This document shows positions 1-64,000 of a DNA stretch of 64,000 nucleotides, piece by piece. Origin of the DNA: an uncultured candidate division Zixibacteria bacterium (lineage in GTDB: Bacteria; Zixibacteria; MSB-5A5; GN15; FEB-12); contig CAWDXE010000001.1 in the NCBI GenBank assembly GCA_963806185.1, positions 416,001-480,000 of the forward strand, written 5' to 3'. Both the position numbers and the translations under genes were made by a program. The notes under the pieces were generated by a model. It saw only the letters and a program-made list of their open reading frames with translations, made no database searches and had not been told where the DNA came from. The number at the start of each line of letters is the position of its first letter. The stretch's first letter is position 1.

Positions 1-968
1 TCACCGTCGGCATTGTTCTCCTGCCCGCCCGGCACCGCTCCATAATCTCCGGCGGCCTGATTGTCCAACCCCCCGCTCACCACGGCCCACGCTCCATCAA
101 CCGTGTTATGCTCACCGCCGCCGATGGCACTCCCGCGGCCGTTGGCCGTATTATTCAGACCTCCGGTAACCGTGGACAACGGGCCATTGGTCACGTTGCC
201 CGATCCACCGCCGATCGTCGACGAATCCCCGTTGGCGGTGTTCGCAAAACCAAGTACGGTCGTTTCAAGTCCATCGCTGCTGTTCTCGCCCATGGTGATC
301 TGACCCTGGCTGACAATGTCGCCGTTCGGTTTGACGATGAGCGTGGTGTCCTGTTCATCAAGGCCGAAAAACACGATCGATCCATCCTGAATCTGAATCT
401 TTTTCTGAAGCGCATTGGGCGACGATACCTTGGAGTCAACCGGTTCATAAAAGTCGAGCGATCCGCCGCCCGATGACCCCCTGCCAAAACCTATCTGCAC
501 CGACGGTCCCGCGATGGCGGGCCGATGGAGCCCCGAACCCTCAGGCACGATCGTCAGCAGTCCTTCCATCTGGCCGCCGGTCGTGCCGTCGACTGTCGAC
601 ACGCGCTGCGAGTACGCCACCGACGTCACCTGGGTCCGCGGTATGATCGATTCTCCATTGACACTAATCTCCAGCCATCGTTCCGGTGAGGCAAACACTG
701 AGTCTGTCAGCGGTACCACACTTCCCAGGACGACGGCAAAGAGCCCGCCGGCAACCTGCACCGACGGATGCGTCTCGCTCCAGAGCGCCGTACCCTGGTC
801 GGGAGAATTGAAGATTGAGAATGTCAGTGAATACGTGCTGTCAGCAACCACTTCCGTGCCGGCCTGCAGTTTCCCCTGATAGTTGATTACGTGTGGTACG
901 GCTGCATGGACTGAGCAGCCAAACGTCGCCGCCAAAATCAGTCCTGACGCCAATCGGTGAAGCTTCAT
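1..968 (-). CDS. Secreted tail-fibre/YadA-head-like repeat protein (runs off the window)
   Basis: Translated by hand; absent from the ORF track because it has no stop in the window. MKLHRLASGLILAATFGCSVHA signal peptide, then VPHVINYQGKL..LWSETH..GLFAVVLG..RWLEISVNG domain, then ~14-aa GGxxNxAxG repeats. Confidence 0.8.
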   Translation of the reverse strand, partial: MKLHRLASGLILAATFGCSVHAAVPHVINYQGKLQAGTEVVADSTYSLTFSIFNSPDQGTALWSETHPSVQVAGGLFAVVLGSVVPLTDSVFASPERWLEISVNGESIIPRTQVTSVAYSQRVSTVDGTTGGQMEGLLTIVPEGSGLHRPAIAGPSVQIGFGRGSSGGGSLDFYEPVDSKVSSPNALQKKIQIQDGSIVFFGLDEQDTTLIVKPNGDIVSQGQITMGENSSDGLETTVLGFANTANGDSSTIGGGSGNVTNGPLSTVTGGLNNTANGRGSAIGGGEHNTVDGAWAVVSGGLDNQAAGDYGAVPGGQENNADG

Positions 969-1569
969 AACGGTATGTTTCCCATCTCTGGCATAGTGTC
1001 ATCGCGAGTTTCGTGATCAGGGCATTCAAGGTACCCAGTGCGGAGATTCCTGCATTCTGTCGGCCACACCCCGACGCTTCCGAGAAGTCAAAGCCACCCC
1101 TCGTGACGGGTTGTATTCACCTGACCGATCGACTCAAATCATGGCGTCGCTCGATCACGCGCTAAATTCACGGTGTGCTTCTCTAAGAAAATATCGGCAA
1201 CGTCGATCTGTCAAGACTATTTTAGGAGGACGCACCGGTAACCGGGGTCGGGGCAGCACCCGGTCCCGGGAAGCGGTCCGGAGATGGTGAAAAAGGCGGT
1301 TAAGAATTATTTTTCGGGTGGGGGAGGCAACCAGGCCGTAAAGCGACAGTCCCCCTCCCCCCCAGTGTCGCGGTCGGCCGGCGCCTCCCAGTCACCCTTG
1401 CTGTGAGTGGGTCTCATGCGAGCAAGACCGCCCTCGAAGCGTGTGCCTTACCAATATCGGGAAGGCCACTGTCAGAATCCGGCAGTCTCAATTCAACTTT
1501 TTTTGATTACTGCCAAAATTCCCCCGCTTCGAGGCAATGCGCCAAGCCTGACCATCCAACCGGGGCAGT

Positions 1570-2184
1570 CTATACGATATCCACCTTGGAAATGCTCTTA
1601 AGGTCCTGAACCTCAATGGGTAACATGCTCTCGTCCTCCACCACCCATCCTTGGCTATACCGCAAACGAGGCCGACTAAACTCGATCTTTCTGCCGCTTC
1701 TGGTGGCAGTCTTGCTCTCCAGCCGCAACGACCACCGGTTAGCGATGGCAAGTTCGATCAAACTGGTGGTCAAGCGGTCAGAATAGTCGGGTCGACTGAC
1801 AGAGGTAGTCGTCACATCTTCGAGATTCGCGAGGACTTCTCCCACCAGCGCACAATCGGTACTCTGGATCTTCTCAATCAATCGAATGAAGTCCCGCCGG
1901 TATAACTCGTTTACATGCCGGCACATGAAACTGAGGGCACAAATGACCAACACGGACTCGGTGAGCGTGAGGTGATCCAATTTGAGATGCTGCGGCAACA
2001 GCAGTCGATACCCTTCCTGATCCCGATCGTAATAGACCGGGACAGTTGCCTCCGAAATGTCGGTGAGATAGCGGTAGGCCGTACGTGGGGCAATATTGCA
2101 GACGCTGCATATCTTTTCCAGACTAACCGGCTGAGAGCCGCTAAGCAGGTTTATCAGTCGTATGAGTCGCGAAAGTTTTGCCAT
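1570..2184 (-). CDS. HTH (YafY/PafB-like) transcriptional regulator with short, degenerate WYL-like C-terminus
   Basis: N-terminal RLIRLINLL..RTAYRYLTDI..PVYYD..GYRL winged helix; LIELAIANRWSLRLE resembles the start of a WYL domain; no WCX region. Confidence 0.7.
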   Translation of the reverse strand: MAKLSRLIRLINLLSGSQPVSLEKICSVCNIAPRTAYRYLTDISEATVPVYYDRDQEGYRLLLPQHLKLDHLTLTESVLVICALSFMCRHVNELYRRDFIRLIEKIQSTDCALVGEVLANLEDVTTTSVSRPDYSDRLTTSLIELAIANRWSLRLESKTATRSGRKIEFSRPRLRYSQGWVVEDESMLPIEVQDLKSISKVDIV

Positions 2185-2200
2185 ATGTCAGTCCTTTTGT

Positions 2201-2226
2201 CGGGGCGGACGGGTTTGCCCGCCCCG
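2201..2226 (-). other. GC-rich hairpin between the peptide gene and the HTH gene
   Basis: CGGGGCGG...CCGCCCCG inverted repeat with no U-tract on the minus strand. Confidence 0.5.
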
Positions 2227-2236
2227 CTAAATCCGT

Positions 2237-2476
2237 TTAGAAAGTCAACAATACCACCTCGACAACTCCGCCGATCACTACCCAGATCACGTCGGCAGAT
2301 GTTGCTTCAAGTCCGCCAATCGCTGCCGATTTTGGGGGAGGTGGCGTCTCGACAGGTGGCCCCCCCGAGGTTCCGTCAGCATACGCGGACTCAATGCCAA
2401 TCACCCCAGAAACGAGCAAGAAGCTCAGGATGAGAAGCGAAGTGAGCGCAGCCGTGACTGTTGCGCGACGATGCAT
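2237..2476 (-). CDS. Small exported Pro-rich peptide with hydrophobic C-terminus
   Basis: AAGGAGG RBS before the ATG; signal peptide ending AYA; DGTSGGPPVETPPPPK core; hydrophobic tail. Confidence 0.75.
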   Translation of the reverse strand: MHRRATVTAALTSLLILSFLLVSGVIGIESAYADGTSGGPPVETPPPPKSAAIGGLEATSADVIWVVIGGVVEVVLLTF

Positions 2477-2520
2477 GATGCCTCCTTACAGGTTTCTCGT
2501 GAACCCGGTCTGGCAGATTA

Positions 2521-2537
2521 TGTCAATCGTCGTGCCG
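2521..2537 (-). promoter_or_regulatory. Putative sigma54 -24/-12 promoter
   Basis: Minus strand CGGCACG-ACGA-TTGA versus consensus TGGCACG-N4-TTGC, 45 bp upstream of the peptide ATG and next to a bEBP gene. Confidence 0.6.
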
Positions 2538-2740
2538 TCTTTTCGACGCTAGAGCGGACACCGTATGCTGTTATTGTGCAATGCGTTAGATAAATTTCAC
2601 CGCTTTGCCTAAGGGGTGTCTTACCTGTGCGTGCGCTTGGTTACCACCAGTGTGACAGCAAGTCATTGATCACCTTATCTGACTCTGACCGGTTCAGCGG
2701 CAAGAATCCGGTAAACGGCAGACTTTGGGGAGTGCAAGAG

Positions 2741-5700
2741 CTAGAGCTCAATATGATACTTGAGCGCTTTTCTTCGAAAAGTCGACAGCGGCATGGCCAA
2801 CGATCGGGCGGCCCTTGACTGATTTCCATTCGCCTTCCGAAGTGCTTCCCGGATTTGGACCTCTTCCATGTTGGCAATCGCAGCCGAACCCCTGGGCGAC
2901 CTGGTGGATTTGATAATCTCGACCGGCAGAACGTTGGGTGTGATGGCCCGACCCGGCATGAGGATACACCAACTTTCGATTAATCGCTTCAGTTGTCGCA
3001 CATTGCCCGGCCAGGAGTAGATGGACAGTAAACCGATCGTTTCCGGAGTCAAAATCGGCGCCTGCCCACGGCTGAAAAGCTGAAGGAAATGATCTATGAG
3101 CAGCGGGATGTCACCAAGGCGCTCGCGCAGCGGGGGAATCTCCACGGTCACCGTATTGATTCGGTAATACAAATCCTGTCGGAATCGCCCACGTTCCATC
3201 AACTCGATCAGGTTCTTGTTAGTGGCGCAGACAAAACGGATATCTGTGTGCACAGGACGATTGCTTCCCACCTTCTCGTATTCCTGATATTCGACAACGC
3301 GCAGCAATTTCGCCTGGATCTCAAGCGGCATATCGCCGATTTCATCAAGAAAGAGCGTACCGGAATCAGCCGCCGCCAGTCGTCCCTCGCGCTCTACTAC
3401 GCCGGTGGCGACCCCCTTGGCAACGCCGAACAATTCACTCTCAACCATCGTCGGGGCCAGTCCCGCGCAATTCAATTTCACCATATTGCGCTTGCATCGC
3501 GGACTCAGGGAGTGGATGCGCTCGGCGATAATCTCCTTGCCCGTGCCGCTTTCACCCAGCAAGAGTACCGGCGCAGTCGTTTGGGCGATGCGATCGAGCT
3601 GCTCGAAGATTTCCGCGGTTTTCGGATCGCGGCTGATGAATTGGCCTGATTCGCCCAGATGTGCTAATCGTTTTTCAAGCTGGTCCGACTTGGTCAGCAG
3701 TATTCGGTATGACTGGGCATTGCTCAGAGCGACGGCCACCAGGTTTGCGATGGCCTGGATGTACTGGAGGTCGCTCGGTTCAAATAGTGAAGGAATGGTA
3801 TGGTGATCAAGATACAGCACGCCGAGCACCTGCCCTTCCACGGTCAGAGGCACGGCCGCTACGGAAAGAATATTATGAGCAATCACACTCTTGAGGGAAC
3901 GAGTGCGATTATCCTGGATCGCATTTTCCACGAGAATCGGCAGGGAATCACTGGCGGCGGTTCGCGGAATGGATCGGCTGAAATCGAGAATGTCGGCCAT
4001 GCTCTGATCATCGTCGCAGTTATACGACACGGCCGGCCGGAGTCCGGCGGCATTGCCCGTATTGAGTAAGATGACTCCCCGTTCAGCACCGGTTTGCTCC
4101 ACGGCATAGCGTACCAGTTGATACATCATTTTGGGATAGTCGTGTACGTCCTTGAGAATCGAAGAGATGCCATGGAACGAATCAATGAGGTGCGTCTGTT
4201 CATCTGCAGCCAGGGCGAGTTTGGCCAGGCTGGCTTCGATCTTCTCCAGCATAAGGGCGTTTTGCAGCTGTTTCGCGATCTGGCGCGCCTGCAAAAGGTA
4301 CTTTTTCGCGGATCTGGACCGCGATCCCTCAATATAGAAAGCACTCACTTCAATGGCGATCAACATCGCCCGGAACCGGTCCCCGGCCTGATTCAACTCG
4401 ACAAACGCCGATTTCCACCCTTTGATTTCGTCGCCCCGTTGGCCAATGTCTGACGGATACAGTAGAGTCGATAGCACGCGAAAGACCGGAACGTCGTGAT
4501 CAGAAATGACCGCGCGCAGTCGATCACGCCGGGCGCGCATGTTGTCATCTACGCTCTGCCCGCTGGCAACGATCTGAAATAGCCCGAGCGCGGCATAGAA
4601 AAAGCTCCCGCGTTCCAGCAGAACATCAATAATCGGATATACCGAGGCAGGATCGACGTCTCTTGCGTACACCAGGTCGCCGATTTTCTGTATCATATCC
4701 AACTCGGCGAGCGAGGTGATATCCTCGTACTGAGCGAATAGCTTACGGGCTGATTCAAGGGCCGATGAGAGTCTGGGCATGTCCCCTCGAATCAGGGCAC
4801 ATTCGGCCAGCACGTGATATGCCTTCCCCTCCAGGCTCGTCGGAGGAATGCTGCGCGCGATTTCAAGGGCGTGACTGCACGCCTCTTCGGCCAGCTTCAC
4901 CTCTCCTCGCCATAGCGCACAAAAGGCAGATATTTGATGGTAGTGGAGCAACTGCCCTGGATTGGCATTATTTGCTATTTCCACGTAGAATCGGCGAAGC
5001 CAGTAGTCGGCCTTGTTGATGTCACCCAATCGGACATAGGCGAGTATCAGGACGAGGCAGTTGGGAGCCAAGAGCGATCCCTGCTCCAGCTCGCCGGCCA
5101 TATTTATCGCGTTCTTGGCTGCACGTGCCGCTCCCTTGTAATCGGAAAGTCCTGTTTTGACCAGCGCAAGGGTCGAAAGCGCCGGCACAAGGACCTCATT
5201 CTTCATCGGCTCGGACAGGGCAACAGCCTTACCTAGATGCGCTGCCGCATCCAAAAACCTCCCCTGTCGCCAGTGCAGCACGCCGGAGGTGTACTCGGCC
5301 ATCGCCTCCAGGTCAACAAACCCCGCCTGCTGACTTCGCTGCCTGACCTCCTCAACCATTTCTTCTGCGGAAGTCTGCTCGTTGCCAATCATTCTTATCC
5401 AGGCCAGCGTGCGCATGAACCGGAGTTCCGAATGGAGATCGGAGTTTCTTCGCGCCACGGCAATTCCAATCTCCGCAAGTTCCCGGGCTGGGACAATATG
5501 GTCCAGTTTGATTTTTGTTTTCAGGACAAGCTGCAGACTTGACAGGTGCGCCTCCACGCTGCGCTCATCGTTCAGGACGCTGTCCAGCAGCGACTCGGCT
5601 TGAATCAAACGGTTTAGATTGTATGCTTCCGACGCAAGGTCGATGATCGCAGCCGGGTTGGCTGAGACTGCCGAGTCGTTTCCTACAACCTCACGGTACC

Positions 5701-6838
5701 TGTACAGGAAGGCCGCCTCAGTCCATTTCTCGGCACCATAGAATTCGTCGGATGGCAACTTCTGGTGCGCCTGGGAGCGATCACCCTGAACGACGGCGCG
5801 GAGACGATCGTAAATGTCAAGCAGGACGTCGTCGGCCGGATTGATCAGGAAGTGCGCTCCTGCGCGGGAAACTGCACCATGAGACAGCAGCCCCCGGATA
5901 ATCCTCATGGTCGTCCGATAGTGCTTTGCGGCCGAAGCCGTCAGCGCATTCATCAGTGTTTCGGTGATACCGAGCAGACGGCATCGCCGCCGCAGGAAGT
6001 TGTCTATTTCCGGTACCTTTTGCGAACGCGGCCCTCGGACGGATCGAAAATTGGAGAGCACAAATTGCCCGAAAAGTCGGGCACTTAGATGTTCGTACGA
6101 CTGCTGATCCACAACCTCGTTTCGCCGCAGAGCGGCTAGAATGTCATTCGGTCGCTTAAGATAGTCCGGATCGGACAGCTCGTCGGCAAGTCGTGTCAGT
6201 TTTCGGCAGTGTTCTGATGACAGCGCGTGCCCCTCGCCCCGGAGATATAAGTGCAACGCTACACCGAGCGAATACGCGTCGGACTGCGGCAGGACGGTTT
6301 GGTTGGCCAATATCTCCGGAGCAATGTGTCCCGGAGTGCCGAAGATATCGGCCTCGGGTGAATGCCCCGAAGGCAACAGGAAGTCCAGGTCAATGAGCCG
6401 CAATTCTGGTCCGCCAGAAGTACTGCGATACATGAAGTTGGACGGTTTCAGGTCGCCATGGACGACACCGGAAAGATGGAGGAAATCCAGTGCTAACGCG
6501 ATCGGGCCAAGACAGGTCATAGGAGTAAATGGAGAGAAATCATCCCCTAACGCGTGCCACGTGTCGGCGGGAAGCAAGGGATATTCGATTGCCACCCGGT
6601 CACCCGACCGGTACATAGCCACGGCCCGGTTAATCAACGATGATCTCATTGACCGCTGAGAATCCCATGATCGTACCAGTATTCGGTCAATCCGCTGGGG
6701 ATCGATTCCTGAGTCGGTCGCGGCTATTTTTACAAGTGCGGCTCTTCCCGTCCGACGATTCTCCGCAAGCCAGGACTCGACGTGCGAATTCGACGAGACC
6801 AATCGCACTGGTGAATATTCAGCAAACTCTTCTATCAC
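2741..6838 (-). CDS. Sigma54-interacting regulator: Ser/Thr kinase + TPR + GAF + AAA + Fis HTH
   Basis: HGDLKPSN and GTPGHIAPE kinase motifs; long helical TPR-like region; GAF (GAERG..GVLYLD); GESGTGKE, ESELFG, FLDEIG, FRQDLYYR; C-terminal GNQSRAARSL HTH. Confidence 0.92.
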   Translation of the reverse strand: MIEEFAEYSPVRLVSSNSHVESWLAENRRTGRAALVKIAATDSGIDPQRIDRILVRSWDSQRSMRSSLINRAVAMYRSGDRVAIEYPLLPADTWHALGDDFSPFTPMTCLGPIALALDFLHLSGVVHGDLKPSNFMYRSTSGGPELRLIDLDFLLPSGHSPEADIFGTPGHIAPEILANQTVLPQSDAYSLGVALHLYLRGEGHALSSEHCRKLTRLADELSDPDYLKRPNDILAALRRNEVVDQQSYEHLSARLFGQFVLSNFRSVRGPRSQKVPEIDNFLRRRCRLLGITETLMNALTASAAKHYRTTMRIIRGLLSHGAVSRAGAHFLINPADDVLLDIYDRLRAVVQGDRSQAHQKLPSDEFYGAEKWTEAAFLYRYREVVGNDSAVSANPAAIIDLASEAYNLNRLIQAESLLDSVLNDERSVEAHLSSLQLVLKTKIKLDHIVPARELAEIGIAVARRNSDLHSELRFMRTLAWIRMIGNEQTSAEEMVEEVRQRSQQAGFVDLEAMAEYTSGVLHWRQGRFLDAAAHLGKAVALSEPMKNEVLVPALSTLALVKTGLSDYKGAARAAKNAINMAGELEQGSLLAPNCLVLILAYVRLGDINKADYWLRRFYVEIANNANPGQLLHYHQISAFCALWRGEVKLAEEACSHALEIARSIPPTSLEGKAYHVLAECALIRGDMPRLSSALESARKLFAQYEDITSLAELDMIQKIGDLVYARDVDPASVYPIIDVLLERGSFFYAALGLFQIVASGQSVDDNMRARRDRLRAVISDHDVPVFRVLSTLLYPSDIGQRGDEIKGWKSAFVELNQAGDRFRAMLIAIEVSAFYIEGSRSRSAKKYLLQARQIAKQLQNALMLEKIEASLAKLALAADEQTHLIDSFHGISSILKDVHDYPKMMYQLVRYAVEQTGAERGVILLNTGNAAGLRPAVSYNCDDDQSMADILDFSRSIPRTAASDSLPILVENAIQDNRTRSLKSVIAHNILSVAAVPLTVEGQVLGVLYLDHHTIPSLFEPSDLQYIQAIANLVAVALSNAQSYRILLTKSDQLEKRLAHLGESGQFISRDPKTAEIFEQLDRIAQTTAPVLLLGESGTGKEIIAERIHSLSPRCKRNMVKLNCAGLAPTMVESELFGVAKGVATGVVEREGRLAAADSGTLFLDEIGDMPLEIQAKLLRVVEYQEYEKVGSNRPVHTDIRFVCATNKNLIELMERGRFRQDLYYRINTVTVEIPPLRERLGDIPLLIDHFLQLFSRGQAPILTPETIGLLSIYSWPGNVRQLKRLIESWCILMPGRAITPNVLPVEIIKSTRSPRGSAAIANMEEVQIREALRKANGNQSRAARSLAMPLSTFRRKALKYHIEL

Positions 6839-7170
6839 GTTGATGACTGAAATACCTGATGTCTCCTTACCCTAGAATATAGCCAAATAGGGCAATCAGC
6901 AAACCTTATTGACAGAGTGGAATCGCTTCTCCGTTTCACTCGTGGCCGGACTCATGCCATACGGTCCAGCCCATTTCCCGGCGGCGGCGTGCCGGGTTCC
7001 AGTGCACGGCCGGCCGCCTCGGGGCGAGCCAGTGTCATTGCCGCTTGGAAATCGGCCTGATTTGACTATCTTGAGTCATATCAGGAGACGGTCTTCGCCG
7101 GCGTCTACGCACACAGGCGCGCGACGTACCCAGGTCATATACAACATTGTGAGTTGATGGCGAGTTCATC

Positions 7171-9726
7171 ATGAAGGCTTTCTGGCCGGCCCAGGTATCG
7201 AACCCAAGTCCAGTGTGCTTCCGACCCCGAAAACAGCACGGCGATATCTATCGTCCATGCCTCCGTGCCCTCCTGCTGGTTATTGTCTTTTACAGTTTCG
7301 CTTTCGCCAGTTCCGGAATCACCGCCTGGAATAACCTGACCACCAAACCAAACCTTGATCTCATCGAAATGCCGGATGCCCACTGGGTAGCCGCCTTTGA
7401 CGCGGATGGTGACGGCAATGACGAATGCTTCGGTTGGCAATCCGAGCTGTACTTTGTATTCTCCGGCGACTTACGGACGAACATGGCATCGTGCTGGATC
7501 CGGAACATCGAGGGCGTATCCGCAATCTTCGGGGCCGAAGACTCTCTCCGCGCGTTGACTCTGAGAACCCTGATCGGCGACACGTTCAGGTACTACCTTC
7601 TGACGTGCTCTCGATGGACGGATTCCTCGGCGTGTCTTGATGAGAACAAGCCGACGCTTGTTCGCTCCCCGGAACGCATCCAAGGGCACGTTCGTGGCGA
7701 TTTCACTCCGGCCCTCTCCTGTGATGTCAACGGCGACTCCGTGTCTGATCTGATCGGCTTGGTTAATAGTGGTAAGTACGCGCTCCAGCCTCGCGGCGTG
7801 CGCGTTATCGACGGCAAGGACTACTCGCCGCTTTGGGAACGCTGCTTCGGCCAGTGGCCAATGGATCCCCGGTTGCTTGATCTTGATCAGGATGGCACTC
7901 CCGAAATCGTGGTCGCCGGAAATTCGGTCTCCAATGGCAGCACGGCCAACGGCTTCCCTGACTCGATCTGCTATCTCTTTGCGTTCGACTTGCACGGTCG
8001 TGACTTCTGGCCCCCGATTCGGCTCGGCGGATCGCTGACATATGCACGTTTTGCACCAATGCCGAACCAGCCCAAGGTCGACCGCAAACTGGTAGTTGTC
8101 ACGCGGTCCTTTCAGGATGACCAACCTCAGGGCGCCATGATGATTAACGCCCGTTCCGGACAGATAATTGCCCGCCTTGATCACTCTCCAGGCTTCGGCT
8201 CGCTCATGATCCTGCCCAACACGGATACGAACGCACGAATCTGCGCCGCCACCGTCGACGGCTCCATACTGCTTCTCGACGATGAGCTCGGAATTCGCCG
8301 ACAGGTCACGTCGGCATCAGAAGAGCCGTTCATGCTCCGCGCCCCCATGGACATCGACAACGATTCAATCAGCGAAATCGTCGCGTCCAGGGGAAATGCC
8401 GTCTGGCTGTTCACCGCCACCCTTGATTCCGTTTTTGTTCATACTTTCGATGCTCCGGTCTCCGGTCTGTTTCCCATGCGATGCGTGAGTGGCTCCGGCT
8501 GCCGGTTCATCATTCAGGTGAAAGAGCATGCCTTTTCCGCCAGGGCCTCGCGAATCAGAAAGAATCTCGCCGAAATGGTGCCGCCGGTCGTCCAGGGTAG
8601 CGTCGCTTCCATCCTTTGTCTGAGCGTGATCTTCGTCTTTGTCCAGCGTCGACGCTATTTGTCCTTTCTCAACGTCGTCTTCAATGACAATTCACGGATC
8701 ATCATCGCTCTGGACAGCCAAACTCGAATTTTCCGGATCAACGAGGGCGCGCGCAAATTCTTTGGTCCCAAGGCCCAATCCCTCATGGGAAAACCACTGT
8801 CGGCCATCGACGACGATAATCGCTATGCAGAACTCATTGCCGCCATTCGGGACTTCTCGGGTGGAAGAGAATCGTCAGCTCAGTGCGAACTGCGCATGCT
8901 GCACCGCGGAAGCCCGCGAGAGATGCTTCTTCAGCTCACCAGACTCGGGCGGGGACGTCTGTTCACAGGCACCGATATTATTCTCACGATGCAGGACATC
9001 ACCAGAGTCACTCAGGAGAAACTGTATGAGAGCTGGGACGTCTTTTGGCGCGGACTGGCCCATGATTTGAAAAAGCCGCTCGCGCCCATGCGCCTGTTCC
9101 TCCAGGACCTGGGGCGGCGACTCAATGATAAGACCGTGGAGATCGATCACATCAACGCCCGCTACATCGAACCGGCGCTGCAACAGCTCGACTTGATGAC
9201 CCGCCTGATCAATCGTGTCCCCCGTGCAACTGATGCTGAGTCCGCGCCGCGATCCCGCATCGGCCTCGATGAAGTCCTTACGTACGTCGTGAGCATCAAA
9301 CGATCGACTCTCCCCGAGCACATCACCCTGAACCGATCCGGCTCGTTGGAACCTGCCTGGGTGAACGGAAATCGGGACGACCTCACGCGTGTCTTTATGG
9401 AACTCATCGACAACGCCGTCAAAGCGCTCGGCACAAATCACAAGGGCAGGATTACGCTTTCCTGTCGTCAGGACAACGGGGACGCCCGCGCCGTGCGCGT
9501 TGAAATTGAAGACGACGGTGGCGGGATAAGCACTCAGCTTCTCCCCCGCATCTTCGAGCCCGGCGTGACCACCGGCGGCTCCGATCACCAGGGACTGGGT
9601 CTCTTCACCGCCCGAAGAGTCGTCACACAGCATGGTGGCCACATCGAAGTTCGCAGCCAGGAAGGTGGCGGCACCGTATTTGCTGTCATATTGCCCGCGG
9701 ATGGAGCGGAGGTCCCTTGTGAATAA
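7171..9726 (+). CDS. Membrane sensor histidine kinase with extracellular FG-GAP-like repeats and PAS
   Basis: DADGDGNDE, DVNGDSVSD, DLDQDGTPE repeats; TM helix; PAS-like segment; LAHDLKKPL H-box; N, G1 and G2 boxes. Confidence 0.9.
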   Translation: MKAFWPAQVSNPSPVCFRPRKQHGDIYRPCLRALLLVIVFYSFAFASSGITAWNNLTTKPNLDLIEMPDAHWVAAFDADGDGNDECFGWQSELYFVFSGDLRTNMASCWIRNIEGVSAIFGAEDSLRALTLRTLIGDTFRYYLLTCSRWTDSSACLDENKPTLVRSPERIQGHVRGDFTPALSCDVNGDSVSDLIGLVNSGKYALQPRGVRVIDGKDYSPLWERCFGQWPMDPRLLDLDQDGTPEIVVAGNSVSNGSTANGFPDSICYLFAFDLHGRDFWPPIRLGGSLTYARFAPMPNQPKVDRKLVVVTRSFQDDQPQGAMMINARSGQIIARLDHSPGFGSLMILPNTDTNARICAATVDGSILLLDDELGIRRQVTSASEEPFMLRAPMDIDNDSISEIVASRGNAVWLFTATLDSVFVHTFDAPVSGLFPMRCVSGSGCRFIIQVKEHAFSARASRIRKNLAEMVPPVVQGSVASILCLSVIFVFVQRRRYLSFLNVVFNDNSRIIIALDSQTRIFRINEGARKFFGPKAQSLMGKPLSAIDDDNRYAELIAAIRDFSGGRESSAQCELRMLHRGSPREMLLQLTRLGRGRLFTGTDIILTMQDITRVTQEKLYESWDVFWRGLAHDLKKPLAPMRLFLQDLGRRLNDKTVEIDHINARYIEPALQQLDLMTRLINRVPRATDAESAPRSRIGLDEVLTYVVSIKRSTLPEHITLNRSGSLEPAWVNGNRDDLTRVFMELIDNAVKALGTNHKGRITLSCRQDNGDARAVRVEIEDDGGGISTQLLPRIFEPGVTTGGSDHQGLGLFTARRVVTQHGGHIEVRSQEGGGTVFAVILPADGAEVPCE

Positions 9727-11086
9727 GCCCGTGATTTTGGCCATTGACGACGACTTGAACTTTCTGGCCGCCCTGCAGGTGGTGCTACAGGATCAATACG
9801 ACCTGATCCAGGCAACATCAGGTGAAATCGGCCTGCAATTACTCAAGAAGAACCGGGCAAACACTGTCCTGCTTGACGTCAACCTTCCGGGCTCAGACGG
9901 AATCGTCATACTTGGCTCAATTCGGGAGATGTTCCCCGGCCTTCCCGTTGTCATGGTAACCGCCGAAAAGCAACTGGCCGTGGCAGTTGATGCAATCAAG
10001 CGAGGCGCCTTCGATTATCTTGATAAGCCGGTCGATCGTGATCGCCTCCTGACCACCATTCGCAATGCACTGGCGGTCGAAGCCGGGGAGCGAGAACGCG
10101 CCGCCTTGATCGATATTGCCAAACGGCTGTATCCGATCATCGGAGACAGTCCTGCCATGCAGCACGTCCGCGAATTTGCAGCCAAGGTGGGCCCTTCGGA
10201 TCTCCCGGTCCTTATCACGGGCGAGACGGGTACCGGCAAAGACCTTGTAGCCAGACTGATACACTACTCCAGCCGGCGCGCAAGCTTGCCATTCATCAAA
10301 CTCAATATGGCCAGTGTTCCGGAGGACTTGCTCGAATCGGAACTGTTCGGCCATAGGCGGGGAGCCTTTACCGGCGCGGTCGCTGATCGAGAAGGTGTCT
10401 TCCGCGCGGCCGAAGGCGGCACACTTTTTCTCGACGAGATCGGACTTGCTTCCCGTCGCATGCAAGGCAAAATCCTCGAGGCGGTCGAGAACAGGGAATT
10501 TGCGCCGGTCGGCGCTAACCAGAAGATCAAAGTGAACATTCGCATCGTCACGGCCACCAATAAAGACCTCCGGGCCGAAATCCAGGCCGACCGCTTCCTT
10601 CTCGATTTGTACCACCGCATCGCCGCCCTCGCCATTGACATTCCGCCACTGCGAGAACGGCTGGAGGACATTATTCAGATCGCCGAACACTACCTCGCCC
10701 TGGGTTCCGCCGAATTGCAGGCCCCCCCACGGTCGTTCGCCCCGGAGACGAGACAGCTCCTCCTCGATCATTCGTGGCCGGGAAACGGCCGGGAATTGAA
10801 GGGAACGATTATGGCTGCCTTACTTTTCTCTGATGACCAGGTGATCGAGCCGGAGGATATCGCCATACATCTCCACCGCGCTCCAGGTAAGGCCTTGAAC
10901 GGCGACCACTCCCTGTATCACAACCTCCGCACTTGGGAGCGCGAGTTTATAAGCAGGGCACTCCTCGCGTGCGACTACGATATCCCTAAGACAGCCGCCT
11001 TGATTGGTGTCCACAGAGTCACGCTGTACAAGAAGCTGAGAACACTGAACCTCGAAATCCACAACTCCACCCAAGAGAAACTGTAA
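9719..11086 (+). CDS. NtrC-family sigma54-dependent response regulator
   Basis: GTG start overlaps the kinase end; REC (IDDD, LLDVNLP), GETGTGKD, GAFTGA, Fis HTH. Confidence 0.95.
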   Translation: MNKPVILAIDDDLNFLAALQVVLQDQYDLIQATSGEIGLQLLKKNRANTVLLDVNLPGSDGIVILGSIREMFPGLPVVMVTAEKQLAVAVDAIKRGAFDYLDKPVDRDRLLTTIRNALAVEAGERERAALIDIAKRLYPIIGDSPAMQHVREFAAKVGPSDLPVLITGETGTGKDLVARLIHYSSRRASLPFIKLNMASVPEDLLESELFGHRRGAFTGAVADREGVFRAAEGGTLFLDEIGLASRRMQGKILEAVENREFAPVGANQKIKVNIRIVTATNKDLRAEIQADRFLLDLYHRIAALAIDIPPLRERLEDIIQIAEHYLALGSAELQAPPRSFAPETRQLLLDHSWPGNGRELKGTIMAALLFSDDQVIEPEDIAIHLHRAPGKALNGDHSLYHNLRTWEREFISRALLACDYDIPKTAALIGVHRVTLYKKLRTLNLEIHNSTQEKL

Positions 11087-11531
11087 CCGATTGGCTACAA
11101 AACTCCCCGCGATGGTGCCGTTCGGCAACAGCAATTGTGGCTGTTTCACCACCTTGGCTCAAATCAACCTAATCAACTGCTTGCCAGTCAACGACAACAA
11201 AACCGTGATCCGACGCGCACACCATTTGCTTGTATGCTCGCTGACTTCAGACGTGAAGTGAAATTTGTCGTGCTCTCATTTGTCGCGAAAGCATGCTTGA
11301 CGTCGGGCGGAGATTATGAAACGCGATGGTCGCTGCGAAAATAGTTTCCTGACGATCACCGGCTACAAAAAGAAGCTCAGAGGTGGGATGTGATGTAGGG
11401 TTCCAGATTAGAATCGGCTCGGACGATCAAATCTCCTCCGAGTGTCGGCAACCGGTGGTGCTATGTGTGCTCAGCGCTACCGGTTGTATTTTTTTCTAGA
11501 TTTTCGAGCAGCAGGCGTCTCTCAGTCGATG

Positions 11532-12302
11532 TCAATGGAGGTGGATCAGGAGTGCCGCTCCGGCATTGCCGCCGCTGGTGACTGGAGAGATTCCCAGGTT
11601 GCGGGTCAATCGATTTCGGCCTACCACTTCATGGGCCACTATGTTCCCCAGAAGACAGCCCGCGACCACATCGCTGATGTAGTGTTTGTTCTCCTGAAGC
11701 CGCGACAACCCGACATATCCGGCCACCGCCTCGGCGGCGATTCCGGGTATCGTGCCGTAGCGATTGGCAATCACTCCGGCGGTCGTAAAGGCCATGGTTG
11801 AGTGGCCCGACGGAAACGAGTAGGGTGCGCCATCCGGTCGACGGCGGTTGGTTGCCACTTTCAGTCCGGTCGATAGGGCGCCTGAAATGACGAGTGCACT
11901 GAATAGATCGGATCCCAGTCCGGCCATCTCCTCACTATGCCCAATCTTGCCTATTGAATACAAAGAAATAGCCGCCCCGATGTGAACGATACCGTTTCCC
12001 AACACGTTCCCTGCCTCAAAAACGTGATCCACTGCAATACGATTCGTCCAGGAGCGATAAGGATGATTGGTCTCGTCGTCAAATACGGACGGGACAGCCC
12101 CGAACATGAACAATCCTCCCCAAAAGCGCGGCTGTTGCCCCAGAGCCGTGACATTGCCGGCAAGATCGGAAAACAGATTGGAGGAAATAGCCAAACGGCT
12201 GTCGGCGCTCCACGTCGACGTGGCCGACACCAGGATTGAAAACAACATCGTCGTACAAAAACGCACGGCAGCACTCCTTCGGGGTTTAGCCGACTCTTTC
12301 AA
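11532..12302 (-). CDS. Phosphatase PAP2 family protein
   Basis: KxxxxRxRP, SFPSGH and SRxxxxxHxxxD motifs; signal peptide. Confidence 0.9.
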   Translation of the reverse strand: MKESAKPRRSAAVRFCTTMLFSILVSATSTWSADSRLAISSNLFSDLAGNVTALGQQPRFWGGLFMFGAVPSVFDDETNHPYRSWTNRIAVDHVFEAGNVLGNGIVHIGAAISLYSIGKIGHSEEMAGLGSDLFSALVISGALSTGLKVATNRRRPDGAPYSFPSGHSTMAFTTAGVIANRYGTIPGIAAEAVAGYVGLSRLQENKHYISDVVAGCLLGNIVAHEVVGRNRLTRNLGISPVTSGGNAGAALLIHLH

Positions 12303-12463
12303 TCCTTTGGCAAATCGGCAATTGTCTCAGGCACCGCCACCCGGGCGGGCACCAGTCTTATAATGCCGGTCATCCCCGAAAGTTTCTGGAATAGTATCCT
12401 GATATGGTGATTGTAGCTCCAGACAGTCTCCGTCTGGCATCGATGATTTAGTCGGAATCTCCA

Positions 12464-14143
12464 CTACGGCTTGCGTTCCAGCAGTCGCCAGGTGTCGGAA
12501 TGTTCGATTTCCTGGAAGTGTATTTCGAAGTATGGCCCGTACACCTCAAGCATCCGTTCCACTGTTCCCCCGCAACAACCTCCATCATCCTGGTGCAGGA
12601 GCGGAATCATCACGAGATTGACATTGGCGAAAATGGTATCCGGAGCCGGCAGCCCGTTCGCGCTGACCGAGAAATTGATATCCCACCAAAGGGGGACTCC
12701 CTTCGGAGGCACCAGTTGCAGGGCAAACGAAAACGGGTCGGTGAGAGCGACGACGAACAGCTTTGACTCAGATGTCACGTGGCGGCGCAGGAGCGCGATG
12801 CCGTCATTGATGCGCGCCGGGACATCCTTCGCCCGCCAATAGGCAGTCTGCCATTCGCTGGTATGGGGGATGACGAAGTCACGTAACGGTTCGGCACCAA
12901 AGCGCTGGCTGGCCGGAGCCCCGTGATCGCGGTATGATTTCCACTTCGTGGCCAGATACACGCTCCGGCTGTCCTTTGCCATCATCGGCAGGGCAAAGAC
13001 CGGAATGGCAATCAGCAGCACCAGTATGTAGGAGAGTTCCGACGCCGACAGGGGGCCGGTATGCTCTTGCTCAAGCCTCCGCGAGACGAATTCAATCAGA
13101 ATTACACACGCTGCGAAGAGCAGGGGAAGATCGGCTCCTTCTACGGCGTTGCCGGCCGCGATAAAGAACGTTGCTCCGAGCATAAACGCAATCGCTACGG
13201 TTGTTCTCACCTTCTCGGACATCCAACGGGCCCGGCGCGTGTCACGCACAGGTGTGATCATCGTCACGAGCCACAAGAGCAAGAGTGCGTAGATCGAGTG
13301 CAGGTTTGCTGAGAGACTGTTCTTCAGATACTGAATGCGGTGCCCCAATGACTGCGCTTCGGCCGCTGTCCGCAAATCGGCGATATAGTCGAACGAACTG
13401 ATATTGAAGAGGAGCTTCACGCCGAGACAAAACAGGACAAACGTCCCTGCCGCATAGAGAAAAACACGCCACCTGTCAGGATACATGACGACACCCAACG
13501 CGCACGCCCCCACCCCAACGACGAAATAGCTGATTTTGCAGAAGAATAGGAGAGCCAGCAGACCGCCGATCGATATTCCCTCAAGCAGCAGTGTTCGCCT
13601 GCCGGTCGTGCGCGGCTCGATGAACAACTGGATCACCAGCACCGACAACAATACCCAGCTATAGCGGTTGTAAATCATCGCATAAGTTGTCACACCCGGA
13701 TCATATCCCAGGGGCCGGGCGGCGACAATCAACATGCAGACAAAGACGGTGAGAATACACGACATCATACCGGACAATCGGCTGTACGCCACCCACCACG
13801 TCCACGGTACGATGACCGCGAGAAACAAGAGATTCCCGCAAGCGATAGCCATGGTCGACGGGCCGCAGAGTCTCATGCCGATCGAAATGAGGACGTACGT
13901 CAATGATCCAATCGGGTTGTAGAAATCGGTGTGGGGTATGAGCCCGCTGTGCACCGCCCATCCTCCCTCCAATAAGGTAAAGACATCCCACGGGGCCATG
14001 ATGTGGATCGCACCGTTCCTGAGCGTGAGAATCGCCAGCAGAAGCACCGGCACGGTCGTCAACGTTAGCCAGAGTACCGGTGAGGCTTCAAAGGGTTCTA
14101 TGGCGCGATTCGTTAAGCGTCGTATCAATTTCACATAGCCCAT
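12464..14143 (-). CDS. Polytopic membrane protein, possibly GT-C-fold glycosyltransferase-like
   Basis: Many TM helices; first loop WD..EGGW...G..PH.DFY.P.G; soluble C-terminal domain. Confidence 0.55.
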   Translation of the reverse strand: MGYVKLIRRLTNRAIEPFEASPVLWLTLTTVPVLLLAILTLRNGAIHIMAPWDVFTLLEGGWAVHSGLIPHTDFYNPIGSLTYVLISIGMRLCGPSTMAIACGNLLFLAVIVPWTWWVAYSRLSGMMSCILTVFVCMLIVAARPLGYDPGVTTYAMIYNRYSWVLLSVLVIQLFIEPRTTGRRTLLLEGISIGGLLALLFFCKISYFVVGVGACALGVVMYPDRWRVFLYAAGTFVLFCLGVKLLFNISSFDYIADLRTAAEAQSLGHRIQYLKNSLSANLHSIYALLLLWLVTMITPVRDTRRARWMSEKVRTTVAIAFMLGATFFIAAGNAVEGADLPLLFAACVILIEFVSRRLEQEHTGPLSASELSYILVLLIAIPVFALPMMAKDSRSVYLATKWKSYRDHGAPASQRFGAEPLRDFVIPHTSEWQTAYWRAKDVPARINDGIALLRRHVTSESKLFVVALTDPFSFALQLVPPKGVPLWWDINFSVSANGLPAPDTIFANVNLVMIPLLHQDDGGCCGGTVERMLEVYGPYFEIHFQEIEHSDTWRLLERKP

Positions 14144-14287
14144 GAGGTCGCCTGTTGGTGTCGATTTTCCAAGAAGTGATAACTTCGGTCCAAGATAGTC
14201 ACAAACCGGCCCTTTGCCAAGTGCAGTATGGTACCAGGCGGTTTGGCCGGGCCATCCCGGCAGGGAGACGTCGTGCGGGCACTTGAT

Positions 14288-14322
14288 ACAAAAACGGCCC
14301 GGCAGGATTGCCTGCCGGGCCG
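14288..14322 (-). terminator. Rho-independent terminator
   Basis: CGGCCCGGCAGG/CCTGCCGGGCCG stem followed by a T-run on the minus strand. Confidence 0.75.
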
Positions 14323-14352
14323 ACTGTCATGGTCCAAATCGCCGACCGCCCG

Positions 14353-15675
14353 TCATAGACAGGGAGGCAAATCCATGTAGGTGAGGAATAGATGGAAGAT
14401 CAGTGCGGTAAGATCACCAATGTCCACCCCGCCAATGCCGTCACAGTTTGCTTCTCCCTCGCAACACAAGGGTTGAAAGGTGATAAACAGATTGTCAATG
14501 ATGGCAGTTAGATCACCGATGTCCACACCCGCGTAACAGTCAGCGTTACCCGTCATTCCCTCGCAACACGGGAGCAGATTGAACAGGACCGAGACACTGT
14601 TGCCATTCTGGTTGGCCGCCGCCATGTCCGGCATAATATCGTTGTTCAACCTGGCACAATAGACGGACATCGTCCCGCTGCCGGCGGCAAAATCCTCCTT
14701 GGCGGCAAAGGTCGCATTACCGTTGTTTTTGAACACCGACACACTGCTGCCGGTATAATTGGCCACGGCGATATCGATGTCTCCATCGATATCCAGGTCG
14801 GCGCAAAATACCGACGTCGGTGCGTTTCCGGTGGCATAATCCGTGCGCGCAGCGAACGATCCGTCACCGTTATTCTTGAATATCCCCAGCGTGCTCACTC
14901 CATAATTGGCCACCGCCAGATCAATATCGGTATCACCGTCAAAATCGGCGCCGTGGACTCCTCGCACGCCCGTGCCGCAGACATAGTCCACCTTCGCGGC
15001 GAACGTGCCATCTCCATTATTCTTGAGAATCGAGAGCGACGGACTGGAGCCGCTGCAGGCTATCGCCAGGTCGATATCGGTATCGCCGTCAAGGTTGGCG
15101 CAGTACACCACCCGTGGCGCACCGGCGGTTGCGTAATCGGACTTGGCCGCAAACGTCCCGTCACCGTTGTTCTTGAGGATAGATACAGTCGACGCCGAGT
15201 AGTTGGTTACTACAATGTCGATATCGGCATCGCCGTCAACATTGGCACAGACTACCGACCGAGCCCCGCCGCCACCGCCATAGTCGACCTTCGCGACAAA
15301 GGTCCCGTCGCCGTTGTTCTTAAAGACTGATACCGTGTTGCTGGTCAGGTTGGCTGCCACAATATCCATATCGGTATCGCCGTCGACATCGGCACAGTAG
15401 ACCGAGGTCGGCAAGGTACCGGCAGGGTAATCGACCTTGGCGGCAAATAAACCGGTACCGCCGTTCTTGAATACCGAGATACTGACACCGGTATAATTGG
15501 CCGCCACCAGATCTCGATCGCCATCACCGTCGAGGTCGGCCGCAAAGACCGAATACGCACCGCTGCCGGTGGCATAATCTGTTTTCCCGCCGAATGACTG
15601 AGCCAATAATTGGCCGCTGCTTGTGAGTAGAGTGAGTAATGCAATAACCGGCAGTACTCTGATTCCTGTGGACAT
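14353..15675 (-). CDS. Secreted FG-GAP/VCBS beta-propeller protein with dockerin-like tail
   Basis: Seven ~48-aa ADxDGDxDxDxxxAN repeats; signal peptide; CC..GN.DC..VDIGDLT tail. Confidence 0.92.
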   Translation of the reverse strand: MSTGIRVLPVIALLTLLTSSGQLLAQSFGGKTDYATGSGAYSVFAADLDGDGDRDLVAANYTGVSISVFKNGGTGLFAAKVDYPAGTLPTSVYCADVDGDTDMDIVAANLTSNTVSVFKNNGDGTFVAKVDYGGGGGARSVVCANVDGDADIDIVVTNYSASTVSILKNNGDGTFAAKSDYATAGAPRVVYCANLDGDTDIDLAIACSGSSPSLSILKNNGDGTFAAKVDYVCGTGVRGVHGADFDGDTDIDLAVANYGVSTLGIFKNNGDGSFAARTDYATGNAPTSVFCADLDIDGDIDIAVANYTGSSVSVFKNNGNATFAAKEDFAAGSGTMSVYCARLNNDIMPDMAAANQNGNSVSVLFNLLPCCEGMTGNADCYAGVDIGDLTAIIDNLFITFQPLCCEGEANCDGIGGVDIGDLTALIFHLFLTYMDLPPCL

Positions 15676-16013
15676 CTATGACCCCCGGACTAAAGGTAGT
15701 AGATCTCACATCGATATGAGTAAGTATGCTCGATGAGCTCGGACGAAACGAGACCTGACCGACGGCATCACGCCGCGTGAGACAGCTTCCCTGCAGGACA
15801 TCCTGGATCTGTCCCGAACCCGATCTCAGTCGTACCATAAATATAGGCAGCGCGGGCCATTTTGTCAATGAGATCAATCCGGCTGGCGACGGGACAAACT
15901 CGTGTCCAGCAGTTGGGTATGCGGCCTGATCCGCTTTGGTGATCAATCCAAAACCTTGACTTTACCCGCTGGGTAGCTACCATTGCCTGCATAACGACAA
16001 GGGGAACCGGGTC

Positions 16014-16883
16014 ATGGCAATTGATAAGGATGAAAAGCACATTGTACTCGTGTCCGACGGTACCGGCGGCACCGCCCAGCGCCTGACAGATGCGGCCCTG
16101 GCGCAATACGACGGCTCAGGCGTACAGTACAAAGTGAGTCACGTTTATGCACAGGTCCGTACGCGGCTGCAGGCGGACAACATACTCAAGCATCTCGATA
16201 GCTCCTGCATGGTCATCTTTACGATCGTTGAGGAGGGCGTGCAGGCATACTTTCATCAGCAGCTCGAGGCACGGGGAATTCTGCACTACAACGTCATGGC
16301 CTGGGTGCTCCGCAAATTCACCCAGTTCCTCGGGGTCGACCCGCACTACCGGCCGGGGATGGCGTTGAAGATGGACGATGCGTATATGCACTGGGTCCAG
16401 GGAATTGATTTCACTCGCGAACACGACGACGGTTGCGGTAACCGCCTGAGTCAGGCAGAACTGGTCCTGGTTGGACCTTCACGGTGCGGCAAGACTCCGC
16501 TTTCCATGTACATCGGAAGCCTTTACGGCGTATGGGTGGCCAATATTCCCATAATCCCGGATAAGCAGTCGACCCGCAACTTGTTGGAGCGGCTCGAGCC
16601 GGTCGATCCGAAGAGAATCGTGGCGCTCGACATTCTGCCGGAAGAATTGCACTGGCATCGCACCGAGCGCGCCGAACGGCTTGGCCGCAAGGCGGGACCG
16701 ACCGCGCTCACCGAGTACAGCGACCCTGCCTCAATTCGGCAGGAGGTCTTTTACTGTCGGCGCCTGTATGAGCAGCAGAAATGGCATGTCGTCGACACTA
16801 CGCGTCGCGTGGCTGAGGAAATCGCCGAGCAGATTCTCACCACCATAGGACATCCCGATACTCTGTCCTTCCACCGAACTTGA
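16014..16883 (+). CDS. ppsR: PEP synthase / pyruvate-phosphate dikinase regulatory kinase-pyrophosphorylase (DUF299)
   Basis: VSDGTGGTA, IDFTREHDDG, LVGPSRCGKTPLSMY motifs. Confidence 0.9.
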   Translation: MAIDKDEKHIVLVSDGTGGTAQRLTDAALAQYDGSGVQYKVSHVYAQVRTRLQADNILKHLDSSCMVIFTIVEEGVQAYFHQQLEARGILHYNVMAWVLRKFTQFLGVDPHYRPGMALKMDDAYMHWVQGIDFTREHDDGCGNRLSQAELVLVGPSRCGKTPLSMYIGSLYGVWVANIPIIPDKQSTRNLLERLEPVDPKRIVALDILPEELHWHRTERAERLGRKAGPTALTEYSDPASIRQEVFYCRRLYEQQKWHVVDTTRRVAEEIAEQILTTIGHPDTLSFHRT

Positions 16884-16906
16884 GTAATTCGGTCGACCCG
16901 CTGGGG

Positions 16907-16946
16907 GAAAAAAGAACGACCCGGCCAGTCACCCGGCCGGGTCGTC
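16907..16946 (-). terminator. Rho-independent terminator
   Basis: GACGACCCGGCC/GGCCGGGTCGT stem and T-run on the minus strand. Confidence 0.7.
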
Positions 16947-16966
16947 TGTACACTCCGATCCATCTA

Positions 16967-19087
16967 CTATGGACAGGACGGGAGCGGAGTGAAGCTCAAA
17001 AAGAGATTGTCAATCAGCGCCGTCAAATCCCCTATATCGACCCCACCGATACCATCACAATTCGCTTCCGCCACACAACAGAGCGGCGTAAACGATACGA
17101 AAAGATTGTCAATCAGCGTGGTCAAGTCGCCGATATCGACGCTATTCGCAGGATCGCAGTCGACATTGCCGGTCGTGCCGACACAGCAACCGCCCGTCCC
17201 TCCCGTAATGACGAACGAAAGGTCAAGTGACGTAGTAAACACCGGCGGCTCGTGTAAGTCAATCCACGGGTTCAACAGGACAATTGGTCCCCCTTGCCGA
17301 ATTCGGGCCGTCCCGGTTGTGGATCCCGATCTTCCCGCGAACGGACCCGTCGACGCTCCCACAAAATCGATGCGATAGGTGATATCAAAGAAGCTCTGAA
17401 CATTCCACTGGGCACCCGCTTGGGTGAGGGTCGTGTTCCCCGGGCTGGGCATGCCAAATCCGGTTCCTGCGGTAATGCGCAACAAATCAAAATCAGGATC
17501 ACCGGTAATCTGTCCCTGCGTGAAGATTAAGTCGGTCGCAAACGACTGCGGCGACGTGAACGGTGCACGCGGCGCCGTGTGGATCATGTTATTGGGTAGT
17601 AACATGTTTACCGTGCGCGTGTAACCAAAGTAGGCTCCTGTACCATTCATCTTGAGCTGCAATTGCGCAAAGAATTGAGATTGCGTGCCCCCCAATCCCC
17701 CGCCCGGCGTTTCCACTACGCCGCCGATCGAGTGAATCTCCGACGTAAATTCGACCGTACTTAGCGGTGGTAACCCGTCGATCATGTACATCAAGTCATT
17801 GTTGTCAAACGGACAGATAGCCGGTTGTGTGGCTGTCCCAAAACCGTTGTCGGGAGCAACGCAGGTCCCGGCAGGTGGCAATGGCCGGTAGACGCCGTCA
17901 TCATTGTAGTGGTCAAGCGTCGATTTCCATCCCCACCGACGCCCGGCCGTCGTGTCGGCCAGTTCCGCTGAGATGCTCAGCCAATAGACAGTGCCAACCG
18001 TCTGCGAAAACCACTTCACCGGCTCCAAAAGAACATCATACTGCCAGTATTCGTTGTGATCAGACATGAGGTAACCCGGTGCGAACGGATCATACCACCC
18101 TTCAAACACGCCGGGCGTGAGCGGAGTCATCACATACTCCTCGACCGTGTCGGCCCAGAGCAGGGTTCCCGGATGGCTGTACGGCAAATCGACGCCGGCC
18201 GGCACATCTGAGTAGATCTCAAGATAGAACCGCTTGATCGGCTCGCGTTGTCCGTTGAGAAACGATCCCCAGAAGTGCAGATCTTTGACCGGTCCGGTCT
18301 CCGAGCTGGTCCAGTCGTCGGCCAGCCGATGGGGCCACGTCGCGAGCACGTCCCACCCTTTCTCATCCGGGTGTTGCGGGAAATGCATCTTGTGAGCATC
18401 GCCCGGTCTCCATCGAGGACATCCCTGGTACAGTCTGATTTGATCGGTCGTCGAACCGGACATGCCGGCCAATGATCCGGCCGGCGCACCGATGAAATCG
18501 ATGCGGTAGGTGATGTCGAAGAAGCTCTCGACGGAATAGTCAAATCCGGATTGGGAGAATGTCGTATGGCCTGGGCTGGGCATACCGAAATCATCACCGG
18601 CGGTAATCCGCAGCAAGTCAAAATCAGGGTCACCCACAATTTGTCCTTGATGTTGTGCGAGGTAACCGTCAAACGGCTGAACTATCGCCAGCGGTGTTCG
18701 GGCTGCATTCTCAAACTTGAGCGTCACCGGAATCATGACAAATCGCGAGAAACCCGCGAGCACACCGGTACCGGTCATTTGCATAGCCAGCGTCGCGTTT
18801 GCGTTGACTGTCTCTCCCCCCATCGGGCCACCCGGAACGCTTATAACGCCGGTGAAGTTGCTCAGAGCTGCCTGGACCTCTATGGTGGTTCCGGCCGGCA
18901 GACCATCCACGATATGCATGGTGTTCCCACAGCACGGTTCATAAGGGCACAGTGCCGGGAAATCCGCTGTTCCCCCGCCATTCTCCGGTGCCGTGCATCC
19001 CGAACAGGGTACTGATGGCTGGCCCATCCCCCGCGTCGCCAATAACAAGATTACCCCCACTCCCGCCGCCCATCGCATCACTCTCAT
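16967..19087 (-). CDS. Secreted protein with a duplicated beta-rich domain, a central unknown domain and a dockerin-like tail
   Basis: AGGAGG RBS before MRVMRW; two copies of C.AP.NG.GTA..PA.CP...GDPDFDLLRITAG..FGMPSPG.T..SFFDITYRIDF; central KMHFPQHPD..LADDW..LHFWGS domain. Confidence 0.85.
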   Translation of the reverse strand: MRVMRWAAGVGVILLLATRGMGQPSVPCSGCTAPENGGGTADFPALCPYEPCCGNTMHIVDGLPAGTTIEVQAALSNFTGVISVPGGPMGGETVNANATLAMQMTGTGVLAGFSRFVMIPVTLKFENAARTPLAIVQPFDGYLAQHQGQIVGDPDFDLLRITAGDDFGMPSPGHTTFSQSGFDYSVESFFDITYRIDFIGAPAGSLAGMSGSTTDQIRLYQGCPRWRPGDAHKMHFPQHPDEKGWDVLATWPHRLADDWTSSETGPVKDLHFWGSFLNGQREPIKRFYLEIYSDVPAGVDLPYSHPGTLLWADTVEEYVMTPLTPGVFEGWYDPFAPGYLMSDHNEYWQYDVLLEPVKWFSQTVGTVYWLSISAELADTTAGRRWGWKSTLDHYNDDGVYRPLPPAGTCVAPDNGFGTATQPAICPFDNNDLMYMIDGLPPLSTVEFTSEIHSIGGVVETPGGGLGGTQSQFFAQLQLKMNGTGAYFGYTRTVNMLLPNNMIHTAPRAPFTSPQSFATDLIFTQGQITGDPDFDLLRITAGTGFGMPSPGNTTLTQAGAQWNVQSFFDITYRIDFVGASTGPFAGRSGSTTGTARIRQGGPIVLLNPWIDLHEPPVFTTSLDLSFVITGGTGGCCVGTTGNVDCDPANSVDIGDLTTLIDNLFVSFTPLCCVAEANCDGIGGVDIGDLTALIDNLFLSFTPLPSCP

Positions 19088-19458
19088 ACTGCCTCCTGAC
19101 ATTGTTTGGCCCTCAAACGATTGCGCGCGCCGACCTAAGGCCGGAAACCAATGGAAACAGGCCGCCACGTTGAGACGTGGCGTCAGTCCATTTGCGATAT
19201 ATGATCAACACCTATTTCGAATTTAGAAGGAGGGCGAAGAAAATCCGCCGGTGATACAGTTACAATGTAAGCGAAAGCCTGCGCACGTCAAGGATAAAAT
19301 GGACCCGAATACATTGCGATGCCGCACGGCAACCGCATCCGATTGAGCGGCTTGGAGTAAACGTCCATAAACATTCGCAAAATTGAGCAGCCCCCCGGCG
19401 AGTTAGCTTCGTTGCACTTACGCCCCTGGAACGAGGGCTTGAGAGAACGCCGGCAATA

Positions 19459-19484
19459 GAAAAGGCCGCACCGAAGTGCGGCCT
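19459..19484 (-). terminator. Rho-independent terminator of the cytochrome gene
   Basis: AGGCCGCAC-TTCG-GTGCGGCCT-TTT on the minus strand. Confidence 0.8.
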
Positions 19485-19512
19485 CTGTGTCAGATTCAAT
19501 TGCGCGGCCCAA

Positions 19513-20922
19513 TCAGGGCGTGTATCTTTTCTTGAACTCCTCGGCCGCTTTCTTTCGCGCCGCCTTGACCTCTGCCGGCTCTTTGCCTGTGAACCACCTG
19601 TGGGCATCCATGTCGAGCATTTTCAATACGAGTTGTTCAACCTCTTCAGCCGCCGCTGCTCTGGCTCCTCCGGATGCCTTGGCCCGCTCGATCAATTCCC
19701 TGGTTTGGGGGATGAATTCCATGTAGAATCGCTGGGCCACCTCGAACATCCCGTGCCACTGCGTGTAGTCGGGAGCAAACATCGCCGTGCCCATGCGGGC
19801 GCGCCGACCCTCATGGTGCCACAGCAGGTAGTACGTCCACTCCAACTCCTCGTCGAAGTCGGTGTCCGCGGTAAGGAGTCCGGCCGCTCGCAGCTTGGTA
19901 TAAATGGCCGTGGCCGGTTGGGCGAACTTGTCGTTATACATGCCAACGAGACTGTCGTACTGCTGGTAGAAATTGTCGACATAGCTCGACGTATGGCAAT
20001 TGCTGCAGACCAACTTCATGTCGCCACGGCGAGCTTCCCACGACTTCACTTGTTTACCCGCTTTGATCGCGGCGGCATCGATCTTTTGCGACACTGCCGG
20101 CCGAAGTGTCCAGCTGATCCTCGCTCCCACGTCATGCGTCAACGGCAGGTCCTTGGTCGCGGACATATGACAGGTTGCGCAGGTGGGAGCGGCAGAATAA
20201 TCGATCCCCACCACCCACGACGCCGAGGACAGATTCATCCGATCGATGTTTGCATAGTAGGCGATCCCGTGTTTGGACTCCTCGTAAATCTCTTTCTGGG
20301 GATGATCAGGGCCGAGGTGGCATTTGCCGCAGTTCTCCGGCTGTCGCGCCAGCGCGGCGTCAAACGAGTGGCGACTATGGCAGGCGGCGCATGAGCCCCT
20401 GGACCCATCCGGATTGATCCGACCAATCCCCGTATTCGGCCATGTGGCGGGGTCGAGTGTCTTGTCATCATTGATCTTGATTTCCGAACCGTGGCATTGT
20501 TTGCAGCCGCTGATGGCAGCCATCGGACCTTCAACTACTTCGCCCAGCATGTTGTCGAGCGAACCGAGAATTGTCCCGGCTGCGGCATGGTGCGATGCCT
20601 CGAACTCATTGAACTCATTCACGTGGCACTTCGCACAATCCTTGGGCGATACGATCACCGAAATCGTGTACCCGTTGTGGTCGACGGCATCGAGATCCTT
20701 CGGGTCGGCGGCGTGGCATTCGTAACATCCGACATCCGCTCCGTAATGGCGGCTGTGCCGCCATTCTTTGACCAGTCCCGCCATGTCCGGTTCGTGGCAG
20801 GTGATGCAGGCCGTAGATTGTTCTGAAAGTGCTGTCGGCACCATCCTGTCCGCTCGGACAGACAGTGTCATGCAGAGAATCAACAGCCCAATTGACACGG
20901 ACCACTTACCGTCAAATCTCAT
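19513..20922 (-). CDS. Octaheme cytochrome c, hydroxylamine oxidoreductase family
   Basis: Eight CxxCH motifs; NTGIGRINPDGS.G.C..CH.RH.F, CH.GPDHPQ.EIY.ESKHG, HHEGRRARMG..PDYTQWHG. Confidence 0.92.
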   Translation of the reverse strand: MRFDGKWSVSIGLLILCMTLSVRADRMVPTALSEQSTACITCHEPDMAGLVKEWRHSRHYGADVGCYECHAADPKDLDAVDHNGYTISVIVSPKDCAKCHVNEFNEFEASHHAAAGTILGSLDNMLGEVVEGPMAAISGCKQCHGSEIKINDDKTLDPATWPNTGIGRINPDGSRGSCAACHSRHSFDAALARQPENCGKCHLGPDHPQKEIYEESKHGIAYYANIDRMNLSSASWVVGIDYSAAPTCATCHMSATKDLPLTHDVGARISWTLRPAVSQKIDAAAIKAGKQVKSWEARRGDMKLVCSNCHTSSYVDNFYQQYDSLVGMYNDKFAQPATAIYTKLRAAGLLTADTDFDEELEWTYYLLWHHEGRRARMGTAMFAPDYTQWHGMFEVAQRFYMEFIPQTRELIERAKASGGARAAAAEEVEQLVLKMLDMDAHRWFTGKEPAEVKAARKKAAEEFKKRYTP

Positions 20923-21062
20923 GCGCGAATTCCTCCGTCATCCCGGTTTTGCAGTCTCGACCACCACTCATCAGCCGGCCGCATATCAATCACGTATTCC
21001 GTCGGCCGCGTTTGAGACCACCAGGCTCAAATCATGATCACAAAGGCGAACACAAGCAATGT

Positions 21063-21096
21063 AAAAAAGGCCACCCCTTCCGCTGAGTGAAGTGGC
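21063..21096 (-). terminator. Probable terminator
   Basis: GGCCAC...GTGGCC stem followed by T6 on the minus strand. Confidence 0.5.
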
Positions 21097-21319
21097 CCGG
21101 GAGACCGCGTTCATCGGTCGACGGTTGATATTCGTTTGTGTTGCAGGGAAAACGCTCCGGCGGTGGCCGGTAGGAAAACATCCACATTCGACCATCTGGG
21201 TTCTATCCCTCCCCAAACAGCGCCGAGCCGGAAACTATGGCACGACAGGAATCACTAACGGAACATTATCGATTTCGATAACCCCATTGGCAAGTCACGA
21301 CTGTAATGTGGCGTCCATG

Positions 21320-21433
21320 TCATTCAACCTTCTTCGGTTGTTTATCCTTCCGGACCTGCTCCTCGTGATCGTGCTTGCTCTTCTTCTGCTTCTGCGTCTT
21401 TTCCTTATCTTTCTTTCCACCTTTATCACCCAT
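21320..21433 (-). CDS. 37-aa Lys-rich hydrophilic small protein
   Basis: Translated by hand: MGDKGGKKDKEKTQKQKKSKHDHEEQVRKDKQPKKVE, with AAGGAG RBS. Confidence 0.7.
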   Translation of the reverse strand: MGDKGGKKDKEKTQKQKKSKHDHEEQVRKDKQPKKVE

Positions 21434-21619
21434 AGCCAGACTCCTTTTGTCGTGGTGTTTAAGGTCGTGTCACTATCAAACCGAATTTACGCATCGCACA
21501 GCGGCCTGTCCGCACGAGGCCGGTGACCTGAGATATGATTCGGCAAAAGTCTTTCCGCCCGGATGTCAACCGGACTCTTGGCCGTCGCGAACTCGCACGA
21601 TGACCTCCACGACGCTCCA

Positions 21620-23179
21620 CTACGCCAGTTTCTGCATGGCCGTCTTGGGCAGGGCATTTTCTGTCGCCCACAGGTATGCGTTCGGGTCGTGGCGAATCGC
21701 TCCTTCGGGCAGCCAGTTCCAGAACTCACCCAGATCGCGCCGGATTCTTTGGACAAAATACTGCGGTATCTCCAGCGTTTCCTGCTCGAAGAATCGTCGA
21801 AATGAACGGTCGCTTTCGAATCGGTTCCGCATCTCCGTATAGTGGGCGATTCGACTGAACCGCTCCGATGATAGTCCCCGTACGACATTCAGCAATCTGG
21901 GAATCGTCTCGCCGTTGGCCACGAACCGCCGGGCAATCATGCCTGAGGAAAACGAGTGCCTGGTTACGTCGATAAGGTGATCGTAAAACTCCGGCCACGT
22001 GTAGTGCTTCGGTTTGATGTTCATCTGCGCATTGGTGAGGAACGAAAACGGAACCGGCAGCACCCGGTTCAGACGCTGGAAAGCCAGATTCTGCGGTGCC
22101 GCCTGTCCGAAAGCCGAGAGAACGGAATACGCCGGAAAAGCGCCTGGCGTGAGATCCAGAAACCGCTTGGTGAGCGCAAACGGCTCCTGTCCTTCATCGC
22201 TGTCCAGTCCGAAAATGTGATTGGTCTGCACATACGGAATGTGGCGAAGAATCATGCGGACCTGTTCCGATACCCTCCGCACCTTTTCCATCCCGGTCGC
22301 TTCTCCCGTCCTCGATTTCTTGCCCATCTCGTACCACGATTCAATTCCGGGCAGCAGAGCTTTGAAACCGTTGCGCTTAAGTCGCCGCACGCGCGGCTCA
22401 GACAAGAGCGAGAGCGTCGACTCGGCAATGAAGTCGATTCGTCCCGGCGGCACCACTTCCTCGATGGCGTCCATGCATTGATCGAACCGGACGCCGAAAT
22501 TTGGATCGTGCCACGCTACTCGCGGGTGTTTCAGCTTCGTGAGGAGAAAACGAAGATCCGCCTTCATCTGCTCCATGTCCATCGGTTGAAATGGTACCGA
22601 CGAGTCGATACAAAAATCGCACGAATACGGACACCCGAGACTGCTCAGGAGCGGAACGATCTTTATGAAGGGGGCCTTGCGCAGAGTCTGCTCGATGAAT
22701 TTCCACCGCTCGCCCACGCCGGGCAGTTTAACCGGATGGTGATCGGCCGATAGGTGTATCCCCAGCGGTCGGTGTGATGAGCAATCCCGAAGCACGTCGT
22801 GAACCAACGCCTGATCGGTGAATCCGAGCACATAATCAAAGTACTTCAATGCATCCTGCGGGTAACACCGTGCGTGCGGCCCACCCAGCGCGGTGACGGC
22901 GCCGCGCGACCGAAACAGATTGCTCAACGCATAGGATAAAAGGGCTGCTTCAGTGAATGAACTGATGAAGACGAGATCAACTCCCGCCGGCAATTCCTCC
23001 AGGAGATTCTCCCGCCCCGTGTAAGTCACCAGAGTGACGTCGTGCCCTTGCTCCTCGCACCATGCCGCCACAACCTGCGGCATGATACTGACAAAATTCG
23101 CTCCCATCACCCGCATCCACATTGTTCGCGTGGGTGCTTTTGCCACGAGATCGATGATACCGATCGAAAGTTTCCGCAA
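21620..23179 (-). CDS. B12-binding-domain radical SAM protein
   Basis: GGPHA cobalamin-domain motif; GCPYSCDFC; GGAGG RBS before TTG. Confidence 0.9.
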   Translation of the reverse strand: MRKLSIGIIDLVAKAPTRTMWMRVMGANFVSIMPQVVAAWCEEQGHDVTLVTYTGRENLLEELPAGVDLVFISSFTEAALLSYALSNLFRSRGAVTALGGPHARCYPQDALKYFDYVLGFTDQALVHDVLRDCSSHRPLGIHLSADHHPVKLPGVGERWKFIEQTLRKAPFIKIVPLLSSLGCPYSCDFCIDSSVPFQPMDMEQMKADLRFLLTKLKHPRVAWHDPNFGVRFDQCMDAIEEVVPPGRIDFIAESTLSLLSEPRVRRLKRNGFKALLPGIESWYEMGKKSRTGEATGMEKVRRVSEQVRMILRHIPYVQTNHIFGLDSDEGQEPFALTKRFLDLTPGAFPAYSVLSAFGQAAPQNLAFQRLNRVLPVPFSFLTNAQMNIKPKHYTWPEFYDHLIDVTRHSFSSGMIARRFVANGETIPRLLNVVRGLSSERFSRIAHYTEMRNRFESDRSFRRFFEQETLEIPQYFVQRIRRDLGEFWNWLPEGAIRHDPNAYLWATENALPKTAMQKLA

Positions 23180-23200
23180 CCTGTGTCCTCCGATGTGCTG

Positions 23201-23806
23201 TTATGATATTGAGGCGCTGCCCTTGGCCGTGCCTACGATGCGATCTTCGAGCTCAATCATGTACCGCGGAATTGATTGCCGGTACCTGGACAGGGCCGAC
23301 CTGACCGTGTCCTGACTGGCGTCGGTGATGAAGGCAATTTCGTCATACGAGAATTGCTCTCGAAACCTGAGCAACATGATCAACCGTGACTGCGCTCTGA
23401 GCCGTGCTATGGCACCTCTGAACACGACGCCCGGAATCTCGTACAGCAACGACAGTCCTCGGCTATCGATCGGACTAAGATGAGATGGCCCGAGGCTGTC
23501 CCCTGGCCCGCCGGCCATTGCGCGGGACTGCGCGCGCAACCGTACGGGCTTGCGCTTTCGACTCCTGGAATCGCGAAATGTCCTTACCAGAACTCTGAAC
23601 AGCCGCACTTTGCTGTCGACTGCACCATCGGTGCGGTCCCACGAATGGTAGGCGGTAATCACCGCCTTGAAAACGAGGTACTCGGCGCGACTCCAGCGCT
23701 TGGTGAGCCAGAGAGCCATCCATAAGAGCGCGTCGATGTGAGGGAAAGCGGCTTCCTCGAATTTATTCCGTCGAGTCGCTATGGCAGTCATCATGGGTGA
23801 ACTCAT
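23201..23806 (-). CDS. ECF-type sigma factor, divergent
   Basis: PHIDAL..ALWLT region 2; FSYDEIA...TVRSALSR region 4. Confidence 0.7.
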   Translation of the reverse strand: MSSPMMTAIATRRNKFEEAAFPHIDALLWMALWLTKRWSRAEYLVFKAVITAYHSWDRTDGAVDSKVRLFRVLVRTFRDSRSRKRKPVRLRAQSRAMAGGPGDSLGPSHLSPIDSRGLSLLYEIPGVVFRGAIARLRAQSRLIMLLRFREQFSYDEIAFITDASQDTVRSALSRYRQSIPRYMIELEDRIVGTAKGSASIS

Positions 23807-23970
23807 CGCCTTCTTCTGGGGGGCCTCTCATATCCTGCGGCCATTTTTTGTGTGCGACATAGACTGACGCTAACCCGATTTCGCCTGTAAGCGAATCCAT
23901 CCGTTAGGGCTGCTAATCGTCTTTGTGGATTCAAAATACCCGGAATAAATGACCGATCAATGGGCCGAAG

Positions 23971-23988
23971 GATTGAAAAGAGAACTAG
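23971..23988 (-). promoter_or_regulatory. Island motif copy A (upstream of ECF sigma/radical SAM)
   Basis: CTAGTTCTCTTTTCAATC-N10-TTGATC-N16-TATTTT. Confidence 0.7.
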
Positions 23989-24343
23989 TCCTTTGGATTG
24001 ATACCCCACCGCCGCGAAGGATCGGGCATAATGCCGAAAGATGATAAGGCGTTGACCACCAACCACCAAGTGCATGCGCAGTCAACACTTCACGTCCTCT
24101 TCCCAGTGATGCCGGTAGAACTGTCTCAAGCTTTGCGAAGATAAAGCTGGGCGTTTGACCGTTTTGGTCGTATATATACATATACGACCACCGAATCGAT
24201 CATTTCTCAAGCCTTGCTCTAACCCATCAATCCTTGTCAAATCTTTGATCGGGTGTCGTACGCGCATTGGCGCGATCGCAAAACTCCGACGGGACCCACG
24301 TCAGAGTCTTTTGCGAGTTCCTGCAATGAAAGGAAGATGCCAC

Positions 24344-24577
24344 GTGAATATCTATGTAAGCAACGTTTCCCCGGCGACCTCACTGTCGGATCTCCGGGGC
24401 TGCTTCGAAATCTACGGTGAAGTGACCAAAGCCACCATCAGCACGTACAAGGTCGAGGGCAAACCGCGACGCATGGGAACAATCCAAATGCCCTTCAACC
24501 ATCACGGCCTCGCCGCCGTTGCCGCCCTCCATGGCCGGGAATTGGACGGCGCTATGATTACGGTACGCGAAGAGTGA
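24344..24577 (+). CDS. RRM RNA-binding protein
   Basis: MNIYVSN..L...FE.YGEV..A.L.G.EL.G..I.V; RNP1 is degenerate. Confidence 0.85.
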   Translation: MNIYVSNVSPATSLSDLRGCFEIYGEVTKATISTYKVEGKPRRMGTIQMPFNHHGLAAVAALHGRELDGAMITVREE

Positions 24578-24644
24578 CGCGACTCATTCGCAGGGTGACG
24601 ATGTCGCAGGTTCCTGCGGCCGGTCGTACCCGGAGAGGCAACTG

Positions 24645-24806
24645 ATGTTAATCGTAGCTTGGATCGTGTTTGGGGTAATTCCCGGTTTCCTCGCCTGCAC
24701 TCTCGCTGCCGTTACCGGCCGTCTGGCAATCTGGCAGCCACAGCCGAGCCACGAACTGTACCGCCCGGTCTGCGAAACCCATGACTATGGCAACCTCGGT
24801 CAATAG
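24645..24806 (+). pseudogene. Possible remnant of a GlsB/YeaQ/YmgE (transglycosylase-associated) membrane protein
   Basis: MLIVAWIVFGVIPGFLA resembles the family N-terminus, then similarity is lost; GGAGAGG RBS. Confidence 0.4.
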
Positions 24807-24843
24807 CCGTCCGGATGTATCATTCCCGCTTCAGACCTGGGGA

Positions 24844-24861
24844 TTAGTCCCTTTTTCAATC
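24844..24861 (+). promoter_or_regulatory. Island motif copy E (upstream of GT4)
   Basis: TTAGTCCCTTTTTCAATC-N10-TTCCGA-N16-TATACT. Confidence 0.7.
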
Positions 24862-25020
24862 GTTTGGTCGATTCCGAATTCGACCAACCACCCTATACTG
24901 TTGCTTGCGAGTGTTGACTGATGAGTGGACGCGACGATCGCCGACCATGGGTCGCCTTCAACGTATATTCTACAAGCGTCCAATCCGTCCTGATCCACTG
25001 CTGGAAAGGAATGTCTAAAA

Positions 25021-27282
25021 TTGCGAAACGGAATCGACAGCTCGATCATCAAGCGCATTGCATTTGTCGGCAATTACCTGCCGCGCCGATGCGGCATCGC
25101 CACCTTCACCACGGATTTGTGTGAGGCCATAGCGGCCGAACGTGAGGGGACAACCTGTATTGCCGTTCCCGTCAATGACACCGATGTCGGGTACGAATAC
25201 CCTGCGCGCGTTCGCTTTGAACTCTCGGAGAAGGATATCGAATCGTATCGTCGCGCCGCCGATTTCCTGAATATCAATAATGTCGATCTTGTCTGCCTGC
25301 AGCACGAATACGGCATTTTCGGGGGGCGTGCCGGCAGCCACATTCTGGCTCTCCTGCGCGAACTGCGCATGCCGATTGTCACAACCCTGCACACCATTCT
25401 GGCCGAGCCGGATGCAGATCAACGATGGGCGCTGGAGGAAATCGCGAAGCTCTCAGACCGTCTCGTTGTCATGAGTCAGCGCGGCAAGGACTTTCTGACC
25501 GATGTCTACCACGTGTCCGCAAACAAAGTCGATCTCATCCCGCACGGTATCCCGGACGTTCCATTTGTCGACCCCAGTTTTCACAAGGATCTCTTCGGCG
25601 TCGAGGGTAAAATGGTCCTGCTCAGTTTTGGACTGCTCTCCGCGAGCAAGGGGATCGAAAATGTCATTGAGGCTTTGCCGGCGATTCTCGCTTTACACCC
25701 AAACGTCGTCTACATAATTCTCGGTGAAACTCATCCGCACGTGAAGGAGACGGACGGGGAAGCATACCGGCTCTCCCTACAATGGCTCGCCCGCGAGCGA
25801 GGCGTCGAAGGTAATGTCATCTTCTACAATCGGTTCGTCAGCCTGGAAGAATTGATCGAATTCATCGGCGCGGCCGACATATATATCACTCCCTATCTCA
25901 ACAAGGCGCAGATCACCTCTGGTACCCTGGCCTATACTCTGGGCGCGGGAAAGGCGGTGATTTCCACACCCTATTGGTACGCTGAAGAAATGCTCGCCGA
26001 AGAGCGAGGCGTTCTCGTGCCGTTTCACGATCCGGCTGCGCTCGCACAAAAGGTAACCGACCTGTTGAACGACGAAGCCGGCCGCCATGCGATGCGTAAG
26101 AGGGCGTACCTGTTCGGCAGGGAAATGATTTGGCCGGAGGTGGCGCATCGTTACCGCGAAACCTTCGAGCGCGCCCGGGCTGATCGTCGGCACTTCTCCA
26201 GCCCCGGATACACTGTCAAAGCCCTCGACAAGCACCCCGGCGAACTGCCCCCAGTGAAGCTTGATCACCTGCGCAATATGACCGACGAAACAGGTATCCT
26301 CCAGCACGCCATTTTCACGATCCCCAATTATCACGAAGGATATACGACCGACGACAATACCCGTGCCCTCATCGTGAGCGCGCTGCTTGAGGATCTGGGT
26401 AATCAGGATGCCTTTGACCTGGCCTCGCGCTACCTTGCTTTCATCTGGTACGCGTACAATGCCGATACCGGGCGCTTCCGTAATTTCATGACTTATCAGC
26501 GCACCTGGTTAGAGGCGAACGGATCGGACGACAGCCACGGTCGCGCCCTATGGGCACTGGGCACTGTGCTTGGTCGATCCAATACTCCTGCGCTTCACAG
26601 CATGGCCGGATGGTTATTTGAACAGGCGCTCCCCGCCATTCTCGGCACTACCAGTCCCCGTGCGTGGGGTTTTGCCCTTATCGGCATCCATGAATATCTC
26701 CGCCGCTTCGCCGGCGACCGTCGTGCCAGCCAGGTTCAGGAAGAATTATCCCAGCGACTCCTGTCCTTGTATGAGCGTTGTCGCTCCGACGACTGGTGCT
26801 GGTACGAAGAGGGATTAACCTACTGCAATGCCGTCCTTCCTCATGCGTCGTTGATCTGCGGACAGTCCATTCAGAGCACGGCCATGATCGATGCCGGACT
26901 GGAATCACTTGCCTGGCTCAGCAATATCCAACGGGCCAGCAAAGGGGGCCACTTTGTCCCGATCGGATCCAATGGCTTCTACCGCAAGAGTGGCGAACGT
27001 GCTCGCTTTGACCAACAGCCGGTCGAGGGCCAGGCGATGGTTTCTGCCTGTCTTGAGGCGTTTCGACTTACGAAGGATATCCGCTGGCGCAAAGAAGCCC
27101 AGCGCGCCTTTGAATGGTTCCTGGGCCGCAACGACTTGAACTTATCTATCTACGACCCAACCACGGGTGGATGTCGCGATGGTTTGCATCCTGATCGCCC
27201 CAATGAAAATCTCGGCGCCGAATCTACTCTGGCCTTTCTCCAGTCCCTGCTGGAACTCCGCCTGGCAGAGAACACTTTCTAA
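25021..27282 (+). CDS. GT4 glycosyltransferase fused to a C-terminal alpha-helical glycosidase-like domain
   Basis: PRRCGIATFT, QHEYGIFGG, SGTLAY..G.GK.VISTPY; C-terminal GILQHA..GYTTDDN, FDQQP.E, N.N.GAESTLA. Confidence 0.92.
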   Translation: MRNGIDSSIIKRIAFVGNYLPRRCGIATFTTDLCEAIAAEREGTTCIAVPVNDTDVGYEYPARVRFELSEKDIESYRRAADFLNINNVDLVCLQHEYGIFGGRAGSHILALLRELRMPIVTTLHTILAEPDADQRWALEEIAKLSDRLVVMSQRGKDFLTDVYHVSANKVDLIPHGIPDVPFVDPSFHKDLFGVEGKMVLLSFGLLSASKGIENVIEALPAILALHPNVVYIILGETHPHVKETDGEAYRLSLQWLARERGVEGNVIFYNRFVSLEELIEFIGAADIYITPYLNKAQITSGTLAYTLGAGKAVISTPYWYAEEMLAEERGVLVPFHDPAALAQKVTDLLNDEAGRHAMRKRAYLFGREMIWPEVAHRYRETFERARADRRHFSSPGYTVKALDKHPGELPPVKLDHLRNMTDETGILQHAIFTIPNYHEGYTTDDNTRALIVSALLEDLGNQDAFDLASRYLAFIWYAYNADTGRFRNFMTYQRTWLEANGSDDSHGRALWALGTVLGRSNTPALHSMAGWLFEQALPAILGTTSPRAWGFALIGIHEYLRRFAGDRRASQVQEELSQRLLSLYERCRSDDWCWYEEGLTYCNAVLPHASLICGQSIQSTAMIDAGLESLAWLSNIQRASKGGHFVPIGSNGFYRKSGERARFDQQPVEGQAMVSACLEAFRLTKDIRWRKEAQRAFEWFLGRNDLNLSIYDPTTGGCRDGLHPDRPNENLGAESTLAFLQSLLELRLAENTF

Positions 27283-27302
27283 TCCATGGAGATGCACCCC
27301 CA

Positions 27303-28244
27303 ATGAACAATTCGCACCCCGAACTCCTTCGGCGTCATAAACTCAATCCGATTCTAACTGCCGCCAACTGGCCCTATCCCGTCAACAGCGTCTTCAATCC
27401 AGGTGCCACGTTGCTGGGCGACGGCACAACGCTGTTGCTGTGTCGGGTGGAGGATCGGCGCGGACAGTCGCACCTCTGCGCCGCCCGCTCCGCCAACGGT
27501 GTCGACGGATGGCGGATCGATCCCCAACCGACGTTGCTACCGGACCCCAGGAATTTTCCGGAGGAGATTTGGGGTATCGAGGACCCGAGAATCACCTTCG
27601 TCCCGGAACTCGACCAATACGCCGTAGTGTATACTGCTTTCACTCGCGATGGACCAGGGGTGGCCTTGGCAACAACTGAAGACTTCCAGACATTCAAGCG
27701 CTTTGGGGTCATCATGTCCCCCGAGGACAAAGATGCGACTCTCTTGCCGCATCGTATCGACGGCCGCTGGGCTCTGATTCACCGTCCAATCAGCTCACCA
27801 AGAGCTCACATGTGGATATCGTATTCGCCCGATCTGACTCACTGGGGAGGTCACAAGCTCATGCTTGAAGCTCGACGGGGCGGATGGTGGGATGCAAACA
27901 AGATAGGTCTTTCGCCGCCACCGATAGAAACTCCGCAAGGCTGGCTGGTGATGTACCACGGTGTGCGATACACTGCCGCCGGCGCCATATATCGCCTCGG
28001 TCTTGCACTCTTCGACCTGAAGGCGCCCGAGGTATGTCTCAAGCGCTGCAATCAGTGGGTCTTCGGCCCCGAAGAACCGTACGAATTACATGGTGATGTA
28101 GGAAATGTTGTATTCCCCTGCGGCTATACCATTCTCCCCGACGGCGACACTGTCCACTTCTATTATGGCGCTGCCGACACGAGCATCGCGCTTGCGACGG
28201 GCAGTATACGTGCTATGCTCGATTGGCTGGACAAAGAAGATTGA
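27303..28244 (+). CDS. GH130-family glycosidase/phosphorylase
   Basis: NPIL, VFNPGA, EDPRIT, DKDA, HRP, YHGV, VVFPCG, YYGAAD motifs. Confidence 0.92.
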   Translation: MNNSHPELLRRHKLNPILTAANWPYPVNSVFNPGATLLGDGTTLLLCRVEDRRGQSHLCAARSANGVDGWRIDPQPTLLPDPRNFPEEIWGIEDPRITFVPELDQYAVVYTAFTRDGPGVALATTEDFQTFKRFGVIMSPEDKDATLLPHRIDGRWALIHRPISSPRAHMWISYSPDLTHWGGHKLMLEARRGGWWDANKIGLSPPPIETPQGWLVMYHGVRYTAAGAIYRLGLALFDLKAPEVCLKRCNQWVFGPEEPYELHGDVGNVVFPCGYTILPDGDTVHFYYGAADTSIALATGSIRAMLDWLDKED

Positions 28245-29078
28245 TCTGAGATGGACTGATTGCGAAGCCATGTGCCATACAGTTGAACCTGACGCCATTG
28301 GACGACTCGCACGGGAGAATCTGCGTCCTTCGGTCCAATAGACACATACGGTAACGTAGTGCGGCCCGGAGATTGCGGACAATGCACGTCGAAACGTGGG
28401 GGACTCATACCCTTTAAGTTATCGCTAACTATCTGCTTGTCTAATTGCTGATCAACAAACGACAATAGCATGCTGGTGCCACTTTCCCCCAAGGCATGCA
28501 GTTCGACTCTTCTCCTCGATCGCAAATCTCAGTCCGGTCTACTGGAGGATTCCCTTGATGAAATCTTCTGTACGTTTTGACTCCGTTCGGTACGCATAGG
28601 TCGCTCGTTTGACTGAGACGAGATTTCAAAGCCAACATCTCAACAAAAGCCCGTCCGTGCCTGATTTTAGCTGACCCCACTCACGCCAACCTCCCCGTAA
28701 CAAATTGTTGCACTTTAGCTTGCCGCTTCTGAACCTCAGCGCGCAAACCAATCCAGTGCCTCCCTCGATCAGTTTCTTGAGCGCTTACGCATATATTTGC
28801 GGTTATGCGTGAGCGCTCACGTATAAGGTGTGAATCTTGAGAGCCGCTGCCAAACTGAAAGGGGTCGCACATGGATCAGCGGGCAACATGAAAACTAGAG
28901 ACTCCGTTACCACCGGTGCCAGCCGGGGACTGGAGATTGGGTAATGAGTCCTTCCATGAACGGCCGCTGAGAAAGCTATTCTTCACTGCCCGACAACAAC
29001 TTGGCGCCCTGTCTCAATGAGCTCGTCGCGCAACACCAAGGGTGGCAGGGAAGTTGAGAAACAGTCTAACGAGCGGGG

Positions 29079-30035
29079 ATGGTCGGAATGGGAAACAGGA
29101 CAGTTTTATTTGGGTGCACTGTCGCCATCGTGATTTGTTCGGTTCTGCCAGAAGCAGGATTGCGCGCAGCGATATCCACGCCAACCTCAGTCACGCTCAC
29201 CTGGACCGCGCCCGGAGATGATCACATTACTGGGCGGGCGTCAACTTACGATATCCGGTACTCCCTCGCGACAATCACCAGCGCCAATTGGGCCAACGCT
29301 GCCAGAGTGACTGGCATCCCTGCTCCGAAGGTGGCTGGTAGTGCTGAATCGTTCGAGGTCACGGGTCTGATCTCAAACACGGCTTACTACTTTGCGATGA
29401 GAGTCGGCGACGAAGTCCCCAATTGGTCGGCAATGTCCAACGTGATCAAGAAATCGACCTCGAAGGAGACCACGCCGCCTTCTGCGATCGCCAATTTGGC
29501 GGCCGGAAATGCCACAATTTCAAGCGTCGCCCTTACCTGGACTGCGCCGGGGGATGACGGCACCATCGGAACCGCCACCACCTATGATATCCGCTATGCG
29601 ACAGCCGCGATCACGACGGCCAACTGGGCGTCAGCCACCAAGGTGACAGGCATCCCAGCACCCAAGGTAACCGGCAGCGCCGAGAGCTTCACGATCGCCG
29701 GCCTGAGTTCCTCGACCAAATATTACGTTGCAGTCAAGACGGCTGATGAGGTTCCCAACTGGTCGTCACTCTCAAACGTACCTACGGTGACGACTTGCGG
29801 CGGCTTTTGTATCGGCACGTCAGGGAATGTCGACTGTTCGCCTGACGAGTCAGTGGATATCGTAGATCTAACGACCTTGCTCAGGTACCTGTTCGCCACA
29901 TCAGATACCGCTTGTATCTGCCTCGCCGAAGCCAATATCGATGTTGACCTCGCCAACAGCGTAGACATAGCCGACCTCTCACGACTGATCGACTACTTGT
30001 TCCTCTCACATAATCCGCTGTCCGCCTGCCTATGA
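29079..30035 (+). CDS. Secreted protein with two fibronectin type III domains and a dockerin-like tail
   Basis: Two LTWTAPGDD..YDIRY..DEVPNWS..SN repeats; C.GT.GNVDC..VDI.DL tail. Confidence 0.9.
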   Translation: MVGMGNRTVLFGCTVAIVICSVLPEAGLRAAISTPTSVTLTWTAPGDDHITGRASTYDIRYSLATITSANWANAARVTGIPAPKVAGSAESFEVTGLISNTAYYFAMRVGDEVPNWSAMSNVIKKSTSKETTPPSAIANLAAGNATISSVALTWTAPGDDGTIGTATTYDIRYATAAITTANWASATKVTGIPAPKVTGSAESFTIAGLSSSTKYYVAVKTADEVPNWSSLSNVPTVTTCGGFCIGTSGNVDCSPDESVDIVDLTTLLRYLFATSDTACICLAEANIDVDLANSVDIADLSRLIDYLFLSHNPLSACL

Positions 30036-30645
30036 CCCTTGCCTACAGGCGGCTGAACGCGCAACACACCCGAGGGTACGAAGCCTCGTCTGACGGGCTT
30101 ACTTCCATTGGTAAGTCTGTGCCTGGTTGGAATTGACGAGTCAATGTGTCGGACTCGTCTGAAAAAACAACAGGAGTGGTGGAGGGGGATACCCGACTAA
30201 ATCGTCAGGCGGCTGGTAGACCAGCGCACACCACCCCTGTATATCCAAAGTGTTGCATGCATCCTCTGCCCACACCCCCTCGCGATCCCGGGAGAGTCCG
30301 TTCGGAAAAGGAGGACAGCCGCCGGGCAGGTGTCTTGTGTGCGAGACTGGTCCACCCGGTGGCTGCTCACGGGAAGTCTTTTTCCCAAAGGCTGTTGTCC
30401 CAATCTCAAATCATTATACGTGAGCGGTCACGCATAGTCCAGTTTAAGTCTCTGCAGATTCAAGAAAGATCTGAAAGAAGATTCTTTGCAGGAGGAATTG
30501 GGATGTTAGAAGATATCACTCGGTCGCCGTAAGAACCAAGCGAGAAAACGGCCAAACATCAGCATCTGGCGAGCACTGCCCATAACCAACTTGGACCAAT
30601 CTACTTAGGGGATCGCGCTAAGCCGATCAGGGATCGACCGAACGC

Positions 30646-31086
30646 TCATTGAGGCTTCTTCTTCTTTGCCCACCGAGCCAACGCCGCCTTTCGTGCGGCA
30701 TCGCTCCGTTGCCTTTTCGTCAGAGTCTTCGCTCGGGCTTTGCCACCCTTGAGGCCGCCCAGTCTTCCCAAAAAGACCGCGGCGGGGTTTTTAGTCGAAC
30801 TACCGGAGGCGGGTCCATTTGAAGGCGATTCACTTGCAGGTGCGTCCGTATCGGTCGATACCGACTCATCCGTTGAAGTGGATTTCCCCGGCGGATTTCC
30901 AATAGCCGATTCATCGGCAGTAGTTTTGGAGGGTTTGCCGTTGGGATCGCTGGGAACTGTCCCGTCCTGAGGCCTCTCCTTGGCGGTCTCGTCCGCCCGC
31001 TGTCCATTTGCGGTTCGATCTGCCAGTGAATTCGCCAACTCGTCGTGGTCAGCATTTTCTGCGGATGGCCGCTCTTCCGTGCTCAT
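30646..31086 (-). CDS. Low-complexity protein with basic KNPAAVxLGRLGGLKGGKARA C-terminal motif
   Basis: Recognisable basic motif; upstream TTGACA-N17-TATGTT promoter at 31174-31202. Confidence 0.7.
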   Translation of the reverse strand: MSTEERPSAENADHDELANSLADRTANGQRADETAKERPQDGTVPSDPNGKPSKTTADESAIGNPPGKSTSTDESVSTDTDAPASESPSNGPASGSSTKNPAAVFLGRLGGLKGGKARAKTLTKRQRSDAARKAALARWAKKKKPQ

Positions 31087-31267
31087 GCTCTTTTGCAGCT
31101 TGATGGGCTACTGCAGTCGCCGGGTTCCGGGTTGTGATCAATCTCATTGCGGGTGATCTCTTGTCTCTATTCAAACATAGTCACCAGTAACTCATCTGTC
31201 AAGGGGAACGGACAATCCAGCAGGACGTGTCGACAGGCAAGTCCATTATGCATGACGTGTAGCGGCA

Positions 31268-32812
31268 TCACTCCGTGCCCGGACTCTCCCCGATTACCAT
31301 CTTCACGCGATCGCCGGCCTTGAAGACGGCATCCGTTTGAGTCTGGTTGATGATGGCCAATGTCTCAAGCGAAGCCGACGATCCTGCTTGTTTAGCCAGA
31401 ACTCCCAGCGTCGACTCCGTTTTGACCGTCAATATCTTCAGGCGTTGCGGCTGCACCTGGAGGATTTTCGAATCGGTCAGGTGCCGGAAACTTCCCAACG
31501 AGCTGACAATGATCTGCTGATATTTTCCCCAGAGCTGCTCAGTTGTATAGCCAAGCAATTGGTAAACATGCCCCTTGTGTTCGACAAATGCCGCCTTACC
31601 CTGCAACACTCCCTGATCGGTTTGCGCCTGGAATTTTGCGGAAGCGGCGGGGAGGCCATTGACCTTGCCTGTCTCAAGGCGCTCGGCCGTCATTCCCTCC
31701 TGTGCGAAGAATTGCTTGGCCGCCGTCGCGCTGGAGTTTCCCTGAGCCATTGTGATTTGCAGTACCGCATCCTGGTTTGAACTGACTGCCGCCACAGCTT
31801 CGTTCTGATTCACCGTCTGCCAACTGGAAGGGAACTCGAACTCGAACTCGAGATCTGGCTGGTAGAAATGACTTCCGCGGAAGAAGCCGTCGCGCGGATT
31901 CTTACCGAATACCACACCATCGATACGTTTGAGATAGCTGTCCTGATTTACGGTTAAGCGATCCAGATTGAGCGTGAGGGTATCAACCTCCTTCTGAAAA
32001 GCCGCGCTCCGGTTTTCCGGGTTCGGATGAGTCTCAAGCCATTCCGGCACGCTTCCCCCGCCGCCGGCCAGACTGACGCGATTCAGCATATCGAACACCT
32101 GGATCATCTGACGCGGGTCATTTCCCGCCCGAACCATATAGCGAAAGCCGAGATGATCCGCCTGACTTTCATCGTCGCGACTGTATTTCAAATACAACAG
32201 CCCCAGCCCGGCGTTGAGATACTGCGCGTATTTCTGAAGTCCCGGCTTAATCATCATGCCGGCCGTCACGCCAAGCTGCGTTAATTCCTGGTTGGACATG
32301 CTGTGAACCGCATGTTGTGCGGTCACATGACCGATCTCGTGTCCAATCACCCCGGATAGCTCCGCTTCGTTCTCCACGTATGTTAACAGGCCGCGGGTGA
32401 CATAAATGAAGCCCCCAGGTAAGGCAAATGCATTCACGGCCGGGTCATTTACCACTCGAAAGGTCCACGGTAGAGTGGGTCGTTCTGAGTTCTTCGCCAA
32501 TTTGGTGCCCAGCTCCGCCACGTAGCGCTGCAAGGCCGAATCTTCATAAAGCCCGAGAGTGGCCACTACCTGTGAATCAGCCTCCCGACCCATCGCGATC
32601 TCCCGTGATTCGCCGATCAGATTGAGGTGCCTTTCGCCCGTCGCAAGATTCATGGCGCAGGTCGCCATGATCAGAACCGTCGCCGGCACAATCAGTGCGA
32701 AACCCACACAGGTCATGGTGCGCTTCAAGCCACGGCCGACGCCGCAATCGCCAACATCCGAATGGAGACGATTGCGACATCCCAGTGAATTGCTCCTGTT
32801 CTTCATCATCAC
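31268..32812 (-). CDS. M48 family metalloprotease (true start probably ~30 codons downstream)
   Basis: NAFALPGG, GHEIGH, YSRDDE.QAD, THP motifs. Confidence 0.92.
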   Translation of the reverse strand: MMMKNRSNSLGCRNRLHSDVGDCGVGRGLKRTMTCVGFALIVPATVLIMATCAMNLATGERHLNLIGESREIAMGREADSQVVATLGLYEDSALQRYVAELGTKLAKNSERPTLPWTFRVVNDPAVNAFALPGGFIYVTRGLLTYVENEAELSGVIGHEIGHVTAQHAVHSMSNQELTQLGVTAGMMIKPGLQKYAQYLNAGLGLLYLKYSRDDESQADHLGFRYMVRAGNDPRQMIQVFDMLNRVSLAGGGGSVPEWLETHPNPENRSAAFQKEVDTLTLNLDRLTVNQDSYLKRIDGVVFGKNPRDGFFRGSHFYQPDLEFEFEFPSSWQTVNQNEAVAAVSSNQDAVLQITMAQGNSSATAAKQFFAQEGMTAERLETGKVNGLPAASAKFQAQTDQGVLQGKAAFVEHKGHVYQLLGYTTEQLWGKYQQIIVSSLGSFRHLTDSKILQVQPQRLKILTVKTESTLGVLAKQAGSSASLETLAIINQTQTDAVFKAGDRVKMVIGESPGTE

Positions 32813-32848
32813 ATCATCCTATCAGCTTTGTCGCGCGGCCGACCCGCC

Positions 32849-33088
32849 TCAGACTGCACTGCTGCTTGCGTGGCGCCGCCGCCCAACGACCATTAGTATA
32901 ACGCCTGTCGCCAGGGCTGCCGCTCCGGCAATAGGAGGTACCGGGATCTGTCGATTTTCCCTCACCTCGACATGCATCGGTCCCATGTCGACGACGTTCC
33001 TGTTCGTGGCATAGGTGATTCCGCCATAAATGAGCCCCACAGCACCGATCACAATCAGGATGATGCCAATCAGAGTCATAGTTTTCAT
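32849..33088 (-). CDS. Small membrane protein (DUF3185-like)
   Basis: Two TM helices flanking GGITY..VVDMGP..IPVPP; AAAGGA RBS. Confidence 0.75.
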   Translation of the reverse strand: MKTMTLIGIILIVIGAVGLIYGGITYATNRNVVDMGPMHVEVRENRQIPVPPIAGAAALATGVILMVVGRRRHASSSAV

Positions 33089-33116
33089 TTGTGTTCCTTT
33101 CCTGACGCAATGTGCG

Positions 33117-33266
33117 TCACGCTATTCGTCGGCCGGAAATGACTCGGACCAACACAACTACGAGTGCGACCACCAGCAAGACGTGAATGAAGCCACTCAT
33201 CGTGACGCCGGTTACCAGACCAAGTGCCCACATAATCAGCAGCACTACGGCTAATGTCCAAAGCAT
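33117..33266 (-). CDS. lmo0937-family small membrane protein
   Basis: Translated by hand: MLWTLAVVLLIMWALGLVTGVTMSGFIHVLLVVALVVVLVRVISGRRIA; GAGGAG RBS. Confidence 0.85.
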   Translation of the reverse strand: MLWTLAVVLLIMWALGLVTGVTMSGFIHVLLVVALVVVLVRVISGRRIA

Positions 33267-33343
33267 ATAGCTCTCCTCTTTGTTTGTTGCGGGATCGCTG
33301 CCGTCGTGTGGATCTCAGCATCGACCGGCAGCAATCCGGCAAC

Positions 33344-34132
33344 TCAGTTGGTTGACGACTGCGATGTCTCGACAGTCATTTTGTTGTTTACGCTCTTTAC
33401 CCCATGGATATCGTTGACACGTTTGGTGGCCAGATCGATCTCCGCCTGATTCCTGGCTGTGCCGGTCAGCGTGACAATCCCCTTCTCGGTGGACACTTTC
33501 ATGGGAGACAGACCGTCGCCGTGATGATATCTCATCGACATGCGGACCTGGGACGTGATCGAGGCGTCGTCGATCTTCTCTCCCTTCGATCGGGGCGCCT
33601 TCTCAGGCGACGCTTTCACGGTCATTTGATTATCCACGCCTTTGACACCCGAGACGTCTTTGGCATACTCGGTCGTGAGTTCCTTCTGCGCCGCGCTGGA
33701 CGCCTTGCCTCGAAGGGTCACGTTGCCGTCTGTGACGTCAACGTTGGTGCCCATATAGCTGACACTGCGGTGAAACAGCAGGGTGCTGCGCACGCGTTGA
33801 GCCAGCCAGGCATCTGATCCGGCGCTGGCGGGTGCCTCCGTGACCTTGAGCTGGTTATCGACGCTCTTGACTCCAGCCAAGCCAAGAATGGTTTCTTCCG
33901 CCATTGATCTGTGCGACTCGTCGGACACGGTGCCTGTCAGAGTGACAATGCCTTCCTTTGACTGGATCTTGATGGCATCGTGCTTGAGATAGGTCTTAAA
34001 TACATACGACCGCTTGGCTGACGACTTGATGTTGCCGTCGATGCGTGACGCGTACAAAGGGACACTCGTCACCATCATGAATACGGCCGCTCCGATTACT
34101 ATCGCGATACGGGTTGCGTTGAAGTGTCTCAA
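33344..34132 (-). CDS. OsmY-like protein with three BON domains
   Basis: Three G.VTL.G...GVK.V.N repeats; signal peptide; TTG start after AGGAG. Confidence 0.9.
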   Translation of the reverse strand: MRHFNATRIAIVIGAAVFMMVTSVPLYASRIDGNIKSSAKRSYVFKTYLKHDAIKIQSKEGIVTLTGTVSDESHRSMAEETILGLAGVKSVDNQLKVTEAPASAGSDAWLAQRVRSTLLFHRSVSYMGTNVDVTDGNVTLRGKASSAAQKELTTEYAKDVSGVKGVDNQMTVKASPEKAPRSKGEKIDDASITSQVRMSMRYHHGDGLSPMKVSTEKGIVTLTGTARNQAEIDLATKRVNDIHGVKSVNNKMTVETSQSSTN

Positions 34133-34222
34133 AATATCTCCTGTTTCCTTTCTATTCGATGAGAGTAGCACCATCCCTTTGTGAGTAGTGCCCTCGTCAT
34201 CAGTTTTCGACCCTCACACGGA

Positions 34223-34708
34223 CTAATGCCCGAACGTCCAGCCAATGGTGGCTTTGAAATCGGGGGCGTCTGCCAGGCCAAGTTTTCCCTCCATGAAGAA
34301 ATGCCCTGATTCACTGCGGGACGACCCTTTTCCCACGCCGAACTGCATGTATACACCTGTTTCAGTCTGGCTGCCCCCATGCTTCCACGAGTAGAATATG
34401 GGACCGACTCCACCACCCAGATACGGCGTCCAGGCTCCCCAATCGGAGCGAAAGCGATAGTCAAGTTCAAACGAGGGTGCGACCGTGGTGATGTTGTCGC
34501 CGACGCCGATTTCCAGATTCGGCAGAATCATCAGATTCTCCGAGATATCGCCAAAGTCGATATGTCCACCGAAATGGAACTGATCGGGGTTGACTGTCAT
34601 TCCGAGTCTCGGTCCTATGCCGTGAAACCCGACCGGGCGCTTGCTCCCGAAGGCGGAGACACTGCACAGGAGGCCTGCTATCAGAGTCGCGATTACTAAC
34701 TTCTTCAT
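34223..34708 (-). CDS. Small outer-membrane beta-barrel protein
   Basis: Signal peptide; amphipathic strands; PYLGGG; C-terminal GWTF. Confidence 0.75.
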   Translation of the reverse strand: MKKLVIATLIAGLLCSVSAFGSKRPVGFHGIGPRLGMTVNPDQFHFGGHIDFGDISENLMILPNLEIGVGDNITTVAPSFELDYRFRSDWGAWTPYLGGGVGPIFYSWKHGGSQTETGVYMQFGVGKGSSRSESGHFFMEGKLGLADAPDFKATIGWTFGH

Positions 34709-34774
34709 TATTCAATCCTTTCGAAATGTGGTCGTCCCGTACGCGGGCAGACCAGGTGTCAATCTTTGTCTTGT

Positions 34775-35416
34775 TTATCTCAAGGCGATCTGCTTCGACT
34801 GGCTGGAGAAGAACACGACTTCCGTGCCCGGCCCGTAGAAGATATCTTGCTTGCCGGTCATGACTGACAAGCCTGTGCCGGCGGCGGCACCGGCGGCGGC
34901 ACCGATTTCGGTACTCCCCTTCTTGTCAATGATTTTGCCGATAATCCCGCCGACAATTGCTCCGCCTCCAATCATGGCGACCTCTCTGTTCGTGTGCGAT
35001 CCCTTCTTTTCCATGATCATGTCGGTACCTAGGTTGATCCAATGACCGCTTCCGTCCTGGATGGAGGTCAGACTGAAGTTCAATTCGGCGGGGGTTTTGA
35101 GTCGGCCGGACTCGACAACTTTGTTCAGCACGCCTCTCGCCCCGGCGCCGTCAGCAAACAGGGTGTGTCCGCTTACGACAATGGGTCGAGACAATCTGGC
35201 GCGAAATTCCGCGCCCGTCACCTGAACGTCGGTGTCAATTGAATCGATGAGCGTCACGGCTATTGCCGTGCTCTCTGGCATGGTGACGTAGGCGGTCGTC
35301 TTCACTGCGTCACCGGTAAGTCCGGCGCCTGTTTTTGGTTCCGCCGTGCTGGTGCCGCAGGAAGCGGCCAGGAGCACCAGTGAAACTGATAGTAAGAGAC
35401 TGATTACTTTGAACAC
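34775..35416 (-). CDS. Lipoprotein with glycine-zipper helices
   Basis: LAASC lipobox; GGGAIVGGIIG / IGAAAGAAAG. Confidence 0.75.
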   Translation of the reverse strand: MFKVISLLLSVSLVLLAASCGTSTAEPKTGAGLTGDAVKTTAYVTMPESTAIAVTLIDSIDTDVQVTGAEFRARLSRPIVVSGHTLFADGAGARGVLNKVVESGRLKTPAELNFSLTSIQDGSGHWINLGTDMIMEKKGSHTNREVAMIGGGAIVGGIIGKIIDKKGSTEIGAAAGAAAGTGLSVMTGKQDIFYGPGTEVVFFSSQSKQIALR

Positions 35417-35625
35417 ATAAACTCCTTAATTCCATTCGAAATGACATGGTTAATCTGGGGAATGCTTATTGACCCATTCTGCCGCTCCTGACTCTCCCTG
35501 CGGGCAAGTTGCACGTGCCATCGCAGTTCACTCGATAGAGAAGCTCAACCTGGGGCATAGTCTGGTCTTCAAACAATGTTCTAATAGTCATAACTTCCTT
35601 TCAACGCCTTCTCAAGACACTTACC

Positions 35626-36225
35626 TCACCCCGAAGCGGATGACTGACCCGCAATTGTTTCGTGATCGTTTTCGCCCACGAGATGCGCAAAGAGCTCCTC
35701 ACGGAGAAACTCACGACCCCGATTGAGCAATGAATCGACTGCCAGCGGCTGCACGCCGGCCAGATCGGCAATCTCCACATTGGAGAATCCCTCGAGATAT
35801 GACAGAATCATCACCGAGCGGAAGGTCGGAGGAAGGCCGGCAAATGCCTCGAAGTAGTTTACGTCACCGTCGTATCCGCCGGTCAGCCATGACCGGTGCC
35901 GCGTATCGCCGGTTGCTGCGGAAATCAGCCGGTCGCCGTTGTCAACGCTTTCGCTGGTCACTCCGCCAGAGGTCTGGTTCGGCGGCTGCACGACCTGGCT
36001 GTTTCTGTTAAGGAATTGTCGGGTCAGGATACTATGCAGCCGAACATAACTTTCTTCCGACGTCAACTCGTCCCAATTGTGAACCGCCTCGGCCATCGCC
36101 GACCGCATCAGCTTGACGGCGTCACGCCCGTTCTTTGTTAACCACAGGGAGAATTGCAGAAGGACTTCAATGTGTGGTGAAATCTTTTCCTTGAAGTCCG
36201 CTCTGATTGTGCTGTCGCTCATCAT
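35626..36225 (-). CDS. ECF-type sigma factor, divergent
   Basis: PHIEVL..SLWLTKN..DA; LP..FR.VMIL..LEGFS..EIA...V.SLLNRGR; start reassigned to MMSDS after GAGG. Confidence 0.75.
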   Translation of the reverse strand: MMSDSTIRADFKEKISPHIEVLLQFSLWLTKNGRDAVKLMRSAMAEAVHNWDELTSEESYVRLHSILTRQFLNRNSQVVQPPNQTSGGVTSESVDNGDRLISAATGDTRHRSWLTGGYDGDVNYFEAFAGLPPTFRSVMILSYLEGFSNVEIADLAGVQPLAVDSLLNRGREFLREELFAHLVGENDHETIAGQSSASG

Positions 36226-36438
36226 TATGTAAGTCCTCGCCTTCCATGTCGCGTTGCGAATTTGGTCTCGTTGAGATCCGGAGAGAGAGTGGGCTGCAGT
36301 TGGTGTCGAGAATTCGGAAATCCCTTCCATTCTCGAGATCGTGAGTGTTCTACCCTGGAGCGCCTTGCGCTTCCGGGGGAGAGCTCTCTCCACAGTAGCA
36401 ATTACGATGAAGTGGATGTCCCGGGCAATCCATCACAG

Positions 36439-36456
36439 GATTGAAAAGGGAGCTAG
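36439..36456 (-). promoter_or_regulatory. Island motif copy B (upstream of second ECF sigma)
   Basis: CTAGCTCCCTTTTCAATC-N10-TTGCCC. Confidence 0.7.
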
Positions 36457-36477
36457 TCCTTCAGCGTGTGAAGACAA

Positions 36478-37165
36478 TCACGGTTTGTTTTGGTTAGTCG
36501 CAAACGCCTTCTTGAGAGGGCGCTTGACATTGGCGAAGGCTGCCAATTCCAGTCGTGTATGGAGCGCGAGCTTATCCATGATATTGCGGATGTGACTTTT
36601 GACGGTATAGACTGCGATCTCAAGTATACGAGAGGTCTCCAGGACAGTCTTTTGTTTGGCCAGCAGTTTTATCACCTCTTGCTCCCGATGAGGTCAACTT
36701 GACGGCCTCAATCACCTGGTCCACAGATCCCGCCTGCACGGCGCGCTCGACAATCTGAGAAAACAGCGAATCCGCCATCGTCGGAGGCAGAATCTTGACC
36801 CCTCGGGCAACCGATCTGATCGTGTGCAGGAACTCGTCAAGAGTCGCGTTTCTGGGGATGAATCCGGAGACACCCGCTTTGACGAGGTCGACTGCCTCTG
36901 AATGGGCCGGGATCAGGTCCATGACGATCACCTCGGCCTTGGGGCACTGCGTCCTTATCGAATCGAGCACCTTCAGACTGTTGCGACTCTTGAGTCCCAG
37001 GTCGAGCAATACCACATCCGGCTTCACTTTTTTGGCCCTCTCCAGGGCGCTCTTATTGCCAGGAGACGATACCGCCTCTATGTCCTCCTGCTCGTTGAGT
37101 ACAGAGGTAGTCCCCTCGCGCAAAAGGCGATTATCTTCAATCAGCAGGATCTTTATCTTTGCCAT
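36478..37165 (-). pseudogene. NarL/LuxR response regulator split by a +1 frameshift near 36691 (pseudogene or sequencing error)
   Basis: Removing one base joins REC to KLTHREQEVIKLL..TVKSHIRNIMDKL HTH; paralog of 38407-39141. Confidence 0.8.
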
Positions 37166-37299
37166 ATGTCAACCAAGCTCTCATCAATCGATTTGTGACC
37201 CAACTACGACAGATGTGTTGGTAGGCATGCCGGGACCGGGTCACCACCTGTCCCTTGATATGTATACGGCCGATTCCGGCGGAATTCAATCGCTCGTTG

Positions 37300-37317
37300 G
37301 GATGATAAAGGAACTAG
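37300..37317 (-). promoter_or_regulatory. Island motif copy F (upstream of split LuxR gene)
   Basis: CTAGTTCCTTTATCATCC-N10-TTGAAT-N17-TATACA. Confidence 0.65.
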
Positions 37318-37848
37318 ATCTCTTCTCAGATATTCGAACCGCTAACTTCGGCCCCCCCCTGGTATCTCGTCTAGCGTCTTCAGAGGAAGAGCGCACGTCG
37401 CCGACTATTTTCGCAGGCCAAGCGTTGCCAATCAGAAAGAGATCAGCCTGGAGGTATCTGCATATGCGCGTGTGCTGTTGGGCGCTCGTCCGGGCCGCCA
37501 GTACTGCACACTTGATCAATTCTGCTCGCTCTTCCGCACGCCGTATAGCCGCTTGTCGACTAATTGCGGCCTGGTCGTGCCGATCTGTAATTGGCCGCTG
37601 TGAGTTTATGACCGGCGAAATCGATGCAGGATGATTATCTACAGAAGGCGGACACTCCGCCGACCCATCGGGCAATCGAAAACGGGACCCCGGTGAAATA
37701 AGTGTGTTTGATATCTTATGTATATACATGCAATCTGCCTTCGTGATTAAACCAGGTGATTGTCAACTCATGCCACGGCACGCCTAGACGTGATCCTGTG
37801 GTCTGGCCGCTTCCGGCTGACCATAAATTCTTCTTCGACCGTCGGCCT

Positions 37849-38217
37849 TCAGCCGGAACGTCTGAGCCGTCCGGCCCATGGGTCGGCTTCTCGTTTGGGC
37901 CATTCTCTGGTGACCATTGTCTGCTCGCGCCTGCCTTGTGGCCTGGCATCCAGGTCTTTGGCAAATGCTTCCGCGTAAGCTTTCAGAATGCCGTCCTCAA
38001 GTTGTTTGCGCGTTTCCTGATTGGTCGGGTGGGCAACATCGCAATAGGTACCGTCGCCCCGCCGCCGGCTCGGCATCGACACAAAATACCCGTTGGACCC
38101 CTGGATGACCTTCAACCCGCGGATCACAAAGCAGTCGTCGAAAGTGATGTTGGCAAAAGCTTTGAGTTTCTCCTCATCACGCAGCGTGATACAGATTTCA
38201 GAAATCTTCACGGTCAA
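37849..38217 (-). CDS. spoVG: SpoVG family nucleic-acid-binding protein
   Basis: LKAFANITFDDCFVIRGLKVIQG.NG.FVSMPSR...G.Y.DVAHP. Confidence 0.92.
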   Translation of the reverse strand: MTVKISEICITLRDEEKLKAFANITFDDCFVIRGLKVIQGSNGYFVSMPSRRRGDGTYCDVAHPTNQETRKQLEDGILKAYAEAFAKDLDARPQGRREQTMVTREWPKREADPWAGRLRRSG

Positions 38218-38349
38218 CTCCTTGTCAAACGTTTGACCACCTCTTCACTCAAATCACTGCGTCAGGCAGCGATCTATATTTGGACCGAAGCGAATATCCC
38301 TGACTGATGCAGAATACACGTCACACGATGCCCGGACAATCGCCCGAAA

Positions 38350-38367
38350 GATTGAAAAATGGATGAG
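38350..38367 (-). promoter_or_regulatory. Island motif copy C (upstream of spoVG)
   Basis: CTCATCCATTTTTCAATC-N10-TTGTCC-N17-TATTCT, with an overlapping second copy 11 bp upstream. Confidence 0.7.
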
Positions 38368-38406
38368 AAAGGGATTAGATCGGTGAGAGGGCTACGGTAA
38401 GGGGAG

Positions 38407-39141
38407 TCAATCGTCTTCTGCCAGGGTCTTTTTGGAGCCTGACGAAGTAAGAGCAAGTTTGGCAACTTCCAACCGGCTGTGGATGGCGAGCTTTTCCAGA
38501 ATATTGTGCACATGGCTCTTGACCGTGTGAACAGCAATATTCAGTTGTGACGCGATTTCCTTATTGCTCCTGCCCTGTGCAATCAAGTCAATAACGTCCT
38601 GCTCCCGTCTGGTCATCCGGACCGACTCGATCAGCGTCCCCACCTTGCCTGATTGGAGCGCATGTTCCACGATCTGCGAAAAGAGTGATCCCGTCAGCGA
38701 CGGCGGCAGTATCTTCGTACCCTGGGCCACCGATCGTATGGTGTGGAGAAAGTCATCCAGTGTGGCGTCCTTGAGAATAAAACCTGAGACTCCGGCCCTG
38801 ACATATTCGGCGACGTCCGCTTGCACAGGGATGAGGTCCATCACGATCACATCGGTCCTGGAAAATTCTCGCTTGATACTTTCGACTACTTTGAGGCTGT
38901 TGGCACTGCGCAGACCGAGATCCAGCAATACGACATGCGGCTTCAGCTTGCGGGCCTGCTCGAGCGCATCACCGTTGCCTGTTGTCGAGACAGCCCTGAT
39001 ATCGGGCTCTTGGTTAAGCATGGCCGCGATGCCTTCGCGCAGCAGACGATTGTCCTCCATCAGCAACACGCGAATCTTCGCCACCACAGTTCGTGACTTT
39101 GAAGCGGCGGTCCTGACTTTAGGCACAGAGATATCCTCCAC
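38407..39141 (-). CDS. NarL/LuxR-family response regulator (intact)
   Basis: REC (MEDN, LLDLGL) plus T.RE..V..LIA.G.SNKEIA.QL.I..HTVKSHV.NILEKL. Confidence 0.93.
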   Translation of the reverse strand: MEDISVPKVRTAASKSRTVVAKIRVLLMEDNRLLREGIAAMLNQEPDIRAVSTTGNGDALEQARKLKPHVVLLDLGLRSANSLKVVESIKREFSRTDVIVMDLIPVQADVAEYVRAGVSGFILKDATLDDFLHTIRSVAQGTKILPPSLTGSLFSQIVEHALQSGKVGTLIESVRMTRREQDVIDLIAQGRSNKEIASQLNIAVHTVKSHVHNILEKLAIHSRLEVAKLALTSSGSKKTLAEDD

Positions 39142-39167
39142 CTATGAATTACTTAAGAACCACAAAA

Positions 39168-39196
39168 AGTATGATGCTTTCCAAGATTCCTGTCAA
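39168..39196 (-). promoter_or_regulatory. Sigma70-type promoter of the intact LuxR gene
   Basis: TTGACA-N17-CATACT on the minus strand. Confidence 0.65.
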
Positions 39197-39421
39197 CACT
39201 TTTTTGGTGTTTTCGGCCACTAAGTACATATACTGCCAGTACTTCCCCGCCGGGGGGGCTGCCCTACTCACTAATTGTCCAAAAATACACCGAATTTCGC
39301 CAGCTTGAAGGTACACAGGTAATGCGTTACCTTGGGGGGTTGGCCGCGCCTACGAATCGCAGCCCGAGTGAAACCATAGTATGATGCGCATGGAGTAGTT
39401 TTCATCCAAAAGGCAGCAAAC

Positions 39422-40891
39422 GTGAATTCAAACGATAACCAACACCGCACAATTCTAAAGCGAATTGCGCGCCGGGCCATGACCGAGAGGGGATTGCTCC
39501 CCGATTTTTCTTCAGCCGCCCTTGAGGAACTTGCCAGAATCCCGGCCGCCCCATCCTTGGAGCTCACGCAGATACGTGATTTGACCGGGTTGTTGTGGGC
39601 GTCAATTGACAACGATGACTCAAGGGATTTGGATCAGCTCACGGTTGCCGAAGTTATGCCCGGCGATAAAACAAAGATCCGCATCGCGGTTGCCGATGTG
39701 GATTCGATTGTAAAGGACGGATCGGCAATTGATCAGCATGCACGACACAACACTACGTCCGTATATACGGCTGCCACTATATTCCCTATGCTGCCTGAAC
39801 ATCTTTCCACTGATCTCACGTCCCTGAACCACAATGAGGATCGTTTGTCGGTTGTTGTCGAAATGGTGATTGGCGCCGACGCATCGCTGCAGGAATTTGA
39901 TATCTACCGGGCGCGGGTGCGGAATCGGGCGAAACTCGCATATAACAGTGTTGCAGCCTGGCTGGATGGGAGCGGAGACCTGCCCGAAGCCATCGCAAGC
40001 ACCGCCGGACTTGCTGAGAATTTGCGTCTTCAGGACAGGGTCGCGCAGGAATTAAAAAACCTCCGCCATGCCCATGGTGCTCTGAGCTTCGAGACAATCG
40101 AGGCCAAGCCAATCTTTGACGGCGATAATGTCCGTGAGCTTGCCGTGGAGAGAAAGAATCGGGCGAAGGAGATCATTGAAGATTTCATGATTGCGGCCAA
40201 TGGCGCGACAGCCCGATTTCTGCAGTCAAAGCGGTTCCCGTCTCTGCGCCGGGTGGTGCGGATGCCAAAGCGATGGGATCGAATTGTCGCTATCGCCGAC
40301 GAAAACGGATTCCGACTCCCCCCCACGCCGGATGCCCGCGCATTGGAGCAATTCCTGACAAAGTCGAGAGCGGCCGATCCGGACCATTTCCCCGACCTAT
40401 CCCTCACGATCATCAAACTCATGGGACCTGGCGAATATGTGGCGGAATTGCCTGGCGCAACCGCCCCGGGACATTTTGGGCTGGCGGTGAGGGACTACAC
40501 CCATTCAACAGCTCCCAACCGTCGTTACCCCGACCTGATTACCCAGCGCTTCTTGAAGGCCGCCATTGGAGGCGACTCGTTGCCGTATCGCTACGACGAA
40601 CTGGAAATTCTGGCCAGGCATTGCACAGCACAAGAAGATGCCGCAAACAAGGTGGAACGGCAGGTAACCAAATCAGCGGCGGCACTGCTTCTGGAATCTC
40701 GAATCGGAGAGCGGTTCGACACAATCGTCACCGGCGCCGGCCCTAAGGGGACCTGGGTTCGCCTTCTTCATCCGCCCATCGAGGGCAGACTGACAGGGGC
40801 ATCCGCGGATATCGACGTTGGGCGCCGGATTCGCGTGCAATTGATTCATGTGGACATTGATCGCGGATTCATCGATTTCAAGGAAGCGTGA
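39422..40891 (+). CDS. Compact RNB-domain exoribonuclease (RNase II/R family)
   Basis: SIDNDDSRDLDQ, IADVD, HFGL..YTHSTAPNRRYPDL; lacks N-terminal cold-shock domains. Confidence 0.92.
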   Translation: MNSNDNQHRTILKRIARRAMTERGLLPDFSSAALEELARIPAAPSLELTQIRDLTGLLWASIDNDDSRDLDQLTVAEVMPGDKTKIRIAVADVDSIVKDGSAIDQHARHNTTSVYTAATIFPMLPEHLSTDLTSLNHNEDRLSVVVEMVIGADASLQEFDIYRARVRNRAKLAYNSVAAWLDGSGDLPEAIASTAGLAENLRLQDRVAQELKNLRHAHGALSFETIEAKPIFDGDNVRELAVERKNRAKEIIEDFMIAANGATARFLQSKRFPSLRRVVRMPKRWDRIVAIADENGFRLPPTPDARALEQFLTKSRAADPDHFPDLSLTIIKLMGPGEYVAELPGATAPGHFGLAVRDYTHSTAPNRRYPDLITQRFLKAAIGGDSLPYRYDELEILARHCTAQEDAANKVERQVTKSAAALLLESRIGERFDTIVTGAGPKGTWVRLLHPPIEGRLTGASADIDVGRRIRVQLIHVDIDRGFIDFKEA

Positions 40892-41013
40892 ACCATTCAA
40901 CGTCCGCGCCGGTTCACATACTGCTGCAGAGCCGGCAGGCCTGACCGCATCAACGTTCAACTGGATCAGAATCACTGATTCACATCACCGAACAAAGACC
41001 CCGGCTACTCCAG

Positions 41014-41673
41014 CTAAAATCCTGTATCGAGGATGAGATCTCTCACGCCGACGATGGCAAACTGCATGGCAATGCAGACGAGCAGAAACCCCATGATTCT
41101 CGAAAGGCTATCGACCCCGTTGACGCCCAGGTACCGCTGCATAAATCCTGCAGCACGGAGAACCAGCCACGATATGATGGCCGTGAGGAGGACGGCAATC
41201 ACAACTCCGGAGTAGGCGATCACCTTATCAATGCCATGCTGGCTGTCGATGGTTGACGACATCGTGATAACAACGGCGATGGAGCCGGGTCCGCTCAGAC
41301 TTGGCATGGCGAGCGGACTGAATGCGAGATTCCGCTTCTGCCGGGCTTCCATTTTGCCTGCCGTGGTGAGGCGATTCTCGCCGGGGAACAGCATTCGCAA
41401 CCCCAGAATTCCTATGACCAGTCCGCCTGCAAGGCGAATACCCGGAATGGAAATACCAAAGGCTACCATGATCAGGTGTCCGGCAAGGAGGAAGGCGACC
41501 AGGATACCTGTCATATAGATGCACGCCCAGATGATCTGACGGTTTCGCTCTCTTTTGCTCAGGTGTTCGCTGATACCGAGCAGGAGTATCGCCGTGCTGA
41601 CCGGATTGATGACGGGAAGCAGCGTCACGAGTGCGACGCCGACCCAGGAGAGCATGTCGGTTAATTCATTCAT
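41014..41673 (-). CDS. marC: MarC family membrane protein
   Basis: INP, FGIS...R.AGG, PLAMP.L.GPGSIA, RIMGFLL. Confidence 0.92.
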   Translation of the reverse strand: MNELTDMLSWVGVALVTLLPVINPVSTAILLLGISEHLSKRERNRQIIWACIYMTGILVAFLLAGHLIMVAFGISIPGIRLAGGLVIGILGLRMLFPGENRLTTAGKMEARQKRNLAFSPLAMPSLSGPGSIAVVITMSSTIDSQHGIDKVIAYSGVVIAVLLTAIISWLVLRAAGFMQRYLGVNGVDSLSRIMGFLLVCIAMQFAIVGVRDLILDTGF

Positions 41674-41837
41674 GATCCATCAATCTCTGTTCGGCTTGCA
41701 TTGTTGGACGATTCTGGCTGTGGCTTCGCGTCCGGGATACCGAATAGCTTCACCCTTCTCGCGTCAGTCCTCCACGAGGCCGATGATGCAAACTCGCCGG
41801 ATCCCTCTCACCAATTATCTACCGCAAAGCTTACGCT

Positions 41838-42080
41838 TTACGGAGTAAGGACTTTTATTGGATGCGACGCATACTGTCTGGCTGCACGCCGCTCATAACT
41901 GTTGATGCCGCCGATGACTTGATGCCGTACATCCGATGATGTGATTCCCTCCCGATATATGATTCCTCCCGCAACCTTGCGAGCTACTTCGTCGCTGATC
42001 CCAGCCGCCGTAATAGAAGCTTTGATCTTGTCCTTGCGAAATTCCTCTTTGACTCCTGATCGTTTCGTGATTGTGCGCAT
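41838..42080 (-). CDS. Stand-alone ATP-cone domain protein
   Basis: ITKRSG.KEEF..DKI..SI..AG..ITSSDVR; AAGAGGAAGG RBS. Confidence 0.8.
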   Translation of the reverse strand: MRTITKRSGVKEEFRKDKIKASITAAGISDEVARKVAGGIIYREGITSSDVRHQVIGGINSYERRAARQYASHPIKVLTP

Positions 42081-42159
42081 TTGCCCTTCCTCTTCCTTAC
42101 TGTTCTGTACTCAGTCGCTCTTCACAACGCCCAACTAAATCAAGAAGGGTCGTGAGACA

Positions 42160-42528
42160 TTAGTCCACGAGTTTGCGAAGCACCTCGGTTGCACCGGTTA
42201 TCCGCATCCACCGCTTCTCGGACAGAAGTGCAATCAACGCTACTACCGGTACAAGCAGGTAGACTGCGCCAATGACGATACCGACAATTGCCTTGCTGAT
42301 TGGCTCCCACGGCATGAAGATGAGTAACGCGAGCGGTACGAGCACCAGTCCCGCACCGATAAGCGTTATAACAAAGACCAGCAGGCAGATGAGGATCAGA
42401 ATCCGGTGCGCGCTCTTGACTCCTTCGAGATAATAGACGGCTGCCCGGAGCTTGAGCATTTTAACCGACGGCTCAAGGTAGGTGGTTTTAAGCCAGTCGA
42501 GCACACCCTGTATTAGTGAGTGTATCAC
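42160..42528 (-). CDS. Two-TM membrane protein (YqjE-like partner of DUF883)
   Basis: Two hydrophobic helices; lies directly downstream of the DUF883 gene. Confidence 0.6.
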   Translation of the reverse strand: MIHSLIQGVLDWLKTTYLEPSVKMLKLRAAVYYLEGVKSAHRILILICLLVFVITLIGAGLVLVPLALLIFMPWEPISKAIVGIVIGAVYLLVPVVALIALLSEKRWMRITGATEVLRKLVD

Positions 42529-42531
42529 GGC

Positions 42532-42843
42532 TTAGTCCTTTCGTGACCGGCCCAACATGAACCCGCACAGCAATGCGGCAAAGGCTGCACCACCGATGTA
42601 TGCCCACGGATTTTTGTGCACGCTGGCGTCGATATTGGTCGCAACATCGACAATCTTCTGCTTCCCGGCTTCATACTTCTCGCCGGCCCGTGACTTCATC
42701 TGGTCGGTAAACGCGCTCACCACGCCTGATAGGTCGGAGTACTTGTGCTCCATCACTTCCTGGAGTTCTGCTTTCTTGTCGCGCGCGACCTGATTCAGCA
42801 GGTCCAGCGCCTCGTTAATACGCTTGTCCTCAAATCGATCCAT
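42532..42843 (-). CDS. DUF883 (ElaB/YqjD-like) protein
   Basis: Helical body with C-terminal VHKNPW..IG.A...GFMLGR. Confidence 0.85.
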   Translation of the reverse strand: MDRFEDKRINEALDLLNQVARDKKAELQEVMEHKYSDLSGVVSAFTDQMKSRAGEKYEAGKQKIVDVATNIDASVHKNPWAYIGGAAFAALLCGFMLGRSRKD

Positions 42844-43105
42844 CTCTGAATCCTCCTTCTTTTGTGTTGGATTTAGCCTCGCACAAAGTTGTGCTCATTG
42901 GATATAATATAGCAATCAAACCCCTCCGGGCCAAGGGAAGCAGTATCACCATAGTATCCTCGTGTCCTTTTCCTGCCGGTTTATCTCGGAATCGCCGCCG
43001 ACGTGTGCGTCCGTGCGATGGTCGGCAGCGATCCGATAATTCTACCAATTGTGCACTCTTCCGGTCAAGCGATCTTCTGACGCGAACTTGCTAAACGACC
43101 TGATT

Positions 43106-43666
43106 TCAGAGGCGGAACAGCAGACCAAAGTTCAGGGAATAGAAATTCGCATCCGTGCCGTCCAACACTGCATCGGGCAGTTCCTTGAACTTGGTGTCAA
43201 GAAACACATAGCGAACATCGCCGAACAGCTTAATACTGGGTGAAGCTGGTAATTCGATCCCGGCAGCAAGATGCCATCCGAACTCCTGAGTGGTCTCATC
43301 AGCAAAGCCGGCTTGATTGTAGGTGTCGGCGTAATCCAGGGTCGTGTTGTACCATCCCCCTCCCACACCTCCATAGATGAAACTCACCGGGTAGAGCAGA
43401 CCGGTGACTGTCACTGGCCACTGCTTGACCGTGACCGCTCCCGAACCGAATTTCTCCTGTCGATAGCCAATATCACCTTCCGCACCGATTACCGACATAA
43501 GCTTGAGGCGCATCGTGGCTCCCACCAGATAATTCGCGTCCTGAGCATCTTGAGATTTCTGGACACCGAGATGAGGACCCACATATACGCTCGTTTGACT
43601 CCGAACGGACAAGGGCACTAGAATGAGAATCCCCAGAAGGATTCCAGCGCTGATCTTTCTAAACAC
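43106..43666 (-). CDS. Outer-membrane beta-barrel protein
   Basis: Signal peptide; G.G.Y, FGWHL.AG.E, C-terminal GLLFRL. Confidence 0.85.
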   Translation of the reverse strand: MFRKISAGILLGILILVPLSVRSQTSVYVGPHLGVQKSQDAQDANYLVGATMRLKLMSVIGAEGDIGYRQEKFGSGAVTVKQWPVTVTGLLYPVSFIYGGVGGGWYNTTLDYADTYNQAGFADETTQEFGWHLAAGIELPASPSIKLFGDVRYVFLDTKFKELPDAVLDGTDANFYSLNFGLLFRL

Positions 43667-43801
43667 GTTATTCTCCTACGTTTGTCAAGTTTACCTGCGG
43701 ATACGAATATGCGGTTGCGCATGTCCTCAGCAGGTACGATGTGCTGCCTGAGCACTAGTATGAACTTACGAAGGACGATGCGACAAATCTATCGCCCAAA
43801 G

Positions 43802-43819
43802 GGTTGAAAAAGGAGCTAC
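43802..43819 (-). promoter_or_regulatory. Island motif copy D (upstream of the beta-barrel gene)
   Basis: GTAGCTCCTTTTTCAACC-N10-TAGATT-N17-TAAGTT. Confidence 0.65.
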
Positions 43820-43967
43820 ATCGTCCGAATGTGCGGGCGGGCGGATTGACTGTCGTATTGTATCCCCGCAGGCGACATATTCTCACCTATTCTGATGAAC
43901 AGCCTCTCAGCAATCCAGCTTGCCAAGGCTGCGGTTTATTCGCATAATCGACCTGGAAGTAGTCATT

Positions 43968-46079
43968 ATGGAGGATCGGACCTTGGCGAATCGAACTGCT
44001 CTCTCGATAACGGCACTGGCATTGCTGCTGGTGCTTCTCCACTCGCCGATCATGGCGCAGGACAACCCGTTACTTCTCCCCTCCAACACGCCGTATCAGG
44101 CTCCACCGTTTGACCGTATTCAGAATGCGCATTACCTGCCGGCGGTTCAGGAGGGCATAAGGCGGCATCAGGCCGAGATTGATGCCATCGTCAATGATCG
44201 GGAAACCCCCACCTTCGACAACACTATCGCGGCGAAGGATATGGCCGGGGAACTTCTGGATAACGTCACCGCCGTGTTCTATTCAGTGCTGGGGACTATT
44301 CGCACCCCCGAACTGCAGGAGATTGCCACCCAATTGTCGCCGCTGCTTTCCGCGCATGAGGACAACATCTGGCTCAATGCGAAGCTGTTCGCCCGAATCA
44401 AAACCGTCTACGATCAGCGGGCACAATTAAAGCTGACCGGAGAGCAGCTTCACTTGCTGGAAAACAACTATCGCGATTTCGTTCGTCACGGTGCCCTGCT
44501 GGATGAGAAGCAAAAAGCTCGTTTGCGTGAAATCAATAGCGAAAACGGTCTCCTGGAACTGAAGTTTCACGATAACGTACTGGCGGAAACCAACAACTCA
44601 TATATCGTGATCGATAACAAAGCCGACCTGGCCGGGCTTCCGGAAAACGTCATCGCCCTGGGCAGTGATGATGCCAACACTATGAATATGCCCGGCAAGT
44701 GGGTTTTCACCACCCAGCGGCCAAGCTGGACACCGTTCCTCCAATACGCCTCCTCGCGTGACCTGCGGCAGAAGCTCTATACGGCCTATTTCATGCGCGG
44801 CAATCGCGACAATGAGTTCGACAACAAAGCCATCCTGCAGAAGATTCTCACCCTGCGCGAGGAAAGTTGCCGCCTGCTCGGTTCCACGACGCCCGCGGCT
44901 TTCTATCTGGAAGATCATATGGCCAGGACTCCCCAAGCGGTAGACTCATTTCTGTGGCGTCTCTGGAAGCCGGCCCTCAATAGAGCCAGGGCGGAGTTGG
45001 CCGAAATGCAGGCTATTGCTGACAGCGAGCAGGCCGGATTCAAGCTGGCGTCCTGGGACTGGTGGTACTATGCCGAAAAACTGCGGCAGGCCAAGTACGA
45101 TTTGGATGACGCCGACTTGCGCCCCTATTTCAGCCTGGAAAACGTCGAAACGGGAATCTTCACACTGGCACAAAAGCTGTACGGCCTGAAATTCGTCCAG
45201 CGGAAGGACATCCCCGTCTACCATCCCGATGTCACCGTATACGAGGTCAGAGAGAAGAGCGGTGAGGTGCTCGGGCTTCTGTACATGGATTTCTTCCCCC
45301 GCGAATCCAAAGGGGCCGGCGCATGGTCGGGCGGATTCCGCGACACGTTTCAACGGAACGGCAAGCGCGTCCTCCCGCTCTCCACTCTCGTCTGCAACTC
45401 CACCAAAGCGACCTCCAGCACGCCATCGCTGCTGAGCATCGATGAAGTCGAGACTGTCTTCCATGAATTCGGCCACTCCCTCAATACGCTTCTTTCCACC
45501 AGCACCTACCGCCACGCCTTTGCGGAGCAGGACGCGGGGGAACTGCCCTCGCAGATTATGGAAAACTGGGTGTTGGAACCGGAGATGCTGAAGCTCTACG
45601 CCAAACATTACAAGACCGGCGAGGTGATTCCGACCGCTATCGTGGAGAAGCTCAAGCACAGCTACTTGTTCAATAAGGGATTTGTATCTGTCGAATACCT
45701 GGCCGCCTGTTTTCTGGACATGGCCTGGCATGAACTCGATAACGCCAAAAACGTGAATGTGACCAGCTTCGAAGATAGTGCGATGGCCGCGATCGAGCTG
45801 ATACCGGAAATCCTTCCGCGCTATCACTCCGTCTACTTCGGACATATGATCGGTGGGTATTCGGCCGGATATTACGGCTACTACTGGGCGGCGGTGCTTG
45901 ATGCCGACGCTTTTCACGCGTTTAAGGAATCGTCGCTGTTTGACAGGAAGACAGCCACGTCATTCCGTAAGAACATTCTGGAGAAGCTCGGCACCGACGA
46001 CGCAATGACACTATACAAGCGCTTCCGGGGCAGAGAACCGAAGGTCGAGCCGTTTCTTGAGCGGGAGGGATTGCTGTAA
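43968..46079 (+). CDS. dcp: M3 family metallopeptidase (peptidyl-dipeptidase Dcp-like), exported
   Basis: NPLL..PPFD.I, WD..YYAEK, FHEFGH, ELPSQ.MENW, GYSAGYY.Y.WA.VLDADAF, FRGR.P. Confidence 0.93.
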   Translation: MEDRTLANRTALSITALALLLVLLHSPIMAQDNPLLLPSNTPYQAPPFDRIQNAHYLPAVQEGIRRHQAEIDAIVNDRETPTFDNTIAAKDMAGELLDNVTAVFYSVLGTIRTPELQEIATQLSPLLSAHEDNIWLNAKLFARIKTVYDQRAQLKLTGEQLHLLENNYRDFVRHGALLDEKQKARLREINSENGLLELKFHDNVLAETNNSYIVIDNKADLAGLPENVIALGSDDANTMNMPGKWVFTTQRPSWTPFLQYASSRDLRQKLYTAYFMRGNRDNEFDNKAILQKILTLREESCRLLGSTTPAAFYLEDHMARTPQAVDSFLWRLWKPALNRARAELAEMQAIADSEQAGFKLASWDWWYYAEKLRQAKYDLDDADLRPYFSLENVETGIFTLAQKLYGLKFVQRKDIPVYHPDVTVYEVREKSGEVLGLLYMDFFPRESKGAGAWSGGFRDTFQRNGKRVLPLSTLVCNSTKATSSTPSLLSIDEVETVFHEFGHSLNTLLSTSTYRHAFAEQDAGELPSQIMENWVLEPEMLKLYAKHYKTGEVIPTAIVEKLKHSYLFNKGFVSVEYLAACFLDMAWHELDNAKNVNVTSFEDSAMAAIELIPEILPRYHSVYFGHMIGGYSAGYYGYYWAAVLDADAFHAFKESSLFDRKTATSFRKNILEKLGTDDAMTLYKRFRGREPKVEPFLEREGLL

Positions 46080-46167
46080 GACCGAATCGGGCCGGTGGCC
46101 CACGGCTTGCCGTGGGTTCCCCACACTCCACTCCGTACCCTACCGTCTATGCGGTTGGGTATCTGAA

Positions 46168-46298
46168 AGTCCCGTAGCCCACCAGAATGGTGGGTTTATC
46201 TTTCTCTGGCTTTCCCTGTGCACAGTATCGCAAATACTCATCTGTGGAGCCGTCTCCAATTGCTGGAAACGTCAAAGCCAAACGACTCCTCTATGATC
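46168..46298. repeat. 131-bp direct repeat, copy 1
   Basis: Identical by eye to 47415-47545; starts with REP-like GTAGCCCACCA-GAA-TGGTGGG. Confidence 0.95.
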
Positions 46299-46432
46299 CT
46301 ACGATTGACCTCTGGATGAAAGTGAGAATTTTTCTGCACCGCCGATCCGGTGAAACGGTTTGTTCGGGGGCGGTGATGTCTCTTTTCTCATCTGGCTCGT
46401 CATGGGCATGCCCAATAATGTGCGTTAACCAA

Positions 46433-47197
46433 CTAGAAATGTGCTATTCCCCCTTTCCTAAACGCATAAATCGCCCACCCCAGCGTTTCTCGTCCCCACC
46501 TCAGATATGCTGTCTTACTCTCGCGCACTCGCTTCAGCACGGTCTCCACATCTGGATCATCCCGATGATCACTCGCCCAGGATTCCGCAGCATACCACTG
46601 TAACCCTTCATATCTATCCCAGTCATCCTGGCTGCTTACGAGTGTGTAGACAGCCTCCAATCCGTGCTCTCGCCCGACCTCTACATTCTGATAATGTGTT
46701 CCGAAGTCGTTCCGTGTCACACCGATCGCTCCTAAATACTCGCTTTCCGGTTCATGCCGCCAGTACGGTTCTCCCACAACGATCCAGCTTTCTGGGGCTG
46801 CCATCTTCTGCAGCGCGTTCAACGTCCCTCGATGCCCGCCATAAATCCAACTCGCACCGATGCAGGCTACCAGATCAAAGCTCTCTAAGGTCTCAGGGAC
46901 ATACTTGGCCCCGTCCATCTCCAGGAGATGGAGCTGGGCATCCGGAACACGTTCTTGATGCTTCTTGTGGACATCAGCAATGCAGTAGGGAGAGGAATCA
47001 ACTCCTGTCCCGGTCATTTGTCGGTACCGTTCTGCAAGCCTGATGAGAAACTCGCCCTTTCCAGTGGCGATATCAAGCACGCGTGCCCCAGGTTTCAGAG
47101 GCAGAAGTGTGATAAGCTGTTCAAGTTTCTCAAGACTCATCGGATTGCAGAGAATGTGCTCCCGATGCGTGATGTCAAAGAACTTCCACATGTCCAT
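46433..47197 (-). CDS. Class I SAM-dependent methyltransferase
   Basis: VLDIATGKG motif I, GVD, FDLVAC.G, GEPYW. Confidence 0.9.
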   Translation of the reverse strand: MDMWKFFDITHREHILCNPMSLEKLEQLITLLPLKPGARVLDIATGKGEFLIRLAERYRQMTGTGVDSSPYCIADVHKKHQERVPDAQLHLLEMDGAKYVPETLESFDLVACIGASWIYGGHRGTLNALQKMAAPESWIVVGEPYWRHEPESEYLGAIGVTRNDFGTHYQNVEVGREHGLEAVYTLVSSQDDWDRYEGLQWYAAESWASDHRDDPDVETVLKRVRESKTAYLRWGRETLGWAIYAFRKGGIAHF

Positions 47198-47280
47198 GCG
47201 AATACCGCCTTTGTCAATGCCAGCCGATCCACCAGATTTCATGGTTTGCTCCCGGACTTCTTGACTCCATAGATCATAAC

Positions 47281-47357
47281 ATTTCTGTGGGCGGCAGGTC
47301 TCCTGACCTGCCCCGGCACTAACCGGGCAGGCGAGAACGCCTGCCGCGCACAGAAAT
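47281..47357. repeat. REP-doublet (REPIN-like) inverted-repeat element
   Basis: ATTTCTGTG.GCGGCAGG ... CCTGCCGC.CACAGAAAT arms, each containing a GGCAGG/CCTGCC hairpin. Confidence 0.65.
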
Positions 47358-47414
47358 CACCTGCAGATTGGCCCACACGAGCTGGCCGACGCCTGTCAGC
47401 ACGAGCCCGATACG

Positions 47415-47545
47415 AGTCCCGTAGCCCACCAGAATGGTGGGTTTATCTTTCTCTGGCTTTCCCTGTGCACAGTATCGCAAATACTCATCTGTGGAGCCGT
47501 CTCCAATTGCTGGAAACGTCAAAGCCAAACGACTCCTCTATGATC
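47415..47545. repeat. 131-bp direct repeat, copy 2
   Basis: Identical by eye to 46168-46298. Confidence 0.95.
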
Positions 47546-47761
47546 GTTCGATTGATCTGTTAATGAAAGTGGGAATTTGCCGCCCCGCCCGCCCAAAGTA
47601 AAGCTCCCCGAACAGGTGATTCTATAATTTTGGGACGGTTTATTCAGGGGCTTGTGGGAATCGACTGCCAAGAGACTGTGACTCTTACGGAAGTGGGTCG
47701 TGCGACAGCAGAAGGCCGCCCCATGAAGAGGCGGCCTCGCAGGAACGAAAGGAATGTGATT

Positions 47762-50700
47762 CTACTGACACGCCGGCAGCGGCGCGAAGGTGATGAACAG
47801 GTTGTTGATCAAAGCTGTCAGGTCGCCGATGTCGATGCCGCCTAATCCGTCACAATTGGCCTCCGGCTCGCAGCAGAGCGGCTCAAAGGTGATAAACAGG
47901 TTGTTGATCAGTGACGTCAAGTCGCCAATGTCAACACCATCACCTTCGCTGCAGTCGACATTTCCAACTACGGCAATACAGCAACTGGCACTCGGTCCGC
48001 CCACGGCCAACCAACCAAGATCGGTCATGCCGGTCGCCGATACCGTGTTGGCGGCTGTGTCTACTACGGTAGCTGCCACTGGACTCCACGTGGAGCCGCT
48101 ATCGCCACTGCGATAGAGTATCAATGTCGCTTCCGTCACACCATTCAACTCGCCATCGACATAGTGGAACACGACTGCGGCGTTCGCGCCTGTCTTCACC
48201 GTCGGTTTGACGGCGAAGTGTCGCTTAATACTGGGGCTGCCGCCGACCGTCAAAGACGTACCCGTGACGCGCGTAACCTGCGTAGAACCCGGCGCTGTCC
48301 CGGCCGCGGCTATTTCGAGGCCAAGTCCGCCAAATAATTCCGGCGTCCCGCTCGCAAGCGCTCTCGTCGTGCCAACCCGGCCCTGGACAACCCAAATGGA
48401 GTCCTCGACAATTGTCGCCGACGGTGCAAGCGTCACCGCAAAGGCTTCCGTTGAAAGAACGCTGTCGGCCAAATGTAGTTGGCCATTGACCGTCACATTG
48501 CTGCCCAGTTTCACCCCCTTGTTGCCAAGGATGCGCAGATCGCGAAGAGCCGTTGCCGACACAGGCAATTCCGGACCAGTCGTCACTGAATCGACCGAGC
48601 TGATATACTCGACATCAACGACGCTGTCGAAAACAGGTGCCACGGTCAGCGAACCAGTAGCTCGACGAAGGGTTGACTGCTTCGCCATGTGCAGCGCCTT
48701 ATCGTCGGATGAACCGTTATTGTCGAACGTCCCCATTGAGAGAGTTAGATCGCCGTTAACTGTCGCATTGGTTCCGAGCGTTACCGTCTGGCCCGACGAA
48801 TAGATGGTCAGATCTCTCAGCGTCGTAGTCGCCGTCGGCAGTTCCGGGCCGGTGGTGACGCCCGTTGTCGAACTGGTGTAGCGGACATTAACCACGCCCT
48901 CAAACTGCGGCGCCGCCGCTATCGTACCGGTCGCCCGGCTGATCGTCGCACCGTTCCCCAGTTTCAGATTGGCCGTACCCGCACTGTTGTCGATCTGGCC
49001 GGAAGTCATGCGCAACAGACTGTCCACCCGGATCGTCTGCCCGCTTCCCGCCAGCACCAGAATAGCGCTGTTGTTCACTTCCAGACTGTCACTCACCAAC
49101 CGATTGTCGGTCAATGTCCAGGTCTTCTTCGTCCCGTTGCCGGCAAAGCTGAACTCGATATCCCAATAGTTGGTGTCGATCACCACCTGGTCGGTGGTGG
49201 CGCTGGACGGGTTGCGCTGATACCGCACCCGGCCATCGTTGACCAGCGTGGGAGGAAAAACGGTCGTCGACGATGTGGTTTTGTAGATGCCCCCGCGCGA
49301 CAGGATGACCACCGAAGTGTCAAACCAGATGTCCGAAGTGGTCTCCTGGAGCAGTATCCCCGCCGAGTCGACGGTGATCGTTCCGGGGTTGAACATCGCT
49401 CCGCTGGTGGTTGTCCCCAGACCGGTGTTGAGATGGAGCGTCCCCCCCGGCTTGACATTGATGTTGGCCAGACTGATGTCGGACGAACTGGCATCGATAA
49501 ACTCAGCCTCGCCATAAATCGTCATCGGCCCGATCGGTGCCGAGCCGGTGTTGGAGCGGACCCAGTGCGATCCGGTACCATCGACCAGGTGGAACTCTGC
49601 TCCCGGCTGGACGGTAATGGTCAGCTGTTGATCGGCGGTGAAATTGCCCGACGAACTCCAGCGTGACTCCAGATCGTCGTCAATCGCCAACAGGAAACTG
49701 CCGCTCTTGACGTCGAGACTGTGCTGAATCCCCAGACGCATGCCCGTACCGGCGGTGCTGACCGTGACGGTGGAGTCCTTGGCGATAATCAGATCACGGA
49801 ACGAGGTTGACCCCGCGCTGGTGCTGAAGCCGGAGATGACAGCCGGAGCGCTGCCGGCGAAAACGACGTACGCGCTGTCGGATGACCAGCCGGCGGAAAA
49901 GACATTGTGGGTTTCGGAGAAGAGGGTGAAATCGCCGTAAATGGAAAGACGACTCTTGGCGTTAAGATCGATCAGCGCGTCGGTGCCGCCGAAGGTGACC
50001 GACTTGCACATCGCCAAGGTATCGTCTACTGAAATCGTATGGCCGGCCAGAATCATCACGTCATCGTCAGCCGTCGGAATGACCCCGCCCAACCAGGTCG
50101 TAGGAGCGGTCCAGGAGCCGGATTGAGCCGAAATCGACTGACCGGAAAGAATGAGGCCGCTCAGGGTCCAGCGCGAGAAGGCATTGACGCCCGCCAGAGT
50201 TACCGTATTGGCGAGAGTGTCGCGCGTACCGCCGCGCAGTATCCAGGTCGCGCCGTAGTCTGAGGATGCGTACAACACCAGAGTGTTTTCGTCCAGTCCA
50301 TTGAGATCGGCCTGGTCGTACGTAAACACCATCGTGGCATTCAAAGCGGTGTTGTTTGCGGGTGAGATGTCAAAGTAACGAGAAACACTTGGGCTGCCAG
50401 TTAATCACCTGGGGCTGGCCCGTGACTCGCGTGACGTTGGTCACACCCGGCACACCGCCGGCGGCATTGATTGAAATGCCCAGCCCACCAAACGTTTCGG
50501 CCGTCGATTGTGCCATTGTCCGCGAAGTGGCGATGTTACCGAGGACGCCAAAACCGTTGGTTTCGGTCAGGGTGGCGGTCTGAGCAAGGGTCAATGTGTA
50601 GCCATCGGTCGACAGATCGCTGCCGTTGACAACAACTGCACCGTTGACGGTGGCGTTGCTGCCGAGAGTCACACCTTTGTCGCCGGTAATGGTCAGATTG

Positions 50701-53318
50701 CGAAGCACGGCGGTTCCCGTCGGAATTTCAAAGGCAGTGATAGCCGGACTGACGGTGCTGATGTATTCCACATCCACGACTCCGGCAAAGCCGGGGGCCG
50801 CTGTCAGAGCGGCTGAGGCCCGCCGAATAGTTGAACCGTCGGCCATATTCAAAGTGTAGTCGTCGTCCGCACCGTTGTTATCAAACGTGCCGGCGGAGAG
50901 GGTAAGAGCGCCGTTTACCACCGCGTCGGCGCCAAGCGTTACGATCTGGTCGCTGGTAAATATCTGCAGGTCGCGCAGAGCGGAGGAGGAAGTCGGCAGT
51001 TCTTTGCCGGTCGTCACAGAAGTTGCGCTGCTGGTATATTTTACGTCGCATACGCCCGCAAACGACGGCGCCGAGGTCATGGTGCCGGTGGCTCGAGAGA
51101 TTAGACTGCCATCGGCCATGCTAATGGTCACGTTCCCACCCGTATTGTCCAGGGTGCCCGAAGTGAGACGGAGGGTGTTATTGATAGTCAGCGTCTGGGC
51201 CGAGGCCGCGCTCGGATAAACCGTGGCGCTATTATTGACTATGAAGCTGTCGGTAACCATGCGTGGTGCCGTCAGGGCCCACAGCTTACGATGGCTTCCG
51301 CCGGCAAAGCTGAATTCTACGTCCTTGTAATCGCGATCCACGACGTTCTGATCGGACGCCGTCGAAGGGTCGCGCTGATAACGTACCTTGCCGTTATTGG
51401 TGAAATTCGTCGGAAAGATGGTCGAACTTCCGGTCGTCTTGTACGTGCCGCCGGGATTTAAGATCACGATAGACGTATCAAACCAGAGGTTGGACGTCGA
51501 GGTGCTGTAAATGTTTCCTCCGGAGTCGACAGTAATCGTTCCCGGATTGAACATGGCGCCGCTCGTGGACGTATAGAGACTCAATCCCAGTTCCACGGTA
51601 CCGCCCGCTTTTACATCGATTCCGGCGATACTGATATCCGACGAACTGGCGTCAGTAAATTCCGCATAACCGTAGACGGTCATTTTTCCGATCGGTACCG
51701 AACCGGTATTTGACCGAATCCAGTGGACGCCACTGGCTCCGTCATTGACTAACCGGAACTCGCCGTTCGGCTCCACAGTGATTTTCAAATTCTGGTCGCC
51801 GGTCAGAGCCGCACTGCTCGCCCATCGGGCTTCCAATTCGTCGTCCGTTGCCAGGACGAACTTGCCGCTCTTGATATCCAGACTATTTTGGATACCAAAA
51901 CGACAATTCGTGCCACTGGTTGTGAGCACTGTTCCGGAGTCCTTATCGACGATAATATCCCGGAACGCCGTGCATCCAGCGGAAGTGCTCCATCCATAGA
52001 GAGTCTGCGTCGCACCGCCGGCGAACCGGACAAAGGCGCTATCGGACGACCACCCGGCCGAGAATACATTGTGTACCTGACTGAACAGCGTGAAATTGCC
52101 ATAGACAGACAAGGTAGACTTTGCGTTGAGATCGATGTGGGATGCAGTGTCACCAAATGATATCGACTGGCATTCCGCAAAATTGTCGTCGATGGATATG
52201 GTGTGACCAGCGGCAATCACCACCGGATCATTCATGGTCGGAACGATGCCGCCGGCCCAGGTGACGGCTGATGACCATGAACCGGATTGGGCTGACGTAA
52301 TCTGTACGTCGGGAGCAAATGTCTGCGCCACCGCATCGGCCAGTTTGTACCAATTGGCCTCGGTGTCGCGAAGTTTGGCGTACGCCTGTTCGAGATGAAG
52401 GAACTGGCCCGTATTCGCAGTTGCCGCCTGATCGCACGGGTCAGCCGACCCGTTGATCAGTCGTCCCTGCACATTATCCTGACCGAGGTAGTAGTTGTAG
52501 GCCAGGTCCACGTGCGCGATCTTGAACGTCAGCGTGTTGTCTTGCAGTAGTAGCTTTGCCTTGAGTGGGGCCAGGTACTCGGTCGCAGGAGTCAGCTGGC
52601 TGCCGTTGCTCATGATAATATCCGGGTCCTCAGCGCTGTAATCCCCCTTGGTATACCCATGAGGCTGGATGACGATGGCGTTGCTGCGGTAGGCAAGCAG
52701 CTCCTCAGTGGTAATCTCAAATGTCGCGCTGGAGGCATGCGCCTGATCGCCGAGGCGATACGGCTCGGACGAATCAGCACACGAAGTAGAGGTCCCGGAA
52801 CATGGAGAATAAGAAGTGGAATTGCACTTGTGAGCGCCGGCCAGGCAGAAGATCCAGGCGTCGGCGGTGGTGTATACTCGAATCGACTGATTGCCTGTAT
52901 TCAGATTCTGCAGGGGATGAGGCGCCTGAATGACCAGGCGAGACCGGCTCGGGCTGGGATTGAATACGAATGTACCCCAGTAGTTGGTCGTGGAGCCGGG
53001 TGTCCGTTCGAGCACCCAATAGACCTGATCAATCACGGGCGGCGTGTCGGTGAATTGCACCACTCGATAGTCGATCGTCCCGGCGAGAGTATGGGCGGCC
53101 GCGTGATCACCACTCAGCATCGCCTGAATAATCTGGCGCCACGTCTGAGTCCCGGTGGTAGTCGGTTCCACATACTTGTCTTGATCGATCCCCGCATCGG
53201 TCGGCGACGCGGCGATAATTGAGTCGATGTGACTAGTGATACTCCCAGTCATCGTGACCTGGCCGCTCGCGCTGGCGCAGATCAGCATCAATGCGATGAG
53301 CATTAACCGGTGATACAC
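47762..53318 (-). CDS. Giant secreted protein: putative Zn-hydrolase domain, two G8-like/beta-solenoid modules and dockerin-like tail; split by +1 frameshift near 50399
   Basis: ORFs 50370-53459 and 47762-50344 join as VINGSPSVSRYFDISP when one base is removed; GTG start after AGGAGG. Confidence 0.8.
48807..50047. repeat. ~1.24-kb near-identical duplication, copy 1
   Basis: Matches 55709-56949; three substitutions seen by eye. Confidence 0.95.
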
Positions 53319-53455
53319 GCTGACATTCCTCCTGCCGGTATTAGATACCAGCCCTGCATATTTCCAATGAATAAGTTCTGGTGAATAGGCTCTCGACGTC
53401 GCCCCCGTCCGGATCGACGTCTTCCGTTCGACATGTCCCTTTCGCGTCGCTAATA

Positions 53456-54517
53456 TCATGGCGTGAACTCAAAGAGGGTTGTGTCGTATGTGTAGTGCCT
53501 CAGCGCGGAGGCAGTAGCCGGCGACTGGGACTGCAGAAGTTCAGCCACCGCGTCGATTTCCGTCTGGGTCAGTTTCGCGCGCGACGCAACAGCCACCGCG
53601 ACGGTCGTTGCTGTGTCGGATTCACACTTCAAGCCGTCAGAAAACGCGTTCGCCATTGCCTCATTGGGATCGACAATCGCCACGCGATACCCCAATTGCG
53701 CATGAAACGCGCTGTCAAATTCCTTGCGGGCATAGCCGTAGTGCGTGCAGCAGAGTGCCACCACTGCCTCGCCACGATTCTCCGGACCGCGCTTGCTCAA
53801 AGCCTCCTGCACGTACATGCTGATCAGGCTATTCACGATGTCGCTCGCCGGATCAGTCTGAATCTCCGACTCAAGATCCTCGCAGGCCTGCGTCACGATT
53901 CGATTCGCGGGAATTCCGGACTGCTCGAGGCCGCGTTGGTGAGCCTCGGATTGAATGGTCGTCGGCGTCCCCATGATGATTGCCCATTTCGAACTGTCGC
54001 TTTCCAGCTCCTCTCGCAAGGGAGCAACGCCGAAATCGACAATCCCGGCGACCGGCACCGTGCCCGTCGAGGCAAATTCCGTTGCCGGATAGACAACCGA
54101 TAGTGTATTGCAGGCGATGAGAATAATGTCGGGATGATACTTTTGGGTGAATCCGCTCAGCGCTGAGGAGAAGACGCGGGCTTTTGACCCAAGGTCAGGC
54201 ATTCTGTTGTACAGATGCTCGTTGTCGGGTAACGCGTTTGCATAGACGAGATCGACCTTGGACCCCAGCGAACAGTCACGCAACCGTTGTTCGATTGCGG
54301 CCGCCACCGACAGACCCCCCAGACCTGAGTCGGTAATGACGATGGTCACGCGGTCTTTGTGAAACAAAGCGGCGATCGCACTGGAAAGGCTGCGATCGCC
54401 AAGAACTGCGTTGTCGCTAAGAGCAGAGAGAAGTGGCCAGGTCGTGACGATCAACGCCAACACTGGGATTCGACAAAACCAATGGGAAACTCGGGTTGTC
54501 TGTCGCCCCTGCCTCAT
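53456..54517 (-). CDS. Glutamate racemase (MurI-like) with N-terminal signal-like extension
   Basis: DSGLGGLSV, IACNT, MGTPTT, CTHY; both catalytic Cys motifs present. Confidence 0.88.
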   Translation of the reverse strand: MRQGRQTTRVSHWFCRIPVLALIVTTWPLLSALSDNAVLGDRSLSSAIAALFHKDRVTIVITDSGLGGLSVAAAIEQRLRDCSLGSKVDLVYANALPDNEHLYNRMPDLGSKARVFSSALSGFTQKYHPDIILIACNTLSVVYPATEFASTGTVPVAGIVDFGVAPLREELESDSSKWAIIMGTPTTIQSEAHQRGLEQSGIPANRIVTQACEDLESEIQTDPASDIVNSLISMYVQEALSKRGPENRGEAVVALCCTHYGYARKEFDSAFHAQLGYRVAIVDPNEAMANAFSDGLKCESDTATTVAVAVASRAKLTQTEIDAVAELLQSQSPATASALRHYTYDTTLFEFTP

Positions 54518-54877
54518 TTGGCGCTTCGCATTCTGACCGAAGATTCGGCCGTCTCAGTGCTGTTGATCCAGTGCAGACGCCTCTCGCGGCTCTGCTGATT
54601 GCCACCGTTTTAGTACAGCCCTATGGCACCCCCTACACACGACGCAATGCACCGTTAACTGGATGGCTTGTGCGCCCTCCAAACCACGAGGCGGAAATTC
54701 TTTCTTAGGCTGTAACAATTTCCATGCCAGTATTTTGGCTGCTGATAGACAACGACTTAAGTGGGCTGATGGTGGACACCGATGACCAGTTCGGGCTGTT
54801 TCCGCACGCTCTGTCGTCCGGAATTAGCCCATTAATTGTGGCAATTTGATCAGGTGAAGAGAACCAGCGCGACGATA

Positions 54878-54904
54878 CCGCCCGACCTATGGTCGGGCGG
54901 CTAC
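54878..54904 (-). repeat. GTAG-type REP-like palindrome / hairpin
   Basis: GTAG-CCGCCCGACC-ATA-GGTCGGGCGG on the minus strand. Confidence 0.55.
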
Positions 54905-54936
54905 GTTGCTGGATAATCAGGAGATGCAGAGGATTG

Positions 54937-57900
54937 TCAATTGCTGCAATCAGGGAGCGGTGCGAACGTGATGAAGAGGTTATTGATCAAAGCAGTAAGA
55001 TCCCCGATATCGATCCCGCCAACTCCGTCGCAATTTGCTTCACCGTCGCAACAGAGGGGTGCGAAGTCAATAAACAGGTTATTTATGAGACTCGTGAGGT
55101 CGCCGATATCAACCCCGTCATCTTCTGAGCAATCGACATTTCCGACTGTGCCAACGCAACAACCCAAATCTGCCGTTCCGAGCGTCAGCCACCCAAGTCG
55201 ATCAAGCCCCGAAGCGCTCACAAAATTCCCCGTGGTGTCGATGACACCAGGAAGTGGATTCCAGCTCGCTCCTGAATCCAGGCTCTGATATAGTCCAAGT
55301 GTGGCCTCGCCCAGACCATTTAATTCCAATACTCCGTAATGGAACACCACCGCGGCATTCAAGCCGCTTGTGACACTCGGGTCACCTGTATAGTAGCGTA
55401 AAATGCCGTTGCCGGTGGACAGCGTCTGGGCTGTGCCGGTGACTCTCATGACATGTGTTGAACCGGGAGTTGTGCCGGCGGCCGTAATTTCCAGACCAAT
55501 GCCGCCGAAATTCTGCGTCACACCCTGGTTAATTGTCCGCGTCGTTTGCACACGTCCCCAGACTGACCATAATGAATCTTCGATTAGAGTAGCCGTTGGC
55601 CCCAGCGTCAACGTATAGGCACCCGTAAGGAGGGACGAGTCGGCAACGTGAACAGTCCCACTTGCAGTTGCGTTCGCGCCCAAACTGATACCTTTGGGAG
55701 TAGCAACAGTCAGATCTCTCAGCGTCGTTGTCGCCGTCGGCAGTTCCGGGCCGGTGGTGACGCCCGTTGTCGAACTGGTGTAGCGGACATTAACCACGCC
55801 CTCAAACTGCGGCGCCGCCGCTATCGTACCGGTCGCCCGGCTGATCGTCGCACCGTTCCCCAGTTTCAGATTGGCCGTACCCGCACTGTTGTCGATCTGG
55901 CCGGAAGTCATGCGCAACAGACTGTCCACCCGGATCGTCTGCCCGCTTCCCGCCAGCACCAGAATAGCGCTGTTGTTCACTTCCAGACTGTCACTCACCA
56001 ACCGATTGTCGGTCAATGTCCAGGTCTTCTTCGTCCCGTTGCCGGCAAAGCTGAACTCGATATCCCAATAGTTGGTGTCGATCACCACCTGGTCGGTGGT
56101 GGCGCTGGACGGGTTGCGCTGATACCGCACCCGGCCATCGTTGACCAGCGTGGGAGGAAAAACGGTCGTCGACGATGTGGTTTTGTAGATGCCCCCGCGC
56201 GACAGGATGACCACCGAAGTGTCAAACCAGATGTCCGAAGTGGTCTCCTGGAGCAGTATCCCCGCCGAGTCGACGGTGATCGTTCCGGGGTTGAACATCG
56301 CTCCGCTGGTGGTTGTCCCCAGACCGGTGTTGAGATGGAGCGTCCCCCCCGGCTTGACATTGATGGTGGCCAGACTGATGTCGGACGAACTGGCATCGAT
56401 AAACTCAGCCTCGCCATAAATCGTCATCGGCCCGATCGGTGCCGAGCCGGTGTTGGAGCGGACCCAGTGCGATCCGGTACCATCGACCAGGTGGAACTCT
56501 GCTCCCGGCTGGACGGTAATGGTCAGCTGTTGATCGGCGGTGAAATTGCCCGACGAACTCCAGCGTGACTCCAGATCGTCGTCAATCGCCAACAGGAAAC
56601 TGCCGCTCTTGACGTCGAGACTGTGCTGAATCCCCAGACGCATGCCCGTACCGGCGGTGCTGACCGTGACGGTGGAGTCCTTGGCGATAATCAGATCACG
56701 GAACGAGGTTGACCCCGCGCTGGTGCTGAAGCCGGAGATGACAGCCGGAGCGCTGCCGGCGAAAACGACGTACGCGCTGTCGGATGACCAGCCGGCGGAA
56801 AAGACATTGTGGGTTTCGGAGAAGAGGGTGAAATCGCCGTAAATGGAAAGACGACTCTTGGCGTTAAGATCGATCAGCGCGTCGGTGCCGCCGAACGTGA
56901 CCGACTTGCACATCGCCAAGGTATCGTCTACTGAAATCGTATGGCCGGCAGAGATGACAACATCATCAGTTGGGCCGGGCACGAGGCCGCCGATCCAGGT
57001 GTCGGGATCAGTCCAGCTCCCGCCCTGGGCGGTGCCGAAATTGATGTGTGCGGGAAACGTCGCGGCAATCGCATTGGCCAGTTTATTCCAATTGGCCTCA
57101 GTATCTCTCAAACCCGTGTATACCTGTTCCAGGTGAATGAAGCGTCCGGTCGTTGAGGTGGCCAATGTGCCACATGGATCGGCGCTGCCGTTTATCAGCC
57201 TTCCCTGGGTATTATCACGGCCTATCAGGCGGTCCCAGGTCATGTCGACATGCGCGACCTTGAACGTGAGAGTCGCATCCTGGAGCAGCAGATTATCACG
57301 CAATTGGATCGCATAGTCGTCGATGGGCGTATACCTGGTGCCGTTACTCATGATGATATCCGGATCGCCTGCCTCGGGCGAGAAGCCGTGCGGCTGGATA
57401 ACGATGAGATTCGGAATCGGGGTCAGCATCTCTTCCATGGTTACCTGAAATGGTCCCAGCACAACATGAGCCTGATCGGAGTAGCGATAGTTGTCGTAAG
57501 TTTCCGAACAGGCTGTCGTGGTGCCGTCGCACGGGGAAGCTGTGACGCCGTTGCACCGATGCGTACCGGAAAGAAAGTAGGCCTTGGCGCCCGTTTTGCG
57601 AAAGGCATGAAACCCCTGTTGTCCGGTCTTACGATCGTGCAGAGGATGCGGGCACTGAATGACCAGCGTCGGCCGCCAGGGTGATGGATTGAACACGAAC
57701 GTGCCCCAATACCGTGACGCGGATGTCGCTTGCCGTTCCAGAATGTAATACAGTTTGTCGGGTGTGGCCACGGTGTCGGTGAACGCGGTGACCTGATATT
57801 CGATAGACTCGCCCAGCGAGTCGGCGACGGCATAATTGCCATTGAGGATATTCTGGATAATCGACCGCCACAGCGTACGCGACGACGCCCCCGGTTGAAG

Positions 57901-58044
57901 GTAAAGCCCCGAAGGAGTTGCATCCGGGATCACTCCGATCAGACTGTCGATGTGCTCGGTAATGTCGCCGTTGACCACCACTTGTCCCGAAAGACCGGCA
58001 CTGATCAACAAGAATAGGAAGGCGAAGCTTAGGATGTGTTTCAT
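54937..58044 (-). CDS. Secreted protein: putative Zn-hydrolase domain, one G8-like/beta-solenoid module and dockerin-like tail
   Basis: MKHILSF start after GGTGAG; PHPLHD, GTHRC, SDQAH, QPHG motifs; paralog of 47762-53318. Confidence 0.85.
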   Translation of the reverse strand: MKHILSFAFLFLLISAGLSGQVVVNGDITEHIDSLIGVIPDATPSGLYLQPGASSRTLWRSIIQNILNGNYAVADSLGESIEYQVTAFTDTVATPDKLYYILERQATSASRYWGTFVFNPSPWRPTLVIQCPHPLHDRKTGQQGFHAFRKTGAKAYFLSGTHRCNGVTASPCDGTTTACSETYDNYRYSDQAHVVLGPFQVTMEEMLTPIPNLIVIQPHGFSPEAGDPDIIMSNGTRYTPIDDYAIQLRDNLLLQDATLTFKVAHVDMTWDRLIGRDNTQGRLINGSADPCGTLATSTTGRFIHLEQVYTGLRDTEANWNKLANAIAATFPAHINFGTAQGGSWTDPDTWIGGLVPGPTDDVVISAGHTISVDDTLAMCKSVTFGGTDALIDLNAKSRLSIYGDFTLFSETHNVFSAGWSSDSAYVVFAGSAPAVISGFSTSAGSTSFRDLIIAKDSTVTVSTAGTGMRLGIQHSLDVKSGSFLLAIDDDLESRWSSSGNFTADQQLTITVQPGAEFHLVDGTGSHWVRSNTGSAPIGPMTIYGEAEFIDASSSDISLATINVKPGGTLHLNTGLGTTTSGAMFNPGTITVDSAGILLQETTSDIWFDTSVVILSRGGIYKTTSSTTVFPPTLVNDGRVRYQRNPSSATTDQVVIDTNYWDIEFSFAGNGTKKTWTLTDNRLVSDSLEVNNSAILVLAGSGQTIRVDSLLRMTSGQIDNSAGTANLKLGNGATISRATGTIAAAPQFEGVVNVRYTSSTTGVTTGPELPTATTTLRDLTVATPKGISLGANATASGTVHVADSSLLTGAYTLTLGPTATLIEDSLWSVWGRVQTTRTINQGVTQNFGGIGLEITAAGTTPGSTHVMRVTGTAQTLSTGNGILRYYTGDPSVTSGLNAAVVFHYGVLELNGLGEATLGLYQSLDSGASWNPLPGVIDTTGNFVSASGLDRLGWLTLGTADLGCCVGTVGNVDCSEDDGVDIGDLTSLINNLFIDFAPLCCDGEANCDGVGGIDIGDLTALINNLFITFAPLPDCSN
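55709..56949. repeat. ~1.24-kb near-identical duplication, copy 2
   Basis: Matches 48807-50047. Confidence 0.95.
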
Positions 58045-58112
58045 GTTCTCACCGGTTATGCTCTTGCTACACGTTTCTGAGTCTTCATATATATCGACGC
58101 GCTCAGCCACAT

Positions 58113-59231
58113 TCACTCTTCGTGGCCGAAAGTTTTTTTGTTCGCCACAGCAGGGTGGGTTGATTGCGCCCGCAGTGTGCGGTTTGCTCTCACTCGAACC
58201 CCCAGCAGAGCGGCACATATAGCCGCCAAGCCAACAGCAGGCCCGATCGGGTTGGCCACCCGGTCGAAGTAGAGATCAGTCGATTCGGGAATCTGATTCC
58301 CCGGCGCTACCGGCAAGCCAAACCGGGCCGCCAGATCTTTGATGTTGAGCAAATGAACGATGGGGATATTCCGCTCGGCAAGGCGCACAAGTAGGCCGCG
58401 CTCTTCATCCTGACAGCCGCTCCAATGCTCATGATAACCGTTTGGTATGGAGAGTTCGTGACCGCAACGCCCCATGGCCGCCTGGTTGCCGCCAATATTA
58501 ATGACGAGACTCACGTGCTCTTTCACGAGCAGATTGGTCTTTGCAAGAATCGACTCCTGCAACGATCCGGGATGGTACACTGTGACGTTACACCTCACGG
58601 CCGCCTGTTTAAGAAGCAGAACGCCTTCGTCAAGCATGCCGCCGCCGTTGTCGTTCTCACCGCCTAACGACACAATCATTGAGCGGTACTTCAGCCCGGC
58701 GTTGTCCGCTAACCACTTCTCCATATCGATCCAGGTTGCACCAGGCTGATTCGCACCGTATGCGGACGCCCCGAGCGACGAAAAAACTATCGCCTTCGCG
58801 CCGACTGTCTGTACCGCCGCCAACGCGGCGATACTCAGGGTAGGAAATGACCCGGAGAGCACTACTCCCACGGTGGAAGTGGAGTCAATGCCTGCCTCCT
58901 TCAGCCACCGAACCACCAGTGCGGCGAAGTCGGGGTTGGCCGCCGTCTCTTTGGCTTCCAGCGATCCAAGCGTGGTTGTGGTTGATGTAAAGTCATCGCC
59001 GATCAGAGCATTGTAGTGCGTTGTTGATCGACTGTCGGAAACTATCTGCTGAGAAGTCTTAAGCCGTTCTATCGACTCGAACCATTTGGCGCAGAGAACG
59101 GAAGCCTGCCGCATCTCAGTTTCGAATGGCAGACGATCAGAGGTGAACGATACTTCGTTTACGATCACGACTGCCGCAATAGAGATCAGCAGTACGAGAG
59201 CCATCCACAATGTGCTTATAGGCCGTTTCAT
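58113..59231 (-). CDS. pgsW: Poly-gamma-glutamate system protein
   Basis: LIG..F...TTTLGSLEAK..A.NPDFAA, SGSFP, SSLGAS.YGAN.P..TW.DME, INIGG; adjacent to capC. Confidence 0.88.
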   Translation of the reverse strand: MKRPISTLWMALVLLISIAAVVIVNEVSFTSDRLPFETEMRQASVLCAKWFESIERLKTSQQIVSDSRSTTHYNALIGDDFTSTTTTLGSLEAKETAANPDFAALVVRWLKEAGIDSTSTVGVVLSGSFPTLSIAALAAVQTVGAKAIVFSSLGASAYGANQPGATWIDMEKWLADNAGLKYRSMIVSLGGENDNGGGMLDEGVLLLKQAAVRCNVTVYHPGSLQESILAKTNLLVKEHVSLVINIGGNQAAMGRCGHELSIPNGYHEHWSGCQDEERGLLVRLAERNIPIVHLLNIKDLAARFGLPVAPGNQIPESTDLYFDRVANPIGPAVGLAAICAALLGVRVRANRTLRAQSTHPAVANKKTFGHEE

Positions 59232-59235
59232 AACT

Positions 59236-59664
59236 TCATCGTATCAGCACAATTATCAGGAAGGTAATAGCACTCACCACGCCGAGCGCGGCGGCGGTTT
59301 TCACGAAACCCTGGCGTGAGGACTCGTTGGCGATTAGTCCCGGAATGATGTAGCCGATCGACTGCATATTAAGCGGGAATCCTGCGAAGGGCTGAAACTG
59401 CATCTCAATCCCTACCTTAATGCAGAAGCCGAGCAGAACAGCCAACAGCAGGCGACGTCGTCCGTACAGAATGGCGTGACGCGAAAGGAAGAGCATGATC
59501 GCCCACACTGCCGCCGCGAGAAGCAGGGTGATCGCAATGCGGCCGGGTTCGTAAACATAGAGCGCACAATAGGCGGGGGCGATTACCCCGCCCGGAGAAA
59601 TGTCGGTCAATTCATAAAACAGAAAGCCGACTACCAGCCCGATGAAAAAGTACTCAAACAACAT
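59236..59664 (-). CDS. capC: Poly-gamma-glutamate biosynthesis protein CapC/PgsC
   Basis: SPGG.I.P.Y.AL, ILYGRR, IGYIIPGLIAN...RQG. Confidence 0.93.
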   Translation of the reverse strand: MLFEYFFIGLVVGFLFYELTDISPGGVIAPAYCALYVYEPGRIAITLLLAAAVWAIMLFLSRHAILYGRRRLLLAVLLGFCIKVGIEMQFQPFAGFPLNMQSIGYIIPGLIANESSRQGFVKTAAALGVVSAITFLIIVLIR

Positions 59665-60809
59665 CGGCGCTCCCGGCCCGTAACGTGACCAACAACAGAT
59701 GGCCATCGCCGCCGATGTTCCCCAGCCCCATCACCAGGTGCTGCGGAGAAATGCCCAGTCGGGCCAATTCCTGTTGGCTGTCGCGAATCTGCCTGCGCGT
59801 CCAGCTTACCACGGCTCCGCGAGGACATCCCGCCGAAATCAGGGCCCGGCGCATGTACGGGGCGTGACTACCGATAACGATCACATGGCTCAAGTCTTTG
59901 AGGGTCGGCATGAACTTCGAGAACAGGGTCGATCGGAGCGGCCGGTCTGCGCGAGCATTGAATACTACTGTCAAGTGCGTGGTTTCAGGATAGCGCGAGC
60001 GCCAATATGCGATGAACTGCCCGGCGGACGTCACATCATTGACCGCAAACCCATTGACAAAGGGCACACCATGATCAATCGTGAAGACATCGGGTCGACT
60101 TGCTTGAACCGCTTCGGCTACAATTGCCGGATATGCTATTTCCGATGTCACGCCGCTTGCCTGACATGCCGCCAACGCCAGCGCCACGTTGACGGGAAAG
60201 ACCCCCTCGGGAAGACTGTCTGACTGCTCTGACCGCAAGTCAGGGACCACCGTTACCCGATTGCCCAGCCTGGCCGCCCGGGCTTTGAGTGGTTCCACAT
60301 GCGCGCCCGCGGCGGTGATAACCATTGAGCCGGGAGTCATCGCCCCACAGGGCGGCAATCTGCTGTTCGGTATCGTTACCCAGTTCTTCGCGATGGTCGT
60401 CCAACACATTGGTGAGCAGGTATATGTGCGGTCGAAATACTCGGGCTTCGACAGCTTGCAGATCCGGTCGGATTGACATGCACTCCAATACCAATGCGTC
60501 CGCACTCCCGCGGGCAGCGCGCAGAATAGTCTTGAATTGCTCTTGAACTCTGGCGCCGCTCCGGCGTATGACGGGGACAGACGACCCATCCGGGCGGATC
60601 AACGTCGGTGTGATGCCGGTGATCTTGGCCATCGTCTTTCGACCGCCGGCGCGAAGTCCCGCCGCTATGTATCTGGTGACACTAGACTTGCCACGGGTAC
60701 CGTTCACATGAATACGAATAGACAGGCGGTTGGCCCTGTTTCGGACAACCGTCCCCTCAACGAATAATAGAATCAAGACAAGAATCAACAAACCAAGAGG
60801 TATCATCAT
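59654..60809 (-). CDS. capB: Poly-gamma-glutamate synthase CapB/PgsB, split by a 1-bp frameshift near 60345
   Basis: RIHVNGTRGKSSVTR, AK.TG, LECM..P.LQ, TNV..DH in one frame; FVNGFA.ND, N.RADR.LRS, GLGNIGG in the next. Confidence 0.9.
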
Positions 60810-60844
60810 GTGGGTACAGTCCGGAGCACGTTCGCTCGCTCAAG

Positions 60845-62784
60845 TCAATATCCGATAGCCACCCCTCCGCGGCGCTTGTCCGCCGAACCGTAGTAGGTGC
60901 CCGTCGCCTGATCGACGACGATCACTTGTACGCCGCCGAAGAACAGATCCTGGCCCTCGTACCGGCGTATCGTGTGTCCCATCCGTTCCAGTTCGGCGCA
61001 CACCGTGTCGCCGATGCCTCCCTCGGTAAAAAGAAAGTCCTCGAATTTCTCGCAGAAAAATCTTGGCGCGGCATTCGCCTCATCCGCATTCATGTGGAAA
61101 TCGATGACGTTGACCATGACTTCCACCACGGTGCAGATGATTCGGCTGGCTCCCGGTGATCCGACGACCATGAGGGGCTGACCATCTTTCAGCACGACCG
61201 TGGGACAGATCGAACTGCGCGGCTGTTTGTTCGGCTCGACCAGATTGGGCGTGGCCGACTCGGAGAAATTGGACATGCCGCAGTTCAGGAGTACGCCTTC
61301 GGCAGTGATCCCGGATCCAAAAAACGTTCCCAGCGTTTGCGTCAGGGCGACCATGTTACCCTCGCCGTCAATCACTGAAAGGTGGGTCGTATGACCGCCG
61401 TCGTATCCGTTGTCATCCGGAGTCTCGTTGCCATCGCCCGTCGTGTCGCTCGGCGCTTCTTCGGGATTCGCCGGTCTCTTTTCTTTCACGGCCGCGCCAC
61501 TCTTCTTGCCGCCCAACTATCGAACATGTTCTCGTCGAATCCACCGCGGTTGGTGCCGGACTCGTCCAGCCCGTCGTCCCACCCTTTGGCGGTCTTTCCG
61601 GATTGCACACGACTTCCGCCGGCGGACGTCCGGCTCTGATCGAATGGCTCCGGATTCCCCGCCTGGGTGAGGCGGTACTGTTTTGGCTCGGCGCGGTACA
61701 GGTTGATGTCGTCGACGCGTTGGCGAGCGTAGTCCTTGTTGATGATGCCATCGACCGGCACATACGTAAACTGCGGATCGCCGAGGTACTGCCAACGGTC
61801 AGCATAGCTGCGTCGGAGAGTCTCGGCCATGAAGTGCAGAGTCTTCGCCGAGGTGCTGAAGTGCCCCATTGCCGCGATGTTTTCATTTTCGAGCATATTA
61901 AGTGACTGGATAATGGTCGAACCTGACTGCGGCGCGGCGGCGGAGATGATTTGACACCCGCGATATGTTCCCTCGACCGGTGCGAGAAGCTCAGCCTTGT
62001 AGTTGGCCATATCGTCAATGGTCAGGGCGCCACCCAGTTCGGTGACCCGCTTCACGATCCCTTCAGCGACCGGTCCGGTGTAGAATCCTCGCTGGCCCTT
62101 TGCGGCGATGATCTTGAGTGTATTGGCCAAATCCGGCTGGCGGAGCGTGTCGCCTTCCATCCTGGGAAAACCATCAGCCAGAAATATCGCCGCAGTGGCT
62201 GAGTCGCTCTGGATCGTCTCAAGATTATCGAGCATCAGTTGTGCCAGCGTAGCGTCGACGGGAAAGCCGTCGCCGGCCAACCGAATTGCCGGCTCAATCA
62301 CCTGCGCAAGAGGAAGACGCCCAAACTGTTGCAGGGCCTGGGTCAATCCGGCCACTGTCCCGGGTACCAGAATCGACTTGGCGGTCGTCCGATCTTTGTC
62401 TCCGCGATAGTCGATGCGGTCGATAATGCCGGACGTGCGATGATAATAGTTGATGTACGACGACCGCTTGGTGTCGTTCATGTATATGACCATGCCGCCG
62501 CCGCCGCCCAACCCCGAACCATCGGGCTCGACAACGCCGATGGCAAACGCCGCGGCGACAGCGGCGTCGACGGCGTTACCGCCCTCTCTTAGCACTTCAA
62601 GCGCGGCTTGAGAGGCCAGCGGATGAGCCGTGGCCACCATTCCCTGCTTGCCGGTGGCCATATCTGTTGCCGCCGTCTGCGCGAAAAGACCTGACGGCAT
62701 CGCCCCTGCCAGTATCAGGAGACTGGCGATAACCGCCACCAGCTGATAGGTATGTCTCCGCTTATTCATGTGCTTCATCTCCAT
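60845..62784 (-). CDS. ggt: Gamma-glutamyltransferase (CapD/Ggt family), split by a 1-bp frameshift near 61513
   Basis: GMVA.AHPLAS.A..GGNAVDAA, SGLGGGG, VPGTVAGL; small subunit TTHLSVID..GN, KQPRSS, GSPG, D.RR.G. Confidence 0.92.
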
Positions 62785-62837
62785 AAATCACCAGCATTCG
62801 GGCGCAGCGGCTTTCGAACGGTCGCAACGCCGCCTGT

Positions 62838-63470
62838 TTACTTCTTAAATATCTGGCCCAGCGGCGTCGCCACGTCGGCAATTTTCACCACAACGTCGAT
62901 CGGAATCTTCTTCGCTTCCGCGATCTTCGTGAAGTATTTATCCTCGTCCCCCTGAGCAACCACAACGAGTCGCTCAGAGTCCGTCGCCGCCACTTTACAG
63001 AAATCGTCCGACTGGCCGCCGCGCCGGGCGGAACCGCCGATGTGAACGGTCACAATCGGAATCTTCTTTTCCTTGGCCGCCGCGACGAGGGCGACCACAC
63101 GATCCATTTCATCCTTTTGGCTCACACCGGCCGCGCCAAGGCCTTTGGACGAGAACCCCGGAACGATCACCAGTGTCTTGACTCCTTCGAGATCAGCCGA
63201 TTTGGCCATTCCCACAACCTTGGCGTCAAGTTTCTGCTGTTTCGCCAACATGCCGACCAATTTCACGTCGGCACTTTGTCCGGCGGAAGTGATCAGGATC
63301 GGCTGTTCGAGCGCGGCTTTCTGCTGCTCCTGTGCCACAACGGTCAGACCGCACAGCATCACAATCGCCAGGACGATAATACTACCCGGTAGATTCTCCG
63401 TGCGAGACTTTGTATTCTTAGATTGTTCATTTATGTCGTACTCATTATCGCAAATAGTGGCCGATCCCAT
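62838..63470 (-). CDS. Exported DUF6305-like protein (start uncertain)
   Basis: PILITSAGQSAD, G.SSKGLGAAG, VHIGG.ARRG. Confidence 0.75.
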   Translation of the reverse strand: MGSATICDNEYDINEQSKNTKSRTENLPGSIIVLAIVMLCGLTVVAQEQQKAALEQPILITSAGQSADVKLVGMLAKQQKLDAKVVGMAKSADLEGVKTLVIVPGFSSKGLGAAGVSQKDEMDRVVALVAAAKEKKIPIVTVHIGGSARRGGQSDDFCKVAATDSERLVVVAQGDEDKYFTKIAEAKKIPIDVVVKIADVATPLGQIFKK

Positions 63471-64000
63471 TGCTTATCACCTCATCATAGGACGGCAGCC
63501 CGCCGGTCACAATACTTTTGTCCGGATACATCTCTGAATAGGCGCCAAGGATCGCCTGGAAACCCTGCAAATGGCGCCCCACCCGCAGATCAAGCGGCTC
63601 ACCCTCGGGAAGATATTCAATACGCAGCTTTCCGGATTCCAGCGCGCGTTTATACTCCTCGCTGACGCCATACAGGATCAACTGCTCATCGGTCTTGCCG
63701 CGCAGTCGCCCCTGAATAGGGTTGCTGGTCTCCATGAGGAACGGCATGACGTCCGTCCGGTCTCCCCATTCACGATGGCTCAGGCCGCGAAAGCTCTCCG
63801 GCGATGATTCGGGTGAATAGCGAAGGTCGGACATTTCCAGATTCAGCACCGCTGCGAGGGCAACATCTTCTCCTTTGGGATGGTATACGATCGCATTGAT
63901 AATAGGTATCTCCGGTGCGGCTTCGTGCAGGTCGAACGCTACATCGACGTTCTCCTTCTGGATCAGTTGCATGATTGCGTAAGCGACTTTTTCGGTGAAA
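63445..64000 (-). CDS. Succinylglutamate desuccinylase/M14-like deacylase (5' end outside window)
   Basis: DLHEA.PE.P.INA.V.H, RGLSHREWGD, METSNP.QG.LRG; adjacent to the DUF6305-like gene. Confidence 0.7.
   Translation of the reverse strand, partial: FTEKVAYAIMQLIQKENVDVAFDLHEAAPEIPIINAIVYHPKGEDVALAAVLNLEMSDLRYSPESSPESFRGLSHREWGDRTDVMPFLMETSNPIQGRLRGKTDEQLILYGVSEEYKRALESGKLRIEYLPEGEPLDLRVGRHLQGFQAILGAYSEMYPDKSIVTGGLPSYDEVISNGIGHYLR

Follow-up and report, generated by a model that had tools for sequence, protein, structure and literature searches.

Cytoplasmic peptide-TPR signalling is known from Gram-positive bacteria and the phages that infect them (PMC10075063), and the same paper gives as criteria for the RRNPP class a propeptide of 10-100 aa with a Sec signal, a receptor of 250-500 aa with TPRs, and genes -60 to 400 bp apart. 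In its Rap-Phr, NprR-NprX, PlcR-PapR and AimR-AimP systems, all from the Bacillota, a small gene for a Sec-type propeptide lies beside a cytoplasmic TPR protein. We found a similar pairing in a 64,000-nucleotide stretch of DNA from an uncultured Zixibacteria bacterium (the window). The peptides of this cassette (53-105 aa among 91 called, one of them above 100) and their distance of about 260 nt from the receptor gene (264 nt for the window; all but one of 90 loci lie between 224 and 321 nt) mostly fall in the RRNPP ranges. The receptor differs: it is 1365 aa long and carries kinase, GAF and sigma-54 AAA+ domains. The host is a diderm in which Opp is mostly missing, longer relatives of the cassette show that the TPR arrived with a STAND module, and peptide binding is here a prediction. 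With a receptor of this size the cassette stands outside RRNPP, though it likely works like an RRNPP system.

The GAF-AAA+-HTH_8 core of the activator is shared with the GAF-type enhancer-binding proteins NifA, NorR and FhlA, as are an adjacent -24/-12-type promoter and an IHF-like site. The cassette differs from these in the N-terminal kinase and TPR solenoid, in xxATGV replacing GAFTGA, in a -12 element that is mostly GA or GT, and in its target, a peptide-WYL pair. Unlike STAND (MalT-like) receptors, window-type activators have no P-loop NTPase module before the TPR. The downstream regulator resembles DriD, PafBC and DdaA in its wHTH, helical bundle, WYL fold and base-reading arginines (R37/R41 in DriD; PMC10853764, PMC12392091). 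The recA box of the phylum, ACTGACAG-N3-CTGTCAGT, has its GACAG-N3-CTGTC core in common with the DriD crystal site and its N5 spacing in common with the DdaA motif. The regulator differs from the three proteins in lacking a WCX dimer domain and the ssDNA-binding Tyr/Arg. The PEP-CTERM system with PrsK/PrsR/PrsT (PMC1569441) likewise has a sigma-54 promoter and enhancer before an exported-protein gene, a hydrophobic C-terminus on the exported protein and a TPR protein; the cassette peptide differs in having no PEP motif, full transmembrane helix or basic tail, and the cassette is usually single per genome, with a one-component kinase-TPR activator as its regulator. A search of the literature, mainly of open-access texts without supplements, found no description of the cassette.

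Recurrence of the cassette and domains of its activator

The first-pass annotation had listed a 1365-aa bEBP, a promoter-like site 45 nt upstream of a 79-aa ORF, a strong RBS, a hairpin and an HTH gene, and all were found again in place (Table 1). The order of kinase-TPR-GAF-AAA activator, -24/-12 site, signal-peptide ORF and HTH gene occurs in 90 of 101 HTH-anchored loci, and 26 of 27 further activators are followed by a peptide gene, against none of six control GAF proteins. The check proposed with the annotation, whether such neighbours recur beside homologous activators, came out in its favour for the sigma-54 site, for the small ORF with a signal peptide and for the HTH gene. The cassette is real and well beyond chance: in the Zixibacteria, the giant activator almost always precedes a likely target promoter, a predicted exported small protein and a DNA-binding regulator. 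As a rule there is one copy per genome. In one genus (3 genomes) the peptide gene is absent and the WYL protein is shortened to about 85 aa, with the promoter and activator kept; constraint on the activator TPR there equals that in other lineages (dN/dS 0.16 and 0.24), and no peptide copy was found elsewhere in the genome in two of the three, each 96% complete.

Neighbourhoods of the loci contained no conserved protease or transporter. A RiPP cluster was rejected, there being no conserved modifying enzyme and a radical SAM gene after only 3 of 101 loci. We also rejected a second host phylum, since all 27 records titled Ignavibacteria duplicate the DNA of loci that the single-phylum search had already yielded. 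An Rfam scan of window positions 1-12000 gave no match.

Table 1. Features of the cassette and its flank in the window
Feature	Position	Strand	Remarks
All cassette parts	1570..6838	-	
1365-aa sigma-54 enhancer-binding protein	2741..6838	-	Pfam, AlphaFold model, fold searches, motif counts (81 homologues)
Tandem TGCC repeats, candidate enhancer (putative UAS)	2698..2720	-	immediately 3' of activator stop codon
Inverted GGCAA-type element, candidate second UAS half (putative)	2595..2606	-	window score 11.1
25-bp palindrome TAA-N4-TTG-N5-CAA-N4-TTA, IHF/HU-like bending site	2564..2588		
Sigma-54-type promoter	2520..2537	-	GGCACG-ACGA-TTGA at 2523-2536, about 45 nt ahead of peptide ATG at 2476; GG 2536-2535, TTGA 2526-2523; predicted transcription start near 2511
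AGGAGG ribosome-binding site of peptide gene	2481..2486	-	sequence
79-aa precursor	2237..2476	-	predicted Sec signal peptide aa 1-33 (2378-2476); 18-aa hydrophobic C-terminal helix at 2240-2293, without basic tail
GC-rich hairpin	2202..2225	-	between peptide and HTH genes; folding energy of the spacer -23.3 kcal/mol (z -3.6); U tail absent
204-aa winged-HTH, helical bundle and degenerate WYL (Sm-fold) regulator	1570..2184	-	
DriD-type box	1468-1486	-	recA-derived PWM score 16.0
GATATT	1453-1458	-	9 nt downstream of DriD-type box

Pfam places Pkinase (aa 27-202), GAF (903-1038), Sigma54_activat (1068-1232), an AAA lid and HTH_8 in the activator, with TPR_MalT and TPR_12 matches that score below the curated cut-offs. 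Its AlphaFold model (pLDDT 88, pTM 0.87) has a Ser/Thr kinase fold at aa ~4-255, a small alpha/beta linker and a TPR solenoid at ~390-870, followed by GAF (~880-1050), AAA+ and a Fis-type HTH; there is no clear transmembrane helix. The best NCBIfam match is nifA, at 310 bits under its cut-off of 529. Members of the family have about 1310-1460 aa and STAND forms 1620-1740 aa. In the longer relatives the STAND module sits between kinase and TPR (GESGIGKT in L119), and the STAND Walker A pattern before the TPR is absent from all 81 window-type proteins. The TPR solenoid matches NprR (Z 20.6, rmsd 4.9, 337 aligned), Rap (Z 19.9) and AimR (18.0), but LGN and MalT score level with these peptide receptors; TPR fold matches are generic.

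The ATPase domain matches PF00158 with E 1e-58 and has intact Walker A and B motifs (GESGTGK and LDEI). Its loop 1 (aa 1142-1147) reads GVATGV instead of GAFTGA, and across 81 homologues Ala replaces Phe in 72, while Thr and the final Val are each found in 77. Mutants of GAFTGA have usually lost activation (PMC7175178), and the motif is treated as defining for the class (PMC12316311). The family offers a natural test of GAFTGA necessity; surveys filtering on the motif (PMC12316311) would drop these activators. STAND-type relatives have the identical xxATGV loop and canonical TTGCA promoters. The dN/dS of the AAA domain is 0.10, and the GAF domain is conserved to the same degree. Against this value, the peptide (0.34, which is purifying selection) and the TPR (0.18) are the fastest-evolving parts.

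Promoter, small predicted exported protein and regulator

The -12 element of the window promoter is GA, not GC. With a PWM built without the window the site scores 17.0 bits, and the combined promoter score puts it at the top of all 1656 candidates in the genome, which also has rpoN. The consensus YGGCA-N6-TTG occurs in 49 of 90 loci vs 0.24 in shuffles, and GG-N8-TTG in 74 of 90 vs 4.6. Over 77 sites, the -12 element is GA in 46 and GT in 20, with C at -12 in just 11. A weak sigma-70-like match (2546-2517), within chance levels, overlaps the sigma-54 site. Upstream, TTGCC repeats are conserved about 190 nt from the -24 site across 87 loci, a GGCAA-type motif lies about 100 nt from the site in homologues (nearer in the window than the family norm), and the palindrome is found at -51 to -53 in 78 of 87 loci. 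The genome has 198 such palindromes, 108 of them intergenic, and this number led us to reject it as a WYL operator or recA-specific motif; 13 of the 198 adjoin sigma-54-type sites, vs 20 of 3642 random positions. A genome scan defined no bEBP-specific regulon; UAS scores failed to separate targets.

The precursor consists of a signal peptide with its h-region, a predicted cleavage site between AYA and D, the segment DGTSGGPPVETPPPPK and a hydrophobic C-terminus; its predicted mature chain is acidic, of Gly/Pro type, and begins DGTSGGPP. Cleavage was called by sequence pattern, and with sites picked by a score favouring Ala at -1, D/E at +1 and early K/R, the 91 peptides have an h-region, at least two K/R in the first 14 aa (86 of 91), Ala at -1 (73) and D/E at +1 (90). 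The family HMM matches the window peptide with E 1.7e-9, the window being included in the model. A single-sequence search returned only the peptide itself, there was no Pfam match and no usable ESM Atlas match, and NCBIfam gave only a non-significant LAXTG_small_WW (E 0.087). Among the peptides the C-terminal hydrophobic helix is 13-15 aa long, the last five residues are free of K/R in 73 of 88, the median best 19-aa hydropathy is 1.07 and the PEP motif is absent. As a membrane anchor the helix was rejected, being too short and without a basic tail. Spacer hairpins have z < -2 in 44 of 83 loci. A U tail is present in just 3 of 83, on which ground an intrinsic terminator was rejected; the hairpin is probably an RNA-stability or processing element.

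An HTH/WYL regulator had been annotated downstream, and of this call the HTH was borne out by Pfam (HTH_11), whereas Pfam WYL matched no member of the HTH family, among 25 families listed, so that the WYL domain is recognized by fold only. The best Foldseek matches of the model (pLDDT 83) are DriD (E 8e-8), PafBC (1e-6), BrxR and CapW; against PDB sequences, the HTH profile found only matches with E > 0.1. The two DNA-reading arginines are kept in 85 of 86 cassette regulators. In the 86 aligned members the WCX domain is missing, the chain ending after the Sm-fold strands at about 204 aa, and the ssDNA-binding positions, which correspond to Y156, Y181, R196 and R199 in the full-length WYL protein of this genome, are unconserved. 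Without these features the regulator would be controlled by its expression level, not by ssDNA.

The DriD-type box and GATATT form a candidate WYL-activated promoter (1453..1486) that faces away from the cassette to a secreted-protein gene starting at 968. The same geometry is common to the flanking boxes of other loci, behind which the genes often encode secreted proteins. A recA-type box lies near the cassette in 23 of 75 and 15 of 85 loci vs 0 of 86 coding controls, and the box occurs also outside cassette carriers. In counts that were classified by hand and include non-independent kin, a relaxed variant was found in 25 of 104 cassette-bearing vs 8 of 156 other genomes, and the canonical box in 28 of 104 vs 28 of 156. 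These counts do no more than suggest that the relaxed variant is that of the short WYL, and the window's own box fails its strict pattern.

Peptide-TPR pairing and possible signalling

All four TPR-bearing sigma-54 activators of this genome have an adjacent small signal-peptide gene, against none of the 16 other activators and 3 of 300 random genes. A small predicted exported protein also accompanies two other families of TPR activators, in 26 of 26 and 30 of 30 loci, some placing its gene upstream of the activator. These counts independently support the peptide-TPR link drawn in the first-pass annotation, and its guess about the mature chain also agrees with the two other families, in which conservation peaks just after the predicted cleavage site. 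Each family has its own motif there (DG-G-x-PP and EHPWD-x-D are family-specific examples), and these motifs suggest that a free new N-terminus is being read. With E 2e-5 to 3e-4, the window-family peptide HMM also matches peptides preceding those other TPR activators and one preceding a TPR-only protein of 407 aa. A co-fold of TPR-GAF (aa 235-1052, 81 rows) with the mature peptide (83 rows) scored 0.00, was run without controls and weighs neither way. Given the small predicted exported proteins beside other TPR activators, the cassette is likely an undescribed peptide-signalling system with predicted peptide binding.

The reading that we prefer, and to which we give slightly less than an even chance, is a three-gene feedback cassette in which a cytoplasmic activator drives the promoter downstream of its own gene and a fragment of the small protein returns to the activator TPR. 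What is established is the order of the genes, the parts of the promoter and the selection that acts on each of the three genes. The activator would bind the TGCC repeats past its own stop codon, loop over the IHF/HU-bent site and open the -24/-12 promoter to give a single peptide-WYL transcript, a course of events that seems highly probable. Sec would export the precursor, which from its residue pattern would be cleaved after A-x-A and before D/E. It is a toss-up whether a short piece would then re-enter, perhaps through an OPT-family transporter, and bind the TPR groove, where it would activate or inhibit; the likeliest candidate for this piece is the N-terminal DG-G-x-PP segment, with the C-terminal helix as the alternative. 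The short, ssDNA-blind WYL may bind DriD-type boxes and relay the signal to sigma-70-type promoters, often those of flanking secreted-protein genes, in an overlap with the full-length WYL paralogue's recA regulon. A wider scheme is on balance doubtful: at least three paralogous TPR sigma-54 receptor families of STAND origin, with their own exported peptide codes, the window representing a feedback-amplified version whose ligand-blind WYL taps the recA/comM DNA-damage regulon.

The host has two membranes (lpxC is present), and a returning peptide would need to cross the inner membrane from the periplasm. RRNPP systems use the Opp importer. Opp/Dpp binding proteins occur in 6 of 76, 1 of 25 and 1 of 17 genomes of the main carrier families, and neither these nor SbmA were found in the genome studied here, which is 82% complete. 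OPT transporters occur in 115 of the order's 117 genomes. Most carriers have no Opp, and in one lineage an activator under selection persists although the peptide is gone; "autoinducing", as the loop was first described, therefore stays an inference.

The small protein could instead be output only, with no feedback, the activator sensing a phage or host protein or a metabolite via kinase, TPR or GAF, and its products being a periplasmic effector and a WYL relay. The continued selection on the activator after loss of peptide and WYL agrees with this, as do a GAF domain as conserved as the ATPase, the target-like position of the peptide gene downstream in the window family, and the resemblance of the STAND module between kinase and TPR in longer relatives to pattern-sensing regulators. 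We nevertheless judge it unlikely, as it leaves unexplained a pairing found in all TPR activators and in none of the 16 others, including families with the gene upstream. Peptide-TPR coupling would be retained, and the missing Opp accounted for, if the precursor reported on export or the envelope state rather than carrying a cell-to-cell signal: were Sec or signal peptidase to falter, the precursor or its C-terminal helix would accumulate in the cytoplasm and bind the TPR there, making re-import unnecessary. A helix unsuited as an anchor and the frequent secreted proteins behind flanking boxes are in keeping with such a reporter, but it appears rather improbable, given that DG-G-x-PP and EHPWD-x-D directly past the cleavage site suggest a free N-terminus being read and that OPT is a possible import route.

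A different doubt concerns the activator itself. Having lost the Phe of a loop treated as defining (PMC12316311), the GVATGV protein might be a non-working sigma-54 activator that represses or blocks the promoter, another activator of the genome or sigma-70 opening it instead; the predominance of GA and GT at -12 (46 and 20 of 77) and the overlapping sigma-70-like match, within chance levels, could be read in this way. The retained loop Thr (77 of 81), intact Walker motifs and AAA dN/dS of 0.10, a complete enhancer-IHF-promoter layout conserved behind the activator gene, and the canonical TTGCA promoters of STAND-type relatives whose loop is likewise xxATGV make this highly improbable.

If the feedback cassette operates as we propose, it would represent peptide-TPR signalling in a phylum with two membranes, its output being a sigma-54 ATPase, and RRNPP-like communication passing through a non-GAFTGA loop. 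This would widen the reach of peptide communication and pose the problem of a peptide's return across the inner membrane without Opp. The short WYL suggests a route by which part of a DNA-damage-type regulon could be switched on without DNA damage.

All parts of the cassette are soluble and amenable to tests in a laboratory host.

Conservation of the cassette

All of the parts that the first-pass annotation named, from activator to HTH ORF, are there on the minus strand (see table). The host genome, which is 82% complete, contains rpoN, lpxC and lexA. Matches to the HTH protein occurred in 151 of the 285 genomes of the phylum, with full-length WYL paralogues counted in, and wide regions were taken for 100 of the 150 HTH matches listed, selected by short open frames. 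Activator, peptide and HTH genes stood in order in 90 of the 101 HTH-anchored loci (the window included), three of these peptides ending prematurely; the order is established as conserved. The remaining 11 comprised two longer, STAND-containing forms with the same peptide and an AAA-like paralogue, one peptide with an internal stop, two contig ends, three other WYL genes and three loci without the peptide. To avoid circularity, we anchored 40 more loci on the GAF domain of the activator. Seven of the 34 family members were truncated by contig ends and 26 of the other 27 had the peptide, as did none of six control GAF proteins from outside the family. The small ORF, sigma-54 site and HTH gene recur beside homologous activators, an outcome in favor of the first-pass annotation.

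Coordinates of the cassette parts (window positions) and of other TPR-type activators in the host genome (G000:contig:positions)
Feature	Location	Strand	Remark
Activator	2741-6838	minus	
Sigma-54-type site GGCACG-N4-TTGA	2523-2536	minus	
Ribosome-binding site AGGAGG	2481-2486	minus	
79-aa ORF	2237-2476	minus	
Hairpin	2202-2225	minus	
HTH ORF	1570-2184	minus	
TPR-type sigma-54 activator	G000:C1:318863-321034	minus	115-133-aa signal-peptide gene directly 5'
TPR-type sigma-54 activator	G000:C3:230941-233919	minus	115-133-aa signal-peptide gene directly 5'
TPR-type sigma-54 activator	G000:C6:18413-20683	minus	115-133-aa signal-peptide gene directly 5'

The peptide HMM matched 113 of the 285 genomes, mostly in single copy. 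Relatives with titles were mostly Zixibacteria, and 60 of the 61 titled loci, all 27 titled Ignavibacteria among them, were identical in DNA to loci that the single-phylum search had given. Neighbors of the cassette varied, secreted FG-GAP proteins being the most frequent (18 loci). A literature search of titles and abstract openings found no description of the cassette. One locus (L071, G105:C16:67309-67887) has the peptide gene tandemly duplicated between activator and WYL gene. In family f20 (L273-L277) two genes, one for the sensor and one for GAF-AAA, share the activator between them, and the peptide still follows.

The small peptide and its candidate TPR partner

The signal peptide is predicted to have a median length of 34 aa, and the mature peptide, which would be exported, a median of 49 aa and a net charge of -7. 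The latter starts with D/E-G-G-G-x-PP and ends in a hydrophobic helix of 13-15 aa that has no basic residues; by the description in PMC1569441, it is not a PEP-CTERM substrate. Selection on the locus is established: in ten close pairs, dN/dS was 0.34 for the peptide, compared with 0.18 in the TPR region and 0.10 in both the AAA and the HTH genes, which indicates a real, fast-evolving peptide gene.

The model of activator residues 4-1055, a confident one (pLDDT 88), has a kinase, a linker, a long TPR solenoid and a GAF domain. Kinase residues K37, H127, D129, D150 and D187 are retained in 81 of 81 sequences, with DLD replacing DFG, and the STAND Walker A is gone. The AAA domain has intact Walker A and B motifs; its loop 1 reads xxATGV, which rules out a canonical GAFTGA activator. 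The modeled TPR fold aligns about equally well with LGN, APPBP2, NprR, Rap, MalT and AimR (Z 18-22), and these alignments show a peptide-binding type of fold, not kinship.

Away from this activator, peptide-HMM matches led to peptides directly 5' of a TPR-only protein (407 aa) and, in two other families, of TPR activators. Next to each of the four TPR-bearing activators of the host genome is a signal-peptide ORF of 45-150 aa that has a ribosome-binding site; the same holds for 0/16 other activators, 0/5 other TPR proteins and 3/300 random genes. Among the 30 best-scoring loci of each search, pairing was established in 30 of 30 for the 980-aa TPR-activator family and in all 26 evaluable loci for the 720-aa family, the other four lying at contig ends. 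Read by eye, most 980-aa family peptides carry EHPWD-x-D or a near variant just past the cleavage site, and those of the 720-aa family often have PW or D-D-x-G-W motifs. The small protein tracks the TPR domain and neither the kinase nor the WYL gene, which is the strongest reason for regarding it as a TPR ligand, although this is still guilt by association. Downstream of the C1 activator of the host genome lie a sigma-54 site and a frameshifted gene whose sequence suggests a radical SAM/SPASM protein.

Some of the evidence speaks against a simple loop. Opp/Dpp binding proteins occurred in 56 of 209 genomes searched (at least 90% complete, own genome excepted), but in only 6/76, 1/25 and 1/17 genomes of the cassette-rich families. 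OPT is present in 115 of the order's 117 genomes, and the host genome has a POT transporter, so an import route exists, though not a specific one. We give binding after re-entry roughly an even chance; the peptide could instead meet the TPR domain when its export fails, which we consider unlikely. Three genomes of one genus have lost the peptide gene, probably in a single event, and have a WYL gene shortened to about 85 aa, with promoter and activator kept under normal constraint. At E 0.1 the peptide HMM matched nothing elsewhere in two of these genomes and gave just a weak match (E 0.015) in the third. The loss shows that an activator lacking its peptide can still be of use. By the size criterion of PMC10075063 the cassette is not an RRNPP pair, but it likely works like one. 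A window-type peptide directly upstream of the 407-aa TPR-only protein (L279:6010-7525, in genome G072) falls within the RRNPP size and adjacency limits and is the simplest test case.

Sigma-54-type promoter and recA-type boxes

The anatomy of the candidate sigma-54 promoter is conserved. Of 90 loci, 49 have YGGCA-N6-TTG at 15-90 nt upstream of the peptide, against a mean of 0.24 and a maximum of 2 in 100 dinucleotide shuffles, and 74 have GG-N8-TTG (shuffle mean 4.6); the base 3' of TTG (n=77) is A in 46, T in 20 and C in 11. Motif discovery returned a 25-bp palindrome at -52, with a second copy near -148, and also placed an inverted GGCAA at about -100 and TTGCC repeats at about -190. The palindrome, which resembles the IHF consensus, has 198 sites in the host genome, 108 lying between genes, and is enriched next to sigma-54-type sites (13/198 vs 20/3642). 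One HU/IHF gene was found in the host genome. The upstream region has the same layout of enhancer, bend and promoter as the sigma-54 activation described in PMC7175178, and the peptide-WYL operon is very probably activated in this way.

The WYL regulator has a fold like that of DriD and PafBC and keeps R34 and R38 in 85 of 86 sequences, the equivalent DriD pair (R37/R41) reading bases according to PMC10853764, but it lacks the WCX and the ssDNA residues. The recA motif ACTGACAG-N3-CTGTCAGT scored at least 14 in 28 of 29 recA promoters. Of 75 loci, 23 have a box 5' of the activator; 15 of 85 have one 3' of the WYL gene, and none of 86 coding controls has one. A -10-like hexamer follows 8-10 nt past 27 of 51 flanking boxes (1453-1486 in the window), directed away from the cassette, which suggests outward promoters and not the activator's own. 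The host genome has 40 box sites scoring at least 14; judged from their sequences, the genes behind these sites include recA and a comM-like gene as well as genes for transposases and secreted lipoproteins. The WYL regulator may act as a relay.

At G000:C7:584243-585826 a full-length WYL gene precedes a recA-type box, perfect in sequence, and a second WYL gene of the short kind; L123 and L124 have the same full-plus-short pair. At G000:C6:138437, 205943 and 226578, paralogous lipoprotein genes are preceded by almost identical promoter regions, each containing a perfect WYL box.

Other genes in the window

A secreted protein gene (3-968, minus) lies about 480 nt behind a WYL-type promoter; its portion within the window has no Pfam match, and similar proteins follow the cassette in three other loci. 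An FG-GAP/PAS histidine kinase and a canonical GAFTGA response-regulator activator are divergent from the cassette (7171-11086, plus); we looked for conservation of this pair beside homologous cassettes and found none. Six co-oriented ORFs of 311-1093 aa (47762-60589, minus) have no Pfam match at E 1e-8. The gamma-glutamyltranspeptidase gene (60845-62784, minus) is spread over two frames, and lpxC, the POT gene and two OPT genes of the host genome are likewise split, suggesting assembly indels.

Follow-up and report, generated by a model that had tools for sequence, protein, structure and literature searches.

A sequence element that recurs in front of six promoters raises the question of which protein reads it and of how many tiers of regulation lie behind it. 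The window, the 64,000-nucleotide stretch of DNA analysed here, comes from an uncultured sediment bacterium, a Zixibacterium. An earlier note on this DNA named an intact LuxR-family protein as the master activator of a multi-tier general-stress cascade; the intact LuxR/NarL protein, luxR1, is indeed the most likely activator, but the multi-tier cascade is not supported. The conserved element, its base-pair-exact register with the TTG and TAnnnT of the promoters, its co-occurrence with the luxR1 family and the operons behind each copy are seen directly, and it is likely that the element is an operator of about 45 bp at six weak sigma-70-type promoters, predicted from sequence to be bound most likely by the luxR1 protein for single-tier activation.

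The six 18-mers described earlier were each found once, at the low coordinates reported for them, and in every case the quoted hexamer comes after a further 10 nt; only the copy at 24844 is on the plus strand, the other five being on the minus strand. The element is actually longer than 18 bp: counted from the first base of the 18-mer, it spans about 45 bp, from roughly −14 to +30. What had been taken for a 10-nt spacer is part of the box, since G22, C25 and A27 are conserved in 98%, 80% and 100% of 228 sites in relatives, and the second half of a NarL-type 7-2-7 dyad falls within it; the dyad is centred near −43.5 and touches a weak sigma-70 −35. Copy 1 (23958..24002, minus strand; the 18-mer at 23971-23988 plus flanks), with −35 TTGATC at 23955-23960 and −10 TATTTT after a 16-bp spacer, heads the genes for a degenerate sigma-like protein B (23201-23806) and a B12 radical SAM protein (21620-23179), which span 21620..23806 on the minus strand. 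Copy 2 (24830..24874, plus strand), with −35 TTCCGA at 24872-24877 and −10 TATACT, also after 16 bp, heads a GT4 glycosyltransferase and a GH130 gene (25021..28244, plus strand), and an operator lies upstream of GT4 in 10 of 14 orthologues. The remaining copies are on the minus strand. Copy 3 (36426..36470; −35 TTGCCC) lies directly behind luxR2 and heads the genes from sigma-like protein A to an M48 peptidase; copy 4 (37287..37331; −35 TTGAAT) heads luxR2, and its placement between tandem luxR genes matches that in relatives. Copy 5 (38337..38381; −35 TTGTCC, −10 TATTCT at 17 bp) follows the luxR1 stop codon by about 40 nt, carries an extra half-site with an 11-bp period, and heads a spoVG-like gene (37849..38217, minus strand) inserted between luxR1 and luxR2. 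Copy 6 (43789..43833; −35 TAGATT, −10 TAAGTT at 17 bp) heads a probable operon for an OMP beta-barrel, an ElaB-like protein, a membrane protein, an ATP-cone protein and MarC (41014..43666, minus strand), and the operator is found upstream of the OMP gene in five of eight orthologues. The TAxxxT-like −10 proposed earlier is thus perfect at four of the six sites, two with a 16-bp and two with a 17-bp spacer, and imperfect at copies 4 (TATACA, 17 bp) and 3 (TAATTG, 18 bp).

The motif reported earlier is real: out of 7.29 million positions in the genome, none scores higher than these six. A position weight matrix (PWM) of the 33-mer gives them 39.5-44.3 bits against 19.7 bits at the next-best genome position, and when each site is left out in turn, every held-out site ranks 6th of 7,291,102 positions, directly after the five training sites. 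A PWM built from relatives only scores the six sites at 25.9-41.4 bits, and no seventh box scores above 9.4 bits, the next match, in the window or in the genome, which is 82% complete. The copies share 70% identity over the core and 27% in the upstream sequence, the −35/−10 spacer and the downstream sequence, so that they are unrelated outside the element and a segmental duplication as their origin was rejected. The prediction that the box is a promoter-fixed operator is supported.

The promoter register extends beyond this genome. TAnnnT, which is absent from the motif model, lies at a single offset of 51, 17 bp further on from the −35, in 150 of 242 dereplicated sites and at any other offset in at most 20, and it is found at offset 51 also in 52 of 109 sites retrieved motif-first. 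The six predicted promoters are of a weak sigma-70 type, with the box fixed against the −35. A NarL-type promoter geometry fits when the −10 is set at −12..−7, the dyad being imperfect and the starts being predicted from sequence alone. In a symmetry scan the dyad centre of 19.5 takes 4th place overall and 2nd place among high-GC loci; centres of 1.5-3 and 21.5 rank ahead of it, and the parsing of the box into half-sites is a model of an imperfect dyad.

Two other functions of the element were weighed against this architecture. It is very unlikely that the box serves a LuxR-family repressor that blocks the −35. NarL-family proteins are able to repress, and the site abuts the −35; however, the position is kept to the exact base pair over hundreds of sites, the −35 is a weak one (only 2 of the 242 dereplicated sites have TTGACA), the −10 and the start are not overlapped, and the geometry equals that of an activating NarL site. 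That the element is a hairpin or terminator in RNA, a recombination site or a dispersed mobile repeat is extremely unlikely. Such elements might be suggested by the short inverted repeat CAATC-N8-GATTG and by the stop codon that precedes many copies, but in both candidate hairpins nearly all pairs show just the pairing expected after column shuffling, the T-run comes before rather than after the repeat, and the fixed downstream −10 would be left unexplained. A structured RNA is largely refuted by this lack of covariation, and no Rfam match was found in positions 20000-47000.

The most likely binder of the operator, luxR1 (38407..39126, minus strand; 239 aa in the database call, with an open reading frame that reaches a GTG at 39141), is an intact NarL/FixJ-family regulator with an N-terminal receiver (PF00072) and a C-terminal GerE/LuxR helix-turn-helix (HTH) domain (PF00196). 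Its predicted fold matches those of DesR, LiaR, VraR and NarL in a structure model with a pLDDT of 78 that confirmed the family only; its best PDB sequence match is 1a04 (NarL, E=2e-29), and 3c3w (DosR/DevR) was also matched. It falls into no named NarL/FixJ orthologous group, the best NCBIfam model, NarL, giving 136.7 bits against a cut-off of 250 and all listed models staying below their cut-offs. The regulator family comprises more than 7,000 sequence clusters, and in a tree of 118 rows, built by a quick method with submitter titles as labels and with paralogues mixed, the window protein falls into a supported, mostly Zixibacteria clade. In agreement with the earlier description of a near-consensus promoter, luxR1 is preceded by a sigma-70 promoter TTGACA-N17-CATACT (39168..39196, minus strand) without the operator. 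The operator lies upstream of 3 of 92 luxR1-type genes and of 29 of 43 luxR2-type genes, which bears out the claim that luxR1 stands outside its own regulon.

The earlier note did not register that the luxR1 receiver is atypical. The acidic pair, the phospho-accepting Asp and the Lys are kept in the family (E29 in 150, D30 in 148, D74 in 150 and K124 in 147 of 150 copies), and the switch position at the end of beta-4, which aligns to a Ser in NarL and a Thr in VraR, is D102 in 145 of 150 copies (135 of 140 distinct proteins) and Ser or Thr in none. The T+1 residue is the bulky L103, rather than a small one, in 147 of 150 copies. A domain search of the window found no cognate histidine kinase in the luxR1 cluster; the sole HisKA_3 kinase of the genome adjoins another, canonical regulator at C1:913640-914882, and among the loci of relatives there are 14 in which a PAS histidine kinase with KaiC turns up. 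Because of the Asp in place of the switch Thr/Ser, the Leu at T+1 and the lack of a cognate kinase nearby, luxR1 is probably not switched by a standard phosphorelay, as far as sequence can tell. The conserved phospho-accepting Asp, acidic pair and Lys and the PAS kinase of relatives count against this reading, and a substitution at T need not abolish receiver phosphorylation, according to a 2025 review (PMC12632262). The recognition helix is near-invariant across the family (T206 in 150, K208 in 149 and H210 in 145 of 150 copies), matching the invariant box; since it barely varies, helix-motif co-evolution gives no signal to read.

Box and regulator occur together in relatives. A window-only PWM found 219 sites in 73 of 80 luxR-family loci from Zixibacteria and Ignavibacteria/Bacteroidota, against one site with the reversed control. 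Among 150 sampled Zixibacteria genomes (G000 excluded) the regulator is patchily present, in 39, of which 32 have the box, compared with 5 of the 111 genomes without the regulator; 106 have neither, and in five of the seven with the regulator only, a box, recognisable or degenerate, comes after the gene. This co-occurrence is partly physical linkage, and related genomes in the sample are not independent. The box lies right behind 103 of 150 luxR copies, and in a motif-first metagenome search 41 of 122 loci, with a mean length of 3.3 kb, carry the luxR1 family; no other transcription-factor cluster was seen in more than three motif-first loci when clusters of open reading frames were inspected by their first residues. 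An unlinked factor, either another transcription factor or an alternative sigma factor for which the box is an upstream element, could read the box with luxR as a passenger. Linkage alone can yield co-occurrence, and five genomes have pattern matches while the family is absent at E<=1e-40 and by profile. Two of these five are weak, two-mismatch matches, two are fragmented assemblies with matches near contig ends, and the fifth, G027 (99% complete), has one good site before an OMP orthologue. Against such a factor stand the absence of any site in the 106 of 111 Zixibacteria genomes without the family, and the observation that the box is mostly not before luxR1-type genes, which are hence not mere targets; this reading is highly unlikely. 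The description of the regulon as self-contained holds for this genome and for one Ignavibacteriales chromosome, in which 22 sites lie within 69 kb of 3.87 Mb, but not for G011 and G003, whose sites are spread over five and four contigs.

The paralogue luxR2 (36478..37165, minus strand) is frameshifted near 36690, before the HTH, so that the receiver (36620-37165) and the HTH (36478-36690) lie in different frames; the frameshift is either real or an assembly error. A heterodimer of LuxR1 and LuxR2 that binds the box in the manner of BldM-WhiI (PMC4125116) would explain the asymmetric halves of the dyad, and tandem paralogues are common. However, the same box is found in many single-member genomes, such as G121 with one family match and 11 sites, and the six sites are intact in an assembly in which luxR2 is broken, making this possibility quite improbable.

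The two proteins taken for working ECF sigma factors are also atypical. Sigma-like protein A (35626..36225, minus strand), which belongs to a conserved Zixibacteria clade, and sigma-like protein B both have region 4 (PF08281; E=3e-9 and 4e-8), but neither matches Sigma70_r2 (PF04542), all 14 genome matches to which lie outside the window. Both stay under the TIGR02937 cut-off (30.1 and 32.8 bits against 42.9), and the acidic DAED-like motif of region 2 is replaced by DAVK or RAEY. A probable remnant of a partner ECF sigma, with N- and C-terminal bits fused, lies at 35466..35591 (minus strand); it is syntenic and has weak E-values of 0.03-0.4. Behind copy 3, short gaps join a probable operon (31268..35416, minus strand) for a glycine-zipper lipoprotein (34775-35416), an OMP (34223-34708), a triple-BON OsmY-like protein (33344-34174), a DUF5670-like protein (33117-33266), a small membrane protein (32849-33088) and the M48 peptidase (31268-32812). 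No shared second promoter motif was seen by eye before the lipoprotein, OMP, BON and DUF5670 genes in orthologous upstream regions. The full model of the earlier note, in which LuxR1 activates two working ECF sigmas and LuxR2, which then drive a second stress tier, draws on the presence of the operator before sigma-like A in 15 of 15 orthologues and before the majority of luxR2-type genes given above. Its weak points are the missing region 2 of both sigma-like proteins, the reduction of the partner sigma to a remnant and the frameshift in luxR2. With the stress genes arranged in tight operons that start from the boxes, one tier suffices, and the cascade is very unlikely in this genome. Relatives keep an intact luxR2 and an intact, more canonical partner sigma, and therefore a second tier may exist there. 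The luxR2 and sigma-like genes in the window look decayed or non-canonical and are unneeded to explain the regulon.

In line with the character proposed earlier, the targets look like general-stress genes (OsmY-like BON protein, ElaB, DUF5670), the "stress" label being drawn from family names and general background. A paper on lmo0937, which describes it as PrfA-regulated and not previously known as sigma-B-regulated, counts against this label. The setting had been called an island, and its GC content (54.9% against a mean of 56.5%), a value as low as which is found in 3% of 160 same-size windows, is weakly in favour, but its tetranucleotide distance, exceeded by 11% of windows, is not. No tRNA was found in the window.

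A plausible mechanism for single-tier activation by luxR1 is as follows. The regulator would be made from its own near-consensus, box-free promoter, and its dimer would bind the imperfect 7-2-7 dyad TCA(A/T)(T/C)CY-TT-YGNNCKA, whose centre is near −43.5; a direct half-site, TAGTCCY, located one helical turn further upstream would assist. The bound dimer may then recruit RNA polymerase, as NarL does at yeaR, to yield envelope and general-stress-type proteins, and control by a ligand or a partner protein is favoured over a standard phosphorelay. More tentatively, Zixibacteria and Ignavibacteria/Bacteroidota may have here a general-stress master switch not described before, with an RpoS/SigB-type job. 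At its core would be a constitutive NarL-family pseudo-response regulator with an invariant Asp for the switch Thr, which would respond to a ligand or a partner instead of a kinase and would travel with a portable regulon whose identically built promoters number up to 20 or more; its region-2-less sigma-like target would perhaps be a sigma mimic.

How pseudo-receivers are switched on and off is described as an open question in the review cited above (PMC12632262). A literature search reaching few subscription papers found neither a described regulon of this kind for the Zixibacteria and Ignavibacteria-Bacteroidota phyla nor an account of the box. Databases give this family of more than 7,000 clusters no label beyond "NarL/FixJ family"; the analysis adds a prediction of its operator, its promoter geometry and its targets. 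With a precise 45-bp box and sigma-70-type promoters, the family is directly testable in E. coli reporters and can be screened for inducers, and the box may serve as a marker to find stress-type genes of unknown function in uncultured bacteria.

Among known systems, M. tuberculosis DosR/DevR is a NarL-family master activator of a largely clustered stress/dormancy regulon and is similar in this to what is proposed for luxR1. It differs in its cognate sensor kinases and its box, and it is autoregulated, whereas luxR1-type genes mostly have no box upstream. The c-di-GMP motif of VpsT, W[F/L/M][T/S]R, is absent from luxR1, in which the matching position reads ILPP. A close promoter architecture is that of E. 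coli NarL, of the same family, at yeaR and ogt (PMC10853779, PMC7419079), where a 7-2-7 inverted repeat abuts the −35 with its centre at −43.5 (yeaR; PMC10853779) or −44.5 and an upstream second site can help, as proposed here. NarL differs in being phosphorylated by NarX and in having a switch Ser, whereas luxR1 has an Asp and no adjacent kinase; the box has another half-site sequence than NarL sites, an extra direct half-site with an 11-bp period, and clustered stress-type targets. B. subtilis ComA is likewise a tetrahelical HTH activator that combines, within a single promoter, an inverted repeat with a direct repeat whose period is 11 bp (PMC4797271), but it serves quorum sensing, its direct repeat is found downstream of the inverted one rather than upstream like the extra half-site here, and the sequences differ. 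Like the pseudo-receivers BldM-WhiI, VpsT and CsgD (PMC12632262, PMC4125116), luxR1 is an orphan with a bulky T+1 residue that lacks one of five active-site residues, T; in the account of PMC12632262 this T is commonly replaced by Ala, whereas the luxR1 family has a near-invariant Asp.

The six 18-mers proposed in the earlier note, which start (low coordinates) at 23971, 24844, 36439, 37300, 38350 and 43802, were all found at those places, the one at 24844 on the plus strand and the others on the minus strand; in every case 10 nt and then the hexamer given in the note come next. In the genome holding the window (C1:416001-480000; 3.65 Mb, 8 contigs, 82% complete), an 18-mer PWM gives the six sites ranks 1–6, and a 33-base PWM leaves a gap of 20 bits between them and everything else. 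The genome-wide scan suggested as a check, done leave-one-out, placed every held-out site at rank 6 of 7,291,102. Identity among the six copies is 70% in the core and 27% in the flanks. The motif is real and under selection. The description of the regulon as self-contained holds for this 82%-complete assembly, in which no seventh copy was found, and fails in some other genomes, in which sites are scattered over several contigs.

The element is larger than the 18 bp first assigned to it. A PWM built from the window only recovered 219 sites in 73 of 80 loci fetched around homologues of the intact regulator gene luxR1, compared with 1 in the reversed-sequence control. Over 228 sites the element spans −14 to +30 relative to the first base of the 18-mer (position 1), with a consensus of roughly TCAcccAAAGAT(G/C)TAGTYCCTTTTTCA(T/A)(C/T)CYTTYGNNCKATTG. 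Inside the supposed 10-nt spacer, G22 (98%), C25 (80%) and A27 (100%) are conserved over these 228 sites, and in the relatives' sites TTG follows the spacer at positions 28–30, while T51 (71%), A52 (80%) and T56 (93%) lie outside the model yet emerge. TAnnnT occurs at offset 51 in 150 of 242 dereplicated sites (any other offset, at most 20) and in 52 of 109 sites of an independent motif-first metagenome set, giving a 17-bp sigma-70 spacer. Since TTGACA itself occurs in 2 of the 242 sites, the box promoters are predicted to be weak. A TAxxxT-like −10 had been claimed for each window site; TAnnnT is present at 16 or 17 bp in four and imperfect in two. At L224:6722-6802 and L229:5102-5159, two relative loci, divergent boxes stand back to back with upstream ends overlapping or nearly so, which suggests that their upstream half-sites are shared.

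With the −10 placed at −12 to −7, the predicted register, positions 12–18 and 21–27 fall at −51 to −36, where they make up an imperfect 7-2-7 inverted repeat with its centre at −43.5. Passages of two papers put the NarL site at yeaR at a centre of −43.5 (PMC10853779) and that at ogt at −44.5 (PMC7419079). A direct half-site (1–7) is located 11 bp upstream; a passage on ComA gives its direct repeat an 11-bp period (PMC4797271). A weaker 25-bp repeat extends to −14. This half-site parsing is a model, because the centre at 19.5 ranks fourth overall, and second in high-GC loci, in a symmetry scan. An RNA structure is unlikely, because pairing equals that of shuffled columns and Rfam has no match.

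Each of the six boxes is followed by a gene or tight operon: sigma-like B (23201-23806, minus strand) with a B12 radical SAM gene; GT4–GH130; sigma-like A (35626-36225, minus strand) with genes for a lipoprotein, an OMP, an OsmY-like BON protein, a DUF5670-like protein, a small membrane protein and M48; luxR2; spoVG; and OMP, ElaB, membrane protein, ATP-cone and MarC genes. The box–target links are conserved, the box lying upstream of orthologues of sigma-like A in 15/15 cases, of GT4 in 10/14 and of the OMP in 5/8. In an Ignavibacteriales chromosome, 22 of 22 pattern matches lie within 69 kb of 3.87 Mb, a region with three regulator-family members and genes for dodecin, LysM, DUF1508, transglycosylase-associated, DUF5670, AI-2E, YtxH-like, OmpA and GT4/GH130 proteins. 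The osmY, elaB, csbD and ytxH genes are RpoS- or SigB-dependent stress genes. In the literature passage concerned, lmo0937 is not described as a classical sigma-B gene. A stress function of the predicted regulon is therefore only plausible. An RRM RNA-binding protein is encoded at 24347-24577 (plus strand) between two divergent boxes, and RRM genes occur in 13 related loci. An ice-binding-like (PF11999) Ig-domain lipoprotein (L090:8091-9167) stands behind a box in 14 related loci and is absent from the window.

Co-occurrence points to the LuxR1 family as the likely reader of the box. A site lies directly behind 103 of 150 luxR-family copies (140 distinct proteins; the window's copy is included and some genomes were fetched twice). 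Among 150 Zixibacteria genomes, regulator and pattern occur together in 32, the regulator alone in 7, the pattern alone in 5 and neither in 106, counts inflated by kinship and physical linkage. Inspection of the 7 regulator-only genomes revealed a recognisable or degenerate box in 5, none in 1 and only a partial gene match in 1. In the 5 pattern-only genomes the regulator family was absent in a profile search as well; 2 have weak matches, 2 are fragmented, and one (99% complete) has a single strong box before an OMP orthologue (L228:8451-8481), probably a relic. The family is present in 41 of 122 motif-first loci, in which, by inspection, no other regulator cluster recurs in more than 3. Because the box is present in genomes with one family member, one of them with 11 sites, LuxR1 alone is likely sufficient for the predicted recognition. 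The luxR1-type and luxR2-type genes form a hierarchy, with the operator upstream of 3/92 versus 29/43. The luxR1-type genes of high-GC loci often have their own TTGACA-like promoter (13/39 by strict pattern), and the near-consensus promoter reported for the window's luxR1 is indeed of this kind.

LuxR1 (38407-39126, minus strand) consists of REC and GerE domains, with a predicted fold like DesR, LiaR, VraR and NarL, and scores under every listed named NCBIfam cut-off. At least 7,284 clusters match it at E≤1e-50, and its closest named relatives are Zixibacteria. The receiver retains the acidic pair, Asp74 and Lys124. The switch Thr/Ser position, aligned to NarL and VraR, is Asp in 145/150 copies and Ser/Thr in none, and the T+1 residue is Leu in 147/150. 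Judged by sequence, this is a pseudo-receiver as defined in a passage of PMC12632262, which also states that such substitutions need not abolish phosphorylation. LuxR1 is a NarL/FixJ member by domains, yet its receiver is not canonical. The gene cluster contains no kinase, and the genome's sole HisKA_3 kinase adjoins another, canonical regulator. Ignavibacteria versions of the cluster repeatedly contain a KaiC-family ATPase (20 loci) and a PAS histidine kinase (14 loci), in many cases immediately after a box, as at L080:1863-3596 and L045:714-2000; this makes the pair a possible target or partner of the regulator.

The earlier interpretation therefore stands in part: LuxR1 is the likely reader of the boxes, and the multi-tier ECF cascade is not upheld. 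Neither supposed ECF sigma matches Sigma70_r2, and all 14 region-2 matches in the genome lie outside the window. Region 2 is undetectable in sigma-like A and B, which give weak PhyR sigma-like matches; such a protein may act as a sigma mimic. Within the sigma-like A clade, common to many Zixibacteria loci, the acidic motif of region 2 has given way to other residues in a conserved fashion. The gene always lies behind a box, and next to come is usually a more canonical sigma, of which the window probably keeps only a 41-codon remnant. The luxR2 paralogue (36478-37165, minus strand) loses its frame just before the HTH through a single frameshift near 36690, outside a homopolymer, which is either decay or an assembly error; Arg also replaces the conserved receiver Lys. 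The two luxR genes adjoin each other in relatives; in the window they are separated by an insertion (37318-38336) that comprises spoVG and some 500 nt of non-coding DNA carrying an extra box. A single activation tier would account for all six promoters.

Elsewhere in the window, a 146-aa low-complexity ORF at the cluster edge (30646-31086, minus strand) ends in a basic GRLGGLKGGKARAK motif, has no Pfam match and resembles small mobile-element-associated proteins. Secreted proteins at 14353-15675, 16967-19168, 29079-30035 and 47762-50344 have in common a C-terminal Cys-rich dockerin-like domain (CC..G..GNVDC...DIGDLT), likely a lineage-specific anchoring or sorting domain. Two neighbouring ORFs at 47762-53459 (minus strand) carry near-duplicate G8-domain repeats and are possibly one split large surface protein.

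No description of the motif or its regulon turned up in literature searches; supplements of comparative-genomics papers, outside their scope, could hold one. In its predicted mode of action the box system resembles NarL at yeaR, and in its mixed repeats the predicted box resembles ComA. The clustering of the window's predicted regulon resembles that of the DosR regulon.

Follow-up and report, generated by a model that had tools for sequence, protein, structure and literature searches.

A divergent capBC gene block of a Zixibacteria bacterium as a candidate system for poly-gamma-glutamate synthesis and turnover

Enzymes that degrade poly-gamma-glutamate (PGA) have been described in three classes, namely GGT/CapD, PgdS, and PghP (PMC6506827), and CapD is an anchoring enzyme of the GGT family (PMC3815933). 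According to PMC7490850, CapB acts in the cytoplasm, and no polymer was obtained in E. coli with PgsBC alone. In Gram-negative bacteria, three-gene operons comprising capB-capC and one further gene without capA have been described, as for capB, capC, and pgsF of Cloacimonadota (bioRxiv 10.1101/2025.11.11.687785).

The gene block analyzed here resembles the B. subtilis pgsBCAE and pgdS/ggt genes and the B. anthracis capBCADE genes in containing the CapB and CapC families, and also in the association of a secreted GGT and an endo-hydrolase with the polymer (PMC4497714, PMC3815933), both of which are predictions for our block. In contrast to the Bacillus systems, it has a TIGR04332 protein instead of CapA/PgsA, its predicted hydrolase is a zinc-exopeptidase-fold domain, whereas PgdS belongs to CHAP/C40, and it adds an exported racemase, an M14 enzyme, a DUF6305 protein, a DctM-like permease, a barrel-like protein, and sigma-54 regulators. 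The closest Gram-negative kinds are the capB-capC-pgsF operon of Cloacimonadota and the PGA of Fusobacterium nucleatum; compared with the three-gene operons, the block has a divergent capB and about ten added genes for turnover, transport, and regulation. A first-pass annotation of the sequence had not recognized this combination as described. Likewise, no description of such a system was found in a literature search of main texts that did not extend to most subscription papers, and the same search gave nothing on TIGR04332, on DUF6305, or on Zixibacteria with dockerin.

Gene block and synthase genes

The window, that is, the whole analyzed stretch of 64,000 nucleotides from the genome designated G000, contained a run of nine genes in the order M14-like deacylase, DUF6305, ggt, capB, capC, TIGR04332, giant 1, racemase, and giant 2, all on the minus strand (Table 1). 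The presence, order, and orientation of this run, as first annotated, were confirmed by ORF and profile searches of the window. The run makes up the distal portion of a longer block whose start lies upstream of the window. The full block begins with the genes of a propeller protein, a barrel-like protein, a DctM-like permease, and a 48-aa membrane protein, continues with the nine genes from the M14 deacylase to giant 2 in the above order, and is adjoined by a divergently oriented sigma-54 two-component pair, consisting of a sensor kinase gene and the gene of an NtrC-type activator.

Table 1. Positions of the features of the gene run in the window
Feature	Position	Strand	Evidence and remarks
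M14/AstE-type zinc deacylase or carboxypeptidase, 3' part	63445..64000	-	PF24827, E 1e-6
DUF6305 protein, hydrophobic N-terminus	62838..63470	-	PF19823, E 2e-49; alignment of 13
Predicted exported gamma-glutamyltransferase (ggt)	60845..62784	-	PF01019; split near 61,500
capB/pgsB amide ligase, divergent type	59654..60809	-	TIGR04012 on both halves; split near 60,350
capC/pgsC membrane subunit, 142 aa from ATG at 59664	59236..59664	-	TIGR04011, 113.5 bits (cut-off 96.45); PF14102; adjacent to capB
TIGR04332 poly-gamma-glutamate system protein	58113..59231	-	TIGR04332, 276 bits (cut-off 100)
Giant 1, 1035 aa	54937..58044	-	66% identical over whole length to G080 orthologue
Giant 1 hydrolase-fold domain, 312 aa	57049..57984	-	H113, D117, H173, H199, E286; conserved Cys pairs
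Glutamate-racemase-family protein, signal-like N-terminal extension	53456..54517	-	PF01177; ACNT and CCTH motifs
Giant 2, single gene in relatives (about 1850 aa)	47762..53318	-	split near 50,400

The absence of capA from the window was borne out, as PF09587 gave no match there, in the rest of G000 (82% complete), or in five relatives (95-99% complete; four with the block). Upstream of the window, where the annotation had suggested looking for capA or transporters, the DctM-like permease was found, but no capA.

Alignment showed that the capB motifs GTRGKS, ECM, and DH, ATP-binding motifs included, are all kept. Intact orthologues of this divergent capB scored 231-262 bits on TIGR04012, passing the PgsB equivalog cut-off of 222.7, compared with 409-469 bits for capB of the common type; because of the frame break, each half of the window gene remained below the cut-off. 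Both capC and the TIGR04332 gene were intact in all eight divergent-capB genomes examined. The name pgsW given to the latter in the first-pass annotation corresponds to no profile match. The model of the TIGR04332 protein (pLDDT 90) has N- and C-terminal helices flanking an alpha/beta core; a sequence search of solved structures gave no match, nor did Foldseek at E 0.001, and the best Z score of 8.2, to Rossmann-like folds, does not allow a function to be derived. Since PgsBC alone gave no polymer in E. coli, the proposed synthesis and export step hinges on the predicted role of this protein. As regards the small subunit PgsE/CapE, the first-pass annotation had seen no capE in the window, and the conserved 48-aa two-helix protein is encoded away from capBC.

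The ggt, capB, and giant 2 genes each consist of two ORFs as a result of a frame change, and a fourth break was located in the M14 gene just outside the window. Because the homologues in relatives are single ORFs and rpoB is in 11 pieces in G000 (one piece in G012 and G080), the four breaks are most likely assembly indels. The one read set used, with a share of 0.05, covered none of them. A 1.3-kb near-duplicate was noted as well.

The racemase scored 53.6 bits on the MurI equivalog TIGR00067, below the cut-off of 146.65, and a separate housekeeping MurI is encoded at G000:C4:91791. The residues D63-S64-G65, C136-N137-T138, C257, and H259 were invariant in all 40 aligned sequences, taken from 120 listed homologues, 107 of which carry a hydrophobic N-terminal extension as counted by an in-house hydrophobicity rule without a negative control set. 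The extension and the separate MurI support the annotation of the racemase as a predicted exported protein. GGT has an N-terminal hydrophobic stretch and the nucleophile motif HTTHLS, and its intact G012 orthologue passes TIGR00066, the ordinary GGT equivalog; no feature tested marks it as a CapD-type anchoring enzyme. The M14/AstE-type gene begins beyond the window and encodes 372 aa in G012. Its product carries the motifs HPNE, NLNR, DLHE, and Glu and a hydrophobic N-terminus in five relatives, and the closest solved structures are deacylases of the DoeB/EutE and AstE/AspA types. The start codon of the DUF6305 gene is uncertain, homology beginning at 63383, and its product matched no solved structure by sequence.

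As for the upstream genes, the DctM-like permease was detected at E 1e-3 in G000 and, over the cut-off, at 3e-6 in G012, with no DctP or DctQ family match among the proteins of the block that were scanned. All 12 loci examined for it have the conserved gene of the 48-aa two-helix protein between those of the permease and the M14 enzyme, and the barrel-like protein gave no family match. The alignment revealed a TGGCA-N7-TTG site ahead of the first gene in each of 10 loci, only one of which has the strict sigma-54 -12 GC. Sigma-70 promoter and terminator scans did not exceed chance level.

Hydrolase-fold domain of the giant proteins

Giant 1 comprises a signal-like N-terminus, the hydrolase-fold domain, a G8-like start with a beta-rich module, and a dockerin-like C-terminus. 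In giant 2, another hydrolase-fold domain (about 52302-53261) is combined with two beta-rich modules and a dockerin-like C-terminus, and its two ORFs correspond to residues 1-973 and 966-1851 of the G080 protein with 69-70% identity. The dockerin-like domain of giant 1 (PF00404; E 0.056) is below the Pfam cut-off, which is exceeded at the corresponding position in G138 (E 2e-10 and 1e-14). Cohesin-like domains (PF00963), putative partners for the surface display suggested in the first-pass annotation, were over the cut-off in four of four genomes. Across relatives the hydrolase domain is combined with dockerin-like, T9SS, or fn3 partners, a T9SS C-terminal domain taking the place of the dockerin-like domain in other phyla.

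The domain of giant 1 matched no Pfam family at E values up to 1, and hence neither PF05908 nor PF05013, and no solved structure was matched by sequence. Its model (pLDDT 96.9) was most similar to FGase-type structures (2odf, Z 12.4, rmsd 3.6 over 188 residues; 2q7s, Z 11.8, rmsd 3.1 over 187 residues), followed by PghP (3a9l, Z 11.2, rmsd 4.0 over 173 residues), carboxypeptidases (Z 10.9), and 5onj of the PghP/PghL class (Z 10.5); Foldseek matched the PghP-type fold at E 3e-4. In the model, the N-terminal domain of the giants has a zinc-exopeptidase fold, like FGase and PghP. As a separate observation, the FGase-type matches are tied with or above PghP, with carboxypeptidases close behind, which speaks against a role in PGA turnover.

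In an alignment of 265 rows, H113 and H199 were invariant, D117 was present in 259 (Glu in four), and E286 was found in all 261 rows having a residue there. By order and strand-end position, H113, D117, H199, and E286 are candidate counterparts of the zinc ligands (His, Glu, His) and catalytic Glu of PghP; the model has a His following the first core strand, a His-Gly where a later strand ends, and a Glu where the last strand ends, an arrangement that has been described for PghL. The PghP substrate contacts HxTS and Arg (Arg171) have no clear sequence match in the domain; H173 (264/265) and R293 (258/260) are candidate equivalents by order only, with no Thr-Ser after H173. The description of the giants as putative hydrolases holds at the level of a modeled hydrolase fold with conserved metal- and catalytic-type residues.

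The domain resembles PghP and PghL(YndL) (PF05908, MEROPS M86) in fold and in the residue order His, acid, His, His-Gly, Glu. However, it has no sequence-level match to them: a profile comparison with nine phage PghP proteins gave a probability of 1.1% with only the first motif aligned, and the domain has H-x3-D where they have H-x4-E. The domain of 312 aa, with conserved Cys pairs, is predicted to be secreted and is cellular and synthase-linked, whereas PghP is phage-derived. Although FGase (PF05013) gave the best structural matches, the domain differs from it in lacking a PF05013 match, in being predicted secreted and multidomain, and in not occurring in a histidine-utilization context in the loci examined. 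The family comprises 776 clusters at E below 1e-30. In a search of representatives, the matches listed were all close members, without a bridge to PghP or FGase; of the Atlas clusters with a Pfam name, PF05908 comes nearest, at 0.84, which is only a lead.

Distribution in the phylum and in Flavobacteriaceae

The phylum sample consisted of 201 genomes. DUF6305 was found in 8 of them, exactly those with divergent capB. The hydrolase domain and the exported racemase occurred together in the same seven genomes, all within these eight, and in none of the 26 genomes with common-type capB; G009 has the core genes without giants or racemase. The first-pass annotation had set beforehand the test of whether giants and racemase are linked to capBC in other genomes, and this linkage holds in seven phylum genomes, with synteny around capBC-TIGR04332 kept in six relatives (G012, G045, G048, G080, G138, and G174). 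The nine common-type loci examined, from the 26 genomes, have the order capB-capC-TIGR04332 followed by two conserved genes that are missing from the divergent-type block.

Among 73 GTDB loci of the domain, 15 have capB and capC within 10 kb, including loci titled Ignavibacteria and Eisenbacteria, and several phyla have loci in which the domain comes immediately after TIGR04332. Of the 40 loci outside Flavobacteriaceae that span at least 10 kb, 25 had neither capB nor capC within 10 kb, and capB was present elsewhere in three of four tested genomes with such a locus. The ggt gene immediately precedes capB in all synthase-linked loci examined except L034 and L095, and M23 occurs on several synthase-linked proteins of other loci.

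The capB gene was absent from all 23 Flavobacteriaceae loci, and none over the cut-off was found in five of five Flavobacteriaceae genomes. Among the 20 loci of this type of at least 10 kb, SusD was encoded in 18, SusC in 17, a D-aminoacylase/N-acyl-D-glutamate-deacylase-like protein in 15, M14 in 12, glutamate racemase in 5, GGT in 3, and a GltP-like symporter and an M23 peptidase in 2 each, with a regulator of the MocR or FecR type. The M14 proteins are closest to CCP-type deglutamylases, with weak MpaA matches also, and no amidase or glycosidase family was matched among the neighbors scanned. These homologues are thus placed next to SusC/SusD and a regulator as in Bacteroidota utilization loci, but their partners are glutamyl-acting peptidases, a deacylase, a racemase, and GGT rather than glycoside hydrolases. 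Because the genomes are kin and the SusC/SusD-linked rows form one side of one branch, the data represent two contexts, not dozens. The carriers include records titled Polaribacter glomeratus, Salegentibacter agarivorans, and Flagellimonas aequoris. It was also observed that GGT and racemase are confined to a minority of these loci and that the M23 peptidases would fit peptidoglycan, which weighs against PGA turnover.

Proposed synthesis and turnover, and alternatives

We consider the chance slightly better than even that the block both makes PGA and, outside the cytoplasm, cuts and recovers it. The steps are inferred from what was observed, namely which genes the block contains, how they are ordered and conserved, that their motifs are intact, and what fold class the model has. 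Cytoplasmic CapB would ligate glutamate, and the chain would be moved outward by CapC together with the TIGR04332 protein, which would take the place of CapA. Both giants would be secreted and held by the dockerin-like tail, and their zinc domain may cut PGA, own or a neighbor's, into oligomers. These would enter across the outer membrane, probably via the barrel-like protein, and be converted to glutamate by the exported GGT and M14 enzyme, while the exported racemase would interconvert the freed D- and L-glutamate. The DctM-like permease and the 48-aa membrane protein, perhaps with DUF6305, would re-import glutamate, and the divergent sensor kinase and NtrC-type activator would drive the block from a sigma-54-type promoter. 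The earlier proposal of a PGA capsule pathway with extracytoplasmic remodeling or recycling is retained in its remodeling part, on the linkage, the signal-like extension of the racemase, and the hydrolase fold, but not as a capsule; the upstream transporter, barrel-like, and regulator genes and the synthase-free Flavobacteriaceae loci moved the reading to synthesis and turnover. More tentatively, and somewhat short of an even chance, the giants' domain may define a large family, so far without a name, of secreted endo-hydrolases for gamma-PGA, used by producers together with the exported racemase and by synthase-free Flavobacteriaceae eaters.

The alternative that survives best, though unlikely, is that PGA is the product of the synthase but that the domain and its partners have a different glutamyl amide as substrate, for example peptidoglycan peptides (gamma-D-Glu-diamino acid) or N-acyl-glutamates; the capBC link would then reflect a shared D-glutamate economy. 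This would agree with the N-formylglutamate amidohydrolases as top fold matches, with the D-aminoacylase-like, M14 (weak MpaA matches), and occasional M23 genes of the Flavobacteriaceae loci, and with M23 on synthase-linked proteins elsewhere. However, the domain stands right after TIGR04332 in several phyla and, across the phylum sample, exactly follows a single type of capB, and the Flavobacteriaceae neighbors scanned include M14 proteins closest to CCP-type deglutamylases and no amidase or glycosidase match.

An anchored capsule like that of Bacillus capBCADE is improbable. Here GGT would couple PGA to the envelope, the giants would shorten its chains or set it free, and the D/L ratio would be determined by the racemase. 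Although ggt directly precedes capB in all but two examined synthase-linked loci and the anchoring enzyme CapD is of the GGT family (PMC3815933), the GGT of the block passes the ordinary equivalog, capA was absent in six of six genomes searched, and a permease and a deacylase are present. Moreover, with CapB in the cytoplasm (PMC7490850), an exported racemase would feed it only through uptake, and peptidoglycan anchoring would give no surface capsule in a two-membrane cell.

About equally improbable is that the block mainly scavenges foreign PGA, the divergent capB-capC-TIGR04332 set making no exported polymer but only chains that are short or periplasmic and that serve as a store or inducer. 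Every capB motif is kept, capC and TIGR04332 are intact in all eight divergent-type genomes examined, and the barrel-like gene could serve export as well as import, which argue against it despite the far lower TIGR04012 scores of this capB, the absence of the two conserved post-TIGR04332 genes of common-type loci, and the presence of the same domain in synthase-free uptake loci.

Finally, decay of the locus to a nonfunctional state in this genome would be in line with four frame breaks, three of them inside the window and none spanned by the read set, but it is highly improbable, as rpoB (11 pieces), on which pseudogenization was rejected, has far more breaks in this assembly, only single frame changes without an in-frame stop pattern or further truncation occur, and identity to relatives is high on both sides of each break.

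In summary, if synthesis with turnover is correct, producers with two membranes would reclaim their own polymer, and the SusC/SusD locus of Flavobacteriaceae would be a polyglutamate utilization locus, serving the use of a polymer that is a polyamide and not a glycan, and its hydrolase may have another D/L preference than PghP. The hypothesis is directly testable, since named cultured Flavobacteriaceae carry the domain in an uptake locus. The block offers candidate parts for PGA export, cutting, racemization, and uptake in two-membrane bacteria, together with a candidate new hydrolase family.

Layout of the block and its upstream genes

The window corresponds to C1:416001-480000 of G000. Between 64,000 and 47,762 on its minus strand, the genes run, in order of decreasing coordinate, M14/AstE-type (3' part), DUF6305, ggt, capB, capC, TIGR04332, giant 1, racemase and giant 2, as the first-pass annotation had described for all nine. 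Single frame changes split ggt, capB and giant 2 within the window, and the M14 gene is broken once just outside it. Because the homologues of these genes in relatives are single open reading frames and rpoB lies in 11 pieces in the source assembly G000 (8 contigs, 82% complete), the breaks are read as assembly errors, and decay of the locus in G000 is given hardly any weight. A 1.3-kb stretch is 97.9% identical in DNA between giants 1 and 2, against 66-75% for the long matches between the pair in five relatives; this near-duplicate reflects either a recent gene conversion event or an artefact of the assembly.

The block extends past the window into upstream permease, barrel-like, propeller and regulator genes. 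Inspection of this DNA for capA or transporters, proposed earlier, yielded the DctM-like permease; capA, already noted as missing from the window, was not found in G000 (82% complete) or in five relatives. From its signal-like start and C-terminal Phe, the 452-aa protein looks like a candidate outer-membrane barrel. The 48-aa protein was found at the same place in all 12 loci examined and may be either an analogue of PgsE or a small subunit of a permease. A sigma-54-like TGGCA-N7-TTG site aligned upstream of the first block gene in 10 of 10 loci, with the strict -12 GC in only one. The GGGC...GCCC / GGGCTAA-TATAGCAC element, conserved in most of 10 loci, is a candidate activator binding site.

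Features of the block, related loci and the rest of the window (L001 is the locus reaching just upstream of the window; other L numbers are further loci)
Feature	Location	Strand	Remarks
Hydrolase domain, giant 1	57984-57049	minus	model and conserved residues
Shared 1.3 kb, giants 1 and 2	55709-57016; 48807-50114
DctM-like permease	upstream of window		part of block
452-aa protein	upstream of window		no family match
618-aa propeller/IPT protein	upstream of window
Sensor kinase and NtrC-type sigma-54 activator	upstream of window		divergent from block
48-aa two-helix membrane protein	L001:2582-2728	minus	just upstream of window, between DctM-like and M14 genes
GGGC...GCCC element	L001:7250-7700		between divergent genes
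835-aa protein	L097:8250-10754; L022:11709-14219; L026:14446-16950
FGase-like gene	L040:4239-5156; L095:6759-7679		weak PF05013
Two genes after common-type TIGR04332	L016:3069-5137; L105:11969-14027; L107:5735-7708		no Pfam match
381-384-aa protein	L055:8668-9810; L068:8217-9368		no Pfam match
1365-aa protein	2741-6838		kinase-like, TPR, GAF and sigma-54 activator domains; adjoins FG-GAP sensor kinase and another NtrC-type regulator
DUF7901 protein with dockerin-like C-terminus; multiheme cytochrome gene	16967-19168 and 19513-20922

Linkage to the divergent capB type

TIGR04012 was passed by 33 of 201 phylum genomes, 26 at 409-469 bits (common capB) and seven at 231-262 bits (divergent capB); capB of G000 is split. 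DUF6305 occurred in eight of the 201, namely G000 and precisely those with the low-scoring type. The giants' hydrolase domain (two copies each) and the exported racemase were confined to the same seven of the 201, all of the divergent type, and neither was found in G009. Gene order was preserved, up to a contig end in some cases, in G012, G045, G048, G080, G138 and G174, and the predicted linkage of giants and racemase to capBC in other genomes was thus borne out. TIGR04332 was present in 7 of 60 relatives. Nine of the 26 common-type loci were examined and comprised capB-capC-TIGR04332 without the extended module; two secreted-looking genes follow in such loci and are absent from the extended type.

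In a GTDB sample of 73 hydrolase-domain loci (from the best 80 of 237 stretches), capB and capC lay within 10 kb in 15. All 15 belong to the 40 non-Flavobacteriaceae loci that span at least 10 kb, and the other 25 of these lack the pair within that distance. Some loci repeat records of the phylum genomes, and kin do not count as independent.

The hydrolase domain and its partners

The 312-aa domain of giant 1 matched no Pfam family. It has 368 homologues of similar length, most of those among the matches listed bearing a T9SS C-terminal domain, and 776 50%-clusters match it at E < 1e-30. A structural search with its model (pLDDT 96.9) returned FGase-type structures (Z 12.4, 11.8), PghP (11.2), carboxypeptidase B (10.9) and PghL/YndL (10.5), and Foldseek pointed to the same superfamily. 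H113, D117, H173, H199 and E286 were kept in 259-265 of 265 rows (E286 in 261 of 261 rows with a residue there), and fit in order and strand-end position the zinc ligands His41, Glu46 and His102 and catalytic Glu165 of PghL (PMC6506827). The model and these residues agree with the earlier view of the giants as putative hydrolases, and the domain probably acts in the manner of a zinc glutamyl-amide hydrolase. Membership in PF05908 was rejected: PF05908 found nothing in G000 and G012, and comparing its profile with that of nine PghP proteins from phages gave a probability of 1.1%.

In the phylum of G215, the hydrolase profile matched 22 of 301 genomes, seven strongly, and a second, more distant domain subgroup often lies in 940-960-aa proteins. 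Some relatives encode an additional protein of 835 aa that has the beta-rich module and the tail but lacks the hydrolase domain; this module is a candidate polymer binder or stalk. An FGase-like gene lies between DUF6305 and ggt in some Ignavibacteria-titled loci and would be a second enzyme of this fold class. Some 86 places in G000 carry the dockerin-like tail, cohesin-like domains exist as well, and T9SS tails replace it in other phyla; it is therefore likely a sorting or attachment module, with surface display a putative role.

The racemase retains both Cys motifs and is distinct from housekeeping MurI, and 107 of 120 homologues carry a hydrophobic N-terminal extension by our own hydrophobicity rule, which supports its suggested export. 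Catalytic motifs and hydrophobic N-termini are likewise preserved in GGT and M14. In the TIGR04332 model, helices at both ends flank an alpha/beta core, with no clear relative among solved structures.

CapB is cytoplasmic (PMC7490850), and an exported racemase therefore fits glutamate recovery better than supply. We favour, as reasonably probable, a block for poly-gamma-glutamate (PGA) synthesis, extracellular cutting and glutamate recovery. That the domain and its partners act on another glutamyl substrate is unlikely; an anchored capsule system is less likely still, as is, to the same degree, a scavenging block in which only short chains are synthesised. PMC4497714 speculates that non-producers may use PghP-like genes to live on PGA.

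Synthase-free loci and significance

The Flavobacteriaceae-type group comprises 23 loci, assigned from their record titles; one of these titles reads Bacteroidota, another Flavobacteriales and a third Algicola. None of the 23 contained capB, and none of five such genomes tested had capB over the cut-off. Neighbours in the 20 loci of at least 10 kb were SusD (18), SusC (17), amidohydrolase (15) and M14 (12), and more rarely racemase (5), GGT (3), symporter (2) and M23 (2). Typing of one example each placed the amidohydrolase nearest D-aminoacylases and N-acyl-D-glutamate deacylase and the M14 protein nearest CCP-type carboxypeptidases; the racemase most closely resembled glutamate racemase, and the symporter GltP. 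In a tree of 46 domain rows, SusC/D-linked and capBC-linked rows fell on two sides of one branch (100/98). Two distinct settings, one with a synthase and one without, thus point to glutamate. In 13 of the 20 loci, a 381-384-aa protein follows SusD and is a candidate surface binding protein.

A three-gene operon is described for Cloacimonadota (bioRxiv 10.1101/2025.11.11.687785). Literature searches for the block or the hydrolase family found no description, in line with the first-pass annotation, which did not recognise the combination. The block is a real and conserved variant of the capBC system that apparently has no earlier description. Of greatest value are the unnamed family of secreted hydrolases and the uptake locus, free of a synthase, in which culturable bacteria carry it.
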